Part shown: in pieces, positions 1 to 64,000 of the stretch
Position numbering within the stretch: the first letter of the stretch is position 1
Layout of the letters: each line of letters opens with the position of its first letter
DNA from: Auanema rhodensis
Lineage: Eukaryota; Animalia; Nematoda
Direction of reading: 5' to 3'
Assembly: GCA_964057225.1 (NCBI GenBank)
Contig: OZ059894.1
Span: 17,298,001 to 17,362,000, forward strand
Length of the DNA stretch: 64,000 nucleotides
Program-made: the position numbers and the translations under genes
The notes under the pieces: generated by a model
The model's database searches: none
What the model saw: the letters and a program-made list of their open reading frames with translations, nothing else
What the model was told of the DNA's origin: nothing

Positions 1-38
1 AGAAGAAGTACACTTCTCGAAAAAAAATGTTAAAACGT

Positions 39-110
39 GGGCCGAGCCGGGGATCGATCCCGGGACCTCTCGCACCCTAAGCGAGAATCATACCACTAGA
101 CCACTCGGCC
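39..110 (-). tRNA. tRNA-Pro(AGG)
   Basis: Reverse complement GGCCGAGTGGTCTAGTGGTATGATTCTCGCTTAGGGTGCGAGAGGTCCCGGGATCGATCCCCGGCTCGGCCC; 72-nt cloverleaf; anticodon arm CTCGC-TT-AGG-GT-GCGAG. Confidence 0.97.
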
Positions 111-284
111 TGAAATATCCATTCACTACGATGAACCTTCTACGTTTCCATAATTATTTTTAACTACATATTATTAATCTGATATCTATAGGTGAATACT
201 AAAGCTTAAAATTAATTGAATTTCAAGAGAACTTTCACTAAATACTAAAAAAAAGTACACTTCTCGAAAAAAAATGTTTAACGT

Positions 285-356
285 GGGCCGAGCCGGGGAT
301 CGATCCCGGGACCTCTCGCACCCTAAGCGAGAATCATACCACTAGACCACTCGGCC
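285..356 (-). tRNA. tRNA-Pro(AGG)
   Basis: Same sequence as the copy at 39-110. Confidence 0.96.
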
Positions 357-531
357 TGAAATATCCATTCACTACGATGAACCTTCTACGTTTCCATAAT
401 TATTTTTAACTACATATTATTAATCTGATATCTATAGGTGAATACTAAAGCTTAAAATTAATTGAATTTCAAGAGAACTTTCACTAAATACTAAAAAAAA
501 GTACACTTCTCGAAAAAAAATGTTAAAACGT

Positions 532-603
532 GGGCCGAGCCGGGGATCGATCCCGGGACCTCTCGCACCCTAAGCGAGAATTATACCACTAGACCACTCG
601 GCC
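532..603 (-). tRNA. tRNA-Pro(AGG), D-stem variant
   Basis: One substitution (gaattatacc versus gaatcatacc). Confidence 0.9.
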
Positions 604-778
604 TGAAATATCCATTCACTACGATGAACCTTCTACGTTTCCATAATTATTTTTAACTGAATATTATTAATCTGATATCTATAGGTGAATACTAAAGCTT
701 AAAATTAATTGAATTTCAAGAGAACTTCCACTAAATACTAAGAAGAAGTACACTTCTCGAAAAAAAATGTTAAAACGT

Positions 779-850
779 GGGCCGAGCCGGGGATCGATCC
801 CGGGACCTCTCGCACCCTAAGCGAGAATCATACCACTAGACCACTCGGCC
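779..850 (-). tRNA. tRNA-Pro(AGG)
   Basis: Consensus copy. Confidence 0.96.
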
Positions 851-1025
851 TGAAATATCCATTCACTACGATGAACCTTCTACGTTTCCATAATTATTTT
901 TAACTGAATATTATTAATCTGATATCTATAGGTGAATACTAAAGCTTAAAATTAATTGAATTTCAAGAGAACTTTCACTAAATACTAAAAAAAAGTACAC
1001 TTCTCGAAAAAAAATGTTAAAACGT

Positions 1026-1097
1026 GGGCCGAGCCGGGGATCGATCCCGGGACCTCTCGCACCCTAAGCGAGAATCATACCACTAGACCACTCGGCC
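1026..1097 (-). tRNA. tRNA-Pro(AGG)
   Basis: Consensus copy. Confidence 0.96.
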
Positions 1098-1272
1098 TGA
1101 AATATCCATTCACTACGATGAACCTCCTACTTTTCCATATATATTTTTAATTGAATATCATTAATCTGATATCTATAGGTGAATACTAAAGCTCAACATT
1201 AATTGAATTTCAAGAGAACTTAAACTAAATACGAAGAAGAAGTACACTTCTCGAAACAAAATGTTCAAACGT

Positions 1273-1344
1273 GGGCCGAGCCGGGGATCGATCCCGGAAC
1301 CTCTCGCACCCTAAGCGAGAATCATACCACTAGACCACTCGGCC
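1273..1344 (-). tRNA. tRNA-Pro(AGG), variant
   Basis: One substitution (cccggaacc versus cccgggacc). Confidence 0.92.
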
Positions 1345-1519
1345 TGAAATATCCATTCACTACGATGAACCTTCTACGTTTCCATAATTATTTTTAACTG
1401 AATATTATTAATCTGATATCTATAGGTGAATACTAAAGCTTAAAATTAATTGAATTTCAAGAGAACTTTCACTAAATACTAAAAAAAAGTACACTTCTCG
1501 AAAAAAAATGTTAAAACGT

Positions 1520-1591
1520 GGGCCGAGCCGGGGATCGATCCCGGGACCTCTCGCACCCTAAGCGAGAATCATACCACTAGACCACTCGGCC
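1520..1591 (-). tRNA. tRNA-Pro(AGG)
   Basis: Consensus copy. Confidence 0.96.
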
Positions 1592-1766
1592 TGAAATATC
1601 CATTCTTTACGATGAACCTTCTACGTTTCCATAATTTTTTTTAACTGAATATTATTAATCTGATATCTATAGGTGAATACTAAAGCTTAAAATTAATTGA
1701 ATTTCAAGAGAACTTCCACTAAATACTAAGAAGAAGTACACTTCTCGAAACAAAATGTTGAAACGT

Positions 1767-1838
1767 GGGCCGAGCCGGGGATCGATCCCGGGACCTCTCG
1801 CACCCTAAGCGAGATTCATACCACTAGACCACTCGGCC
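1767..1838 (-). tRNA. tRNA-Pro(AGG), D-stem variant
   Basis: One substitution (gagattcata versus gagaatcata). Confidence 0.9.
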
Positions 1839-2013
1839 TGAGATATCCATTCACTACGATGAACCTTCTACGTTTCCATAATTTTTTTTAACTGAATATT
1901 ATTAATCTGATATCTATAGGTGAATACTAAAGCTTAAAATTAATTGAATTTCAAGAGAACTTCCACTAAATACTAAGAAGAAGTACACTTCTCGAAAAAA
2001 AATGTTAAAACGT

Positions 2014-2085
2014 GGGCCGAGCCGGGGATCGATCCCGGGACCTCTCGCACCCTAAGCGAGAATCATACCACTAGACCACTCGGCC
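2014..2085 (-). tRNA. tRNA-Pro(AGG)
   Basis: Consensus copy. Confidence 0.96.
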
Positions 2086-2260
2086 TGAAATATCCATTCA
2101 CTACGATGAACCTTCTACGTTTCCATAATTATTTTTAACTACATATTATTAATCTGATATCTAGAGGTGAATACTAAAGCTTAAAATTAATTGAATTTCA
2201 AGAGAACTTCCACTAAATACTAAGAAGAAGTACACTTCTCGAAAAAAAATGTTAAAACGT

Positions 2261-2332
2261 GGGCCGAGCCGGGGATCGATCCCGGGACCTCTCGCACCCT
2301 AAGCGAGAATCATACCACTAGACCACTCGGCC
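2261..2332 (-). tRNA. tRNA-Pro(AGG)
   Basis: Consensus copy. Confidence 0.96.
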
Positions 2333-2507
2333 TGAAATATCCATTCACTACGATGAACCTTCTACGTTTCCATAATTATTTTTAACTGAATATTATTAAT
2401 CTGATATCTATAGGTGAATACTAAAGCTTAAAATTAATTGAATTTCAAGAGAACTTTCACTAAATACTAAAAAAAAGTACACTTCTCGAAAAAAAATGTT
2501 AAAACGT

Positions 2508-2579
2508 GGGCCGAGCCGGGGATCGATCCCGGGACCTCTCGCACCCTAAGCGAGAATTATACCACTAGACCACTCGGCC
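2508..2579 (-). tRNA. tRNA-Pro(AGG), D-stem variant
   Basis: Same variant as 532-603. Confidence 0.9.
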
Positions 2580-2754
2580 TAAAATATCCATTCACTACGA
2601 TGAACCTTCTACGTTTCCATAATTAATTTTAACTGAATATTATTAATCTGATATCTATAGGTGAATACTAAAGCTTAAAATTAATTGAATTTCAAGAGAA
2701 CTTCCACTAAATACTAAGAAGAAGTACACTTCTCGAAAAAAAATGTTAAAACGT

Positions 2755-2826
2755 GGGCCGAGCCGGGGATCGATCCCGGGACCTCTCGCACCCTAAGCGA
2801 GAATCATACCACTAGACCACTCGGCC
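2755..2826 (-). tRNA. tRNA-Pro(AGG)
   Basis: Consensus copy. Confidence 0.96.
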
Positions 2827-3001
2827 TGAAATATCCATTCACTACGATGAACCTCCTACTTTTCCATATATATTTTTAATTGAATATCATTAATCTGATA
2901 TCTATAGGTGAATACTAAAGCTCAACATTAATTGAATTTCAAGAGAACTTAAACTAAATACGAAGAAGAAGTACACTTCTCGAAACAAAATGTTCAAACG
3001 T

Positions 3002-3073
3002 GGGCCGAGCCGGGGATCGATCCCGGAACCTCTCGCACCCTAAGCGAGAATCATACCACTAGACCACTCGGCC
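3002..3073 (-). tRNA. tRNA-Pro(AGG), variant
   Basis: Same variant as 1273-1344. Confidence 0.92.
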
Positions 3074-3248
3074 TGAAATATCTATTCACTACGATGAACC
3101 TTCTACGTTTCCATAATTATTTTTAACTGAATATTATTAATCTGATATCTATAGGTGAATACTAAAGCTTAAAATTAATTGAATTTCAAGAGAACTTCCA
3201 CTAAATACTAGAAAAAAGTACACTTCTCGAAACAAAATGTTCAAACGT

Positions 3249-3320
3249 GGGCCGAGCCGGGGATCGATCCCGGGACCTCTCGCACCCTAAGCGAGATTCA
3301 TACCACTAGACCACTCGGCC
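3249..3320 (-). tRNA. tRNA-Pro(AGG), D-stem variant
   Basis: gagattcata variant. Confidence 0.9.
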
Positions 3321-3495
3321 TGAAATATCCATTCTTTACGATGAACCTTCTACGTTTCCATAATTTTTTTTAACTGAATATTATTAATCTGATATCTATA
3401 GGTGAATACTAAAGCTTAAAATTAATTGAATTTCAAGAGAACTTCCACTAAATACTAAGAAGAAGTACACTTCTCGAAACAAAATGTTGAAACGT

Positions 3496-3567
3496 GGGCC
3501 GAGCCGGGGATCGATCCCGGGACCTCTCGCACCTTAAGCGAGATTCATACCACTAGACCACTCGGCC
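3496..3567 (-). tRNA. tRNA-Pro body with anticodon changed to AAG (Leu)
   Basis: + strand gcaccttaagcgag gives CTCGC-TT-AAG-GT-GC; also carries the D-stem variant. Confidence 0.75.
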
Positions 3568-3742
3568 TGAGATATCCATTCACTACGATGAACCTTCTAC
3601 GTTTCCATAATTTTTTTTAACTGAATATTATTAATCTGATATCTATAGGTGAATACTAAAGCTTAAAATTAATTGAATTTCAAGAGAACTTCCACTAAAT
3701 ACTAAGAAGAAGTACACTTCTCGAAAAAAAATGTTAAAACGT

Positions 3743-3814
3743 GGGCCGAGCCGGGGATCGATCCCGGGACCTCTCGCACCCTAAGCGAGAATCATACCAC
3801 TAGACCACTCGGCC
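3743..3814 (-). tRNA. tRNA-Pro(AGG)
   Basis: Consensus copy. Confidence 0.96.
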
Positions 3815-3989
3815 TGAAATATCCATTCACTACGATGAACCTTCTACGTTTCCATAATTATTTTTAACTACATATTATTAATCTGATATCTAGAGGTGAA
3901 TACTAAAGCTTAAAATTAATTGAATTTCAAGAGAACTTCCACTAAATACTAAGAAGAAGTACACTTCTCGAAAAAAAATGTTGAAACGT

Positions 3990-4061
3990 GGGCGGAGCCG
4001 GGGATTGATCACGGGACCTCTCGCACCCTAAGCGAGAATCATACTACTAGACCACTCGGCC
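3990..4061 (-). pseudogene. Degenerate tRNA-Pro(AGG)
   Basis: Substitutions in the acceptor stem, T arm and D loop (ggcggag, gattgatcacggg, atactactag). Confidence 0.75.
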
Positions 4062-4236
4062 TGAGATATCCATTCACTACAATGAAACTCCTACTATTCC
4101 ATATATATTTTTAACTGAATATTATTAATCTGATATCTATAGGTGAACCCTCAAGCTTAAAATTAATTGAATTTCAAGAGAACTTCAACTAAATACTAAG
4201 AAGAAGTACACTTCTCGAAAAAAAATGTTAAAACGT

Positions 4237-4279
4237 GGGCCGAGCCGGGGATTGATCCCGGGACCTCTCGCACCCTAAG
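4237..4279 (-). pseudogene. tRNA-Pro 3' half, interrupted in the anticodon stem by LTR A
   Basis: tRNA sequence stops at ...caccctaag and non-array sequence starts at 4280. Confidence 0.92.
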
Positions 4280-4707
4280 TATCGCGAATGCGATTATTCA
4301 TCATTCAATCGATGCAATCTCATCACGTTGGCAGATGAGATTCACGGGCACTCTGTTTTATACCACCGTCGCGGACGGTCGCTTTTCTCTCTTCTCGTTG
4401 CTGTCTTTATCTTATCACTCATCTAGTCTGAACCACCGTTCTATTCTTGTCCTTCCGTAAGACTATCTTTTGTCTCATTAGTGATGTATATCTAGTCTTA
4501 TTACATTTCACTCTAGTCTTCTATGTACTTTATCTAGTCTTAGTATATATCTTCTGGGCCTTATATTCTGTATTATGTATATCTGAATAGCATATGAATG
4601 AATCTTTCTTCCTCTAATAGTCTTTCATGTTAACAGGGCATAGAATAGAAAGTGTGAACCTGGGAGGCTATTTGAAGAGCTTTCTATCTTCAAAATGGTG
4701 CATCGGC
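4280..4707 (+). mobile_element. 5' LTR (~4280-4694) and tRNA-Gly primer-binding site (PBS) of BEL/Pao element A
   Basis: Begins tatcgcgaatgc (compare TGTCGGCGAATGC of element D and TGTCGCGA of element E), ends ...caaa, and is followed by TGGTGCATCGGC (4696-4707), complementary to a tRNA-Gly(GCC) 3' end. Confidence 0.75.
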
Positions 4708-5655
4708 ATCACTTTCTACTCTATGACCTTTCTATTGCGCTACTTTATCTTTTTTCTTTTTTTTCTTTAAGCCAGTCTGCTCGTTAATAGTGACTCGTTG
4801 GATGTCCTCTACAGTATAAGTTCAATGATCTAAATACTCTAAAGGAATCGTATGTCAGTACAACATAATTGGTTGTTAAATGTTGTCTAGATATCAGTGA
4901 TAATTAAACATTATTTAAAATTTTGGTTGATACCATATTTTTGTACCACATGATTACAGAAAATAACATAGTGGGTTATTCGCTATATAAACTCTATTGG
5001 ATTACCCAATGGCTACTTCCTTTAACTTGCCGGCAGTGACTCAGCTGGGATTGATCACCCCTTATTATGTTTCACAGAAGAATTTGCGAGAGTATGAGAA
5101 AAATGCAGACAAAGTACCAACAAACACATTTTATGGCAATCTTATTTCTACTGACTGAGGACAGTGAGAAACAATGATATGAATTACGCATTAGCAGAGC
5201 TACCGTCTAAAAAGGCTATTTATTAATTTATTATTTGATTTTGAGACCTTTTAATATCTTTCGTAACTTTCAATATTCATTGTAAACAATTTTGATTGAC
5301 TTCGAGTGTAAAAGTTATTTTAACAATTGTGAATCAATTGAATAGGTGACTAAAAGGCATCTTAGACCAATTTCTCCTTGCTATATGAGTAATGCTGTCT
5401 GTTTCCTCATCTGTAAAGGAGTCAGTATCTTAGAGATCAACGATTATTTGTGTGGAAGGAGCCTATCAACAAGTAACGTCTGTTGACCTACTTGTTGATG
5501 TTTCTTTGGTACCCTTGCACTCTCGGTAGGTGTTGTTTATATAAAAATGCGAAAGAGTTCCGAGTTTTTAATATTTACGGCTTGTTTTATAGTTTTTGAA
5601 TTTTTTTATTCATCCATTGTTTGTAAATCAATTGTTTCCAACCATATGAGTCATA

Positions 5656-6606
5656 TGTAACGACCAACGGGTCAATGAGAAAGGTCAGAGTCCAAATCAT
5701 GAAATTCATAAAATTTATATATTTTATCTTATATAAGATCATCACCCACGTCCTATAGGACAAAATACATTAACTATATTGTTAAAATCCTACGCAGTTG
5801 AAAATTTCTGTGAAAAATCACAAAACATCATAATATCCAATCCTACATAGATGAGATAATGATAAGACACGAAAGAGCTACGAATTATCATCCTACGCAT
5901 GTTAAAGCATAAAATATAAATATCAGCAAAGGTTAAATGAGATATTTCCAACATTTTGCACCAAAAAGTCGATTTTAGCAAATATGTTGAAAAGATACGC
6001 GAAAAAAGACAAAAGATGTTGCCATCTGTTCATTGACCTGGTGCGGCGCCATTAGCACCACGCAAACATCTCTCACACATTATCTAGGTCACCATCGAAT
6101 GACATGGAATATCAAAACATTTTAAAATGTTATGAGAAGTTAACCCACTGGTTTTGTTTCAAATCCATTAAATTATCTCATTTAATAATCTTACATATAC
6201 TTTTTGCAGATCAGCTCCTCCCTCTTAACATCCCACACGGCCTAGCTGTCAGACAGGTCATTCATTCCGCCGCTACAACCAGCCACAGCACCTGACGCCA
6301 TCTGCTAACCTATTCACCAGAGAAGGACAATCGACATCAAGGATCCTCAAGGAGAATCAAGTTAGTTTTCATTTGTTCGCATTAACACTTTAACCGCTTA
6401 TTGAATTTGAATTGATACTCTCTGGTATCCTTTATACATTTACATTAAGTTGGTAAGTTATTTTATAATTTCAATTTGTTTTATTTTAATTTCATTATTT
6501 CACATTTGACAGTTTATATTTCATTCACATATGTTATACAATATCCTTTGTTCATCTGTCCAGAAATAAATCTTTTGTCTCAAATTACTCATCCTTTTCA
6601 TACACA
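5656..6606 (+). mobile_element. Putative 5' LTR of BEL/Pao element B
   Basis: Starts TGTAACGACC, has splice-like signals and AATAAA (~6566), ends ...TACACA, and lies upstream of the element B gag. No partner LTR and no clean PBS, so the ends are uncertain. Confidence 0.4.
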
Positions 6607-8435
6607 TACTTTCTGATCAATCAAACTATAATATTTTGAATACTTTTTGGATATCCTTATTATATTTCAACCAATTAATATTAATATTGGTATTATATTT
6701 TTTGATAAAAAACAAGAGCATATTTAGTATCAAATTACTCAGAAAACTTTACTGAATTCATCAAAGCTAGTTTGCTCACATTTTTTGATCGATTTTGGGA
6801 AACTCAATTTTTTCTCTCTATTTCCTACAGTCATCTCTCAACTTGAATTGTTCTCTCATCTAGTGAATCATCCAATTTTTCTTTTTTTAACCAGAGAAAG
6901 ATACTTATTGAATTATCTTTGCCTGAACAATCTCAAATTTTAAAAATTTAAAAATATACTAATTTAACTAACAAAAAAAAAAAATTATATATATATTCAA
7001 AAGATAAAACATACATAATTAAACGTAATTAAACGAAACAGTAACAACTACACGAAAAAAATAACAGTATAACTCTCCAAAGAAAAAACTGTTAACAAAT
7101 ATTCAACTAAATATTCATTGTACCTTCTAATAGTGAACTATTTGCTTATCCATATTACTTGCACATCTTTTCTTATCTTCACTTTTTTTTTCTCCTATTT
7201 ATATTATACATATATTGTTAAATCAACTCATATTTATATTGTTATTCCTTCTATCGACAGCTATTATATTCGGACTTTAACTCAGTTGATTTTCAATAAT
7301 CAATAAACAAATTAGCTAGATTAAACACAAAATTAACTTGAACATTAATATTTCTCTTCAAACAAAATGATTATGAGTCGTTCTTCTCCATCGGAAAAAG
7401 AAACTCGTAACCTGACTGCCTTAGCAAGACAGTTAAGTTGTTTAAAAAGAAATATAACTCACGCGTTGAAGTTGTTCAACACGGTGAAGGAGGACATCCT
7501 CCCGCACCATCAAGCATTGATGCGTATATATTATAAAGCCATCCCGGTTGGGGACGTCTTCCGATCACTACGAGATCAGTTAGACGAACATCGAGTGATG
7601 CTTGAGGCACGCACCCATGTGGACTACCCAGCAACTTGGTTGGAATTATACCAAGGTAGCTATAAAAGGATGTTGGCCAAATACCCTCAGACCATGAAAG
7701 CTCATGAAATCGACCAACTTGTCACCAAAAACATTGGCGAAGAACATCCGCCCACAGTTGCAAAACTGATCAAGGGCATTTTGGACTATTGCGATGAGAG
7801 AGATCTCATGGTGAACACAGGCGAAGTTGAGGAATATACTCAACTTATCCAACTTCGCCGAGATGAACTCGATGACTATCAGAGTTCATTTGACTCTACA
7901 GTACATGACTCAACAACATTGCAAAATGACATGAACAGAATGAAATACTCCAGAAAAAACTTAGAGATGAGTTTCTTTTCTGGAATACAAAAACATTTGA
8001 ACATCACACCAGATAGAACACGACGACACAGAACACAAAGTACAAGTTCTGATGAAATCGGTTCCACACAAAGACAACCTACTCAAAAACGAGTGTACAC
8101 TACTCGAGCGAACAATAGTGACGTTATGATCGCATCTCCTCAGCACGATATTTCAATGCTTGAACCAAACAGTAACTCCACTCTTTTGAACGATGATCTA
8201 ATGCCGATATCAGAAAATGATCTTGTTCATTCTTTTAACAATCTGAGTACTGGTTCTAATAGCTTGGAAAGAGCTAGAGCGGATGCTGACAATGTTGGAA
8301 CCCCACTTGGAGCAGCTAATAAGCGGAAAGCTCTCTCACCATTGAGACACGCGCACTACGATTCTCGACCAATTACAGTCGAACAACATACAAACAATGC
8401 TCCCAATCATTGGTCAACTATGCAACAGAACATAG

Positions 8436-8816
8436 CGTTACATATCGTTTCTTCCCGTCTTTTCATGGTCGGAAGATATATGTACTTCTACCTTGTTCCT
8501 TAGGTAGGCAGACCCGAACGCCCCGATTTCCTTATTAAGACAAATACTTAAAGAGAAAAGGATTCATTATCAGATAACAAGAAAATACAATATAAGAATT
8601 ACATTAAGAAAGAATATAAAGAGATCTAATAAAGTATTAAATAGAGTATATATATAGATGATATAGAGATGAGACTCACATGACTATAAGACAACCTATC
8701 TGGGTTAGGCCAGAAGCAAGAGTGTCATGTGTGTCCCATGTTGTAGGCGGGGCTTGTTCAGGCTCCCGCTATTTGAATAGCGCGCACATGTTTACCATGT
8801 GCTTGCAGATGTGACA
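8436..8816 (-). repeat. 3' LTR of V1 (TGTCACAT...ATGTAACG)
   Basis: 381 bp, preceded by the purine tract AAGGTGGGGGGA; near-identical inverted copy at 17525-17905. Confidence 0.88.
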
Positions 8817-9839
8817 TCCCCCCACCTTAAAAAGTTGAACGTCCTCGTTCAAAAACAAAATAAATTAATTCACTTTTTAAGATAGTTGGAAAAAAAAATC
8901 ATGGTGTAGTGGATAAAAAAAAATGTATACAATACGATTTGAAAGTTTAGCTATTGTCTCTTCAAGTTTGTTGAATTCGAAATGTAGTCGAGTAGATTCT
9001 ATTCCATTCACTTGAGTAGTGAAATGCTTGCAAACGAGAGCTTTGCTTCTAAACCATTCGACTGTGATATAGTCGTTCATTTTCTTGAGTTGTACAGGTA
9101 CGGTGTTACCCTGAGAATAGGTCGAGCCCGTTCTGTACAAAAAAAATGAAAACTTGTTTAACCCGTATGACTAATGTCCATAAGGTGAATACAAGTAATG
9201 ATTAAGCATAAAAAATAGCAAGATTCACAAGAGAATGTTGAAAAAATCTACTCAATGAGAGTTGAAGTAATAAAACAAACCCTTGTAAAACAATAGCAGA
9301 CTTCTCAGAAAAAATCAATCAACAACAAAGAAGTGTTACAATCAGAAATGGCACAAAATAAAATAAAAAATTTCAACAATTTGATTTTGTTAAAAAAAAC
9401 TACCTTCAAGAAATTGTGATAACCGGAATAGATGTTGTCCGTTGGTAAGGTTTGACGAAGTCCTTGTGTACTCTTCTGCTTTTTCATTTATCTGTTTGAA
9501 CCACGACGAAAGATCTTTGAACTGCTGTAACTAAATAAGGCCCTTCGAATGAAGGTGTTAGTTTTTTTCGTGTAGAATTCACTTTTATCATAACTAAGTC
9601 ATTAACCTGAATTTCTTTATTTTGTGTTCTATTTCGTGTATTGTACCGTTGTTCATTCTTCTTTGTTGTTGTGTGACATACAAAAGGTATGGCTCTGGTG
9701 ATCCTTGTTCCTGATCTTTGTTGTCCTCGCTGATGTCCGAGTCCGACAGGGTGGCTGGTGAGTTAGATGAATATAAGAGCGTGGAAGCAACTAGACTCCA
9801 GTAAAAACGTTTGTGACAATGGCGTCTGATGAAGAAGGA

Positions 9840-11729
9840 TCGTTGATAATTGGTAGTAAATTTTAGTCCAGTGGAGGAGTCTGATACAAAAGACAAATTA
9901 TGCGAATAATACCATAAGTGGATGTACCGTTCCGGAACACCCAATCGGCCCATAAGACGTGTCTCATATTCCAGCGCGAGCGCACCTTGAGATTTATCAT
10001 ATTTCGATATGTCAATCTCTGTTGACTGTAAGGTTTGCACGATGTCCGGTGGCATGTCAGATGTTAGTTTATTCGCAAATTCATCCGGAGACAAGTCTGT
10101 GAGAATATTAATACCAGGGGTCAAGGATGATAATACCCGGTTCTTTATGGTATTCATAACCGCACAGAAAACTGCGTTAACGTCTTTTTCCGAGTAAACA
10201 ATGGTTTGGAGAGCCGGGTACAAGTTAGCAGCATCCCTTGTTAAATTCGGCTTAGGCTGTCGTTTGATCGAAAATTTAAAGTTGTCCAAAGGTATCTGTT
10301 CCAGACTTTCAGTTGCCTCAATTTTCTCATAAGTAGACGACGGTTGTCGTTGAAACCGCTCGTCGATGTCTTGAGAATTTATTTCAAACGGTGTGGTGTC
10401 GATCGAGGGAAAAAACGAGGCAATGACCGAGTCAACCATCTCTTCAGCCACGACGTCTATATTACACATTAGCGTGAGTTCCGGAACACAAAAATTTCTC
10501 TTATTCGCAGCTAGCAGAGCCTCTCGGAAAGTCACGGGCCTAATCAAGGGAGTCGGCAGTTGAAACAATGGTGTCATATGGTCATATTTCTGCTGTTGAA
10601 ATAGTCCTTTATCAGGTGTAAACTTCGCGTTAGACATAACAACTTCTAAATCTGAGTTATGCATGTCGTACGTGTCCATTATATTGTTGGTGAAACCGTC
10701 TCCCGGGAATAATTGATCTGCCAGTATTTGTATACCGATAAGATTCGCAGGTAATTTTATACAGGAAGACAACGGAATTGATGGTGATCCGATAGTGGAC
10801 ACTTCATTTTGCTCTAGACGGTCGACATTAGCAACACAATTGATGCTGAGAATATCCAAAGTCTTTGGTGACATAGTATTGAGATGCTCGGCACCTAGAT
10901 AAAACACCTTCTTTCCTAGTTGATGACATTTTTTATTCAAAAATCTTGCGACCACAAGTTTGTGCACTGGTAATGATGATGGTAGACAAACGGTTAGATT
11001 TCCTCTAGACTGGTGCGATAAGTCTGTGGCGTACTGACGTATGGATGGTGCATTAGTTATACGATCGCTGTCGACGTCTATGGCGGAGTGCTTAGACGTT
11101 GGTCGTTGTAAAGACACACATTCAGATAAATATGTACTCCCTCCCCTCATCGTCGATAGAGCCTTCGGGTACTTTGTAAGTATAAATCTGCTAAGTATAT
11201 CATCTGTGAAAGCAGTGAAGTACGTTAACGATGAAGTATGCCTAGAGATCGCCACAACAGCGTATGCCTGCCTCAAGTAAATCTCATCAGTCGGGATGGT
11301 AGACAGTCTAACTATCGCGATGAATCTAGATTGCATTCCTTGGTACTCATGCACCGTTTGTACCCCTGAGAAACCCTTTGATATTAATGTCTGCTTATCA
11401 CTCTGCGTAAAGGTAAGGTATTTTGTGGTCTTAACCTTAGGAATCGAGTCACTACTAAGGATCTTTGTGATGAATAGTGACCGTGTTGTTGTGTTCGTCG
11501 GTCCAGCACACATACCATCAGATGTGGTGATACCCATGTCCGAATTAGCGGTGATATATAATGGGTTAAGAATTTCACAAACGTCCCTTGGGCATCTGTA
11601 TGAGACGGATCTTGTTTCTCCGACCTTGAATACTCGAGATAGGTACCTATACTGCATAACAAATGTCGTGCCCAATGAATTTACAAATGGAATCTGGCAT
11701 AGGACGTGGCACCTGAGAAATGAATACAT
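9840..11729 (-). pseudogene. Endogenous viral element: helicase motifs III-VI and N-terminal part of an alphavirus-supergroup RdRp, truncated at motif B
   Basis: QIPF, SYRCPRDV, LTFTQSDK, TVHEYQG, VVAISRHT; RdRp PALQTIVY and EIDISKYDKSQ (motif A); ends at NYQR before the expected KSGD and GDD. Confidence 0.93.
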
Positions 11730-12824
11730 AAGATGAGTGCTCCAGGGTGGACCATAATCGCCTCGTCAATAAATAGCTCATCGCACGTGAAACGTCGTTC
11801 GGGATGCATTAGGTATGATGTGATTGTACGAACACGTTTCTCATTCGGGGTTATCTTCCACCCAAGTCTTTCAACATAATCGTCCTTTCCGGCTCTTGTG
11901 GCGACCAAGACACATGACTCATCACTCTCAGATAATCTCTTCGCAATCTCTGTAGTTTTTCCGCATCCGGGGGCAGCTTGCACAACAAATATATCAGTAG
12001 GCACCAATAAATCACGGAAATCTGACACTTTCTTACGAATTTCGTCATCCAGAGCGAAGAGACAATAGTCACTTACGACAGATACTCCCGCAACCTCAGT
12101 GTCAATACTAATAAACTCCCCGTCATAAAACTTCACCCGGTAGTCGCGAATAGAACACGAAGCCGACGTGAGTGCACGCCCCGTCGAGGAGATGACAACA
12201 TAGTTACCGGGTTCACGTGAAATCGTCTCACGAGCACGTTGATCTTCGTTATATATACGTAACACTCTGTTATGATTCGATACAGCGCTGGCATGGACAG
12301 CTGTGAGATAACGCATATATTCGTCGACGACTTCGGTCGGGGATGGGTAAGGTATTGATCCTCCGGTGGAGACTTCTTCTGCAGTCTTTTGTCGTTCTAA
12401 ATGTGGTTCCTGAGGACCTGTCTGTGATTTACTCCTATAAAATTTATTCAGATAGTATCTATAAATCGAGTCATTTTCCTCTGCAGGATGTGTATTACAT
12501 ACGGTCTTATAGACTGGACGAATCCTGTGAGTAGATGAATTCACGTACACTGAGCGACAAATAACGAAGACAGTTGAAGCCATCAAAACGCGAAGAGTTG
12601 TCCTATAGGCGCAGGTGATGGGTGCGACAAAAACTTCAACAGATATCGAATGTCGTAGAGGAACTACTGGGTGTCCGCCGGTGAATCTAAGGAGTAAGTA
12701 CGCAGGAAGTTGCGCTAAGGAATGTGCAAATGAGTACAAAGCGGCAGCAGCACCCGAGAAGACTCCAATAGTTCCGAAGGTATAAACCTGTCTCATAATG
12801 TAAAGAATGTTAATTCCGATGTTA
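11681..12824 (-). pseudogene. Endogenous viral element: replicase fragment with SF1 helicase motifs I-II (Martellivirales, nege/virga-like)
   Basis: Walker A VQAAPGCGKTT, Walker B LFIDEAIMVHPG; frameshift near 11697 into the next ORF. Confidence 0.9.
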
Positions 12825-15800
12825 CAGGCTCCCGCTATTTGAATAGCGCGCACATGTTTACCATGTGCTTGCAGATGTGACAATAGCACGAAATTTTCTT
12901 GGATTTTGGGAGTTGTTCACAGCAGTTATTGATGTTCAACCCTTGTCAGAGATTGAAAAGTTTTCCATTTTGCTCGACAAACTTTCTGGTCCAGCTGAAG
13001 AATGTTTACTGTGCTTGCCACGCATTGATGAGAGTTACAGTAAGGCAAAGGCCATCCTCATGAAAAAGTACGTGAACCCCTCTATGTTAGACTCTAAACT
13101 ATACGATTCACTGAGAGCCTTACCGGCAGCACAAGACAATAGTGCTTCGATACTACATACGATCCGCAAAGCTGATCAAATCATATCGATGAGGATACGA
13201 TACAGTCCTAATGTAGATCACACAGGACTTCGCGTCATACTCTTCTCAAAATTACCTTGACACATCTATAACAGCATATACAAATTGAAACAGCATACTA
13301 CAATCACGTCAATCATTGAATACATCACGGAAGTCGCGAAAGCATTGCAACTTGAAGAAGCCGATAAAAACGCAATGAGTCAGAAAAATAGCAATACTGT
13401 TCATATTGCAGCAGGACAACTACACACTAGTCGGCGAGAACAGTTCAATAACCAGAAGTGCAATCTCTGTCTTGGCAATCATTCTCCCACCAAATGTTAT
13501 TCTATTCAATCGGTAGAAGAGAAGAAGAAGATAGCTGTATCCAAACAGCTATGCTTCAAATGTTTTTCAAAGACACACTCAGCCATTGGATGTCACGCAC
13601 CGAATTGTCACCGCTGTGACAAAACACATCATGAGTCTCTGTGTCAACGCGATTCTCGATCCCGGAGTAATAGTAGGACTAGAACTCACTCGAAGGATAG
13701 GATGAATCGGCATCCACCACAAACGTACAAAGGTTTTGAGGCTAATACAACAAGATCACCTCATCGGAACAACGAAAACAACAGAAAAGACCGCAGTGCG
13801 TCTATGAGACACTCATCGAGAAGCAAATCACCCTCATATTCACGGAGCAGATCACCTTACCCACAACGAAAACAATACAGAGATCGCTCCCCACGCCAAC
13901 ATATCTCGACTGCTACTGCACTCACTTACCCTTACGACCACATTTCAAATACATCAGGACCAGTCAATGACAAGGCCTTTGAATTCAGAAGAAACCACGT
14001 CGGAGTAGTTAGTGTGACAGTATTTGATTGCCACGATAATCCACATCATGTATACGCCTTGTTGGATTCGGGTTCACAAGTAGCTATCGTACGTAGATAG
14101 TTGATCAACCGCTTGGGATTACCATTCGATGAAGATGTACGCATGAGAATGGAAACCGCGGGGGAACAATTTCTTCTTAAAGACACGCAAGCTATTATGA
14201 TCTATCTCTACAATAACGATGGAGCGTGCATATCTGCCCCATGCGTTATAATGGATAAGTTTCTTTCAGCCATACAACCGTTAAGACTGACAAATGCCGA
14301 CCAGCGTTTTATACGCCAGAACATTGGCTACTTATCTCGCAAATTGAATGATCCTATAGAGATTGATATCATCTTGGGCATTGCTGAGGTCCATGCGAGT
14401 ACCATCTATGATGAACCAATTATGCAATTGCCAGATTGCAATCTAGTCGCTCACCCCACTTTCTTTGGATATACACTATCGGGAAGGTATGACTTAGATA
14501 ACAACAACCCCACATACGCGGATAATGTAATCGCATGCACAACAAAAATAGATGACGATGTTGATCTCACAAAAATGTGGTCCATGGAATCTATTGGGAT
14601 TCGAGACAACATATCAATCGAAGAAGAACAACAAGGGGTACTGAGCCAGTTCAATGAACAAGTAAGAAAGACATGGGAAGGCGTACACGTATCCTTTCCG
14701 TGGAAGGAAAACAAACACGCACTGGCCGATAACTACAGTATCGCATTAGCTAGACTGCGACAACAATTCAATCACGCAAAGAGCAATCCCGAGATGTGGG
14801 CAAAATACAATGAAATTTTTCAACAACAATTGGAGAGTAATATCATTGAAGACGCACAAATTCACCCTGATAGCTCCCCAACTTATTATATACCGCATCA
14901 AGCGGTAGTTAAGTTGTCGAGTAACACTACCAAAGTACGTATAGTACTTGATGCATCCTCTCATCGACGAGGAGAACTATCATTGAATGATGTTATACTA
15001 CAGGGTCCCACAATCTTACCAAATCTAACAGGTCTATTGTTACGATGCAGGTTTGGAAGACGCCACTCGATTCCTTTGGATTCACGATCTTTCGTTACCA
15101 CTTGAACAGGATAATATACGGGTGTTCCGATTTAACAGAGTACCATTCGGAGTCAATGCTTCTCCATTCCTCCTCGCTGGCGAAATTCAATTTGGGCTGA
15201 AATCCCATTTAGACACACAACTTACGAGTTGTATCATAGATAATCTTTATGTAGACAATCTCATTCTCACCTTTGATGAGACCTCACAAGGAGTAATGTT
15301 ATACAAAAAGTGTAAGTCTGCGTTCAACGATATGAAGATGAACTTGAGAGAATTTTGTACTAATGACAAGAACACTATGAAATGCATTCCAAAACTGCAA
15401 AAAGTTTTGGGAATTTATTGGGGCTCACACCTAGACACATTCAGTCTTGCACTTCAAATGGATTATACAGGTAACAGTATAACCAAGCGACTTGTACTCA
15501 GTACAGCACACAAAACATTTGATCCAGTAGGATGGTTGAGTCTTTTAATCTTATTATCACGACACTTCGTACAAAAACTGTGGACACTCGGTTACGCATG
15601 GGATGAACCAATCTCTCCCGACCTTCAACGTGAATGGAAACAAATATGCAGTTCGGTTCATGGATACCGATACCACGTACCTCGAAACATTCGCAATGAC
15701 CACGTGAACGAACTCTGCATTTTTGTAGATGCTAGTACTATCGGATACGGTGCGGTAGGATATCTACGTACACTAGACCAAAAATCTCATGTTACTAGTA

Positions 15801-16777
15801 CGAGTACACTTCCTCATGGCGAAACAGCGATTAGCACCACAGAACAAAAGCAAATCACAGAAAACAGATAAAAATAAAATGCAACCGCTCACTATTCCTA
15901 GACTTGAACTACTTTCATTTTTTATCGGATGTCACATCATTGAGTTTCTGTTACAAGAAAGTAAATTGAACATATCGATCGTACGAATCTTCTCAGATTC
16001 GGAAATATCACTTGCGTGTGTATGCAAACCAAATCCTGATGCAGGAATATTCGTCGACAACCGAGTTAGATCGTGTCGCGTTATCATTGATAAAGTCAAA
16101 GACAGTTATAATTTCTTTATTTACCACGTCGATACAGACCACAACCCAGCTGATCACGCAACGCGTGGACTTACAAGGGAAAACATTGACAAATCCACAT
16201 GGTTCACAGGACCGAAATTCTTACAAACGCACGACAAAGAATGGGAGATGACCAGACCCTATACTTATGTAGAGGACGACTCACAAGTACTGATCGCTAG
16301 TACCTCCATCACTACATTTGTCGACGATCCATCAATTTTCCGATATCAAAGCTCGCGATTAACATGTCTCATACGAACAACCGCATACGTACTTCGGTTT
16401 ATACAACTCTTACAACAACGACGTCTACATCGCATCAACAACGACAACGAGATCGCTCTAAACCCTTCAACGATATCAGCTGAAGAATATAAGGAGGCAG
16501 AGAGAGTTACTTATATTGATGTACAGAGTACAGTAGATATAGAAGACAAGAGATGGAAACACCTTGGCCTCTATCACGATGAATTCGGTGTCATTCGATG
16601 CAAAGGTAGACTGGAACACATGGAAGCTGAAGAGGATTGTATACATCCTATTTTCATACCGGATAATCACCCATTTGCTTCTATCATGATAAGAGACATG
16701 CACACCAAACTTTTCCACGCCGGTGGTAATCATTTACGTTCCGAAATACGACGACGATTTTGGTTACCAAGACTTCC

Positions 16778-17905
16778 CCTTCATTCTAAGGGCCTTATTT
16801 AGTTACAGCAGTTCAAAGATCTTTCGTCGTGGTTCAAACAGATAAAGGAAAAAGCAGAAGAGTACACAAGGACTTCGTCAAACCTTACCAACGGACAACA
16901 TCTATTCCGGTTATCACAATTTCTTGAAGGTAGTTTTTTTTAACAAAATCAAATTGTTGAAATTTTTTATTTTATTTTGTGCCATTTCTGATTGTAACAC
17001 TTCTTTGTTGTTGATTGATTTTCTCTGAGAAGTCTGCTATTGTTTTACAAGGGTTTGTTTTATTACTTCAACTCTCATTGAGTAGATTTTTTCAACATTC
17101 TCTTGTGAATCTTGCTATTTTTTATGCTTAATCATTACTTGTATTCACCTTATGGACATTAGTCATACGGGTTAAACAAGTTTTTATTTTTTTTGTACAG
17201 AACGGGCTCGACCTATTCTCAGGGTAACACCGTACCTGTACAACTCAAGAAAATGAACGACTATATCACAGTCGAATGGTTTAGAAGCAAAGCTCTCGTT
17301 TGCAAGCATTTCACTACTCAAGTGAATGGAATAGAATCTACTCGATACTACATTTCGAATTCAACAAACTTGAAGAGACAATAGCTAAACTTTCAAATCG
17401 TATTGTATACATTTTTTTTATTCACTACACCATGATTTTTTTTTCCAACATCCAACTATCTTAAAAAGTGAATTAATTTATTTTGTTTTTGAACGAGGAC
17501 GTTCAACTTTTTAAGGTGGGTGGATGTCACATCTGCAAGCACATGGTAAACATGTGCGCGATATTCAAATAGCGGGAGCCTGAACAAGCCCCGCCTACAA
17601 CATGGGACACACATGGCACTCTTGCTTCTGGCCTAATCCAGATAGGTTGTCTTATAGTCATGTGAATCTCATCTCTATATCATCTATATATATACTCTAT
17701 TTAATACTTTATTATATCTCTTTATATTCTTTCTTAATGTAATTCTTATATTGTATTTTCTTGTTATCTGATAATGAATCCTTTTCTCTTTGAGTATTTG
17801 TCTTAATAAGGAAATCGGGCCGTTCGGGTCTGCCTACCTAAGGAACAAGGTAGAAGTACATATATCTTCCGACCATGAAAAGGCGGGAAGAAACAATATG
17901 TAACG
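16778..17905 (+). mobile_element. V2: second, 5'-truncated copy of the carrier element (3' region, PPT, LTR 17525-17905)
   Basis: Near-identical inverted copy of 8436-9555; the LTR again ends ...ATGTAACG. Confidence 0.9.
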
Positions 17906-20104
17906 GATCAACAAAATACACAAAGACAATAATCATCAAGGCAAACATTTCACGCTTATTCAATTGAGACAAAAATTCTACATACCAAATATAACCGGTG
18001 TCATCAGACAAACATTGAAAAACTGTGTGACATGTAAAAGATTTCAATCACATCCTTATGAATTACCAGATATGCCATCGCTACCAAAAGATAGAGCGAT
18101 TCTTACAAGAGCATTCTTTTCAACAGGGTGTGATCTTATGGGCCCCTTCACCCTTTGAAATGGGTCTAAAGTCCATATCTGTCTGTTTACATGCATGACA
18201 ACTAGAGCAATTCATTTAGAGGTAGTCACCAATTAATCCACAGTTGATTTTATGAATGCATTCACTAGATTTATATCACGCCGAGGTACTCCAGAAATTA
18301 TGCGTAGTGACTGCGCAGGAAACTTTATATTGAGCTCAAAAATATTAGAAACCCTTGAAAATACATCGGATTACAACGAAAGAAGCTTACTAAATACACT
18401 AGCACAACAAAAAATTAAATGGATATACAACACTCCATTATCACCCTGGAAAGGTGGATGTTGGGAACGTTTAGTAGGTGTAACCAAAGCTTCACTCAAA
18501 AAATGTTTCATTCCTAGTCGAATGTCCCTGGATGACTTACACACAGTCATTGTAAAAAAAGAAGCTATAATTAATACACGCCCACTCACCCATCCACACC
18601 CAGATAATTTAGATACTCTACCCATAAGGCCAATTGACTTTTTAACATCAGCCATAAAGTTTTCATTACCTGAAAACAACGCGGATACTCATATATTTGA
18701 TATCCATAGCGATATTCAAACGATTCAATCAACAGAGCAAGCGCTAGCATCTAAATTTTGGAAACGATTTCAAGAGGAATATCTAACAAGCTTAAAAAAT
18801 ATATTTAAGCATAAACACCATAGAAAAAATCACACAAACATCTTCCCCCAACCAGATGAAATAGTATTGATACAAAATGACATGTTGCCCCGAGGAACAT
18901 GGAAGCTTGGGCGCATCATAGAAACAATCACTAGTTCAGACGGCAACATACGTTCCGCAAAAGTAGTAACTAGTAATGGAAACATAATTAGCAGATCAAT
19001 CAATCAGCTCTATCCTTTGGAGATAAGAAGCAACATACAGAACAACAGTACTCCAATAGAAAGTATACCCGAACAGAATCCCCATGAACCAATAGAACAT
19101 GAAAGACATGAGGATAATAATATAAATAATACCGAACCCAATCATTACATTGAATATGAATCGGATAACTCTGAACATGACAATACATACACTCCAGAAG
19201 AAGAAAACAATGAGGAAATCACACATGGTCAAAATAAAAGTCAAACACAGGCTCGAAAATCGTTAAAACCAAAAACATCATTTGAGAAAGATAATGTCAG
19301 TGAGAAGGACAATATACAAGCCATTCCATTAAAAATGTCATATGCTCTACAACAAAGAAAGAACAAGATAAACCCTAAAATAGCAGCTGATATAATGAAG
19401 GCTCTCTCTTTACCTATTAAAATAACTTTGAGTCATGCTCAAGAAATGAATAACTGCCAGGACCATAACATGTTCACGAAAAAACTCATAGCAAATCCTC
19501 ATTGTTCGCTAGAATTAGCAACATTGACTATCATAATAATCATAATGGCAGTTACACTCATAGTCTCTTGTCTTTGTCGCATAGTGTATAGCCAATACAA
19601 ATATAAGACATGGTCAACGAATACTCGAAATATGCTTAATGTGCTTAATATTCAAAACAGAAATCAAGAAGTCCAAGAAGAAGAAGACCTCGAAATGGTC
19701 CAAAACACAACAGACAACAATGAAACTACAGATATGACACATATAAACACACGAGAAGACGGTAACAGAGAACAAGAAACCTCTCAAAACAATATTTATC
19801 CCACGCTAAACTTCACAAGAAAAACACCGAAATTCTCTATCCTCACCAGAGGATCTCAATCCTCCTTACCTTCATTATTTGCAATAATCTTAGTTGTATA
19901 CATAGGAAACTCCCATTCTTGCTCCGATGTTCATGTACAACATTATGTTAACATACGTTGCGATCAAAACTTAGAGTGTTATCACGAATATAGTCAAGAC
20001 ATAATATTCTCTCCCGGAACAAAACAGTTATGTATCAACATAATACACTCTAATCATGAAATTGGCCAATTCAAAATAACTAAACTATACACGGAACATA
20101 TCAA
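17906..20104 (+). pseudogene. Integrase and truncated envelope of BEL/Pao element C (possibly the 3' part of element A)
   Basis: Own zinc finger (IHKDNNHQG...CVTC), GCDLMGP, SDCAGNF, GGCWERLV, RSINQLYPLE; in-frame TGA at 18156; then ANPHC, a TM segment and the start of a Gc-like domain, cut off at the tRNA at 20105. Confidence 0.88.
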
Positions 20105-20176
20105 GGCCGAGTGGTCTAGTGGTATGATTCTCGCTTAGGGTGCGAGAGGTCCCGGGATCGATCCCCGGCTCGGCCC
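20105..20176 (+). tRNA. tRNA-Pro(AGG)
   Basis: Consensus sequence in the opposite orientation to the 1-4279 array; native upstream flank replaced by element C. Confidence 0.92.
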
Positions 20177-20282
20177 ACGTTTTAACATTTTTTTTCGAGA
20201 AGTGTACTTCTTCTTAGTATTTAGTTGAAGTTCTCTTGAAATTCAATTAATTTTGAGCTTGAGTGTTCACCTATAGATATCA

Positions 20283-20620
20283 CGTTCCATATTGGCTCCT
20301 AGGGTTCCGGCTAGGTAACCATATGGACTTTAATAGTGTGAATGCCATTGTAAAAGTAACAGAGATTAGAGAAAAGAAGTTTATTCAGAATATGGAATAA
20401 CAATTATAAAAGCAAAATATAATAATAAGATAAATGAAACTACATGTTATGAGAAAGCCAACCTAGTTGCTTTCTCAGGGGTTTATATAGCAAAATATTA
20501 ATTACAAATATAATTGAATTTATACAAAAAGTAGTTCAGGTCTAGTTTCTTATTGAATTCTATTAACCAAAAGTCGGTTGACGTTGTCAACCGCCTTCTT
20601 TATAAGACACGTATGGAACA
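20283..20620 (-). mobile_element. Solo LTR (338 bp), TGTTCCATA...TATGGAACG, 4-bp TSD ATCA
   Basis: Interrupts the array spacer; ATCA at 20279-20282 and 20621-20624; minus-strand TATATAAA (20482-20489) and AATAAA (20380-20385). Confidence 0.85.
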
Positions 20621-20693
20621 ATCAGATTAATAATATTCAGTTAAAAATAATTATGGAAAAGTAGGAGGTTCATCGTAGTGAATGAACATTTTA

Positions 20694-20705
20694 GGCCGAG
20701 TGGTC
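20694..20705 (+). pseudogene. 5' 12 nt of a tRNA-Pro gene split by element D
   Basis: GGCCGAGTGGTC is followed by the LTR; the remainder lies at 28405-28469. Confidence 0.9.
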
Positions 20706-23700
20706 TGTCGGCGAATGCCTGACTAGAAATGAAATACAATAATTTAACCTAGAAAGATAACTCTTCTGAAACTCTAAACCATTGTCTAATAACCTTGTAA
20801 TTGTATCATTAACCTCTTGCGCAACATTCTTAAAGGATATTGAACTTTTATCACCTCTATAGTTTACATTGACCTGACCTTTGTATTCAAATATCAAATA
20901 TCACCTTCAAGCTAAATCATATATAAAGCCCAAGAAACCTTCACTCTCACTCTTAATTTAATTCTACCACTGAACTTATACCGATCTTATAATAAACCTT
21001 TCTCATTTAACCAACTGTTTGGATTCGCCACTAACTCATATTATCCCCATTAAACGGGGAACAACCGAGTATAGACGCTCGTCATTGGGAACATTAAAAA
21101 CCCAAATTGGTGCAACGACCAAACCAGGTATTAATTGTTAGAAACTTTCTTATCATATTTTTTTCTCTTTTTCATACTTTCCATCTCACTCTTCTTCACA
21201 TTTTCCTGACGATGAGACCGAACTAGCACTTACCGCACCGCATACAACCCTTTTTACATCACTGCGCATTTCGAAAACGAACATTAGCAAATTACTTTTG
21301 AAACCACCTCAACTTTCCATACCCACATTCAATGGAGATAACAAAACCTTTCCGACATTTTGGAGACAATTTAAAACGCTCATTCACCAAGACCCTGACC
21401 TCAATAATAGGCAAAAAAGCATTTATTTAGCTGAAGCTCTTAAAGGTTCAGCACGAGTTCATCTTGAAAATAAACCATTAGATGGCACTGCGTATGAACG
21501 TATTATATCTACTCTTAAAACCACTTACGCACCAAAACTAAAAGTTGACTACCGTATTCATGATGAACTGGTGAAATTACCTCCTGCAAAAAATGACCCC
21601 ATGTCAGTTAGATCTCGCGTGAATGAAATCAGAGCACTTCTTGATCAGCTTGAGACTGATACACTTTATAATTCTCAAGACCCCGCTTGGGTCAAACTTA
21701 TCACAACTAAATTTCCTATTGATATCATCAATATGCTCTGTTGGAGATCATCTAGGGCAACCTCTATAAAACAACTACTAAGAAACATTGAGGAAACGGC
21801 CGACTCAATGGAAAATTTTTCAATTTATTCTTCTAAATCTCCTTTTATCCCGCAATACCATGCTCAAACTAATTCAATTTCTCCCTTGAAACATAACTCA
21901 CATATTACTGCTGTTACGAAAACCGAACGCCCATGCGTATTTTGTGACCAAAACGGACATCGATCCGCAAAATGTTTAACCATACATAATCCTCAACAGA
22001 GGAGAGACATAATAAAACAAAAAAACAGGTGCTGGATTTGTTTCAGTCCTACACACACTAGCACTAAGTGTACCTTTGATAAATGTAAAATATGTAATAG
22101 AGATCATCACCCATCTCTTTGTCTCCCTCCTGCTTTATCAAAATCATCTAATAAAAAAGCAACAATGGGTATCAATTGCTCTATTTCGCAATCAACTCAC
22201 ACTCCACCTTCGCCCGCATATCTTATGACTTCTAAAGTATCAATTTTTAACCCCCATACAGGTAAGTTCCACACCAAATTATTGTTTTTCGACCCTGGAG
22301 CAACTCAAAGCTTCATTTACGAGCCGGCAGCCAAAGAATGCCAGCTCAAAACTTTAAATTCCCAATTAATCACAGCAACCGGTTTCTCCGGGAGCTGTGA
22401 GGCATTTAATTCTTTAACGGTCGAAGCAAGTTTAAGAACTCCATTTGGAAAAAATATCATACTTACGCTCCTCACCTCACCCAAACCTCTCACAGGAAAA
22501 CTAAAGAGCTGTCAACTTTCTCTAAAAGACAAAAAAGCTCTAGAACAATCTAATATAACCATTACTAACCAATTGGTGGATGGTGAATTATTCATTCCCG
22601 ATATTTTGCTAGGTATGGATTGGTGTGATACAATCATACATGATACCAAACCTACTATACTTCCATCGGGATTGAAAGTCAAACATACCCAGATTGGACC
22701 CTGTATTTACGGTAAGCAAATACCGAACGATAATATCGCAGCCATAAATACTCTTATTGTTAACCCTGTGATACCAGAAGACGTTATGATTAAACAACTT
22801 TTTGAAATAGATAACTCGGGAATTTCTCCACACGAAGGAGCCTTGAACCGATCGGAGCTATTCTTCAATGAATATACTTCGCTAATAAAATTCGACAAGG
22901 GTTTTGTTATGGCTCCATTACCTCTTAAATCAAACGCCACAAAAATTCAATCCAATCGAAGCATGGCATTAGCCACTCTAAACAGATTACAGAAATCTCT
23001 CAAAGAGGAACATAACCAGCTACAACACTATCATCAAACCATTATGCGATATATAGAGGAAGGTGTGGTGGAACAAGTTCCACTTACTTCAGAGAACTCT
23101 TTGCTCTACTACATGCCGCATAGAGGGGTATGGAAGCCCAACAAGAGCAAACCGCTGAGGGTTGTGTTTAACGCTTCAGCAAAGCAAAAAGGCCAACTCT
23201 CATTAAATGATGTTACGGAAACAGGTGAAAGTTTTAACAATAAAATCATAGATATTCTGATAGGGATACGGATCAAAAAGTACTTCCTCATGTGCGATAT
23301 TGAGGGTGCCTTCACCCAAATAAGGATAACTAATGATCATAAAGATCTCTGCCGCTTTCTCTGGTTACGCGATCCTCACAAAGGTACCACTCCAGATAAC
23401 ATTTTAGAATTAAGATTTAACCGACTGGCGTTTGGCATAACAGCCAGTCCGTCCATACTGAATATGTCACTCTACGCATTCTTGCAAAGCCTAGAGTCGC
23501 ACTTAGTTCCGGAAACCCTACGGTACCTATATGTGGACAATATCTTCTACACGACAAACAGCTCAGAAGATTTACATAGCATATATGAAGAATCTAAGCA
23601 GATTTTTTCTCGAATATCTATGAACATAAGAGAGTATTATAGCAACTACACCAACTTCAACTCAACCGTACCAGACAAGGATAAACATCCAGATCTGAAC

Positions 23701-26700
23701 CCAAAAATATTAGGCATTAAACATTATTCAGATAAAGACATTTTTTCGATAAACGGAGTAGCGGCTCCCCTTTTACTGCATTTCAAACTACTACTACGCC
23801 AAGTAATGAATGGGTCTATAGACTGGAAAGAACAAGTGCCAAGCGATGTGGTCAATAGCTGGAATACAGTCAGTAATAAAATAGGAACAGCTACGATTCA
23901 GATTCCACGAAAGCTGACAGATACATCAGAATGCCGAGAGATTTGGATATTTGTAGACGCTAGTGTACTAGCTATTGCTGCATGTGCCTTCTGCACATCA
24001 CCTACAACACGGAGTCCCCTGGTCATGGGTAAGATTAAATTAGCTCCAAAAAACAGAACATTGACAATTCCACGTTTGGAAATGTCTGCGATTCTCATAG
24101 GTATGAAAATGGCCGAAACCATACACAACAATTTACCAACACATGAGGTCTCCATCAACATCGCTTCCGACAGCCAGATAGCTTTATCTTGGCTGTTCAC
24201 TAAAAAGAATATACCTGTGTTCGTAAGCAATTTACGCCAGAATACTGACCAAATTGCAAGAAAATTAGAGCTAAAAGGAGCCAATATAACGTATCACTAC
24301 GTGGACACGGATCATAATCCGGCAGACATAGGCACTAGAGGCACCACTGATATTGCCCTTCTTAAGGACAAATGGCTTTTTTCTCCTGGTTGGCTATTAA
24401 ATAAGAACGATAGACCAGCAAAGGAATTCAGAGCACCCTTAGAAGAAGAAGAACCTTCAATGCTTATACTACCAGTCACCACAAACAATCCTGTATTAGA
24501 CAATCTTTTAGGCAAACGCAACAAAACGCCAACATCATATTTATTAAAAGCAGCAACAACAGAATGGCAAGTATCCCAGTTTATTAACACAACCGCTGAG
24601 ATACTGCTTATAAAAGAAGCTCAGACTCATCTTTCAAATTCATATAAAAAACAATTTCGATTAAAACAGGATGGGAATGGACTAATCTGCATACAGACTC
24701 GGTTCACCAATTCATCACTTCCAACAAAAACTAAGTTTCCATATCTTCTTCCCAAAAAATCTACTTTAGGTAAACTCATTCTTATGTTCCTACACAGGAC
24801 GAATGGTCATGCCGGAGTTAGCCAATTACTGTACCTCTTTATGACAAGGTTCTTCATGACAGCGGCTAGACAAGTATGCAAATCAATAATAAAAAGATGT
24901 GTGCCATGTCAAAAGACTCTAAGTAACCCATTTTCAATAGAATACTTTGCCCCGTTACCGGAGGACAGAGTGACAACAGCCATGCCATTTAGACATACGG
25001 GCCTTGATTGCATAGGTCCCATAAAATTCAGAAAAAATCAGCATATATACGTTGTGATATTCACCTGCCTTACTATTAGAGCCGTCCATTTAGAACCAAT
25101 TAATGACATGAGTTCGAACTCTTTTATCAATGCCTTCATTCGATTTGTAGCGCGGAGAGGTTTACCGCATGTTCTACGATCAGACAACGGGGCCAATTTC
25201 ACTCATGCGGCCAAAATAATTCACACATTAGAGGAACATAGTAGGGAACACCAGACTAATTTTATCAACTATATACAAAATCACAATATCACATGGATAT
25301 TAAACACTCCCAGCGCTCCCTGGACTGGTGGGGTTTGGGAGAGATTAGTTGCTATTACAAAGAATGCACTTGTGAAAACACTATCACTTAAGTTAATAGA
25401 AAAAGACCAACTAGTTACAGCAATAATTAAAATAGAAGGAATCATGAACTCACGGCCCATCACGTATACAGATTCCGAGAATTTTCACGAGAATCCACTA
25501 ACGCCAGCAGATTTTTTAACTCATGGCTCCCCCATACTCATACCAGTTGATAATGTAGACAGTTTAGGTAACAGACTCGACCTACCCAACACGATCGCAA
25601 GCAACAAACAAGCGTTTGAAAATTTACAGAAAATCAAAATAATAGCCGAAGCATTCTGGAACACATGGTCACACGAATATCTTCTTACTTTAAGGCATGC
25701 ACATGCATCAAGGAAAATGGGGCGCCATAACTTGCGACACCCATATCACAACGAAATAGTACTTGTAGAAGAGGACCATACAAATAGGAACAATTGGAAT
25801 ATGGCTAGGGTAATCGAACTAATTCATTCTTCAGACAAAGTAGTTCGGACCGCCAAGATAAAAACAGGTAGCGGTAAGATATTGACAAAACCAGTAGAGC
25901 GATTATACCCTTTAGAACTTTTTGATGAATTCACAGAAACTCAGCGAAAAACCGCACATATTAACCATGCCACCTATTCAACACACCCAAACACAAGGCA
26001 TACAAATACGAATTTCTTGACTAATATCATGAAATTCTTATTATTAATACAACTATTTCTTGTCGCCACAGCTGAGCCATTATTCACCTGCTCATACTCT
26101 CATATACTATTTCCCGCACAAACAAAACCATCGACATTTTGTATTAATGGGGACTGTCATGATTTACCAGCCAACCAATCAAAAGATATTCAACTTCAAG
26201 TGTCTGTAATTCCAAAAACTACAGCAGTTACTCGCTACGACAAAGATAGGCGGCAATCTCAGATTTGTCATCTCCCCCACCCCTGCGATTTTCCTCCACC
26301 TGCGTTATTGCATATAATAGGCAACCCACATTGTAACCCTTTCTTAGCTATTTTGATAGCTCTTACTCCAATAATAGGCTGCGCTCTTTTTTGCATTATC
26401 GGGGGCCTAATCTATAAAAAATTAAAAACACACCGCCAACAGCACACAATTTCGTACATCCCTTCTCTCTTATTCGCAATCTTTTATCTCACATGCCAAG
26501 CGCAAGCTTGTGGATCCCCCAACGCGCACAAAAACATAGAATTCTTTTGCGACGATTTACACAATTGCACAAAAATAACCAACGAAGAAATTTCATTCAA
26601 TCCCCTACAAAACTCTCTTTGCTCCTACATAAAATATCAAAACTCCACTATAGGCAAACTAGAAATTCAAATAATTCAGCAAAAATTTTTATGTCAAAAA

Positions 26701-28404
26701 GTTTCCCAAGGATTTACTCGCATTACTAACCTAACTATCCACTCCTCTCATAGATGCGCCGGTACAACTCACTGCCCATGGGGCACCGGATGCAATGATA
26801 TCGGACAGGATACTTTCGTAGCCGAACTACATTCAGCTTACGAAAATCCTGGAAGAACCTTCTGCACCAGAGCCGGAGGAGGCCTATTCAACAGCTGTGG
26901 ACTTCCTATAGAAGGATGCATTTTATTTAGGCCAACTTATCAGCCCGAAAACGAAGAAGTATACGAAGAAATTAAATGCATACAATGGAAACAGGAAGTG
27001 CAAGCAAAATTATTAATCACATACCTCAATAACACTCACCAATACGATATTTTCCTACAACCCTACCGAAAATATGAGTTTCACGGAATTTCATTACAGA
27101 TTTCGTCGGTTACAACAAAAGCAACGACGGAACTATACAACAAAATTTTTCTCACATCTGAGACTAAAAGCTACATGATACCGGAACAAATAAAACCAGC
27201 GGTAATATGCAGCAATGCACGAATCGCAGCAGATAAGTTTAATGCATGCCACATACGAAAGCCTTGCCCATGTTTGGGGGCCGCAGCGCAGCTCTCTTGC
27301 AATTGCGATTCAGCAACACAAAGAGAACTGAAAAAATATAAACTTCCACAAATTAATACAAATTATAGAATCACAAAAGAAGCAGGAACAATAACTGTTT
27401 TATCACAAATGGAAGAATCAACGCTCACAATGGAAAACCCGCAATTTAGCATCGAAAGCTTATATACTAATAGACATCCTTGTTCTTCAGATTTTCAAAT
27501 GTTAACAGGATGCTACAAATGCAGAGAAGGAACAACGCTGAATATTACATGTGAAACAAAGGACGAACTGAATGCCATTCTGAACTGCGACTCCTTTTCT
27601 ACTACAATACGATGCTCTGACCAAAATCCCGCCACAACGGTCAAACTATATTTCAATGAACCCAAAGTACAAGAAAACTGTACTCTGACTTGCGGACGAG
27701 CAACAAAACAAATTATACAGCTAAGTACCAGACTACACTACATAAGCGACACTACCATTTTTTCAGAAGAATCGATCAAACTACATAATGGAACATCCGG
27801 ACTATCATGGAATCTCCCGAATTTGGAACCGCTTTTCGACGTCATCCATGATAATTGGAAATGGATAGTACCTGCCGTAGCTGCAATCACTGCAGGTTCA
27901 TACTTATTATACATAGCAGCCCCATTCCTTACATCATTACTTCTTCCTGCTATACTCTCTTATTGCTGTGTGAGAAACTCAAACCGCAACCCTCGCCCGG
28001 CAATGTCGGCGAATGCCTGACTAGAAATGAAATACAATAATTTAACCTAGAAACATAACTCTTCTGAAACTCTAAACCATTGTCTAATAACCTTGTAATT
28101 GTATCATTAACCTCTTGCGCAACATTCTTAAAGGATATTGAACTTTTATCACCTCTATAGTTTACATTGACCTGACCTTTGTATTCAAATATCAAATATC
28201 ACCTTCAAGCTGAATCATATATAAAGCCCAAGAAACCTTCACTCTCACTCTTAATTTAATTCTACCACTGAACTTATACCGATCTTATAATAAACCTTTC
28301 TCATTTAACCAACTGTTCGGATTCGCCACTAACTCATATTATCCCCATTAAACGGGGAACAACCGAGTATAGACGCTCGTCATTGCGAACATTAAAAACC
28401 CAAA
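20706..28404 (+). mobile_element. Structurally complete BEL/Pao (belpaovirus) element D with envelope, inserted in the tRNA A-box; TSD TGGTC
   Basis: 401-bp LTRs 20706-21106 and 28004-28404 (4 mismatches counted by eye); PBS TGGTGCAACGACC at 21108-21120; TSD at 20701-20705 and 28405-28409. Confidence 0.96.
21298..28020 (+). CDS. Single-ORF Gag-protease-RT-RNase H-integrase-envelope polyprotein (phlebovirus Gn/Gc-like env)
   Basis: PTFNGD (DUF1759), three Cys-His knuckles, FDPGA, CDIEGAF, YVDN, FVDAS, HxxxxH...CxxC, DCIGP/SDNGANF/GGVWE; signal-like MKFLLL at 26029; Cys-rich Gc-like HRCAG...PGRTFCT...GC; C-terminal TM; stop lies inside the 3' LTR. No ATG at the 5' end. Confidence 0.93.
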   Translation: MKPPQLSIPTFNGDNKTFPTFWRQFKTLIHQDPDLNNRQKSIYLAEALKGSARVHLENKPLDGTAYERIISTLKTTYAPKLKVDYRIHDELVKLPPAKNDPMSVRSRVNEIRALLDQLETDTLYNSQDPAWVKLITTKFPIDIINMLCWRSSRATSIKQLLRNIEETADSMENFSIYSSKSPFIPQYHAQTNSISPLKHNSHITAVTKTERPCVFCDQNGHRSAKCLTIHNPQQRRDIIKQKNRCWICFSPTHTSTKCTFDKCKICNRDHHPSLCLPPALSKSSNKKATMGINCSISQSTHTPPSPAYLMTSKVSIFNPHTGKFHTKLLFFDPGATQSFIYEPAAKECQLKTLNSQLITATGFSGSCEAFNSLTVEASLRTPFGKNIILTLLTSPKPLTGKLKSCQLSLKDKKALEQSNITITNQLVDGELFIPDILLGMDWCDTIIHDTKPTILPSGLKVKHTQIGPCIYGKQIPNDNIAAINTLIVNPVIPEDVMIKQLFEIDNSGISPHEGALNRSELFFNEYTSLIKFDKGFVMAPLPLKSNATKIQSNRSMALATLNRLQKSLKEEHNQLQHYHQTIMRYIEEGVVEQVPLTSENSLLYYMPHRGVWKPNKSKPLRVVFNASAKQKGQLSLNDVTETGESFNNKIIDILIGIRIKKYFLMCDIEGAFTQIRITNDHKDLCRFLWLRDPHKGTTPDNILELRFNRLAFGITASPSILNMSLYAFLQSLESHLVPETLRYLYVDNIFYTTNSSEDLHSIYEESKQIFSRISMNIREYYSNYTNFNSTVPDKDKHPDLNPKILGIKHYSDKDIFSINGVAAPLLLHFKLLLRQVMNGSIDWKEQVPSDVVNSWNTVSNKIGTATIQIPRKLTDTSECREIWIFVDASVLAIAACAFCTSPTTRSPLVMGKIKLAPKNRTLTIPRLEMSAILIGMKMAETIHNNLPTHEVSINIASDSQIALSWLFTKKNIPVFVSNLRQNTDQIARKLELKGANITYHYVDTDHNPADIGTRGTTDIALLKDKWLFSPGWLLNKNDRPAKEFRAPLEEEEPSMLILPVTTNNPVLDNLLGKRNKTPTSYLLKAATTEWQVSQFINTTAEILLIKEAQTHLSNSYKKQFRLKQDGNGLICIQTRFTNSSLPTKTKFPYLLPKKSTLGKLILMFLHRTNGHAGVSQLLYLFMTRFFMTAARQVCKSIIKRCVPCQKTLSNPFSIEYFAPLPEDRVTTAMPFRHTGLDCIGPIKFRKNQHIYVVIFTCLTIRAVHLEPINDMSSNSFINAFIRFVARRGLPHVLRSDNGANFTHAAKIIHTLEEHSREHQTNFINYIQNHNITWILNTPSAPWTGGVWERLVAITKNALVKTLSLKLIEKDQLVTAIIKIEGIMNSRPITYTDSENFHENPLTPADFLTHGSPILIPVDNVDSLGNRLDLPNTIASNKQAFENLQKIKIIAEAFWNTWSHEYLLTLRHAHASRKMGRHNLRHPYHNEIVLVEEDHTNRNNWNMARVIELIHSSDKVVRTAKIKTGSGKILTKPVERLYPLELFDEFTETQRKTAHINHATYSTHPNTRHTNTNFLTNIMKFLLLIQLFLVATAEPLFTCSYSHILFPAQTKPSTFCINGDCHDLPANQSKDIQLQVSVIPKTTAVTRYDKDRRQSQICHLPHPCDFPPPALLHIIGNPHCNPFLAILIALTPIIGCALFCIIGGLIYKKLKTHRQQHTISYIPSLLFAIFYLTCQAQACGSPNAHKNIEFFCDDLHNCTKITNEEISFNPLQNSLCSYIKYQNSTIGKLEIQIIQQKFLCQKVSQGFTRITNLTIHSSHRCAGTTHCPWGTGCNDIGQDTFVAELHSAYENPGRTFCTRAGGGLFNSCGLPIEGCILFRPTYQPENEEVYEEIKCIQWKQEVQAKLLITYLNNTHQYDIFLQPYRKYEFHGISLQISSVTTKATTELYNKIFLTSETKSYMIPEQIKPAVICSNARIAADKFNACHIRKPCPCLGAAAQLSCNCDSATQRELKKYKLPQINTNYRITKEAGTITVLSQMEESTLTMENPQFSIESLYTNRHPCSSDFQMLTGCYKCREGTTLNITCETKDELNAILNCDSFSTTIRCSDQNPATTVKLYFNEPKVQENCTLTCGRATKQIIQLSTRLHYISDTTIFSEESIKLHNGTSGLSWNLPNLEPLFDVIHDNWKWIVPAVAAITAGSYLLYIAAPFLTSLLLPAILSYCCVRNSNRNPRPAMSANA

Positions 28405-28469
28405 TGGTCTAGTGGTATGATTATCGCTTAGGGTGCGAGAGGTCCCGGGATCGATCCCCGGCTCGGCCC
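28405..28469 (+). pseudogene. 3' part (nt 8-72) of the tRNA-Pro gene split by element D
   Basis: Resumes with the duplicated TGGTC. Confidence 0.9.
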
Positions 28470-28644
28470 ATGTTTTAACATTTTTTTTCGAGAAGTGTAC
28501 TTCTTCTTAGTATTTAGTTGAAGTTCTCTTGAAATTCAATTAATTTTGAGCTTGAGTGTTCACCTATAGATATCAGATTAATAATATTCAGTTGAAAATA
28601 ACTATGTAAAAGTAGGAGGTTCATCGTAGTGAATAGATATTTTA

Positions 28645-28716
28645 GACTGAGTGGTCTAGTGGTATGATTCTCGCTTAGGGTGCGAGAGGTCCCGGGATCG
28701 ATCCCCGGCTCGGCCC
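28645..28716 (+). tRNA. tRNA-Pro(AGG) with altered acceptor stem (possible pseudogene)
   Basis: 5' end is GACTGAG instead of GGCCGAG; the rest is consensus. Confidence 0.7.
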
Positions 28717-28779
28717 ACGTTTTAACATTTTTTTTCGAGAAGTGTACTTCTTCTTATTATTTAGTTGAAGTTCTCTTGA

Positions 28780-29997
28780 TTAGAATAAAGGAATAGATTT
28801 TGTGGTCTACAGCTGTGAGCATTTCTTTAGTGGAGTGATAATTGTTCGGATGAATGAGAACATCTTCAACGATGTGGTAAGGGAATTTGTTAAAGATCAT
28901 AGCGGCACACATTTCGCGGGATACCGTAGCTCCGGCTGCTTCAATCTGATAAGTGCCTTGGTTTCCCCGAAGGTTTCCTTACATGATTTTGCATTATTGC
29001 TTGCAAATCTTAAATTGCGTAGTTGTGCTAAGAGAGAGTTTATATCGGAGAAATAATCTCCAAATTCACAAACTAATTCTTCTCGCATGAGCTCATAGTT
29101 TTGGGTAGAGGGTTCAATTCCTCTTATTGCTATTTGTGAATTGCCTTTAATGCTCTCGCAGAGCAGATTGACCTTTTCTAAGATCGTAAATTGTTCATTA
29201 TCATGAACTAATCTATTGAAACGGCCCCAGAACGATTTGAAGTTCTTTGGTTTGCCATCAAATGTCGGTAGCGACATTGTTGGTTTTTGAATGTTAGTTT
29301 GTTGGGTGTGTAGGAAAGTTTTGATAAGTTCCAGAAAATGATCATTTGCTTTGCTCTCTGTTTCATTGTTTTCCGCTGAGCAATTGCTGTTGCTCTCAGA
29401 TTCATTCTTATGCAGGGTTTTTCTCAGCTTTCTAAGTATGCGTTTGTTCGTTTAATGCTTATATTCCTTTTTCTTTCTTTTTGGTGTGACTTGACGTGGT
29501 CTAATGATTGCCACGATTTTTATCAAGTATGTTTTTTGCTCAAACACGCTTGGTTTGAGTTGTATCTTACCTGCCACGCGGGACTTAAAGCGGCTAAGAT
29601 CTAAACTAGCCGATGCACCAATTTGTGGCGTTATACCGCAAGGGTAGAGAATGGTTTATGAGTAGAACACAAACGAATAAGTAGAAGAAGGTTTATTGAT
29701 AAACTTAACAAGACAAGCACGGAATAAAATCACTGGCTGCGATCGTTGAAGATGTAAGAGTGCTTGTAATTTTTGGGCGGTTCTTGGCCTGAATTAAAGT
29801 GTTACTTACGCCACATGTGAACACATATGGTGTGCAAAATGTTTTAATGCAGATTCAAAGGAAGAAGATGAAGAAAGAAAAACAGAGAGAGAAAAAGAGA
29901 GAGAGATAGATAGATAGAGAGAAAAAGGGAGAGAGAGAGAAAAAGAAAGAAACAAAAAAGAAACAAACAAACGAAAACTTACTCGCTTATCGCGACA
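28780..29997 (-). mobile_element. 5' fragment of BEL/Pao element E: LTR (29622-29997), tRNA-Gly PBS, truncated gag
   Basis: Minus strand begins TGTCGCGATAAG; pyrimidine-rich microsatellite in the LTR; ...CAAA-T-TGGTGCATCGGC; DUF1759-like LPTFDGKPKNFKSFWGRF at 28897-29277. Confidence 0.88.
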
Positions 29998-30104
29998 CTG
30001 ATATCCATAGGTGAATACTCAAGCTCAAAATTAATTGAATTTCGAGAGAACTTCAACTAAATAATAAGAAGAAGTACACTTCTCGAAAAAAAATGTTAAA
30101 ACAT

Positions 30105-30176
30105 GGGCCGAGCCGGGGATCGATCCCGGGACCTCTCGCACCCTAAGCGAGAATCATACCACTAGACCACTCGGCC
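30105..30176 (-). tRNA. tRNA-Pro(AGG)
   Basis: Consensus copy in a 247-bp unit. Confidence 0.95.
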
Positions 30177-30351
30177 TGAAATATCCATTCACTACGATGA
30201 AACTCCTACTTTTCCATATATATTTTTAACTGAATATTATTAATCTGATATCTATAGGTGAATACTAAAGCTCAACATTAATTGAATTTCAAGAGAACTT
30301 CCACTAGATACTAAGAAGAAGTACACTTCTCGAAACAAAATGTTAAAACGT

Positions 30352-30423
30352 GGGCCGAGCCGGGGATCGATCCCGGGACCTCTCGCACCCTAAGCGAGAA
30401 TCATACCACTAGACCACTCGGCC
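30352..30423 (-). tRNA. tRNA-Pro(AGG)
   Basis: Consensus copy; last unit of the array. Confidence 0.95.
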
Positions 30424-30503
30424 TGAAATATCCATTCACTACGATGAACCTCCTACTTTTACATAATTATTTTCAACTGAATATTATTAATCTTAATCTA
30501 ATC

Positions 30504-33500
30504 TTTATAAATAATTTTATTCTGGAATTATGAACTGATTTAGATCATATCTTTTCTTCTCCATTCCCTGGTAATCAGCTTTGTTGGTATGATCGCTGAT
30601 GCAAATGAGGCAGGAAATAGAGCAGATATAGCTTTAAAGCTGACTGAAGCTGTCTATAGAAGAACAGAACTGGAAACCTTAAAAGATCGACAAGTAAATA
30701 GTTTTATATATTATATATCTTAGTATTCAAAAGTTAAATTATTTAACAAATGTTTTTGTTATTTCAGGAACAACTTTTACTATCAGTTATACCTGCATAT
30801 TTAGCAGACAAAGTCTCTAAGTCAATTGTACAATCTAGTAGTGCAAATCGAATGAATTTCAAACATCATAAATTGTTTCATGATTTACATGTTCAAGTGC
30901 ATGACAATGTCAGGTAAACAGAATTAATAATAATTTTGAATTATTATAAATCTATTTAAGTATTCTTTTTGCCGATATTGTTAATTTCACTGTGTTAGCT
31001 GCACAGTTAACTGCCAAAGATCTTGTTCGAACGCTCAATGAGTTGTACAGTAAATTCGATCGTGATGCTCAAGTATCTTTAAAGGAAATTCCGATGAAAA
31101 CTACGCTTGTTTCAGAGATTGCAATGTATGCGAATTAAGTTTCTTGGTGATTGTTACTACTGTGTAAGTGGAATGCCGGTTAACCGACCAAATCATGCTG
31201 ATATGTGTGTAGTTATGGGGCTCGAAATGATTAAAACTATTAAGTAATTTCTTATTTTTCAAATGTATCTGACAGCAATATTTGCAGGCAGATTCGTTTA
31301 GCAACAGGTGTTGATGTCAATATGAGAATAGGCGTTCATACTGGAAGTGTTTTATGTGGAATCTTAGGATTGCGTAAATGGCAATTCGATATCTGGAGTG
31401 ACGATGTGACTTTGGCGAATCACATGGAATCAGCAGGAGTTCCTGGGTTTGACAGATATTTTCTTGTTCTCAGCACAACGTATATTACATTTAGAGCTGT
31501 GCATATTACTAAGACAACAAAAGATATGCTACTAGGGGATTACTGCATTGTTGATGCAAAGTAAGGTTCATCTGTGAGCAATTGCATCATTTTCGTTCAA
31601 ATTCAGATCAGATGATCCGCACGTATTAGCTTATGGAGAAGCAACATATCATATCTTGCCCGATAAAACATCAATGATCGAAAGAACTGCTTCTATCTAT
31701 AGGAATAGGTTCATTCAAACAGCGTTTTTAATTTTCGTGTGAGCTGTTTTCCAGGAGAAATATCGACTGTAGTCCTGATGAAAAGTCCACTTTATCACCA
31801 TCTGCGGGACCGACGCAAGGAAGAAAAAGCATGAAAGCAAAGGTAAAACGTTGATTTATTTGCTGAAAAATTGTTTTTTTTTCTTTCGAGGTTTCAAAAA
31901 TGGTTGAGTTTTGGGGTGCGGATGCGCCGTTTGCGAACTTCACGCGAAAAAAGTCTTCAACAAGCCACGATCCAAGCACAATCTTAGTGAGGAAGTGTTG
32001 TCAGCTGTGTTGACAACAACCTACGATCTATGATTTCAATCAGGAAAAAAAATATTTTCAGGATGAGACACCGCGAAGACCGCATTTCAGTAATACTATT
32101 CAATCAATGACCCTGATAGAAAATAATTTGACCAATTTCTCCTTGAATAAGTTGACCATTTTAAAGCTTTATGTTAACTTATATATTTTAATTTATAGCA
32201 TTAATAATATTTTTAATTGTCGACATCCAAGAATACAGGTTTCCCCATATCTGCTATGGCCGTTCAGGTAATAATAATCTTATTTTATTAACCAATGCTT
32301 AATAGTAAACTTTAGTTCCAAAGCTACAATTTGCAACATATCTGATTGTATGCTTTTCCTTTTGCTAGCGTTACCTGCAGCTCTGTCTAACTCGCTGATC
32401 TCAAGACTGTATTGCCCGTATGCTTAATCTTGATTTTATATTAATTACTAATGCCATGTTAAGAACTGAAGTCCAACAAACCACAGGTCTTCAACAATTT
32501 TTTTCACTTCTCTTCCTACTTGTTCTGTGCCTTTTCGATCATTTCTGTCCCTATGCTCATGCTCTAATAACTAGCATTTCTTTCTTGGTGTCATCCTTTG
32601 TTACAATAGGACCACATGTAAGTTTTCATAATTTTCCAAAACAATCTTCTCACTTCGTCCAGATTACGATTGCAAAATCGGAGAATGTACAGCCCTTCAC
32701 ATCTTTGGTATTCCTCCCAGGTTTGATTGAATACAGAAGAATTTTCCAATATTTTTCACTTTCAGCCTGTGTTTCACATTTGACTTCTGTATTTTTATTA
32801 TACCGTATACCATATTCATACCGATGCATTCTATTTTCAATTGATTATTTTCTTTTCGTTATACTGTTATCAGTGTTTCCAGTTTACCAAGCAAAACCTG
32901 ACCAGAAGTACTTGAGGTAGTTTGATATCTCTTGATCTAAACTAAAAATTTTTATCAAAAAGTTTCAGCTATCAATTGACAACTGTATTGATCAATCTGA
33001 CGTTTTTATTGGCTTTGCTGTTATTTTTGGATTGGATTGTGAGTCATGAGTACTATTCGAGGGAAAATCTTACATTTCCAACTTCAGACCAATTATGAAC
33101 GAAAAGCTGAATCTGCTTGTCATGTATCTTTCCAAAACGAAGAGCGTGATGTTGAAACAATGCAAGATATCAACAAACTTTTGATTGAAAATATCCTCCC
33201 AAGTACGGTAGCTGAGAAATTCTTGGTTCCAGATCGGCCAATTGAGGTTCAGCTGAGGATTTTCTTGAATATTGCCATCTTTAACACACATCCTTTAAGG
33301 ACTTATATGCTCGTCAACATGATAATGTTTGTGTTATGTTTGCATCGATTCCAAACTTCAAGGATTTTTGGTCTCAATGGGATACATCTAGAAAGCTAGA
33401 ATGTTTACGATTACTTAATGAAATTGTTTGCGAGTTTGATAAGGTTGTACTTCAATAGATTTTCTTTTTTTGTACATTTTCTTTCAGTTATTATCAAAAC

Positions 33501-34493
33501 CCAAGTTTTCTTCAATTGAGAAAATTAAAACTGTTGGCTCAACTTATATGGCAGCGTCTGGTTTGAATGAACAAGATTATGATTATGATGATTGTGTATG
33601 TTGCCTTGTCCTAGTCAAATTTTTTATTTCATAAACTTTAGGATTATATTGATGATAACAAGAATAGTGCTAGCAGTCGAGCAAACAACATGGCAAGTTT
33701 TAACTGTTTTCTATCATGAGAATTATTTTTGAAATCGTTATGCTTAAGGCTTTCCGAAATGCAACAGTTATGATTGAATTTGCTATGGCTATGTCTCAAA
33801 TATTGGAACAACTTAATAGGGATTCTTTCCAAAACTTCGAGCTCCGAATCGGTATAATCTGGTGTTTTTGATTATTTTCATCTATCTCATATATTTGAAG
33901 GAATGAGTGTGGGATCACTTGTATCTGGAGTTATTGGTGCCCAGAAACCTCAATATGATATATGGGGAAATACTGTGAATATAGCAAGTCGAATGGATAC
34001 CTATGGACAGCCAAGGAAAATTCATGTAAAGTTAAAACTAATTAGAAGTAGTAATGAATTGTATGTTAGGTAACGACTGATATGGGAGAAATATTGAGAA
34101 GAGGCGGTTTCAAAGTTACAAGTCGTGGGAAGATAAGCATAAAAGGAGTCAAAGTAAGTTAAAGACAACAAACACAAATATTTTATTTGTTTTACTATAG
34201 GAACCCATGGAAACATTTTTAATAGAAATTGATTCTAAAAGAAATTCAACAACATCAACTGTTACTTGATGATATTATATAAAAAAATATATATTGTAAA
34301 TAAAATAAAATGTATTAAATACATATTCAAAAGTTTTTTTTTATAAAAATGAGAAATGAATCAGCAAATAGAAAACAAAATTTTTAAATGAGCCATGTAG
34401 ATATATCAGGAAATAATTTGGCAATGACATCTGTTCAAGTGATAATAATAAAAAAACATTATGAAAAATGATTAAGATCATAGATCGTTAACT
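30504..34493 (+). pseudogene. 5'-truncated inverted duplicate of the adenylate cyclase gene (last coding base 34269)
   Basis: Position x mirrors 80003-x (partner 45510-49499). Retains C1a ([23 protein letters not shown]) and C2a ([21 protein letters not shown]); lacks the N-terminal exons. Confidence 0.9.
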
Positions 34494-35735
34494 GATAACA
34501 TATAATAGAAAAGCATAATCGATATATATTTTTTTCATAATATTTTTAGTATATAATTTGTTAATATGTTTTCTATATTTAACAATTTAAATCTTTTGTA
34601 TTAACTACATGTATATTTAAACTTTTAATTTTTTTCACTACGAATCAAAAATAAAAATGTAATGAAAATGTAAGTATGAATAGAGACTGCTTGTGTATTC
34701 TGATGACCAAAACAAGTGAGCTTTTTGAGCAAAAAATTGAATCATTTTAATTCAAATTTAAATTTAAATTTGTTAAGATGAAAATCAATTCCAAATGTTA
34801 ATAAGTGGGCTTAAACAAATATTTTATTAAAGTCTTCAAAACAAAATGTTTTGAGATGTTTCATCTCTATATTTCTTAACCACTTACTAACAGTATTGTG
34901 AAAGTAAGAGAAATCGCTGTTTCAAGTCTGATATTTCAACATTGTTTAAACTATTTCTTTTTCATATCATTGAGAATAATATGATTTTCCTTACTCATAC
35001 CCTATACATGTCTAAATAAATGTATTTTTGTTCTTTTTTTTCTAATATAAATACAATTATGTATATAATATTTTTCAAACTTTAGTATCTATAGTTTAAT
35101 AAAAAGGAATATAAATAATATCTGAATGTTAACGTGATATTTCTTCAGGTTAAACAATATTTCCTAGTTTTATTATTCTGTTCATATTTCATTTATATAT
35201 TTATACATAGTTCCACAGGGTAAAACGATATTGGCAAATGTCTCATTTTTGATAAAACATCAAAAGAAGTTCAGTTTTATTTTACTTTTTCGTATAGGTA
35301 GGTCATTTATTTCCTCATTCCCATCGCTATATGTATGAATATTATATATTGAGACATTTTTATATGATCACATGCCAAGTTTTCTTGAAAGTATGTAGTT
35401 TATAACCTCTGCAGATCAAACTATATAAGGACAATATCAAATCAGCCTTTGATTCATTGTGTGTATCTACCTTCAATTTCATATTTCTATTATTATTCAT
35501 CTTAGAATCCATTCATATTCATTACTCATAAGCTTAGAAAAAGGAATTATAATTTAATTATATTTTTCTTTCTTTTACTTTACAAATTACGTCATAATCA
35601 TAATTAACGATAATATTGTTTGTTTTAGAAAAAATGTAGATATTTCTTACTTTTTCCAAAATTAAATTTTTTTATCGTTATGGCCTGACCTGTATGTTTC
35701 TTTTTTTAATATATTATATTTTGTTGTAGACCATC

Positions 35736-37041
35736 ATGCAACAACGTTACTATTTTGAGCAGCCAGATCTTTCAGAGGAAGTTCTGACTTTGGAATCGAT
35801 GTGTCATGAAGTTTTAGATTCCAGCGAAAATGTATATTGTTGTTTTTATTCGCTAAATTAATTTGATTTTGTTTTCAGGTCGTTTATACAAAGCCATCCT
35901 ATCATAGAACTTGGCCAATCGTTTTGGATTTGAAACAAATAGTATATGTAAACAGGGCTGATATACATCGCATTTCTCCATTTTTAAATAAAACTATAAC
36001 TAATCATATAATTGGAAAAGGTTCTTTACATATAATGTACAATGTTTAATCAAAAGCTTGGTCAGATGTTATGGAATTCGGTGTGTTACCTGATGTTCCT
36101 AGTTCTGATTTTCAAACTCTCCTTTCATCTTTATGTCCTACTAGATTTGGCCTCTATCCATTACCTATATCAAGTAAGTAGCTATTTTTTGGTTATATAT
36201 ATCACAATTTTAATAAATACATTTTTTAATTATTCATTAAAAAATTATTTAATCATATATTCCAGACGAAAATTTCGCCCTGCTCTTTCATTTTGGGAGA
36301 ATTTATGAAATTCCATCTCTTATAAAGAGATGCCATCAATTTTTAATATCTTCCCGGTAATCTTTTTTTTTGATAATCTATCTTATTATCTTTTCTATTT
36401 CAGTTTTTCTACACAAAGTGTAGATACCCTTTTAAAGTGGTTTTCTATAGTTTCTACTGAATTTTCAGATACTGAATCTACGATTGAGTTTATGCGCAAA
36501 GAGGTTGGTGTACCATGAACTAATTGCATAATAATAAACTACCAAATTACAGATGGTTCTGGCAATTGTTTTAGCCCTTATGAATTATCCAGACTATGCT
36601 ACTTTAGTAAAAACAATTTGCTTTTCTAATATGCCTTGCACGAATCTTTTAAAAAGTGTTTTGAAAAGGTATTGTTTCTTATTTTATTTTTATAAGATTG
36701 TCTGATCATTACGTTTTACAGAAGAAGTTTTATTTATCATCGTGCTGAATTTGTAAATGGATTAGCAACAAGCGGATATCACTGTTGTGCATCTTCCAAC
36801 CGTGTGTCTCCTTCTTTTTGCGGTAAAATTATTTTGATATTAATTGATTAGTTAACCTAATTATGTCATACCTGCAGGTCTGTTTTGTACATCGTGTTCT
36901 TCTGTGGTTTGCTCGTCATGCAAGAACGATGTCTGCGGTTCTGCTCTGAGTGACCTTCTGGAATCTCTAAGCGGACGTCGTTCTGATGCTTCTAGTCCTG
37001 ATTCCGGTTACAGTGATGCCAATAATGGCATTTGTTACTAA
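35736..37041 (+). CDS. Multi-exon protein with a BTB/POZ-like region and a Cys-rich C-terminus
   Basis: ATG just after a ttgtag acceptor; exons read MQQRYYFEQP..., LPDVPSSDFQTLLSSLCP, ENFALLFHFGRIYEIPSLIKRCHQFL, FCTSCSSVVCSSC...GICY*. Confidence 0.65.
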
Positions 37042-37517
37042 GTTTGTAATATATATATATACATATATCTGTTTTACAGCTTGTTTTATCGTAATTCAAT
37101 TCATCGTTTTCAAATTGAGTTTAATCTCAAAACACTTTCATCTAGTTCTTTCTTACAATAATCTCTTGTCATATTTTTCTTTAAATTCTTAATAAGGTGA
37201 TCTTGCTGAGCATTACCTTTAACAAGTTTAAATACTAATACTGGTATGAATTCAATGTTATTTCTTTATGCTTTAACCAAAAATTGCATTAATAAGTTGA
37301 AATATAATAAAATTTATTCAATTCAGTAGGATTTTTCTTTATACTTGGAGTTGCTATACATGTTGGCACCCTGAAAGAAATATTGCCACTAAACAACACA
37401 TTAAAAAACAAATTAAACGAAACAATCGGATATATTACGATGGCATAGTTATCAGAGATTTATCTTTAAATATATAGAAAGGTCAGAAAAGATCAGGACA
37501 AGTGAAATAACAAGGAC

Positions 37518-37967
37518 TGTCGGCTGAGCGGGGTTCTATTGGTCTGGAGGTCACCTGAACGACGCCAAAATGGGATGGGATGGACATCGAAGAAGGTGTC
37601 GTTCATCTTCTCTCACCCGTTTTCTTTATTTCTTTTTCTCCTGAGCTCTCTACTTTTCACTGTCTCAAGTTTACTGTCTCTTTCTATTCGTTTTCTTTCG
37701 TTCTCTCTCTTTTTAGCTTAGCCTTTCCCACGGCTCTTTCTCTTATATTTTCCCTCTCAGTCTATCTCTCATTCCTTCCTTTGAACGACTAGTATTCAAT
37801 TGTCTGACTGTGTCCGTATCCAAATAGTCTTGTCTTCTTGAGGTCTTCTGGTCTTTTTCTCCAGATTCGTCTAATATTTCTCTCTTCCTATGACTAAATA
37901 CATAAATGCACATCTACACCATCACATTTAGCACCTTCCGTTCAACTGTTCGTCTGTCAGCTCTTCA
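37518..37967 (+). mobile_element. Possible degenerate solo LTR of the BEL type
   Basis: Starts TGTCGGC like LTR D and has a CT-rich body like LTR E; no TSD or clear right end. Confidence 0.3.
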
Positions 37968-39059
37968 TAATGAATACCGAGAGCAACAGCGACGACCAAG
38001 ATGATCATCGGCTGTTCTATCGTTCGGGGTGGCAATTGTTCTCAACGATCGTCAAATTCTTTGCACTGTTATTCGTCTAGCTTTCGATCTATTTCCCCCC
38101 TTTCAGCTATATTTGGCTTTTTCGGAAAGTAGCAAAACCGAAAGCATCATTCATTCATTTTCTTGCTTTCATGTCTACACTGTTCCCACTGAATTCAGAA
38201 CTACTAGGAAACTGTATGCAGACTATGTATGTATGATTTATCTGCATTCTAAAATAACTGCAAATCGTACGTGTGTATTGCAACGGCAATGAAAAACGAG
38301 CACACGTGAGTTGCAACGTCAAAGTTATTTTTAACGTGCAGGTTATGAATGCGGTTGCTATTTGTTTCATAATACTATTTTCAAGTTTTAATTTATTTCT
38401 GCACTATTGATGAAGTTGAAACTATTTTTTTGGAAACAAAACTCAGTTGATTTATAATTGAATTAAATAATATATTTATAAGTAATTTTGTATAATTATA
38501 TAACGAAATAATTACATCAGCTTAATTCATATGAAATATTTCTAAACTAAAAGCTCCACCCAGGTCTTCATTTTGTAATTTATTACAAGCGTCATCGGGT
38601 AACCATGAGATACGTAAAAGCCACACACAAAAATATATGAAAGGAAAAGCAATTTATTTATATTAATATATATATATATATATATATAGCTTTTTCTCTT
38701 ATTTATTCACTTTCGAATAACTTGTATTCTTGATTCTCTTTGAAATGTGTCTACATATTCTCAATTTTAATACGTCTTTCTTACAAACCTATTGTTAAAC
38801 TCCTTTTCTCTCTAAATTATAACTTTTTATTCGAATTTTTTATTGAAAACCCTATTCGTTGACCTCAATTTTTCATCTTGAATACATATCCCTCACAGTC
38901 CGTCACAAAACATCAAAAACATTTTGCAACATTTTTACAAGTATCGTTTATCATTAATCATTCATTTCTCAAAAAAAATTTTCAACTCATTTTCGTACTA
39001 TAATGTTATTTTCTATTCAAATATATAACTAACTAACAAATAAATAAATAAGTTGACAA

Positions 39060-40700
39060 ACATGAACGGCTGACGAGAATAGCTGACCTGGTTTCGTGTT
39101 GTCGATCGGTTTGTTCTACTCTTTTCGCTTCGATCTTCGTTTGTTTAGTCGCCTCGAGTAGGATGACCCATATGGAATGCCACCCGTCATGCTCTTCGAC
39201 TTTTTTTCGAAGAATACTTTATCAATGTTGATCTTATTGAACCTTACTTTTCAGATTAATTTATTTTATTTCTAATGTCTTTTGTACAAAACCTCAAACC
39301 ATCTATTCTATGAATATTTATCTCTCTTGTCCTATCTGACAAACCGGAACAGGTATTGTATGCCTATATTGTAGTTTGTATTATGATTCTTGCGAGGTTG
39401 CTCTTCAATGATAAAACTACAGACAGGTATATCATATAGAAATGAGAAAGACATCTTGCAATAGTCGGATGACATATTCCGATTCTATCACAGGTTCATT
39501 AAAGATAATGCTATCCTTGTCAAGCCTATTATCCAATTGACATAGAGAAAAATATTTTTTTCCTAGTTCTTTATTAAATTTTTGGTTGTTTTCTCGTTGA
39601 TGAAACAAAAAATTCTTCAAATTAGAAGATTTTTTCCAAAAGTTCTTTAATTATCTATGAATAAATGTGAAGAAAAAATATATGATAGACATTTTCACAT
39701 ATTTTCTGAGGATATGTCAATAAACTTTTGAGACAGAACAGTAAGATCAGTTCAATGCTACTGTTTTATGGCTGTGTTCCCATGTAACGTTGTGATTTCA
39801 ATGATCTCCTATACAACAGACTGTTTTAGTATCTATCATCTCTATTTCCTACCAAAGTCACAATTTTTTCTGTTTAGCATGAAGATAAGATTTTAAAATG
39901 ACACTGGTTGAGCTGTAAGGGGTTGAAGTTCAAGCTACGTATAGGAATGTCTTTTGCGAATTTTCAGAACGAGAAACGCTACTCATTGCTTTGATGGCTT
40001 CTCTGATGTCTATACTTTGCTTGAAAACGTAGATTTGTTTAATGACTGGCTTTGGGTGAATTGTCCTATCGGCATCATCATTATTATTTTTGTTCATCAA
40101 ATCTTTTTTGGAACAGTTTGACGTAATTATATCCAAACCTTATATTTTGGATATTCTAATCTTAAACACTTTCAATTTTTCATATCATTGAAGCATTAAT
40201 CATTTTCTATTCTCACATTAATTTCCTCAATTTTTATTTCAAAATATTATAAATCAATTTTTTAAATAGGAAAACATGGTGAGGGAGTTATAGAAACTTT
40301 GATAAGCTCTTCCTACGACAATTATATCCTGAATTCTTCTAAATTTAATTAGAAAACTCTCAGCGATTCCCGTTTTTTTGTTTCTCACAGGAAGAAACAT
40401 TATATAAAGTAATGTTTCTTTTTCAATTTTATGTTCCAAATTGAAAAATGGGTCTTCTCTTTGGTTATTCTTCAAAAAATCTATTTTTTCTTTTTGTATT
40501 TGTATAAATTAATATCCATTGTATTTTCAGCTTTTTGATTATCCTTTCGTGTTATTATTTTTTCATATTCTGGTTGTATAATAAATGCAATGACTATTTT
40601 TTCATTTTTTTTCTCAAAGTTTTGACGAAAAAAAAAGGAATCAAATAGTTTCTCTCGTGTACATGTTTTTTTGGAAAGTATCAATAGGATTTCACTAAAA
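39060..40700 (-). mobile_element. Possible highly decayed non-LTR (RTE-like) retrotransposon
   Basis: A-rich minus strand with broken ORF pieces such as DIREAIKAM and TGIAESFLIK, only loosely resembling LINE endonuclease/RT. Confidence 0.25.
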
Positions 40701-40964
40701 ATATATGTCGACGTTATTTGTGTTTATTCTAATGATTCCATAATTGGAACATTTTGGAAATTCTACATAGTTACCTCGGAGACAAGATCAATAGAAGCTA
40801 ATTTTGGAACATTCTTCTGTTGCCCCTTACTTTAGCAGTTTGACTTTTCTAAGCAATCAATTTTACTTTTTAATGAGTTAATGAAAATATTATTTTTTCT
40901 ATTATTTTGTCTCATATTTTCTTTCTTGATCACATTTAATATTTAATAATATTCTCCACTACAG

Positions 40965-43437
40965 ATGATTCTTGCGGGGATCCTCATTTTAGTGACATCG
41001 GCAATCTGCTGGTTCCTTATTCGTCGAATCTTTCTTGAGCGTTTCTATATTCCATACAAGAATAAATATGTGTTCATTACTGGATGTGACAGTGGTTTCG
41101 GACGATTATTGGCTCTAAGATTAGTTGAAATGGGAGTTAATGTATTTGCAGCTTGTTATACAGCAAAGTTAAGTTTTTCCAAATTATAGATTTTGAATTC
41201 ACTGTAACTAAATACTCTAAATATATCTATATTATATTGATAATTCAAATCATGAACATTTGAAAAAATATGAAGTATGGGAGACTGATAGAAGTACTGA
41301 AAACCTTACTGCAGCTCTTACAGGTTTTTCCTCATGGAAAGACTTTGATCTGGATATGATTCATTTTCGCTCACCAATTTCAACCTCGTTGTGCTAAAGA
41401 ACAAAACAAACATATTTCTATATATGCATCTTGACTTCTTTTAAATCCTCGAAAACTTAAAAAAGTCAGTTGGTTTCAACTAGATTTCCTTCAATAACAT
41501 TGGAGAAGAACTATAACATGTCAACAATTTTTCCATTTTTTAATGAGATTTATAGAAAATTGAACGTTTAAACACAAATATTTTTTATATTTATTAGAAT
41601 ATTGGTAATTTTTGATCGGCAAATGATAGGAGTGTCATTCTTATCTTTCTAGACAGTGGATACGGTTGTTCATCTTGAAACGTTTCATTGAAATTGATGA
41701 AAAACAAAGATAATTATATGATTTATAAAACTATTTGAATTTTTTTGTTTCTTATGTCTCTCTTCTTTTTGATTTTTTACAGACTTATCAAAAATTATAT
41801 TTTATGCTATCTATAAGATATGAGACTTTGAAAACTCGTTTAGAGGAAACTAGGTGATAGGTTTACAGTTATACGTTCATTTCAACTACTAGATGAAGGC
41901 TTTTCTACGAAAAAAAAAACTAGATCGGTTTTCTTATCTTATCGTTCGTATAAGCACATTCATCGTATCCGCCAATTCCCCCCCCCCCTTTATCTATTTC
42001 TCAAACGATTCTAAATTTGTCCTTACAATAGTTTCGATATATTGTACTTACCGAAACAGTTTTTTCACATTTCTGAAAAGATCAGTTTTAGTGAAATATT
42101 CATTTCTTTTGTTTTAGGGACTGGAATTACTTGAATCAGATGCAAACAAAGTTGGTGGAGCTAACATTTACACTTTGCAACTTGATGTTACAAGCGACTC
42201 AAGTGTAGAAAAAGCAAAAGAGTATGTTCAGAGCATTTTGAAAGAAAAAGATGCTCTACTACATGCTGTTGTTAATAATGCTGGAATATTCACAATTTAT
42301 GGACCTGATGATTGGTGTTCAACAGATGAATATTTTAATTCGTTGAATGTTAACACATTAGGAGCTATAAGAGTTTCCCATGCATTTGTTCCATTGGTTA
42401 AAAAAAGCAAAGTAAGAATTAACTTAATTATAATTAATTCATTAAAATATAAAAGCATTAAAGTGATATTCCAGGGCAGAATTGTAACAATGGGATCAAC
42501 AGCAGGACGTCTTCATGGATTATACGTTGGGCCATATGTTACTGCGAAATTCGCTGTTGAAGCCTATATGGACTGTCTCCGATTAGAACTGAAACCATTT
42601 GGAGTAACCGTGCATGTGCTAGAGCCAGGATGTTTCAAGACCGATTTGTTGAACGAACAAGCTCAGCATGCTAGGGTTGACAGTGTAACTTATGATGTAT
42701 GGTTTCTCGGGTTTCAAAGCTTAACTTTAGACTTGGAGCCGTTTGCCAAATGAAGTTAAGGAAGAATATGGACAAGAATTTTTAGATAACTGTAAATTAC
42801 TTGAAACAGATAATATTTTAATACAATTTGTTTCAGTTAAAACTGCTTGGCAGTTAGGAGTAAATATTGTAGCAAATCCAAACTTGATGTGGGTTGTATC
42901 TTGTTATGAGCATGCCTTATTCGCAGCATATGCAAGATTAAGGTAAGATTTGATACTAAGAATGTTATAAGTTTTCTAATCAAGTTCTAAAAGTTTTGTA
43001 ATATATAATGTAAATAAAAAAAATAACAATTATAGATACGCTCCAGGATGGGATGCCATTTTCTGTTTTATACCATTAAGCATATTTCCTACTCAAATTC
43101 AGGTTATTACATATAATGAATTAACGTGAACGTTTCACCTTTCATTATTTATAGGATTGGGTTTTGAGTTTAATGTATTCAGCTCAACCAGGTCCATCCC
43201 TAATTCCTGACGTATTGAAGTAAGAAAAATACGATATCAATATCTTATAACATTCATATTTATTTTTTTAGGAAAGAAAAACTTAGAGCTAAAAAACCTC
43301 GTTTGCTTTCCTTTGTTTTACAATGTATTCAAATGGCTATAGTTTCTGTAGGCCTTATAGCGCTTTTAATTCGTTCAAGTATCTTCAGTGGAGATACAAA
43401 TCGGGTTGTTATAAAACAAGCTAATAATACAGTATAG
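40965..43437 (+). CDS. dhs-16: Short-chain dehydrogenase/reductase (3-beta-HSD / retinol dehydrogenase-like), multi-exon
   Basis: [18 protein letters not shown]; [28 protein letters not shown] and GPDDWCS match C. elegans DHS-16 as I recall it. Confidence 0.85.
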
Positions 43438-43847
43438 ATATAAAATCTAAAAATAAGTATTGTTTTTTTATAATATTTTATTTAAATAATTTTTTAATTT
43501 CATTTATACATCATTTGTTTGCCAGCAAATTATATCACATGTAAGTATTAATATTATTATTTTTATTATTACTATAATTTATATATTAATTATTGATAAC
43601 GGATAGATTAATTGATGTTTTTTTCATAGAAAAATCATTTTTTCTAAACTTTTACAACCTAATTAGATAATCACTGAATGAACTTTCTTGTTCTGTTTTT
43701 TTTTTGTTTTTTTTTTACTTCTCACGATTCAGTATTATTGTAAAACGCTTTTCTTTGATTTCATGTAGACCTAGTCTGAGAACTTTTTTCATCTCTTTGT
43801 ACATTTATTTCTTAATAAAAACATTTTTTTAATCAATACAAGTTTAA

Positions 43848-44972
43848 TTACAATGGTAGAAGGTTGGCAGAAGCTACTGCTCTTCCGACTTCATTCTCAC
43901 ATAACACAGTAAATTCACCTGAAAAAAAATTATTTATGGCACATAGATAAAAAGATAAAAGAAATTTTTGATGATATACCACCCCCCCCCAACAGATATT
44001 TGTAATTGAAAAAAGAGAAAAATTATTCTAACAGTTGAAGAGAGTGATCTTTTCGAACAAACCGTAGTGATGAGGTTGAACGTATGGAATAGTGAGACGG
44101 CAAACATCAGAAGTATCTTCAATGACAACGTCCGTGAAACGGAGTCTGTCTTCATTGAACAACCAACAAACCTAAAAATTTTTAGAATACTTTGAAATGA
44201 TCAGCTTATAATGATTAAGAAAACCCACTTTTGGACGAGGACTACCTAATAATACACAATCAAAAACAGCTTTTCCACCAATATGTGTTCGTACATCCCC
44301 AAACACCTAGAAATTTACTAGTGTAAAACAAATCTTATTTACCAAAATTTTTATAAAATTCAGATATTTGTGTTTTTTCTTCTTATTATTTTACTTTCGA
44401 AAACAAGAATAGTTATTATTTGCTTAATGCTTTATCTAAGAAACAGAATTAGTCTGAGAAAATTTGTATAATGTCAATGTAGCTGCGGCAATAGCCGCCC
44501 ACAGAGACGGTATGTCAACAAAAAATATTCTCGTCAGCATCTTCTTTTATAAAACAAAAGAGATGAATAAAAGTTGATCTTAAAATCGCAATGCTTCTAC
44601 TGTTTTGAGCAAGTTTTATAATATAATCTTTTTCTGTACAAAATTTTTTTTAATGTCATACTAGGTGATTATAAATAAAATTTGATTATAACTTTTACCT
44701 TCAAAAATTCTGGAGCATAATTCCATGGATTTTGAGCATATTTATTTTTTGGAATCTCATATGATAGTTGATTAACTTGCTGAAAATTGGCCAATATATC
44801 GAAAATATATATAAATTATCTTCAGCTGTAAGTCTTTTTTGGAAATAAATATAATATTTACTTTCGTCAATGGGCTTTTCTGAGGTTGTGGTCTTACAAA
44901 ACCTTCCATGCAATCCACATCTAAAGAGCTATAAGCTCGAGGTGGTGGTTGAGGAGAATACCTTGAATCCAT
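43848..44972 (-). CDS. Small immunoglobulin I-set domain protein (start uncertain)
   Basis: Exons read APEFLK / VFGDVRTHIGGKAVFDCVLLGSPRPK / VCWLFNE...CRLTIPYVQPHHY / GEFTVLCENEVGRAVASANLLPL*. Confidence 0.75.
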
Positions 44973-45733
44973 TGGTATTGGTATTGTGAAAGGAAGCCTG
45001 TAAAAAAATTATTTTTAAAAAATATCATGATGAAGCACAATTTGTTAAATAGATTAATCAATATGATATTTAAATGTAATATTACAAGTTTAAAACTTAA
45101 AACTTGGGGACATGTAGCGTTCGATCAATTATGCTCATTGTGCCACAGAGAAGCCAGAAGTGAGAAGACGAGAAAAGAGGAGGAGATTCTGGGAGAGAAT
45201 AAAGTAGAGAGGAGAACAAACAGTGAAAGCATTGCGTGACTACACCATTTCAATAATCGTTTTGAAGCTTAACAAAGATACAGAAAGATGTTTATAATAT
45301 ACTTAGCATCAGATTCTTTTCACAGATTACTTTCAACTTGGAGGAATTGTCTCTTAGCATTAGGCTGTTCTATTAAAATTTTAGGTTTGAATATTGTTCT
45401 GAAATACAACCTTTAAGTAGTTCTACATGAATATTTCTTACGATCCTAAGTGTTTTCTTCTCGGAATCGGAGATGTATTACTCGCTAATGATTGTGTTCG
45501 TCATCTTCGAGTTAACGATCTATGATCTTAATCATTTTTCATAATGTTTTTTTATTATTATCACTTGAACAGATGTCATTGCCAAATTATTTCCTGATAT
45601 ATCTACATGGCTCATTTAAAAATTTTGTTTTCTATTTGCTGATTCATTTCTCATTTTTATAAAAAAAAACTTTTGAATATGTATTTAATACATTTTATTT
45701 TATTTACAATATATATTTTTTTATATAATATCA

Positions 45734-48700
45734 TCAAGTAACAGTTGATGTTGTTGAATTTCTTTTAGAATCAATTTCTATTAAAAATGTTTCCATGGGT
45801 TCCTATAGTAAAACAAATAAAATATTTGTGTTTGTTGTCTTTAACTTACTTTGACTCCTTTTATGCTTATCTTCCCACGACTTGTAACTTTGAAACCGCC
45901 TCTTCTCAATATTTCTCCCATATCAGTCGTTACCTAACATACAATTCATTACTACTTCTAATTATTTTTAACTTTACATGAATTTTCCTTGGCTGTCCAT
46001 AGGTATCCATTCGACTTGCTATATTCACAGTATTTCCCCATATATCATATTGAGGTTTCTGGGCACCAATAACTCCAGATACAAGTGATCCCACACTCAT
46101 TCCTTCAAATATATGAGATAGATGAAAATAATCAAAAACACCAGATTATACCGATTCGGAGCTCGAAGTTTTGGAAAGAATCCCTATTAAGTTGTTCCAA
46201 TATTTGAGACATAGCCATAGCAAATTCAATCATAACTGTTGCATTTCGGAAAGCCTTAAGCATAACGATTTCAAAAATAATTCTCATGATAGAAAACAGT
46301 TAAAACTTGCCATGTTGTTTGCTCGACTGCTAGCACTATTCTTGTTATCATCAATATAATCCTAAAGTTTATGAAATAAAAAATTTGACTAGGACAAGGC
46401 AACATACACAATCATCATAATCATAATCTTGTTCATTCAAACCAGACGCTGCCATATAAGTTGAGCCAACAGTTTTAATTTTCTCAATTGAAGAAAACTT
46501 GGGTTTTGATAATAACTGAAAGAAAATGTACAAAAAAAGAAAATCTATTGAAGTACAACCTTATCAAACTCGCAAACAATTTCATTAAGTAATCGTAAAC
46601 ATTCTAGCTTTCTAGATGTATCCCATTGAGACCAAAAATCCTTGAAGTTTGGAATCGATGCAAACATAACACAAACATTATCATGTTGACGAGCATATAA
46701 GTCCTTAAAGGATGTGTGTTAAAGATGGCAATATTCAAGAAAATCCTCAGCTGAACCTCAATTGGCCGATCTGGAACCAAGAATTTCTCAGCTACCGTAC
46801 TTGGGAGGATATTTTCAATCAAAAGTTTGTTGATATCTTGCATTGTTTCAACATCACGCTCTTCGTTTTGGAAAGATACATGACAAGCAGATTCAGCTTT
46901 TCGTTCATAATTGGTCTGAAGTTGGAAATGTAAGATTTTCCCTCGAATAGTACTCATGACTCACAATCCAATCCAAAAATAACAGCAAAGCCAATAAAAA
47001 CGTCAGATTGATCAATACAGTTGTCAATTGATAGCTGAAACTTTTTGATAAAAATTTTTAGTTTAGATCAAGAGATATCAAACTACCTCAAGTACTTCTG
47101 GTCAGGTTTTGCTTGGTAAACTGGAAACACTGATAACAGTATAACGAAAAGAAAATAATCAATTGAAAATAGAATGCATCGGTATGAATATGGTATACGG
47201 TATAATAAAAATACAGAAGTCAAATGTGAAACACAGGCTGAAAGTGAAAAATATTGGAAAATTCTTCTGTATTCAATCAAACCTGGGAGGAATACCAAAG
47301 ATGTGAAGGGCTGTACATTCTCCGATTTTGCAATCGTAATCTGGACGAAGTGAGAAGATTGTTTTGGAAAATTATGAAAACTTACATGTGGTCCTATTGT
47401 AACAAAGGATGACACCAAGAAAGAAATGCTAGTTATTAGAGCATGAGCATAGGGACAGAAATGATCGAAAAGGCACAGAACAAGTAGGAAGAGAAGTGAA
47501 AAAAATTGTTGAAGACCTGTGGTTTGTTGGACTTCAGTTCTTAACATGGCATTAGTAATTAATATAAAATCAAGATTAAGCATACGGGCAATACAGTCTT
47601 GAGATCAGCGAGTTAGACAGAGCTGCAGGTAACGCTAGCAAAAGGAAAAGCATACAATCAGATATGTTGCAAATTGTAGCTTTGGAACTAAAGTTTACTA
47701 TTAAGCATTGGTTAATAAAATAAGATTATTATTACCTGAACGGCCATAGCAGATATGGGGAAACCTGTATTCTTGGATGTCGACAATTAAAAATATTATT
47801 AATGCTATAAATTAAAATATATAAGTTAACATAAAGCTTTAAAATGGTCAACTTATTCAAGGAGAAATTGGTCAAATTATTTTCTATCAGGGTCATTGAT
47901 TGAATAGTATTACTGAAATGCGGTCTTCGCGGTGTCTCATCCTGAAAATATTTTTTTTCCTGATTGAAATCATAGATCGTAGGTTGTTGTCAACACAGCT
48001 GACAACACTTCCTCACTAAGATTGTGCTTGGATCGTGGCTTGTTGAAGACTTTTTTCGCGTGAAGTTCGCAAACGGCGCATCCGCACCCCAAAACTCAAC
48101 CATTTTTGAAACCTCGAAAGAAAAAAAAACAATTTTTCAGCAAATAAATCAACGTTTTACCTTTGCTTTCATGCTTTTTCTTCCTTGCGTCGGTCCCGCA
48201 GATGGTGATAAAGTGGACTTTTCATCAGGACTACAGTCGATATTTCTCCTGGAAAACAGCTCACACGAAAATTAAAAACGCTGTTTGAATGAACCTATTC
48301 CTATAGATAGAAGCAGTTCTTTCGATCATTGATGTTTTATCGGGCAAGATATGATATGTTGCTTCTCCATAAGCTAATACGTGCGGATCATCTGATCTGA
48401 ATTTGAACGAAAATGATGCAATTGCTCACAGATGAACCTTACTTTGCATCAACAATGCAGTAATCCCCTAGTAGCATATCTTTTGTTGTCTTAGTAATAT
48501 GCACAGCTCTAAATGTAATATACGTTGTGCTGAGAACAAGAAAATATCTGTCAAACCCAGGAACTCCTGCTGATTCCATGTGATTCGCCAAAGTCACATC
48601 GTCACTCCAGATATCGAATTGCCATTTACGCAATCCTAAGATTCCACATAAAACACTTCCAGTATGAACGCCTATTCTCATATTGACATCAACACCTGTT

Positions 48701-51011
48701 GCTAAACGAATCTGCCTGCAAATATTGCTGTCAGATACATTTGAAAAATAAGAAATTACTTAATAGTTTTAATCATTTCGAGCCCCATAACTACACACAT
48801 ATCAGCATGATTTGGTCGGTTAACCGGCATTCCACTTACACAGTAGTAACAATCACCAAGAAACTTAATTCGCATACATTGCAATCTCTGAAACAAGCGT
48901 AGTTTTCATCGGAATTTCCTTTAAAGATACTTGAGCATCACGATCGAATTTACTGTACAACTCATTGAGCGTTCGAACAAGATCTTTGGCAGTTAACTGT
49001 GCAGCTAACACAGTGAAATTAACAATATCGGCAAAAAGAATACTTAAATAGATTTATAATAATTCAAAATTATTATTAATTCTGTTTACCTGACATTGTC
49101 ATGCACTTGAACATGTAAATCATGAAACAATTTATGATGTTTGAAATTCATTCGATTTGCACTACTAGATTGTACAATTGACTTAGAGACTTTGTCTGCT
49201 AAATATGCAGGTATAACTGATAGTAAAAGTTGTTCCTGAAATAACAAAAACATTTGTTAAATAATTTAACTTTTGAATACTAAGATATATAATATATAAA
49301 ACTATTTACTTGTCGATCTTTTAAGGTTTCCAGTTCTGTTCTTCTATAGACAGCTTCAGTCAGCTTTAAAGCTATATCTGCTCTATTTCCTGCCTCATTT
49401 GCATCAGCGATCATACCAACAAAGCTGATTACCAGGGAATGGAGAAGAAAAGATATGATCTAAATCAGTTCATAATTCCAGAATAAAATTATTTATAAAA
49501 GCTTCCAAGTAATCTCATATACTCTAATTTCTTTTACAATATCCCAATTAATCAATATGCTTGAGAATATTAATCATTTTTTAGTAATAGACAAGACAAG
49601 TTTAATAAATGACATTTGGAAGGCATTTGCAAGGCATATTCAACTAATTCATAAATCTTACCGAACATAAGAATGTCGAATCAGTTCTGATTGCTTCCCA
49701 ATTGAAAAATAGTAAAAGCAAGAAGCTAGAAAATATCCAAGATAATGAGAGAGCCAAGAATAATCTACGATGACGTGGTAGTATAAAGAATTGAACAACT
49801 AAAATAGATAATAATAATATTCATTTTAAATTATATATTTAAACTAATGAATATATTTGCATAAATGATAATTTTCAACAAATAATGTAGATTGCCAGAA
49901 ATCAGTTTATATCTTATATGTAAAATCTTTTTTTAAGTTTTGGTTGCGTTCAATATTCAATTTTTTTGAATATTAGCCAACTAATAAAAATCATCAAATA
50001 TTTCACTACCTGATGCTATAGCCAAACTTGTATACATTGAACTGTGATCATATTCATGTAAATGAATTCTTTCCTAAAAATCACAAGACCATAATATCTA
50101 CAGAACTATCAATTTCAACTCACCTTGCTAACAAATAAAGCGATTGGTAGATGTAATACCCAAACAAATGCAGGAAATAACATTGAAGTTAATAGTGATA
50201 ATATGACGAGACCAAAGCCGCCACGCTTAACAATATTATAATTTACCTCAAAATAAATGAAATTTGTTTTTCCTAATTAGTAGTAAAAATTACATATATC
50301 TGTCTTTTTAAAAATAAAATATGCTCTCAAACTTATAATTCATATTTTTGTTTTAAAAATTAGTTGTAATCTTATTAAGTTTATAATTATTACCTGCTCG
50401 CGAAATCTGATAGAGAAGCATGCCAATATTAAATATACCACGAAAACTACTGAAAGTGAAAAGCATAGTGGACCCCAAGCTTTTACCTAAAAATGATTAA
50501 GAAAATCAATTTTTTCAAATGTTGAAACATTTTTAGTATTAGTTTTGCTTGATATATGAAAATCTTATGTCATAACGATATATTATACTTTGAAGCAAAC
50601 AAATAAGGACACATATACTTGATACTCGTGTGAAAACTTTCAATGCATCTATGTGTGCAAGCTTTGGCTGTTAAACTTGATTTAAAGATTAGAAAATAAA
50701 TGAAAAACAATTATTTCTTTAACATTTCTCACCGTTTTTTTATTTTCTTTTGAAGATTCGTTGTCTTCCTTGGCAATGACAAGAATCTGCAAAAAATATT
50801 TTGTTTATTTTACGTTGAAGCTTATACAAAGTGTATCAACCTCGCTAATTTCTGAAAAATAATAAACAACAAACAGTTGAGCTGCTGCATATATTAACAT
50901 CCAAAAATGGATTGTATTTAAACGAGCACGATCTAATACTCTCCAGTGTCGTACCAAAACCGAACGAATTTCAGCTCTTGTGCTGTTGGCACATTCTACG
51001 ACTGTAGTCAT
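45734..51011 (-). CDS. acy-2: Transmembrane class III adenylate cyclase, multi-exon, full length
   Basis: N-terminus [14 protein letters not shown]..., TM exons, C1a with [22 protein letters not shown]2a with [19 protein letters not shown]; symbol supported by adjacency to dhs-16. Confidence 0.85.
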
Positions 51012-54000
51012 AAGTTACAACTCTTAATATAGATGTATATGTAATTAGAAAATCATTTTAAGAAAATAGAAAGCATACATAGACAAATTGAAATTAAAGT
51101 AAGTTAAGAATACATAATGGTTAACAAGAGTTAAAATTCAAAAGAAAATACAGAAATATGTGCCTCTTTTCTTGGTGAATTACGTTTAAAAAAACAAATT
51201 GGAACATTAGAGCTTGATAAGTGTTTATCCAACAAAAGCTGTTCGTATCTATGTGAAATGATCACAACTTCAAACATCAATCACTAGAATTCTTAATCAA
51301 GGAAACTAGAGAATTCAATAAACACTCATAGAAAACTTTTTTAAGTTGAAATGTTAGGAAATAAAACCTTAGTCATATTTGGTAAGATTGCTTTCTCACG
51401 ACTCGAAGCCATAGTGCTCCGCCTTCGTCTGAAATAGATGAGTTGGCTAAGCTCCGATATATCTTCAATACATATGAATAGACATGATGGAAAGCTCAAA
51501 AAAATAATAGAGAGAAACAAAAAAAAGTTTATAAACGAATAAGCTGGTGGTGCATCTAGCTGTTTTTTCTAAAAAAAATGTTTACATTCATCTTTGCTTT
51601 TACACAATACAGAAGAGGTTAGAACACATTTAACAAGTTATATATTGAAATAGATTCCATTGTTTAAGTATAAGAAATACATAATACTAAAGGTTTTGTT
51701 TAATATATTAAATGTATAACTTCTAAAGATTCTGCATGATTGGTACATATGAATACGTCAATTGTATTTGAAGTAGAAAAATAATTATCATCCAGTATAA
51801 GGAGTCTAATCTCTGATTTTATTTCTAAAATGTCATCATGCTTCAGCACGTAATAAGCTTCCTAACCTTTAGTTTTCAAATTGAAATTCCTTCTTTTTTT
51901 CGATTTTCTAGCATAATGAAGCAGCATTTCTCTCTACATTGCTTTAGGGGAAATGTTGCATATTCAATTGATGATCACTTTGAAATATAAAGTTCGAGGA
52001 ATTGGGTGAAAAGAAAATTTGAAAAGCAACAACCTAACAAACATATTCATTAAACATTGAAAAAAGAACTTTGTTTTAAATATAATATATAAAATATGAG
52101 AAAAAGGCCAAGGTGAAAAGCAATTATAACGTCTATTCGCATCTGACTTTCTACTATGCCATTTGAAAATCAAGAGCTGAAATTTGCAAATAAGATGCAT
52201 GGCAGAGAATAAAAAATAAAAGTTTCTACTCGTTTTTCAACTTAATTGATCTTTTATGAAAGTATGCGATGAATCTCGTTCTTAGCTTAATTATCAATGG
52301 AAGAGAATAACTAAAATATAAAAATAGACGAATAGAAGACATTGGTAGAAAGCTTAATTAAAATTCTACCAAACGTTTATATGGAAAAGACGTCAAAGCA
52401 ATAAAATCATAGAACACAACTGATGTTTCCAACTGAGAAGTCATCCTCTAGATTAGACGAGGACAGCTATTGAGTGATGAGAAGAAAGAGATGAGCCCTA
52501 GTCGTAATAGGTCCAGGCACCTTCTATGCCGAAAAAGGATTTAATCAGCTGACTGAATAAATGATCTATGACAACGTTTAAGCAATTCTGCTCATTTCAA
52601 ATCAACGATACAATAATTGTATTGCAAAAGTTGTTGAGGTGAAGTTTATGGTATACACTGAATAGTTAATTTCGTCCATCAAAAGAAAAGGGACACATGT
52701 TCTGAACTTACAAACAAACCAAGATGAGCTAAACTCTATTACTTTCACATCAGATAGCCTGACATTTCGAAAAAAACAAATAGCAGTTAATGAAAGCTCT
52801 TTAGAAAAAAAAGAAGTTTTGCAAAAAAAACGTAAAGACTCAGATGTTCATACGAATTTTTGAAAATATTAGAAGAATGATTCCTTGAATCAGACTGAAT
52901 TTTTTTAGTTAGAAAGAAGTATGTTCACGACGTGTGGTCATTTTTCATATTAGTTGACAATACTTCAATTTCCTAAGTAAAAGGGAAGTAGAATCAAAGA
53001 TATTAGAGTGAGCGTGAGTGAGAGAGCATCTAAACAAGAACAAGAAGCAATGCAATAGACAAAATGAAAGTACTAGTGTTGACAGAGCATGGAAATACAA
53101 CACAGCACATTGATGCTATCCATCCTGACTCTCTTCTTCTGCTTGAATCCTAATAAGGAAATTACTGCGAGACTCTATACCTTCTCAATCGAAGCACTCA
53201 TATTGCTCAAGAAGCTGGCTAGGAAAAAGGAATGGCTCCTAAGTCAATTCGTTATTTGATTAGGTCAAAGCAGTAACAGGAACAAGAACGGCTGCCATCG
53301 TCATCTTCATCATCATGTACATCATTAGAAAGGAGGAGTTGCCTTACTAACCATGCTAGGTTATCTTCATTTTGAAAAGCAAGAAATGAAAAATAATGCA
53401 AGAAGTTGTTAAGCTTTAAGTTTGTTTTGTTTTCAGATATGAATAAACTTTTGAAGTTCAAATTCTCTAGAGATGAGTATGGCGACAAATTGGTTGATGG
53501 CTGTATGACATGTGAAAAAAACATTTGTTAAGGTTTCTCTGCCAGCAAATAATCAAAGCTGGCAAGGAAATGTATTTACAACTGCAGTGAATATGATGAA
53601 GTTCTCATATTAGCATAAAGACTTCTGTAAAGGAAACTCGAGGTTAAATTTCACGTAGAGTTTACTTTGTTATACTTTCATTTAAGAATCATTGCATTCA
53701 ATATCAATGTATGAATTGTAACTTCTATTAATATCTTACTTTTTGAATCTTTGTTAGGTTTTCTACTTTAACATACTTTTATCTTCTCTCATTTGATCTC
53801 AATGAAGGTCTAAAAGTTTATTGGCGATGAAGAACATACATTCGCATAACTTCCTCTTTTAGGGTTTATCCAACTTCCTGGCCTCGTATGATCCATTATA
53901 TCCATTTTCATAATTATTTTTGTCATTTATAAGGTTCTGCAACACTGCTTCTGATTTAATATTCTATCTAGCAACATCATCAGCGCTTTCAAAAATAATT

Positions 54001-54727
54001 TACTATAGTACACGTCTCATAGCATTCATTCAATACATTATCTGGAAAAAAAGGAAAATTTTGAAGGCGTAGAATGAGCGTGTGCCTTTCAGACAGTCAT
54101 CTCATTCTCAATTTCATTTTTCCTGCAGCTCATAAAATACCAAAAAAAAAGAAAATTTAAGTGCAAGACTTAGAAATCAGAGGGAAAAGCATATGATATA
54201 TACATTTGTACAACTAAAGCTAACTGCATATAAAACATTGATTTTACATCTAAGGACAACGTAATAATAGCAAGTAGGTTCAGAAACATATATAATGAAT
54301 ATCATATTTTTTATTATGAACTTATTCGGCAGAAAACAGAAAATTTGAAAACAAATTTTTATTCTCAGAAGGCTTATTAACTTTCTCAAGCGTTATAACA
54401 GATATTAGCTATACTTTGAAACAGAAAGATGACTCCTGTCATTTTCAGCCGTAGGAAGACTTCTGGTAATTCTTTTTGATTTAAGGCAATTGTTTTTACA
54501 TTACCCACGATCTGCTGACATTTGAACTAATTTAGATGCTAAACAATTTTTTTTTATAGTAAACCTTGGAAATAATACATTTCATTGAAAATAAAAAAAA
54601 ATAGATTTAAAAAGATCACAAAGTTTTAAAGATCATTGAGAATAGTGACATAATCACATGAACTATATACAAGAATACATTAGAATTGAGATTGCAGATA
54701 CAGTAATATTATTAAGTCAAAAAAAAA

Positions 54728-55668
54728 TTAATTTCTAAAAAACGGAAATAAGGTTGTATAAACAGAAATACACCCAAGATCAGATTGAGCAAATGTATAT
54801 CTGAAAAGATAATATCGAATGTTAATATGGGCATAAGTAGTAAAACAATTAGCAATAAATATATTAAATATATAGTCATAGTATATTAAAGCCAAAAATA
54901 CTTGTATGAACATGGAAGTTAAAATAGTAATGAAAATGGACACCATAATAGCACAAACTACATTTAAATCGCGGAGAGTCTGAAGACAGAAAAGAGCATG
55001 CAGAAGGAAAACTACTGCAATCAGAGCAGTTATCTGATAACCCGATTCGGAATCATAGATTCCCGAGATCACTGAAAAAAATGATATTATTAATTCTATT
55101 CTTTTATCATGACCACTTATGAAACTATTAATAATCTTAAAGAAAGAACAAACTATATAATCAACTCAATTAATGTGGTTGCCATAGCAACCTGATAACT
55201 AATATAAACTTTGATAGCCATCGTTTCTAAAATTCACAAAAAATCACCTAATATAATACATATCAAAGATATGACGAAAGCAAGTAGTAAAACCATGTTA
55301 ATATGACGCTTCTGATGATACTTTTTAAGTAAAAATCCAGAGACAGTAAACAAAAAAACAGTCAACGGCAGAGGAAAACTATGCTCCTGTATGAAAGGGC
55401 GCACTCCGGGCGTCATATGAAGAATAAAACAGACTAAACATTTAAATTAAAGTTAATACACTAAAAAAATAAGGCACAGACCCAAGGAAATCAAAGCGAA
55501 CTGGGCCCAAAGCAGACTATAAACTCTGCGAAGATAACGCATTCGGAACTTCAACGAGTGCGTTCCTGCTGGTGGTACACGAGGACTTTTTTCCATAGAA
55601 TCAGATGAATCATCAGGGCCGATTAGTAACCTCACAGAGTCCAAGCCAGAGCCGAAAACCTTCGCCAT
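54728..55668 (-). CDS. Bax inhibitor-1 / TMBIM family membrane protein (TMBIM4-like)
   Basis: FRMRYLRRVYSLLWAQ motif followed by several hydrophobic exons. Confidence 0.7.
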
Positions 55669-56025
55669 GATTATCTGACTAACTAACAAACAATTGTAAA
55701 ACTATTTTTTTAAATTGTGAACAAAAGTTACATATGAAGGTATTTTCAACATAATTTTATTAAAATAGAAAAACATTTTGAAAATATTTGGGTTTGAGCA
55801 AATCACTCATACTATTGATATACGATTGTGCTTGCTGCATAAGCTCGCACGGCATAACCCTATGCGTATAAAGTTTTACGTACCTCACATTTTTCATTAA
55901 ACGGTTGTTTTTAATATTCTTTTGTAGCAGTAGACTTCAGCTTTATGTAAATTACCGTTTATATAAAAGTTGAAGATATTATTTTAATTACTATACCGTG
56001 CGTTTTAATAAATGTGCAACTCAGG

Positions 56026-57214
56026 ATGTTAGCAGTGCGGGTGGGGTCACAATTGAGATTAGGTTCATGTAGGCTGGGAAATTTGATTTCGTATCGTTGC
56101 AGCAGCAACAGTCCACTTTCTAGGATAAAAGATTTTGTGTTCGCGGTCAGTAATAATAATATTGTCCCTAGAAATACATTTTGTTACGCTATTTCAGACA
56201 GATAAGGAAAACTTTCATGAAGATTTTGTAAAGAGAGCTCACGAATGGGATGGTATTGATAGACAACAGTATAAACTAATTTATAGAGATATAGGTTGTG
56301 CTCAGTACTTTAAATTTTTATTTTGCTTTTATAAAACACATTTTAGGAGCTTCTAGGTCTTTTTTTCTAGTTTCTACACTTCTTCCACTTTCATTTTTTG
56401 GAGCTTTATACATTATCTGGGATGTTGCAGCCCATAAAAAAAAAGATAGATCGGACACCGTTGTTCGGCTCCAAAAAGACGCTGAGGATGTAAGTTGAAG
56501 TCATTTATCATCGCTCAATTTCTTTGTATCAGCTGGGAGTTCTTATCGCTTTACCAGGGCTCGCTTTAGTTTTGGTAACTGCTTTAGTTTTACGAGTTCA
56601 TCGTTGTCGTTTATTGAGGTTGAATAACGAGACTTTCGTAGTTGATAAAAATTCGTTTAGGATTTATCAGAATAGAAAAGATCTTGACGAATTCATAGCA
56701 TTAGCTTCCAGAACAATTGTTGGACAGAAACAAGTATATTAATATAATTCTGAATATCAATATCAGTTTTTCTTTTAAGGTATTATTTGATCGTTCAGCT
56801 GCTACGGCATTTTATTATGGCGAAGATCAAGGTGAAATAATGCAAATGGTTTTACATTTTCTTTTTGGTAATATACAGGTTAGTTTTTTATGAATAGTAT
56901 ATTTTAATTTTTTCGTTATCTTTCCAATCAAATTTCTACTTATTTCTTATATTTAATAACTTTGTTTGAAAAGCCTGCATTTGCGGATATGATACCTTTT
57001 ATAACTCTTTTAGAAGACATTCGTCCTGATTATCATACCACGAAAGTGTGAAAAAATATGCGATGTAAGGTCCCATTACTAAAGAGCTCTTTTTTTGCAG
57101 ATTGAGTCCAAGAAATATATGGTGATGGATGACTGTTTCCGAGCTAACAACTTCCGATCTTATATGCTAAACGAGACTAGTGTTCCTCCAAGAATGGGAG
57201 GGCAAATCAGCTAA
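56026..57214 (+). CDS. Uncharacterised two-TM protein with a mitochondrial-presequence-like N-terminus
   Basis: ATG after a ctcag acceptor; Arg/Ser/Leu-rich start; exons read YKLIYRD, a TM segment, LGVLIALPGLALVLVTALVLR, ...NETSVPPRMGGQIS*. Confidence 0.65.
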
Positions 57215-57433
57215 GTTTGCTCAAAATATTTATCTTTGTTGTTGTTGTTTGCAGATTTTCTTATACTGAATTTTTATTTTGTTATATACATGTTTTCTCT
57301 AAATACTGGTATTAGAATGTAGATAGAATAATTTGCCATAGGTTTTCAATAGAATTAATTTTTTGTTTTGACCCGTTGCTAGGTTCTCTACGAACTACAT
57401 TGTGATAGAAATTAAACGCATGATAAATCTCCA

Positions 57434-59347
57434 TTATTCTGCACCTGTGAATGTAAATTTGATTGTTGTTCTCAAGTTTCCTGCCGAATTTGTTCTTTCT
57501 CTTCGAGTTGAATCTGGGGAATGGGACCCAAAATTGTTGAATGCATCTCTCAACTCGTCAATCTCGTCTGATGTTAATTTCTATAACAAATATCAGAATC
57601 CGTTACGAGGTTGTCTTTACCTCCAATTCTTTTTTCTGGTGAGGACGAGACGTCCCAATAACTCGACCACTTAGCACATCCGAAAGGTCATAACAGAACT
57701 AAAAAATATGATGTTAATTTGTATGTTGACATTATTTAGCCCCACATTTTTGAAAACCTCATCGGAAATAAGCGCTTCTTCTTCTATAATTCTCACACAA
57801 GCTTGTTCCGTAGATGTTTCATAGAATCGTTGAGCTGAAAAATAGCTTTCGTATTATAATCATTTCGGGGAATTTACTATATGATGTGAGGCATCCAGCT
57901 AACTCATTGGCTGCGGGATTAAAATTTGTGGGAGGTTTCGCTCCTAAAATACGGTGTTAGCATGTAATAATATGATAATAGCAAAACCTATCATATTAGT
58001 TCTAGGAAATACATAAGCTGTTACATATCTTGGTTTCACGTTTTCTGTATCTTCTTCCCAATCTGGGCCTTCTGTTCTAATTGGTTGGGCTCTTGTAATG
58101 AACATATTGTGAGCTTGACCTTGCCCCGATAACAAATCACAACAACGGATAAGATTACTGTAACATCATCTTGATTTCTGGTATAATTAATGGTAAATTA
58201 TACGTTTTAAATTTTTCATAATCTTCTTTGTGTTGTAATTGGAAAGCAAAAGCGTGGCATAACCAATTTGGTGGTTCTATTATATAAGCATTTAAACTTT
58301 CCAATTGAACAAATTTCTGAATAATTATAATTATTTAATATTTCAAAATAAAACATACTCTATTAACCAAATCCGTTTTATGGGGCCAATATAAGCTATG
58401 AAGGTGCAGATGATTAACGGAAGCCTTATAAATATCTTTCAGTATTTTATATAAATCAAATTATACCTGTCCTAGTAAACTGTTAAAAAGTATGTTGAAA
58501 TCTTCTTCATCAACTAAAAGCATAACATCAGTTGCTAAACGTATAGCAGTTGAGGTCAAAACCTTAAAGTTGGCATATTTATATTAATATAATATATAGT
58601 CATATTGAATACCTGTGGTAAACATTTGTTTACAGCTGGAATAATGAGACTATGATCTCGTTCAAGAGGACTTGCATTGATAGCAACAACATGTCTGTCT
58701 AAAGGATCTGTACTAATTGGTTCATCTTCACATCTCAAGTAGAACAATATCTATAAAAAAATATAAAAGTCTTTTTCTCTGGAATTCCGATGACTTCTTT
58801 CTCGTGTAGCTTAGTAAAATTCCATCTCAGAGAGTTGAAGGGTTCTCTGATATGCTTGAATCTCATTGGTTTTCTTCGTAGTTCTCCTCTTTCGATATTT
58901 AACTGATAAAAAAAGGTAAAGAAGAGTATGTATGTATTAATCTGAGATCAGTTTATTTCATCTTCAATTCACCTGCATTGACATGTTGTATTTTCCTTTA
59001 ACTTCTTTATAAATACATTTCAAGTTGTAGTTGAAGGCGTTATCTGATTTCGCCTTTTCCCAGCGTTCATGTAATAACGTTTTGAACTGAAAAAACAGAT
59101 TTTGGAATTCTCAATTTAATCTCACTGTTGTTGTTGCTCCTGTATGATTCGTTTGCGAATTTTCCTTCAAATCGTAAACAAAATCATCTAATGAATAATG
59201 GAGAACGGGAATTGAAGACGCTATAGTCGAGAATTGAGCTGGCAGCTGCAACTGTTTTGTCCATAATTTTATTGCATTATTTTAATTTACCTGAATTGAA
59301 GATGCAGAACGTTGAGTTCTCTCAATGATTATGTCCAAGTTTTCCAT
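57434..59347 (-). CDS. mcp-1: GDP-D-glucose phosphorylase (GDPGP1/VTC2 family)
   Basis: LNIERGELRRKP, AINASPLERDHSLIIP, HIT-like ASVNHLHLH, FNPAANELAG. Confidence 0.85.
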
Positions 59348-59757
59348 AGTAATGAATCGTCAAAAATGAAACTGTTATTGCCGCAAGTGGAAATGAATAA
59401 GCTAAAAGCTTTTCCTATTCGGAAATCTAGAAATAGGTGCATTCGATAAATATGTTTTTTTCTGCGATTATAAACATAAAAAAGAAAATGTAATAAAGAC
59501 TTCCATATTAAATTTAATAGTTAATTCTTCAATTCAGTCAGAAGCTGTTGTTTATATGTAAAATTTTGATATATCTTTATTCGAAACTCTACTTTCTTAG
59601 CATTCTATAAATACACAAATGTAATGACAGATCGAGGTTTCAGTTTCAATCATGCCTTACGAGTAATTTGTTTTTCGAAATATTTACATTTTCTGAAATA
59701 AGTTTGTAGATTTATGAAAGATTTATAAGAAGGCGACAAAATACACCAAATTTGAAT

Positions 59758-60839
59758 ATGGCTTGGCAATGTGGTGGAGCTACGAATGAGCAGTTAGTGA
59801 ATAACTTGTACAGTACGTTTTTTCGAGATATACTTAGACAAAAGAAAATAGTTTGATGAAATATACATGTCAGCCTTATAGATGCTCGTATATTCACATG
59901 TGAACGGGTTCGTGAAGCCATGTTAGCAGTTGATCGGGGGGATTTCACTTCACAAGACCCATACAATGATTCGCCGCAGGGTATTGGTTATCAAGCTACT
60001 ATCTCAGCACCACATATGGTATATGACTTAAAAATATTAAAAATACACAAATCACTTTATAGCATGCTTCGGCATTAGAAAATTTGAAAGATCATCTTAT
60101 AGCAGGTGCAAAGGTTTTGGATGTTGGATCCGGTAGTGGGTACCTCAGTGTTTGCATGGCAATGATGGTAGGGAAGATCAATTTGAAAATTCAATGAGTA
60201 TTGTATAAAACCAGAAATGACTTTTCTGATTCAGATTGGAGCAAATGGGAAGGTAATTGGAATAGAGCATATACCAGAGCTGGTGAAAAAAGCTTCGGAC
60301 AACACAACCAAACGTTATCGCAACCTCATACAAACAAATAGAATTCAATACGTTGAGGTTTGTGAAACCCTTTATCTAATATACTTTTTGCCCTATCATG
60401 CAAGCAACCTAATCAAATGGCGTTTTGCGCTGAATTTTTAAATTTAGTGACAAGAAGTGTAATTTAGGCTGACGGACGACAAGGATACTCTAAGGGAGCT
60501 CCATATAACGTTATACACGTTGGCGCTGCAGCTGAGACGATTCCTCCCGCAGTAAGTTTTAGCTCAGCTATTAAGAGCAGACATTAGATAAATATAACAT
60601 AAATATATTTGGCTTTAAGCTGATTGATCAATTGGCCGAAGGTGGGCGTATGCTTATTCCGGTTGGAAGAGAAAATGATGGACAAGTATATCAATGAATA
60701 ACTTTTCTCATTTATAAAAATTTTTCAGGTTTTTCTGCAAATCGATAAGATAAATGGGTGCACAACAGAAAAAATCCTCGAGCATGTCATTTATGTTCCA
60801 CTCACTAGTAGGGAACATCAGTTGGGCAGAGGTTTCTAA
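59758..60839 (+). CDS. pcm-1: Protein-L-isoaspartate O-methyltransferase
   Basis: [56 protein letters not shown]. Confidence 0.93.
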
Positions 60840-61057
60840 TGCTATAGCTTATTCGCTTTGTGTTTTTTCCTTCTATTTGTGCTGTATATTGTATATTTTG
60901 ATGAGTAATAAAGGCTGCAACCAAACTAACTATACATAACTAATCTATTAAGCATTTATAAATAGTTACCATAAAAAGCAAGGCATTCTCAAAAAAATAG
61001 AGATCGAAACAAGCAATGCATGAAACAGCTTCGAAAATCACAACGAAAGTAAAAATA

Positions 61058-62055
61058 TTAGATTTCTTCCATATCATCAATTGCTAATTCAGGGAAATCT
61101 CCGCATTCAACATTAAAGGGACGAGCAAATCCACCATGTTTATCCATACATTGGAAATATCTAAAAAATTAAATAAATAATATAGGGTTAAGGCTTATGG
61201 CTTCAATATTGATGAAAAATGAAATTCATTAGTCATATGTTATATATATATATATATATATTAAGTCATAATATCATATTACGTCTGCATACCTTATTCC
61301 GCCGACTTGTCCATCATGCTTTCCATAAGGTTCATCATAGTTTATTCCAACCCATAGTCCTTCTTTAAACTTCGTCTCACCCAAAAATGTTACTACTCCC
61401 CGACGTTCCATTTGACCAGCAATTCTAACTTCACAACGAGAGCCAATCTGATAAAGTTAATTTTTTATTGTAGGAAAATTAAACGTACTGTAATTTTTTT
61501 GGCAGCTTCTTCATTGGCAGCTTTACCAGCATCATCAACAACTTGTGATTTCTGGTTAGCCATTTTCTTCTTAAACTCGCGTACACTGTCTGCAATAGCG
61601 AGAAATTAACCTTAAATTTTTAAATTTGCTGTTGCACCTGCTCTTTGAGAATATTTTTCTTCACTTATTTCATATTTCTCAACCATGCTGTCATCTTTTA
61701 GCTCTTCATTACTTCCCGTAGAGTCAACAGCATGAATTTTCATACCTTGGAAAAAAGAACGTTGAGATTTTCAATGATGTGTTGCTTACCAGACTTCACG
61801 CCAAGTTCGTCCAAAGTTTTAGAATCTCCAGTGAGTTCACTAATATGTTTACCGTCCTTGTCAAGCAGTTCTAACTTCAACTTACTAGCTTCTGCGCCAA
61901 CAATAAGCTCAAGTTTTAACTACGATAAAAACATGAATATTTCAAGATACGAAAACTGAATTTACTTTGAAATCTTCCAAAGTCATACTGCCTGGATATC
62001 TTTTCTCATAGGGAAATTCGGTAACATTGGTCGAAATTAATATAGATAAGGCCAT
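61058..62055 (-). CDS. tbcb-1: Tubulin-folding cofactor B (Ubl + CAP-Gly)
   Basis: [55 protein letters not shown]. Confidence 0.88.
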
Positions 62056-62833
62056 ATTTCCTGTAATATAGTTTTTTAATAGTAATATCGAAAAGCGACA
62101 TCGAACAATATGTGACAGTTATAACACTGCAGATAAAAGGGGAATACAATCTTCAAAATAAATATATTCTACATCAACTGAAAAAAAGATAGGTTATAAA
62201 TATCAAATAAATGTTATCAGGAATTTTCACTAAAAAATCTTACAAACATCTATAATATAGAAATAAGAAAAAGTTTCACTTTAGAATTCTTATTATCCTA
62301 TGTTTCATACGCAATTGCGGACATGTCGAACTGACAGGAGAACATGAATTAAAACAGATTAAAAACAAAAACAAAACTAAGTATTAGATATATAAAACTG
62401 AGTTGATTGTCTTTTAAATTTTGGCACTCAATACGAAGTTATTTCATTCGATGTCAATGAGAAGAGAAACACAAATCATAAAAAAAACTTTGCAATGCAA
62501 TTCATGTTTTACCGATGAGATCATTTGAGTTCAAGAAAGCAACAGTTGTTATCCATGCATTGAATACAGAATGGTTTTTCGGGACCATGATCGATATAGT
62601 GTCCATGGTGACCATGTGAGGAAAAGCAAACCAATTAAGGACATCTGCTCCCGACATACATTAGGAAATAGAACACCCTATTGATCTTGCATGTTTTAAA
62701 TCAATTGTATTATTTTACGTTCAAAAATTAAATGGTAATTTATTAATAAATTTATTGAGTATATGACAATTATTTTAGATATTTTATAAAATTTATATTA
62801 TTATGTTCTCAATTGGAATGATAAAAATTGAGA

Positions 62834-64000
62834 TTAAAGTCTGTATGGAATGCGACCATCTCCTCCTTTTCCACCCATATAAGCTAAAAAATGTATGAAT
62901 AAGAAACTTAATTAAGAAACAGTGTTCTTACTTGGGGTATTTGGACAAGCATTTGCTGGAACGCATTTTCCTTGGTTGTTACGGAAGAAACCAGAGTTGC
63001 ATACACAAGCTGGTGGATTGCAAATTTCAATGCATGCAACTGGTCCCTTAAAACCATATATGATCTATGAATATTAATTTTGTATACTAACCTTTCCAAT
63101 GTGTTCACACTTGGCTTCACAAAGGTTACCACAATTGTTGACACTTTCATTTTCTGGGCAAGAAAGGTTAGTATATTTGTTTACATTTGGATCTGGAAGA
63201 ATCATTTCATCACCGTAGCCATCTGAAATCGGATGATTAGAGAAGTATAAACTATGGTTTTCTACTTTGTTTGACACATTGATCAGCTGGAACACATGCT
63301 CCAGAGTTGTTACGGTAAAGTCCTTCCTTACAAGCACAGGCTGGAGGTCTGCAATCCTTTGTACATGCAACCATCTAAAAAATTAAATCATCATTAAGTT
63401 TTTAGAAATTTTAGATTACTTTATCTATGTAGTTGCAGTTTCCTTCACAATGATTACCGCATTTGTTAAGTACTTCATTGGCATCACAAACTGAAAAACG
63501 TGAATAAAATGGCCTGTAATGTTTTTAAATACCTGGAGTCTTGGGAGGGCATTGATCAGCAGGAACACATTCTCCATTATTATTACGGTAAAAGCCTTGA
63601 TCACATCCACATGCTGCAGGTCGGCAGTCCAAAGTGCAAGCCCGTAGTTCACCTACGAATTCACAGGAGTTTTCGCAATGATTTCCGCAATGAAGTAAAA
63701 CTTCATTAGGTCTGGAGCAAGCTGTAATAATTGAGTTTATAAATTCTTTCAATAGAATAACATTGATTTCTAATTACCTGGAGTTCTAGGTGGACAAATA
63801 TCAGCAGTAACACAATCTCCATTAGCATTACGATAATATCCTTCTTTGCAGGCGCAAGCAGGAGGACGACAAACAGCAGGGCAAACGCGGAGCTAAAACT
63901 CGATAATATGTTAACATAAGATTTCAGAAATAATTGCATTAAATATCTTACTTCTCCGGCGTATTCACAGGTTCCTTCACATAGGTTTCCGCACTGATTG
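62834..64000 (-). CDS. Multi-TIL (trypsin inhibitor-like cysteine-rich) repeat protein, 3' part only
   Basis: Repeated C.PNE....CGN.CE..C....CT..C.P.AC.C..GF.R...G.CV....C units across exons. Confidence 0.85.

What the first reader, a model, noticed from the sequence alone, without database searches (positions are those of the whole stretch)
4237..30493. tRNA-Pro array as a landing pad for LTR retrotransposons
Seen: four different LTRs adjoin array sequence directly: A in the anticodon stem (4279/4280), D in the A-box with TSD TGGTC, a solo LTR in the spacer (20283), and E in the spacer (29997). B, V1 and V2 are nested inside these elements. The gene-rich 30 kb to the right has only faint relics. 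A, D and E share T(G/A)TCG starts, CAAA ends and Gly PBSs. Known: Pol III-gene targeting occurs in yeast Ty1/Ty3 and Dictyostelium elements; I do not know it as established for BEL/Pao. Inference: either active targeting of Pol III genes or tolerance in a redundant array.
Basis: partly seen in the sequence, partly recalled or inferred. Interest (0 to 1): 0.78.

Follow-up and report, generated by a model that had tools for sequence, protein, structure and literature searches.

The report
Retroelement nest at tRNA-array edge
The last few units of a nematode tandem tRNA-Pro gene array hold a rearranged pile of at least six unrelated LTR retroelements. It includes an intact Atlas-like belpaovirus and a captured RNA-virus fragment. 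It looks like ordinary build-up in a tolerant array edge, and true tRNA-gene targeting is not shown.

Summary
The four LTRs share no sequence beyond their tips.

- The array pieces between 20104 and 28779 are inverted, and two TE/array junctions (20103/20104, 28779/28780) are not LTR ends, so the locus is rearranged.
- "B" is two different BEL/Pao fragments.
- "V1" is a chimeric LTR element (8437-12882, TSD ATAGC) carrying about 3 kb of a nege-like virus helicase-RdRp, nested in a BEL/Pao gag.

D is an intact Atlas-like belpaovirus with a 2240-aa gag-pol-env ORF. The host is a clade V nematode.

All insertions sit in the last 5-6 diverged units of the array, and the 17 core units are clean. 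Two insertions destroy tRNA genes; two unrelated LTRs share one spacer site (p about 0.07).

Best reading: tolerance and retention at a decaying array edge. Active Pol III targeting is neither shown nor excluded.

The parts
1..4279 (-). Core of the tandem tRNA-Pro(AGG) array. It holds 17 complete genes, a 247-bp unit and a 7-unit (1729 bp) higher-order repeat. The last, partial gene (4237-4279) is cut at tRNA nt 29/30.
4280..4707 (+). LTR A (4280 to about 4695; starts TATCGCGAAT, ends CAAA) plus PBS TGGTGCATCGGC (4696-4707). Only a 5' LTR is present; there is no second copy in the window.
4708..7366 (.). Unassigned 2.66 kb between the PBS of A and the gag ATG. It has no ORF of 70 aa or more, no repeats and no BEL/Pao similarity. 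Whether A and B-left are one element is unresolved.
7367..16777 (+). B-left, a degenerate BEL/Pao element. The gag N-terminus is 7367-8436. It resumes at 12888 with DUF1759 gag, RT, Peptidase_A17 and the integrase HHCC motif, and ends at 16777. The coding sequence is split over several reading frames and is interrupted by the V::EVE insertion.
8437..12882 (-). V::EVE, a chimeric LTR element nested in the B-left gag with TSD ATAGC (8432-8436 and 12883-12887; a 4-bp ATAG reading is also possible). In its own 5'-to-3' order it consists of: the first 63 bp of its LTR (12882->12820); the nege-like virus helicase-RdRp fragment; an integrase C-terminal remnant (9762->9487); the 3' UTR and PPT; and a complete 3' LTR (8816->8437).
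9711..12604 (-). Endogenous fragment of a nege-like (+)ssRNA virus: helicase plus RdRp up to about motif B, frameshifted. It is 35-41% identical to nege-like and Negev virus replicases.
16778..17905 (+). V2, a second, 5'-truncated copy of the 3' end of V (end of integrase, 3' UTR, LTR). It is 97.8% identical to V1 in inverted orientation and sits between B-left and B-right.
17906..20103 (+). B-right, a different BEL/Pao fragment. It starts again at the integrase HHCC motif, then has DUF5641 and a further 360 aa. It is 36% identical to D, against about 25% for B-left. It has no LTR and is joined to inverted array 1 nt upstream of a tRNA 5' end.
20104..20282 (+). Inverted array piece (unit positions 73->1, then 247->142) with an intact tRNA-Pro at 20105-20176.
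20283..20620 (.). Solo LTR of 338 bp with ends CGTTCCATA...TATGGAACA and 4-bp TSD ATCA, in the spacer about 70 nt upstream of a tRNA gene. It is unrelated to the other LTRs.
20621..20705 (+). Inverted array piece (unit positions 145->61), ending in the 5' part of a tRNA gene split by D.
20706..28404 (+). D, an apparently intact Atlas-like belpaovirus. It has 401-bp LTRs with 4 differences, TSD TGGTC, and one 2240-aa ORF (21298-28020). The ORF carries gag DUF1759, RT with YVDN, Peptidase_A17, integrase, DUF5641 and a phlebovirus G2 env.
28405..28779 (+). Inverted array piece (unit positions 65->1, 247->1, 247->185) with a degenerate tRNA at 28645-28716.
28780..29997 (-). E: a 5' LTR (29997->29622), PBS TGGTGCATCGGC (29620->29609) and the N-terminal part of a DUF1759 gag (ORF 29277->28897). 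It is truncated at 28780 against inverted array.
29998..30500 (-). Terminal two units of the array in forward orientation. Unique sequence follows.

Best explanation
This is a transposon nest at the decaying distal edge of a tandem tRNA-Pro gene array in a clade V nematode.

The array core is kept uniform by unequal exchange or gene conversion, seen as a 7-unit higher-order repeat. That process removes any unit carrying an insertion. The last five or six units escape it, drift in sequence, and are individually dispensable. LTR-element insertions that land there are therefore retained, while insertions in the neighbouring genes are lost to selection.

Retained elements then become targets for further insertions. 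One example is the chimeric V element carrying a nege-like virus fragment, which landed in a BEL/Pao gag. Retained elements also become substrates for rearrangement: at least one inversion, which flipped 630 bp of array, and two or more deletions.

Shown: the junctions, the TSDs, the element identities, the inversion and the core/edge difference. Inferred: the order of events, and that retention rather than integrase targeting causes the enrichment.
For: - Positions. All four array insertions lie in the last 5-6 units. The 17 core units are clean. Under equal targeting of units this has p about 0.005.
- Divergence. Edge and interspersed units differ from the core consensus at 4.5% of sites, against 2.1% for core units (p = 5e-6). 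The tRNA copies next to the nest carry 2-4 substitutions, while 12 of 21 copies are identical.
- Higher-order repeat. Units 7 apart are 99.6-100% identical.
- Site spread. Insertion sites are at tRNA nt 29/30, at nt 8-12, and twice at about -70. Two insertions destroy their tRNA gene.
- Family diversity. At least six unrelated LTR families are present, including a probably non-BEL one, V.
- Nesting. V::EVE sits in a gag with its own TSD, and the gag reading frame is in phase on both sides.
- Rearrangement. The array is inverted between 20104 and 28779, and two junctions are not LTR ends.
- Literature. Reviews of Pol III targeting list only yeast and Dictyostelium elements, all inserting outside the gene.
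Against: - Two unrelated LTRs, the solo LTR and E, occupy the same spacer position within 1 bp in different units (p about 0.07).
- All three elements with the T(G/A)TCG...CAAA termini (A, D, E) are in array sequence. The young element D chose 1.4 kb of edge array over about 17 kb of adjacent dead TE sequence.
- Clearing of the core by homogenisation would hide targeted insertions as well, so the edge pattern does not exclude targeting.
- This is a single locus. No genome-wide data were available.
Confidence: 0.55

Rival explanations
1. Active targeting. The integrases of these nematode belpaoviruses, and possibly of the solo-LTR family, are tethered to Pol III transcription complexes or to the tRNA-Pro unit itself. 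The array would then be a preferred integration site, with a hot spot about 70 nt upstream of the gene and others inside it.
For: - Four of four array-adjacent LTR ends are true integration junctions, and two have both TSD copies.
- There are none in the 33.5 kb of flanking genes (p = 4e-4).
- The solo LTR and E share a site within 1 bp (p about 0.07).
- A, D and E have similar LTR tips, suggesting related integrases.
- Counting all six datable insertions, 4 of 6 are in array, against an 18% share of sequence (p = 0.011). This count includes the founder insertions.
Against: - The sites are not stereotyped, and two lie inside the gene, unlike every known Pol III-targeting element.
- The core of the array, with 17 intact and presumably active genes, has no insertion.
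- V inserted into TE sequence.
- Excluding the founder insertions, the preference for array over TE sequence is not significant (p = 0.15).
- No paper found reports tRNA association for BEL/Pao or Atlas viruses.
Confidence: 0.25
2. General chromatin effect. The array edge is open chromatin, or alternatively heterochromatic and small-RNA-producing like a piRNA-type cluster. It attracts or traps many kinds of insertion, including RNA-virus cDNA, with no specific recognition of Pol III factors.
For: - Unrelated families are mixed together.
- A non-retroviral EVE lies inside the nest, as in insect piRNA clusters (from memory: Whitfield 2017, Palatini 2017).
- Elements lie in both orientations.
Against: No small-RNA or chromatin data are available. 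The EVE reached the locus as cargo of an LTR element that hit a gag gene, which needs no special locus property.
Confidence: 0.15
3. Assembly artefact. The inverted block and abrupt junctions would come from mis-joined long reads in a repetitive region.
For: A 3990-bp inverted duplication with a single mismatch starts 3 bp after the array end. This could point to fold-back or haplotype mis-assembly nearby.
Against: The inverted array units are 3-6% diverged from the others and carry their own insertions with intact TSDs. The V1 and V2 copies differ by 2.2%. These are the signatures of real, aged sequence.
Confidence: 0.05

Closest known systems
Pol III-gene-targeting LTR retrotransposons (Ty1, Ty3, S. 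japonicus Tj1, Dictyostelium DGLT-A and Skipper-2)
   Same: LTR elements found next to tRNA genes. The tRNA genes may act as safe havens in a gene-dense neighbourhood.
   Different: The known elements insert at fixed windows outside the gene: Ty3 at the transcription start, DGLT-A 13-33 bp upstream, Ty1 within about 750 bp upstream. They are Ty1/copia or Ty3/gypsy elements of yeasts and amoebae (PMC5911963, PMC5006619). Here two insertions are inside the gene, the others are about 70 nt upstream, the elements are BEL/Pao in an animal, and there is only one locus.
Atlas virus and other nematode belpaoviruses with a phlebovirus-like Env (Ancylostoma ceylanicum; Cer13 of C. elegans)
   Same: D has a single gag-pol-env ORF, a phlebovirus G2 (Gc) domain, the YVDN RT motif, near-identical LTRs and a strongylid-related host (PMC9094657).
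   Different: D is shorter: 2240 aa and a 7.7-kb element, against 2828 aa and 9.2 kb. Its best database relatives are only 25-30% identical. It sits inside a tRNA gene. Integration sites of Atlas viruses are not discussed in the papers read.
Non-retroviral EVEs captured by LTR retrotransposons (nodavirus-like EVE in Bursaphelenchus xylophilus, PMC5177903; mosquito EVEs beside BEL/Pao and gypsy elements)
   Same: An RNA-virus replicase fragment lies collinear with retrotransposon sequence, bounded by LTR sequence. It was integrated with a TSD.
   Different: The donor virus is nege-like. The chimera keeps only the first 63 bp of its 5' LTR plus a full 3' LTR, which suggests an aberrant strand transfer in a single reverse-transcription event. 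It is nested in another element inside a tRNA array.
TE accumulation at edges of concertedly evolving tandem arrays (rDNA and satellite array borders)
   Same: Clean, homogenised core. Diverged, insertion-rich terminal units.
   Different: The array here is of tRNA genes with a 7-unit higher-order repeat.

Membership tests
Pol III-gene-targeting LTR retrotransposons | Insertions at a stereotyped distance outside the Pol III gene, leaving the gene intact | tested here: not met
   The sites are tRNA nt 29/30 (A), nt 8-12 (D), and about -70 (solo LTR, E). Two of the four disrupt the gene.
Pol III-gene-targeting LTR retrotransposons | Most genomic copies associated with dispersed Pol III genes | not testable with these tools
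Pol III-gene-targeting LTR retrotransposons | Integrase interaction with TFIIIB, TFIIIC or Pol III subunits | not testable with these tools
   This needs biochemistry or genetics.
BEL/Pao (Belpaoviridae), Atlas-like nematode clade (element D) | Domain order gag (DUF1759), RT, Peptidase_A17, integrase, DUF5641 | tested here: met
   Pfam hits lie in that order along the 2240-aa ORF. The best homologues are all BEL/Pao polyproteins.
BEL/Pao (Belpaoviridae), Atlas-like nematode clade (element D) | Phlebovirus Gc-like env fused in the same ORF, and YVDN in place of YxDD | tested here: met
   Phlebovirus_G2 scores E = 2.8e-46 at aa 1755-2040, and Phlebo_G2_C also hits. YVDN is at aa 745. The criteria come from PMC9094657.
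BEL/Pao (Belpaoviridae), Atlas-like nematode clade (element D) | Paired LTRs, a PBS after the 5' LTR, and a target-site duplication | tested here: met
   The 401-bp LTRs have 4 differences. The PBS starts TGGTGCA one base after the LTR. The TSD is TGGTC.
Non-retroviral EVE carried by an LTR element (V::EVE) | Significant homology to an RNA-virus replicase, with disrupted reading frames | tested here: met
   RdRP_2 scores 1.2e-50 and Viral_helicase1 also hits. Nege-like replicases score down to E = 5.5e-96. There are frameshifts between the helicase and RdRp ORFs and after motif B.
Non-retroviral EVE carried by an LTR element (V::EVE) | Bounded by LTR-element termini and a TSD | tested here: met
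   The 63-bp LTR start at 12882 is 98% identical to the start of the 3' LTR at 8816. ATAGC lies on both sides.
Solo LTR (20283-20620) | Short terminal inverted repeats with TG..CA-type ends, flanked by a TSD | tested here: met
   The ends are CGTTCCATA...TATGGAACA, and ATCA is duplicated.
Solo LTR (20283-20620) | Homology to the LTR of a full-length element | tested here: inconclusive
   There is no related sequence in the window. The rest of the genome is unavailable.
Functional Pol III tRNA gene array | Cloverleaf, A and B boxes, oligo-T terminator | tested here: met
   ARAGORN and Rfam (52 bits) call the genes. A T8 run lies 14 nt downstream. The T-loop has A at position 54, which is unusual. 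Expression was not tested.

The most novel reading that the evidence does not exclude
Nematode Atlas-like belpaoviruses with T(G/A)TCG...CAAA LTR tips and a TGGTGCA PBS actively direct integration to Pol III-transcribed tRNA genes or arrays. Integration would occur at a recurrent spacer site about 70 nt upstream and even inside the gene body. This would be the first Pol III-gene targeting known for BEL/Pao, and for any animal LTR retroelement.
Probability: 0.18. Interest if true: 0.8.

Novelty: new member of a known kind. Interest (0 to 1): 0.45.

Why it matters
If the enrichment is only retention, the locus is a clear textbook case of how the edge of a concertedly evolving gene array turns into a transposon graveyard.

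It also preserves two useful specimens. One is an apparently intact Atlas-like belpaovirus from a low-GC clade V nematode. The other is a snapshot of how an RNA virus became endogenous: a nege-like replicase fragment inside a chimeric LTR cDNA that kept both integrase-recognised ends and made a target-site duplication.

If real targeting lies behind it, that would extend Pol III-directed integration, so far known only in yeasts and social amoebae, to animals and to a third LTR superfamily.

Tried and rejected
- Finding other copies of D. A whole-length protein search gave at best 30% identity. The env-only search gave one relative, from Oesophagostomum dentatum. The source genome is therefore not in the collection.
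- Collection scans. Metagenome scans with the D polyprotein and with the tRNA 3' half found nothing. The viral-contig scan found nothing.
- A simple two-break inversion restoring a collinear array. No single pair of the observed junctions does so. At least one inversion plus two deletions are needed.
- The solo LTR as the missing 3' LTR of E. Its right flank fits that idea, but the idea is rejected because the solo LTR has array and a TSD on both sides and shares no similarity with E's LTR.
- A-LTR...B-left...V2-LTR as one chimeric insertion. Rejected because its outer flanks, a tRNA and an integrase gene, are not contiguous.
- V as a BEL/Pao element. Its integrase tail has no BEL/Pao similarity. 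It has only a sub-threshold Tf2-type SH3 hit (E = 0.057), so its class is left open.
- A second LTR or repeat in 4708-7366. None found.
- Literature searches for BEL/Pao or nematode LTR elements near tRNA genes. Nothing relevant.
Full report
**What the window is**

ARAGORN finds 21 tRNA genes of 72 nt spaced 247 bp apart. Twenty are tRNA-Pro(AGG). One is the same gene with a point change in the anticodon, read as Leu-AAG. Rfam recovers 18 of them at or above threshold, most at 52 bits. An exon of a short-chain dehydrogenase at 42175-42750 is 61-69% identical to its closest strongylid homologues: Ancylostoma ceylanicum, Angiostrongylus, Haemonchus, Dictyocaulus and Trichostrongylus. The host is therefore a clade V nematode near Strongylida. 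With about 33% GC, Heterorhabditis is a guess only. The sequence is not human.

**The array**

A unit-against-window blastn places forward array (tRNAs on the minus strand) at 1-4279 and 29998-30500. Inverted array lies at 20104-20282, 20621-20705 and 28405-28779.

The core has a 7-unit higher-order repeat: units 1729 bp apart are 99.6-100% identical. Core units differ from their consensus at 2.1% of positions. The unit next to the nest, the inverted pieces and the two terminal units differ at 4.5% (Fisher p = 5e-6). Twelve of the 21 tRNA copies are identical. The copies bordering the nest carry more changes: four at 3990 and two at 28645.

- **A** begins at 4280 (TATCGCGAATGCG) after tRNA nt 72..30, so the break is in the anticodon stem. 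Its LTR ends CAAA at about 4694 and is followed by TGGTGCATCGGC.
- **The solo LTR** is 20283-20620 (CGTTCCATA...TATGGAACA) with ATCA duplicated on both sides.
- **D** is 20706-28404. Its 401-bp LTRs differ at 4 positions, and TGGTC is duplicated. That is tRNA nt 8-12, inside the A box.
- **E** lies on the minus strand. Its 5' LTR runs 29997->29622 (TGTCGCGATAAG...CAAA), followed by PBS TGGTGCATCGGC and an N-terminal DUF1759 gag fragment. It stops abruptly at 28780.

The four LTRs share no similarity beyond their tips in a word-7 blastn. The motif A/T-TGGTGCA occurs only at these three PBS sites in the window. A and E share 12 nt of PBS. From memory, these match the 3' end of insect and nematode tRNA-Gly(GCC). 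D shares only TGGTGCA, so its primer tRNA is not established.

**What the elements are**

*Element D.* D carries one 2240-aa ORF. Along it lie DUF1759 gag, RT, Peptidase_A17, integrase, DUF5641 and a Phlebovirus_G2 domain (E = 2.8e-46) plus Phlebo_G2_C. The RT motif is YVDN. These are the hallmarks given for Atlas virus and its kin in hookworms (PMC9094657). The closest database proteins are only 25-30% identical.

*Element "B" is two elements.* B-left covers 7367-8436 and 12888-16777. It runs from gag to the integrase HHCC motif and is split over several frames. B-right covers 17906-20103. It starts again at the HHCC motif with a different sequence, about 6 of 18 aligned residues identical by eye. 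It is 36% identical to D, against about 25% for B-left. B-right has no LTR and is joined to inverted array 1 nt upstream of a tRNA 5' end.

*"V1" is the most informative piece.* The 1.1-kb inverted repeat (8436-9555 and 16778-17905, 97.8%) is the 3' end of an LTR element. It comprises the end of an integrase (..KLTPSFEGPYLVTAVQ..), a 3' UTR, a purine tract and an LTR of about 380 bp starting TGTCACATCTGC.

Upstream of the V1 copy, on the same minus strand, lie about 3 kb of helicase and RdRp (Pfam RdRP_2 1.2e-50). Their best relatives are replicases of nege-like and Negev viruses at 35-41% identity. The match stops at about RdRp motif B, where the integrase remnant begins.

At the far end, 12882->12820 repeats the first 63 bp of the same LTR at 98%. 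The whole 4.4-kb unit is flanked by ATAGC on both sides. The BEL/Pao gag reading frame is in phase across the site.

So a chimeric cDNA with both integrase-recognised ends was integrated into a gag gene. Its structure is an LTR stub, the virus fragment, and the element's 3' end. An aberrant second strand transfer during one reverse-transcription event would give exactly this structure, but that is inference.

V2 is a 5'-truncated second copy at the B-left/B-right boundary. The class of V is open: there is only a sub-threshold Tf2-type SH3 hit.

**Rearrangement**

With the solo LTR, D and one copy of each TSD removed, the inverted pieces form 630 bp of contiguous array. Its ends (unit positions 73 and 185) are joined to the interiors of B-right and E. 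No single inversion restores a collinear array.

A workable history is as follows, but the order is inference:
1. Insertions of A/B-left and of E's element.
2. V insertions.
3. An inversion with one break in E's gag and one in the array.
4. Two deletions.
5. Insertion of the solo-LTR element, followed by LTR-LTR recombination.
6. Last, insertion of D.

**Targeting or tolerance?**

*For enrichment.* Four of four array-adjacent LTR ends are real integration junctions. No BEL/Pao relic exists in the 33.5 kb to the right. Under uniform insertion this has p = 4e-4. That contrast is what selection against insertions in genes would also produce.

*For a hot spot.* The solo LTR (TSD at unit positions 142-145) and E (flank starting at 141) are unrelated yet share one site, GATATCA/G. 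The chance of such a coincidence among four sites is 0.07.

*Against Pol III-type targeting.*
- The sites are not stereotyped.
- Two insertions destroy the gene, whereas all described Pol III-targeting elements insert outside it. Those elements are yeast or Dictyostelium copia/gypsy elements (PMC5911963, PMC5006619).
- The 17 intact core genes have no insertion, and all events are in the terminal 5-6 units (p about 0.005).
- V went into TE sequence.
- Once elements were present, the choice of array over TE sequence is not significant (p = 0.15).

Homogenisation of the core would erase targeted insertions too, so the edge pattern cannot exclude targeting.

**Verdict**

My best estimate is retention at a tolerant, decaying array edge (0.55). 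Active targeting gets 0.25, a general chromatin effect 0.15 and an assembly artefact 0.05.

**Limits**

The source genome is absent from the protein collection.

Broken elements are described only by where they are interrupted.

Noticed in passing
window 8437-12882 (EVE core 9711-12604), minus strand: A nege-like virus helicase-RdRp fragment carried by a chimeric LTR element. The element keeps only the first 63 bp of its 5' LTR plus a full 3' LTR, and is integrated with TSD ATAGC into a BEL/Pao gag. It looks like a single-event record of how an RNA virus became endogenous in a nematode.
   Followed up: yes
window 30504-34493 and 45510-49499: A 3990-bp inverted duplication with one mismatch (at 34038). 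The left copy starts 3 bp after the last array base. The right copy has unrelated sequence at the corresponding end. It carries two ORFs (166 and 117 aa) with no Pfam hit. It is either a very recent segmental duplication or an assembly fold-back.
   Followed up: partly
window 1-4279: The tRNA array has a 7-unit (1729 bp) higher-order repeat. One copy (3496-3567) is tRNA-Pro with a G-to-A change in the anticodon, read as Leu-AAG. All copies have A instead of T at T-loop position 54.
   Followed up: partly
window 20706-28404: D appears to be an intact, young Atlas-like belpaovirus. It has an uninterrupted 2240-aa gag-pol-env ORF and LTRs with 4 differences in 401 bp. It is only 25-30% identical to anything in the protein collections.
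   Followed up: partly
Both carry the integrase HHCC motif and are separated by the truncated V2 copy. How the B-left/V2 joint arose (deletion or template switch) is unexplained.
   Followed up: partly
window 4708-7366: 2.66 kb between the PBS of A and the gag ATG at 7367, with no ORF, repeat or protein similarity. A segment around 6211-6345 is bounded by nematode-like splice signals (ttttgcag / gttagt). Its origin is unknown.
   Followed up: no
window 20279-20282 / 20621-20624 and 29998-30002: Two unrelated LTRs (the solo LTR and E) inserted within 1 bp of the same spacer sequence, GATATCA/G, about 70 nt upstream of the tRNA gene, in different units.
   Followed up: partly
window 42175-42753 and 63074-63370: Host gene fragments. 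One is a short-chain dehydrogenase exon whose closest strongylid homologues are 61-69% identical. The other is an ORF with a weak TIL-domain hit.
   Followed up: partly

Follow-up and report, generated by a model that had tools for sequence, protein, structure and literature searches.

Capture of non-retroviral RNA viruses by LTR elements is mostly inferred from proximity; LCMV-IAP hybrids were reportedly found in mouse by Geuking in 2009. The closest precedent for the locus described here is eBxnv-1 of Bursaphelenchus xylophilus, reported as the RdRp of a +ssRNA virus present in single copy within an LTR retrotransposon, for which reverse transcriptase (RT) copy-choice was proposed (PMC5177903). 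The carrier of that nodavirus is a degenerate Bel/Pao element, in which two LTRs, a primer-binding site (PBS) and pol are present; the virus keeps its catalytic motifs and is expressed. In the LTR retrocopies described by Tan et al. in 2016, foreign RNA, there a host mRNA, replaces the interior of an element through two switches in the internal region, both LTRs are kept and the product is remobile, with a median overlap of 6 bp at 25 of the 29 junctions (PMC5131818). For LTR-associated endogenous viral elements (EVEs) of Aedes, the evidence presented is mostly proximity statistics: virus and element share a strand in 543 of 614 LTR/EVE pairs, in retrotransposon nests with Ty3/gypsy and Pao/Bel carriers (10.1101/127498). 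Viral superfamily-1 helicases, including negevirus-related ones, have also been described in insect retrotransposons as in-frame, long-kept fusions, mainly in LINEs (PMC5563155).

Here we describe an insert, within the 64,000-nucleotide stretch of DNA analysed (the window), in which a viral fragment is joined to parts of an LTR element (Table 1). Judged from its sequence, the passenger is part of the replicase of a nege-like +ssRNA virus of the Martellivirales. Like eBxnv-1 it is a single-copy +ssRNA virus RdRp in an LTR element of a nematode (here a probable one), invariant among carriers and closest to insect viruses. It differs in being a nege-like helicase-RdRp without GDD, in a carrier with no PBS or pol and a 5' LTR of 58 bp, and in offering both a measurable junction overlap and a duplication, neither of which is given in the available part of the eBxnv-1 report (PMC5177903). 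Compared with the retrocopies of Tan et al., the overlap is 7 nt, the passenger is viral, the second junction lies within the LTR, 58 of 381 bp of the 5' LTR remain and the PBS is missing. The shared strand, the retrotransposon nest and the putative carrier type recall the Aedes cases, which differ in their viruses (flavi-, rhabdo- and chuviruses) and their insect hosts. Unlike the insect helicases, the present one is frameshifted, is not fused to an element ORF and occupies one locus; domesticated helicase cargo was rejected on the frameshift, on the lowest depth of the region and on the departure of other carrier copies at both junctions. The insert is a well-preserved case of an already known type of capture and encodes nothing functional.

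Table 1. Features of the insert and of the element around it (window positions).
Feature	Position	Strand	Basis or remark
5' half of BEL/Pao gag	7367-8435	+	sister contigs join this half to 12895
Target-site duplication, left copy, ATAG	8432-8435	+	ATAGC if base 8436 is assigned to the target
Whole insert	12882-8436	-	LTR start 58 bp, viral part ~2,985 bp, carrier ~1 kb, polypurine tract, LTR 381 bp
Full carrier 3' LTR, 381 bp	8436-8816	-	TGTCAC...TGTAACG
Polypurine tract	8817-8828	-	read in the sequence
Carrier 3' internal region	8829-9846	-	multi-copy depth; loose ends at 9846 in 4 of 4 runs
Broken integrase-tail-like peptide with GPY motif	9409-9693	-	stop at 9484-9486
3' junction	9840-9846	-	carrier sequence over 7 nt, with the viral YQR codons running on through it
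RdRP_2 domain, N-terminal 274 of 440 profile positions	9840-10655	-	cut at motif B
Viral superfamily-1 helicase, two frames	11214-11986	-	Pfam, alignment
465 nt in the same open frame	12360-12824	-	lowest depth, no detectable homology
5' junction, GCCTG/TAACA	12820-12825	-	LTR comparison
LTR nt 1-58	12825-12882	-	upstream of the TATA-like box
Target-site duplication, right copy, ATAG	12883-12886	+	followed by 7-8 nt to 12894, then a ~90-nt gap
Remaining BEL/Pao gag and broken pol	12887-16777	+	DUF1759, Peptidase_A17
Second, virus-free carrier copy: 3' region, polypurine tract and LTR	16778-17905	+	fused to BEL/Pao pol

The outer ends agree with the first-pass annotation, which had read an LTR start of 58 bp, a polypurine tract, a full 381-bp LTR and ATAG on both sides. 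The 58-bp piece shows 0 differences from nt 1-58 of the full LTR and 1 from the other LTR of the window, that of the second carrier copy. It is likely U3, since it ends ahead of the TATA-like sequence (nt 161; AATAAG follows at nt 281), and reading on from it through the insert meets no R, U5 or PBS. The position of the polypurine tract is matched in the second carrier copy and in an X10 loose end. A match by chance at the duplication has a probability of 0.005 for the 4-nt ATAG and 0.002 for the 5-nt ATAGC. Its length of 4-5 bp is within the 4-6 bp used as a criterion for LTR-captured EVEs and LTR retrocopies, the viral passenger is flanked by carrier on both sides and on the same strand, and the presence of a duplication supports insertion by integrase. 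Against the explanation of the locus favoured below counts the U5 end: both LTRs of the window start with TG but finish in TAACG, with CG in place of CA. Loose ends of X8 contigs start at 8436.

The interrupted element is assigned to BEL/Pao by its DUF1759 (E 5.4e-12) and Peptidase_A17 (E 5.1e-26) domains; the 5' half of gag gave no Pfam match, and a homologue search with it returned none. Sister gag contigs align up to 8436, and 12887-12894 are a putative continuation of the target gag. Between 8436 and 12895, sister copies in X5 and X9 have 97 letters versus the 7 that this locus would have, a loss of ~90 nt located 8-12 nt outside the 58-bp LTR end. Excision of the insert had been said to restore the gag frame, the mark of one clean integration. 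The two halves are indeed in phase, but excision would not yield a whole gag because of the ~90 nt missing beside the site and an in-frame stop at 13258. The clean integration was therefore overstated, although the duplication continues to argue for integrase. A genome-wide count of intron spacing was flat.

That the passenger is a Martellivirales-type replicase is borne out by matches above cut-off to both Viral_helicase1, in two frames (E 5.7e-14 and 2.9e-11), and RdRP_2 (E 1.2e-50), and the best matches are viral rather than cellular or transposon helicases. All 104 protein matches have both viral domains; the best, at 35%, is Drosophila River Almond nege-like virus, which also leads a wider set of 743. 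In that virus, as in Nelorpivirus, Castlerea and Loreto (35-41% identity), the helicase precedes RdRP_2 in one ORF, and the insert aligns collinearly with the protein P0003 over 625 residues, with one frameshift. The viral extent proposed earlier, 12824-9840, is less uniformly founded: matches cover 12360-9840, and no homology to viruses was detected above ~12360. The only basis for assigning the first 465 nt to the virus is their open frame (stop-free in 2 of 20000 shuffles); they are likely a variable part of viral ORF1, and a hydropathy comparison of this 5' part gave no signal. The frame is broken near 11690-11701, in helicase motif III, where there are ~19 nt fewer than in relatives, and the same break is seen with 0 gaps in X5, X7 and X8 contigs. 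The fragment ends at YQR of motif B, so the junction has removed GDD (a median of 37 residues beyond YQR in 116 relatives), and without it no working polymerase can be encoded.

A quick tree of 61 rows places the fragment within a starred set of 51 rows that includes nege-like viruses, and outside a starred set of 29 rows that holds the named nelorpiviruses. It groups with two unnamed long branches (support 86) on a branch of 1.04, and Xingshan nematode viruses 1 and 2 are distant from it. The methyltransferase and FtsJ domains, ORF2 and ORF3 of negeviruses (Nelorpivirus, Sandewavirus) fall beyond the part that was captured. A search by short peptide patterns for close relatives of the RdRp piece in viral and metagenome contigs found none, and the pairing of a nege-like virus with a nematode host was not found in searches of the open-access literature. 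The locus suggests that an undescribed virus of the nege-like kind occurs in a host that is probably a nematode.

Apart from LTR nt 1-58, the carrier is represented in the insert by its 3' end, which does not include the RT. Its integrase-tail-like peptide matches SH3_Tf2-1 under the cut-off (E 0.009-0.057), and the GPY motif is at the expected place ahead of the 3' UTR. A GPY/F module at the integrase C-terminus is a Ty3/gypsy hallmark (PMC2836005), and the tail appears gypsy-like; homologues of it were sought without success, PDB giving only a chance match (E 1.5). The stretch 8436-9555 is 97.8% identical to 16778-17905, and other carrier copies have extra letters at 8987 and 9781. Autointegration of one molecule was rejected: the 3' region and LTR of the insert are its own and differ by 2% from those of the second copy. 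That 16778-17905 might be the normal 3' end of the target was also rejected: sister pol contigs continue unbroken for 836 nt (X5) and 691 nt (X9) past 16700, and unbroken contigs presumably could not cross the high-copy carrier region.

We compared the locus with contigs, as distinct from raw or long reads, of the public short-read runs X5, X7, X8, X9 and X10, five of the 13 listed. Every viral contig piece listed had 0 other letters. X7, X8 and X9 belong to three studies apart from those marked as a possible source of the DNA, and contigs of X8 and X9 contain junctions. Depth in X5 was 91.9 on the virus versus 3323-3650 on LTR nt 1-58, the viral part having the lowest depth of the region. Among the contigs listed, the virus was seen in another setting only in one X9 piece of depth 3.8 and in adapter-like ends in X8. 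Other carrier copies leave at both junctions, 9846 and 12825; the virus is a single-locus insert and not cargo common to the copies. X10 (0.32 of words, low depth) has no cover on 12660-12815, which is not evidence of absence. At the outer ends, an X8 contig (12855-12923) crosses the right side with 0 other letters, and no contig among those listed was found to bridge the left.

At the 3' junction the carrier had been taken to end at 9839. It reaches 9846, where other copies leave in 4 of 4 runs, and viral homology runs to 9840, an overlap of 7 nt with the last viral codons. We infer the viral side of this microhomology from conservation: relatives have YQRKSGD at these codons in 107 of 211 cases and other xQR forms in most of the remainder. 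Seven carrier bases would continue YQR in frame by chance with a probability of 0.0008 by composition, and 4 of 1023 carrier 7-mers do so. The junction is bridged by contigs of X5 (9805-12839) and X8 (9805-10291), and its overlap supports a template switch onto viral RNA. At the 5' junction, the LTR continues GCCTG-AACA where the insert reads GCCTGTAACA, as first reported. The match to LTR nt 59-62 is 4 nt only and follows a gap of 1 nt; the bases concerned can also be read as the last ones of the LTR (TG+TAAC; the only TGTAAC of the LTR is at nt 375). An X9 contig (12762-12854, 63 and 30 letters either side) and the X5 contig to 12839 span this junction; their LTR sides amount to 30 and 28 letters, below a bar of 31.

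Capture by reverse transcription followed by integrase insertion accounts for the locus with high probability. Minus-strand synthesis would have copied the LTR, the polypurine tract and 1 kb of 3' region, transferred within RdRp motif B to a viral RNA of plus sense and continued for ~3 kb towards the 5' end of that RNA, steps that we jointly hold to be very probable. The resulting DNA end, without a PBS, would then have paired in U3, with plus-strand strong-stop DNA or with U3 at the 3' end of another RNA of the element, a step to which we give modest preference. Such pairing would rebuild the left attachment end; integrase would insert the hybrid, and the frameshift would arise then or later. 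The full sequence of events, a switch at the 7-nt overlap, an aberrant U3 jump near nt 58 and integration into an older BEL/Pao gag, is only just favoured. Of the switch and strong-stop jump proposed in the first-pass annotation, the switch gains support from the 3' overlap, and the jump rests on a 4-nt match with an equal alternative. In HIV-1, the 5' LTR is shortened in only 2 of 26 asymmetric proviruses (PMC9278108), a rarity that counts against the explanation. The origin of the 58-bp end by a U3 jump before integration stands about even with a later deletion, because the 5' match is short and ambiguous and the locus has several deletions. The copy is predicted to be immobile, since it lacks R, U5, PBS and gag-pol.

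The alternative that survives best, though we think it unlikely, is a two-switch capture as LTR-PBS-leader-virus-3' region-LTR, which a chromosomal deletion later shortened by the LTR from nt 59 on, the leader and possibly some further viral sequence. It predicts the same map, including the identical 58 bp and the duplication, it begins from a documented architecture, that of eBxnv-1 and of retrocopies of the Tan type, and several other deletions lie within and beside the insert. In nematodes, repair by polymerase theta typically produces deletions whose overlaps are short or imperfect, which we count in its favour. It needs one extra event, however, has no need of the 4-nt match to LTR nt 59-62, and the longer 5' end that it supposes is not seen among the contigs listed from 4 runs.

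Two further readings are improbable to the same degree. A minus-strand jump at the U5 end of strong-stop DNA would give a full 5' LTR followed by virus, and later loss of nt 59-376 between two TG would leave GCCTG+TAAC; TG/TAAC fits the LTR terminus with a 2-nt overlap, and the LTR contains no second TGTAAC. However, an A follows at the position where both window LTRs have their final G, two events are required, and the reading frame continues through the junction bases. Alternatively, a carrier copy might already have been integrated, complete with its duplication, and microhomology-mediated end joining might have repaired a break in it with a free cDNA of the virus. Such patching is compatible with the rearranged region, with microhomology at either or both ends and with the absence of the carrier part that was replaced, but a separately primed 3-kb viral cDNA would have had to enter a retrotransposon in matching orientation, nothing in the LTR pieces hints at an older insertion (0/58 differences, a weak test), and a virus-free allele is not among the 15 of 16 joints listed. 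Assembly artefact, contamination or stable viral cargo of the whole family is very improbable: the region is repeat-rich, and 6 of the 10 runs containing the sequence, seen as contigs only, are possible sources of the DNA, yet X7, X8 and X9 cover the virus identically in the pieces listed, X8 and X9 have junction contigs, the matching runs are all guessed to be DNA, and at 9846 and 12825 the sequence of other carrier copies departs from the insert.

Few natural germline captures appear to preserve the two outer ends together with a duplication and a switch point that can be measured, and the locus is a junction-level record of the entry of an RNA virus into an animal genome, likely that of a nematode. 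Given viral reads, the copy-choice model could be tested on it at the level of single bases. Tentatively, a gypsy-type RT may have switched once onto viral RNA and a U3 jump rescued the PBS-less product, so that one short overlap sufficed for an RNA virus to become fixed in the germline, in an insert that cannot move. A lineage of nege-like viruses, known to date mostly from arthropods, would then have reached a nematode germline, and the insert, lying antisense to the transcript of the BEL/Pao element, could be a source of antiviral small RNAs.

The insert, in which two LTR-retrotransposon ends (the carrier) enclose a helicase-RdRp fragment (the passenger), is real, young and well preserved. 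By its sequence the passenger is viral, in agreement with the first-pass annotation. Profile searches placed Viral_helicase1 in two frames and RdRP_2 in one above the Pfam cut-off, and both domains were present in 104/104 protein matches (proteins of 1267-3615 residues), the closest being Drosophila River Almond nege-like virus (35% identity), which also ranked first of 743 matches in a 1.84-billion library. A quick tree built from 61 RdRp pieces gave the passenger a long branch (best identity 41%); it fell within a starred 51-row set that includes nege-like viruses, not in the set of the named nelorpiviruses and not near the Xingshan nematode viruses. Viral homology was detectable at and below ~12360. 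In the first frame, residues 31-195 had similarity scores no better than those of shuffles, but the frame stays open over 155 codons, as did 2 of 20000 shuffles. The viral fragment is dead, because 11 nt near 11690-11701 replace 10 codons present in 49 of 50 readable relatives, and because its frame terminates at YQR, a median of 37 residues before the GDD of relatives.

Principal features of the window
Feature	Position	Strand	Remarks
tRNA-Pro(AGG) tandem array	1-4279		247-bp units, one tRNA gene each; 17 genes in 39-4061
Insert	12882-8436	-	LTR nt 1-58, ~2,985 nt non-element sequence, ~1 kb element 3' region, polypurine tract, 381-bp LTR
Virus-free copy of carrier 3' region and LTR	16778-17905	opposite to insert	97.8%; fused to target pol
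BEL/Pao element, apparently intact	20706-28405	+	2292-aa open frame, phlebovirus-G2-type envelope
BEL/Pao gag fragment	28897-29451	-	DUF1759 E 5.5e-10; between tRNA units

The insert splits the gag of a BEL/Pao element, the target (DUF1759 E 5.4e-12; Peptidase_A17 downstream). Its 58-bp LTR piece is identical to its own LTR and differs by one base from the second LTR at 17525-17905; both window LTRs terminate in TAACG rather than CA. ATAG flanks both ends, or ATAGC if the final LTR base is counted to the target, matches that arose by chance in 0.5% and 0.16%, respectively, of 200000 draws of random target position pairs. The earlier claim that excision restores the gag frame stands in part: the halves are in phase, but sequence is missing beside the site and the target gag has a stop at 13258. 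Contigs of other target copies (sisters) from public runs X5 and X9 link 8436 to 12895 via 97 letters, where the insert locus would have 7, and the sister's 30 letters before 12895, which we take to be the usual DUF1759 motif start, differ from the insert locus (X5, X9, X10); the insert locus therefore lacks ~90 nt at a point 8-12 nt beyond the short LTR end. The target-site duplication is probably genuine and this gap probably a separate event. Target and sister diverge by 1-2% (7/332, 9/703 and 4/582 letters in X5), and the target therefore predates the insert or was copied separately.

At the 3' junction, carrier sequence extends to 9846 (where contigs of other copies depart from the window in 4/4 runs) and the viral frame is conserved down to 9840 (YQRKSGD in 107/211 relatives). 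Seven bases are common to both, with a chance of continuing YQR of p ~0.0008; 4/1023 carrier 7-mers would continue it. This compares with a median 6-bp overlap at 25/29 junctions of LTR retrocopies in the accessible text of Tan et al. (PMC5131818). The overlap would be that expected of a reverse transcriptase (RT) template switch, its viral side being deduced from conservation among relatives.

The 5' junction, at LTR nt 58, lies upstream of a TATA-like run at nt 161 and is therefore likely in U3. The RNA of an LTR element lacks U3 at its 5' end, and such a site would be reachable before integration only via plus-strand strong-stop DNA or via a second RNA and its 3' U3. We lean slightly towards a jump into U3 prior to integration. 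The first-pass annotation had specified a jump onto strong-stop DNA at nt 58; the junction bases GCCTG/TAACA do match LTR nt 59-62 if a 1-nt gap is allowed, but they fit the LTR end as well. A standard capture with a subsequent deletion, which yields an identical map, is a less likely alternative. In other retroviruses, transfers can be aberrant, and some proviruses without a 5' LTR retain intact duplications. For HIV-1, the accessible part of PMC9278108 gives a shortened 5' LTR in 2/26 asymmetric proviruses. A jump at the U5 end followed by LTR deletion would account for the match to the LTR end TGTAAC, which occurs once in the LTR, at nt 375, and is improbable overall, as is DNA-level patching.

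An artefact or family cargo is barely credible: every viral piece among the matches listed carried 0 other letters relative to the window, and the departure points of other carrier copies, 12825 for LTRs and 9846 for 3' regions, show that the carrier family does not bring the virus along as cargo, which upholds the earlier view of a one-off capture. The viral stretch was present in ten runs of three studies, 9/10 containing at least half its words and 6/10 flagged as possible sources of the window DNA; contigs, short-read throughout, were examined from X5, X7, X8, X9 and X10. A single X5 contig covers 9805-12839. The predicted junctions found support in short-read contigs: X8 contig 9805-10291 bridges the 3' junction, and X9 contig 12762-12854 and X8 contig 12855-12923 span the 5' and right outer junctions with 30 and 28 letters on the LTR side (the tool's bar being 31). 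Among the matches listed from the five runs, none crossed the left outer junction. Contig depth is not copy number, yet the contrast between virus and LTR is large (X5: virus 91.9, sister gag 195, LTR contigs 3323-3650; X9: 10-16, 56 and ~1300). The viral/sister-gag depth ratio runs from ~0.47 (X5) to 0.25 (X9) across X5, X7, X8 and X9, a weak hint that insert or sister copies differ among samples. An X5 contig at 12851 matches only the first 32 nt of the LTR, followed by at least 255 other letters; a diverged LTR and another truncated copy are possible readings.

Judged by sequence, the carrier is likely gypsy; its only Pfam match, SH3_Tf2-1 (E 0.009-0.057), was under cut-off. Sister pol contigs continue unbroken beyond the point at 16778 where pol meets the virus-free carrier copy, so this fusion is likely local; a second template switch may have made it, or a deletion within the nest. 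The joint (16760-16790) contains CCTTCATTC, and after the carrier LTR, 17906-20100 holds a different, A-rich BEL/Pao integrase ending at a tRNA-Pro gene. At 6000-8003, where leader and gag start are common to a multi-copy relative, depth in X5 and X9 resembles the carrier 3' region (~ten times viral depth in X5) and other copies depart at 8003, within an open frame, so that a non-autonomous, composite family is a possible identity for the carrier. A PBS-like TGGTGC motif follows each of two LTR-like starts (4280-4710 and 5656-6050), at 4696 and 6039 respectively; the sequence at 5653-5662 equals the carrier LTR's terminal 10 nt.

One array gene (3496-3567) reads as anticodon AAG, and further tRNA units in both orientations lie between retrotransposons (20105-20176, 28645-28716, 30105-30423). 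The apparently intact BEL/Pao element, with 402-bp LTRs that are 99% identical and end in AA, has inserted into a tRNA-Pro gene, duplicating 5 bp (TGGTC); its envelope best matches PDB 7a4a, presumably hookworm Atlas virus Gc. Several elements adjoin tRNA genes, a hint of array targeting. An inverted repeat (30504-34493/45510-49499; 3990 bp, 100% identical, 11 kb apart), whose exons we take from a motif to resemble adenylyl cyclase, is either a recent inverted duplication or an assembly artefact. A dehydrogenase gene has six introns of 45-93 nt with T-rich AG acceptors, placed by eye; taken with the envelope match of the neighbouring BEL/Pao element, these make a nematode host probable.

Very probably, virus and active LTR element would have been together in one germline cell, RT would have copied the element's 3' end and used the 7-nt overlap to move onto viral RNA, and integrase would have inserted the product into the retrotransposon nest adjoining the tRNA array. 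Among the matches listed from open-access literature, we found neither a nege-like endogenous viral element (EVE) in a nematode nor any virus captured naturally with its end in U3; this locus may already be listed in subscription papers or supplements. The accessible portions of two papers describe orbi-like EVEs in Brugia (PMC12548735) and Martellivirales in nematode transcriptomes (PMC12770441). RNA-virus capture inside a nematode LTR element is already known from eBxnv-1 of Bursaphelenchus, where a Bel/Pao element contains the RdRp of a nodavirus and the same route is proposed in the accessible text of PMC5177903, and the insert differs from it as a variant, not as a kind.

What the first reader, a model, noticed from the sequence alone, without database searches (positions are those of the whole stretch)
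20279..30503. Three independent junctions at the same position, 69-73 bp upstream of a tRNA gene
Seen: the solo-LTR TSD ATCA sits at -73..-70 of the tRNA starting at 20694. Element E is flanked by CTGAT (29998-30002), equivalent to -69..-73 of the unit. The array/adenylate-cyclase breakpoint (30493) is exactly 70 bp from the tRNA 5' end at 30423. Two unrelated LTR families and a chromosomal rearrangement hit the same TAATCT|GAT site of a 247-bp unit. Inference: an exposed or bent site just upstream of the TFIIIB footprint, or a nuclease-sensitive site.
Basis: partly seen in the sequence, partly recalled or inferred. Interest (0 to 1): 0.72.

Follow-up and report, generated by a model that had tools for sequence, protein, structure and literature searches.

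The report
Junction cluster in tRNA gene array
Two jumping-gene insertions and one chromosome break do sit at the same spot of a repeated tRNA gene, but four other junctions nearby lie elsewhere and two of the three likely come from a single cut, so this is probably ordinary rather than a true hotspot.

Summary
The three junctions are real and lie at -73..-69 of a 247-bp tRNA-Pro unit; two of them recur in independent sequencing runs. They are 3 of 7 array junctions in the window; the others lie at +29/+30, -1/-2, +8..+12 and -113. Chance of such a cluster among 7 is 0.01-0.05, not 0.001. The three BEL elements sit at three different positions. Independence is doubtful. The E junction and the cyclase breakpoint bracket a two-unit piece whose end fragments add up to one whole spacer, and both carry rare variants of one spacer type. 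E has one clean end and one truncated end. The breakpoint carries a twice-templated insert primed at -70, typical of polymerase-theta repair. Best reading (0.40): E's integrase cut once, and the orphan half was repaired onto the cyclase duplication; two events among six coinciding has p 0.17-0.44. Rivals: a passive hotspot (0.28), pure chance (0.27), tethered targeting (0.05). The site is TA/AT-rich, but that feature does not predict the other four junctions. No genome was held, so the decisive genome-wide count is open.

The parts
1..4279 (-). Main tRNA-Pro(AGG) tandem array, 247-bp unit (72-bp gene + 175-bp spacer), 17.3 copies; runs off the window start
4279..4280 (.). Junction J1: left end of decayed BEL/Pao element A, at +29/+30 of the tRNA (anticodon arm)
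20103..20104 (.). Junction J2: truncated end of element A joined to an inverted unit at -1/-2
20105..20282 (+). tRNA-Pro and left part of its spacer (to -70 of the next tRNA)
20283..20620 (-). J3: 338-bp solo LTR with 4-bp duplication ATCA (-73..-70); multicopy family with a primer-binding site in other copies; gypsy-type inferred from the 4-bp duplication only
20706..28404 (+). J4: full-length BEL/Pao element D with Phlebovirus-G2-like env, inserted at +8..+12 (A box) of a tRNA with a 5-bp duplication; LTRs differ at 4 of 401 places
28470..28644 (+). Intact spacer of a rare variant type; the single nearest of 19 spacers to both end fragments of the two-unit piece
28779..28780 (.). Junction J5: truncated end of element E joined to an inverted unit at -113
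28780..29997 (-). Element E: 5' LTR (about 29624-29997), primer-binding site and truncated BEL gag (DUF1759); J6 at 29997/29998 after -69
29998..30493 (-). Two-unit piece: right spacer fragment (-70..-1), tRNA 30352-30423, spacer, tRNA 30105-30176, left spacer fragment (-175..-69); the two end fragments make one spacer plus a 2-nt overlap
30494..30503 (-). J7: 10-bp junction insert, two copies of unit positions -69..-65, each preceded by an A as at -70
30504..34493 (+). 3,990-bp inverted duplicate of the 3' part of an adenylate-cyclase-like gene (other copy 45510-49499), 1 mismatch; gene name read from its motifs, not from a family search

Best explanation
The three junctions share one register of the tRNA-Pro unit, but they likely record two events rather than three: a solo-LTR insertion, and one likely faulty BEL integration whose single cut gave both the E junction and the cyclase breakpoint. 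Shown: E has a clean LTR start after -69 and a truncated other end joined to an inverted array piece; the cyclase junction keeps the unit from -70 on and carries a twice-repeated templated insert; the two end fragments add up to one spacer. Inferred: E's integrase attacked -73..-69 and joined only one end; the orphan half of the target broke within that gap and was joined by polymerase-theta-type repair to the duplicated cyclase segment. For that half to lie two units upstream of E, the target would have been a two-unit circle, or the arms would have been rejoined out of register inside the array. The solo LTR's match to the same spot is then chance or at most a weak liking for a TA-rich stretch.
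For: End fragments of 107 + 70 nt against a 175-nt spacer, the 'first and last repeats together form a monomer' pattern described for circle reintegration (PMC7403614, passages). Both fragments are uniquely nearest to spacer 28470-28644 among 19; -174T is shared only by that spacer and the E-side fragment, -51G and -38T only by that spacer and the cyclase-side fragment. Random left/right pairs share a single nearest spacer in 3 of 342 cases. The insert is unit -69..-65 twice; about 85% of such inserts in C. elegans are primed within 10 bp of the break, and reiterated inserts mostly use one flank (PMC5068794, passages). One normal end plus a truncated end joined to duplicated or inverted host DNA is the described product of one-ended retroviral integration (PMC5041404, passages). 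With the two merged, 2 of 6 events within 1-4 nt has p 0.17-0.44. Three BEL elements sit at three different unit positions.
Against: A simple linear reading needs no circle: J7 may be an inversion-duplication breakpoint at the array's fringe. A-B-A spacer patterns occur in 2 of 14 triplets of the main array, and fringe units resemble each other, so the 3 of 342 figure overstates the case. The cyclase duplication is very young (1 mismatch in 3,990), whereas E's gag appears to change frame near 28950 and neighbouring insertions are about 1-2% diverged; E may be older than J7. E's target-site duplication cannot be verified. The E-side fragment differs from spacer 28470-28644 at 4 places and the cyclase-side fragment at 3. 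One-ended integration is documented for retroviruses under drug or mutation, not for BEL elements in the papers I read.
Confidence: 0.4

Rival explanations
1. Passive hotspot: three independent events at an exposed, bendable or easily melted site in the short protein-free gap between one unit's terminator and the next unit's TFIIIB footprint.
For: Cluster p 0.01-0.05 under a uniform null. The site ranks in the top 1-10% for TA+AT steps at 17-25-bp windows and top 6% for low duplex stability at 21 bp. Two unrelated LTR families. A 175-bp spacer minus factor footprints would leave too little room for a nucleosome (own knowledge, not tested).
Against: 4 of 7 junctions fall elsewhere, two inside the gene. 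The TA/AT feature was chosen after the fact and is at or below average at the other four junctions; the fit is not significant without J7. Ranking is unremarkable at 7 and 11 bp. No hairpin.
Confidence: 0.28
2. Pure small-number coincidence: three independent events (gypsy-type insertion, BEL insertion, inversion-duplication breakpoint at the array fringe) happen to share a register and were picked out after the fact.
For: p 0.01-0.05 is easily met in a scan of very many windows. Two of four LTR centres within 1 nt has p 0.07. The apparent ages of the events differ. A-B-A spacer patterns exist in the array (2 of 14).
Against: Leaves both the shared rare variants of the two end fragments and the 1-2-nt tightness to luck.
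Confidence: 0.27
3. Protein-tethered targeting as for Ty1, Ty3 or TRE: integrases are steered by TFIIIB or Pol III to a fixed distance from the tRNA gene.
For: Such targeting has evolved repeatedly in yeasts and amoebae; the site falls within the Ty1 window (about 1 kb upstream) and the TRE3 window (40-150 bp downstream) (PMC5911963 Table 1, passages).
Against: One insertion per family at the site; the two other BEL elements lie inside the gene; tight known windows are 1-64 bp upstream, not 69-73; the cyclase junction is a repair joint, not an integrase product.
Confidence: 0.05

Closest known systems
Reintegration of tandem-repeat circles (Rsp-like satellite arrays, Sproul et al. 2020, PMC7403614; passages read)
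   Same: [quoted passage not shown]
   Different: Here a tRNA gene array, one end is an LTR terminus, and a circle is inferred only
One-ended (aberrant) retroviral integration (Varadarajan et al. 2016, PMC5041404; passages read)
   Same: One clean integrase-type end, other end truncated and joined to inverted or duplicated host DNA
   Different: Described for HIV and ASLV under drugs or mutation; here a natural BEL/Pao element and an inference from structure
Polymerase theta-mediated end joining in C. elegans (van Schendel et al. 2016, PMC5068794; passages read)
   Same: Single-base priming, reiterated templated insert copied from one flank at the break
   Different: Enzyme not identified in this organism; junction joins distant loci instead of closing a deletion
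tRNA-gene-targeting retroelements Ty1, Ty3, Tj1, DGLT-A, TRE5, TRE3 (Cheung et al. 2018, PMC5911963; passages with Table 1)
   Same: LTR insertions at a fixed-looking distance from a tRNA gene
   Different: No family is shown to insert repeatedly here; distance does not match the tight windows; hosts listed are fungi and amoebae
Dada transposons and Dewa in tRNA arrays (Kojima and Jurka 2013, PMC3706591; passages read)
   Same: Insertions in multicopy tRNA genes or their spacer, including the A box (as element D)
   Different: Those are DNA or non-LTR elements with family-wide sequence specificity; not shown here

Membership tests
tRNA-gene-targeting LTR retrotransposons (Ty1/Ty3/DGLT-A type) | Most copies of a family lie in a narrow window next to tRNA genes | tested here: inconclusive
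   One copy per family in the window; three BEL elements at +29/+30, +8..+12 and -69; contig data cannot show absence
tRNA-gene-targeting LTR retrotransposons (Ty1/Ty3/DGLT-A type) | Distance matches a known tight window (1-64 bp upstream) | tested here: not met
   -73..-69 against Table 1 of PMC5911963; only the broad Ty1 and TRE3 windows include it
tRNA-gene-targeting LTR retrotransposons (Ty1/Ty3/DGLT-A type) | Integrase binds TFIIIB or a Pol III subunit | not testable with these tools
   No integrase of the solo or E family is in the window
BEL/Pao LTR retrotransposons (element E) | DUF1759 gag, LTR with TG..CA ends, primer-binding site after the LTR | tested here: met
   PF03564 E 4.9e-10; LTR ends and PBS
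BEL/Pao LTR retrotransposons (element E) | 5-bp target-site duplication | not testable with these tools
   3' end of E is lost; only one flank exists. Element D shows 5 bp
Ty3/gypsy solo LTR | LTR with terminal inverted repeat, target-site duplication and PBS-bearing sister copies | tested here: met
   8-of-9 terminal inverted repeat and 4-bp duplication; PBS-like loose end in X5 and X9
Ty3/gypsy solo LTR | Gypsy-type pol in full-length copies | not testable with these tools
   No internal sequence held; gypsy assignment rests on the 4-bp duplication (own knowledge)
Polymerase-theta end-joining scar | Short insert templated from a flank near the break with single-base priming | tested here: met
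   Insert = -69..-65 twice, each after an A; compared with PMC5068794
Polymerase-theta end-joining scar | Dependence on POLQ | not testable with these tools
   Needs genetics
Reintegrated tandem-repeat circle | End fragments sum to one monomer | tested here: met
   107 + 70 = 175 + 2; note that any two same-register junctions give this
Reintegrated tandem-repeat circle | Both end fragments derive from the same monomer | tested here: inconclusive
   Shared rare variants with one spacer, but A-B-A patterns occur in 2 of 14 triplets

The most novel reading that the evidence does not exclude
Pol III chromatin on an animal tRNA tandem array leaves one fixed 5-bp target about 70 bp upstream of each gene; integrases of two unrelated LTR superfamilies use it, and failed integration there breaks the chromosome and drives gene duplication. 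That would be an animal counterpart of Ty1/Ty3/TRE targeting, which searches did not list for nematodes.
Probability: 0.12. Interest if true: 0.65.

Novelty: new member of a known kind. Interest (0 to 1): 0.24.

Why it matters
On the best reading it is a natural example of a one-ended BEL integration in a tRNA array tied to a gene duplication: a modest addition to known processes. If a larger sample showed a sharp peak at -70 shared by gypsy- and BEL-type elements, it would extend tRNA-anchored integration to animals and give a defined, multicopy, testable target site.

Tried and rejected
No whole genome is held, so the genome-wide count could not be made. Of 120 loose-end rows 24 were shown. 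At -73..-69 they show intact units, the window's own E and cyclase junctions, and one adapter-like end (recognised from memory); no new foreign junction. One other foreign sequence joins at -47 (X3) and -130 (X5), possibly a library linker. In X9 the LTR bins are explained by one family contig (depth 195.7) plus about 100 at the PBS side, with no extra depth at the other end, so no unit/solo junction contig was seen there. But the window's own J5 and solo junctions were also not listed in any run and contigs drop rare forms, so none of this is evidence of absence. Low-depth joints in X3 (depth 8-67) end at -66, -65 or -52 and are biased by the reference; not used. A metagenome scan with a 20-base spacer stretch gave 1 hit, a chance match without tRNA. 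No earlier findings for this genome or spacer; word search gave unrelated notes. No hairpin at the site. Assembly artefact rejected for J6 and J7. The paper on Cer element features was not held, so tRNA identities of the PBSs are not cited.

Full report
Setting. The window holds a 247-bp tRNA-Pro(AGG) tandem array at 1-4279 and broken fringe units between 20104 and 30493, three BEL/Pao elements (A, D, E), a solo LTR, and intron-rich genes. A nematode host is inferred from the env-bearing BEL element and gene structure; I did not test this. No genome is held. Positions below are relative to the tRNA 5' end; the spacer is -175..-1.

Observation. The solo LTR (20283-20620) has the duplication ATCA at -73..-70. 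E's LTR starts at 29997 on the minus strand right after -69. The unit match ends at 30493 (-70) before a 10-bp insert and a 3,990-bp inverted duplicate with 1 mismatch. E's and the solo's LTRs are unrelated. The E junction is seen in 4 of 4 runs laid and the cyclase junction in the listed rows of 1 of 4, so both are real. E's flank is not a verified target-site duplication because E's other end is gone.

Self-comparison gives 7 junction events between the unit and foreign DNA: A at +29/+30, J2 at -1/-2, the solo at -73..-70, D at +8..+12, J5 at -113, E at -69/-68, J7 at -70/-71. Three of seven within 2, 4 or 5 nt has p 0.010, 0.032, 0.046 under a uniform null, before allowing for selection among many windows. 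Among the four LTR insertions alone, two centres within 1 nt has p 0.07. The three BEL elements use three different positions.

J7 is a repair joint. The other cyclase copy continues with different sequence. The insert is unit -69..-65 twice, each copy after an A as at -70. In C. elegans such inserts come from single-base priming, about 85% within 10 bp of the break, and reiterated ones mostly use one flank (PMC5068794, passages). So the break end likely lay at or just upstream of -70, inside the 5-nt gap that a BEL integrase would make at -73..-69 (5 bp taken from element D). Polymerase theta is inferred, not shown.

Are J6 and J7 independent? The piece between them has end fragments of 107 and 70 nt, one spacer plus 2 nt; any two same-register junctions would give this. 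More telling, both fragments are uniquely nearest to one intact spacer, 28470-28644, among 19 compared (the first main-array spacer was left out because of an indel), and share with it variants found in no other row: -174T on the left, -51G and -38T on the right. E has one clean end and a truncated end joined to an inverted array piece, as described for one-ended retroviral integration (PMC5041404, passages). Arrays whose end repeats make one monomer have been read as reintegrated circles (PMC7403614, passages). Against: A-B-A spacer patterns occur in 2 of 14 main-array triplets, fringe units resemble one another, and the duplication looks far younger than D (4 of 401 LTR differences) or the solo (7 other letters and 1 gap against the X9 family contig), while E's gag appears to change frame near 28950. 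The two private variants next to E do not date it: the four intact spacers outside the array core carry 1-3 each. If merged, 2 of 6 events within 1-4 nt has p 0.17-0.44.

Is the site special in sequence? It ranks in the top 1-10% for TA+AT steps at 17-25-bp windows in 4 of 4 units, but only top 14-31% at 7 and 11 bp, and forms no hairpin. A fitted preference reaches p 0.03-0.04 at 21 and 25 bp with all seven junctions, 0.12-0.31 at 11 and 17 bp, and 0.22-0.73 without J7; the other four junctions lie at or below the unit average. The feature was chosen after seeing the cluster, so it is weak support. Chromatin and TFIIIB position could not be tested.

Wider sample. Laying contigs of four runs showed no new junction at the site among 24 of 120 rows shown, but missed known window junctions too and covered only the spacer; it is inconclusive. 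A metagenome scan gave a chance hit.

Comparison with known systems. Tight tRNA-targeting windows in fungi and amoebae lie 1-64 bp upstream; only the broad Ty1 and TRE3 windows include this site (PMC5911963, passages with Table 1; the words metazoa, elegans and zebrafish did not occur in its main text). In animals, Dada and Dewa target tRNA genes or spacers (PMC3706591, passages). Searches (listings only) showed no tRNA-targeted LTR element in nematodes; the library lacks most subscription papers, and no supplements were read.

Verdict. Observation partly confirmed; 'three independent junctions' not shown. Single cut plus one coincident insertion 0.40, passive hotspot 0.28, pure chance 0.27, tethered targeting 0.05. 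These weights are my judgement and the top three are close. Interest 0.24.

Noticed in passing
window 9594-12916 (-): RNA-virus-like insert (Viral_helicase1 and RdRP_2, split over two frames) nested among BEL sequences between 1,129-bp inverted repeats (8436-9555 / 16778-17905, 97.8%), with a 63-bp LTR-like copy at 12820-12882 marking one edge.
   Followed up: no
window 28400-28409, 21095-21110, about 29621-29624, about 4690-4696: In A, D and E the 5' LTR's CA is followed by a 3-nt linker before the primer-binding site; D's 3' LTR keeps two or three of these linker bases at the host junction, which may mean an unprocessed end was integrated.
   Followed up: partly
window 20706-28404: Element D has one open 2,292-codon frame with a Phlebovirus-G2-like env and sits in the A box of a tRNA gene.
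   Followed up: partly
window 30504-34493 and 45510-49499: Very young 3,990-bp inverted duplication of the 3' part of an adenylate-cyclase-like gene around an 11-kb segment; which far junction (34493 or 45510) is native was not resolved.
   Followed up: partly
window 1097-3814: The main array has a 7-unit (1,729-bp) higher-order repeat: spacers at 1097/2826, 1591/3320 and 1838/3567 are identical, 2085/3814 nearly so, but 1344/3073 do not match.
   Followed up: partly
window 3496-3567: One unit has an anticodon change read by ARAGORN as tRNA-Leu(AAG) on a tRNA-Pro body.
   Followed up: no
window 20104-28779: This three-unit segment with the solo LTR and D is inverted relative to the rest of the array, and both its ends join truncated BEL elements.
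   Followed up: partly
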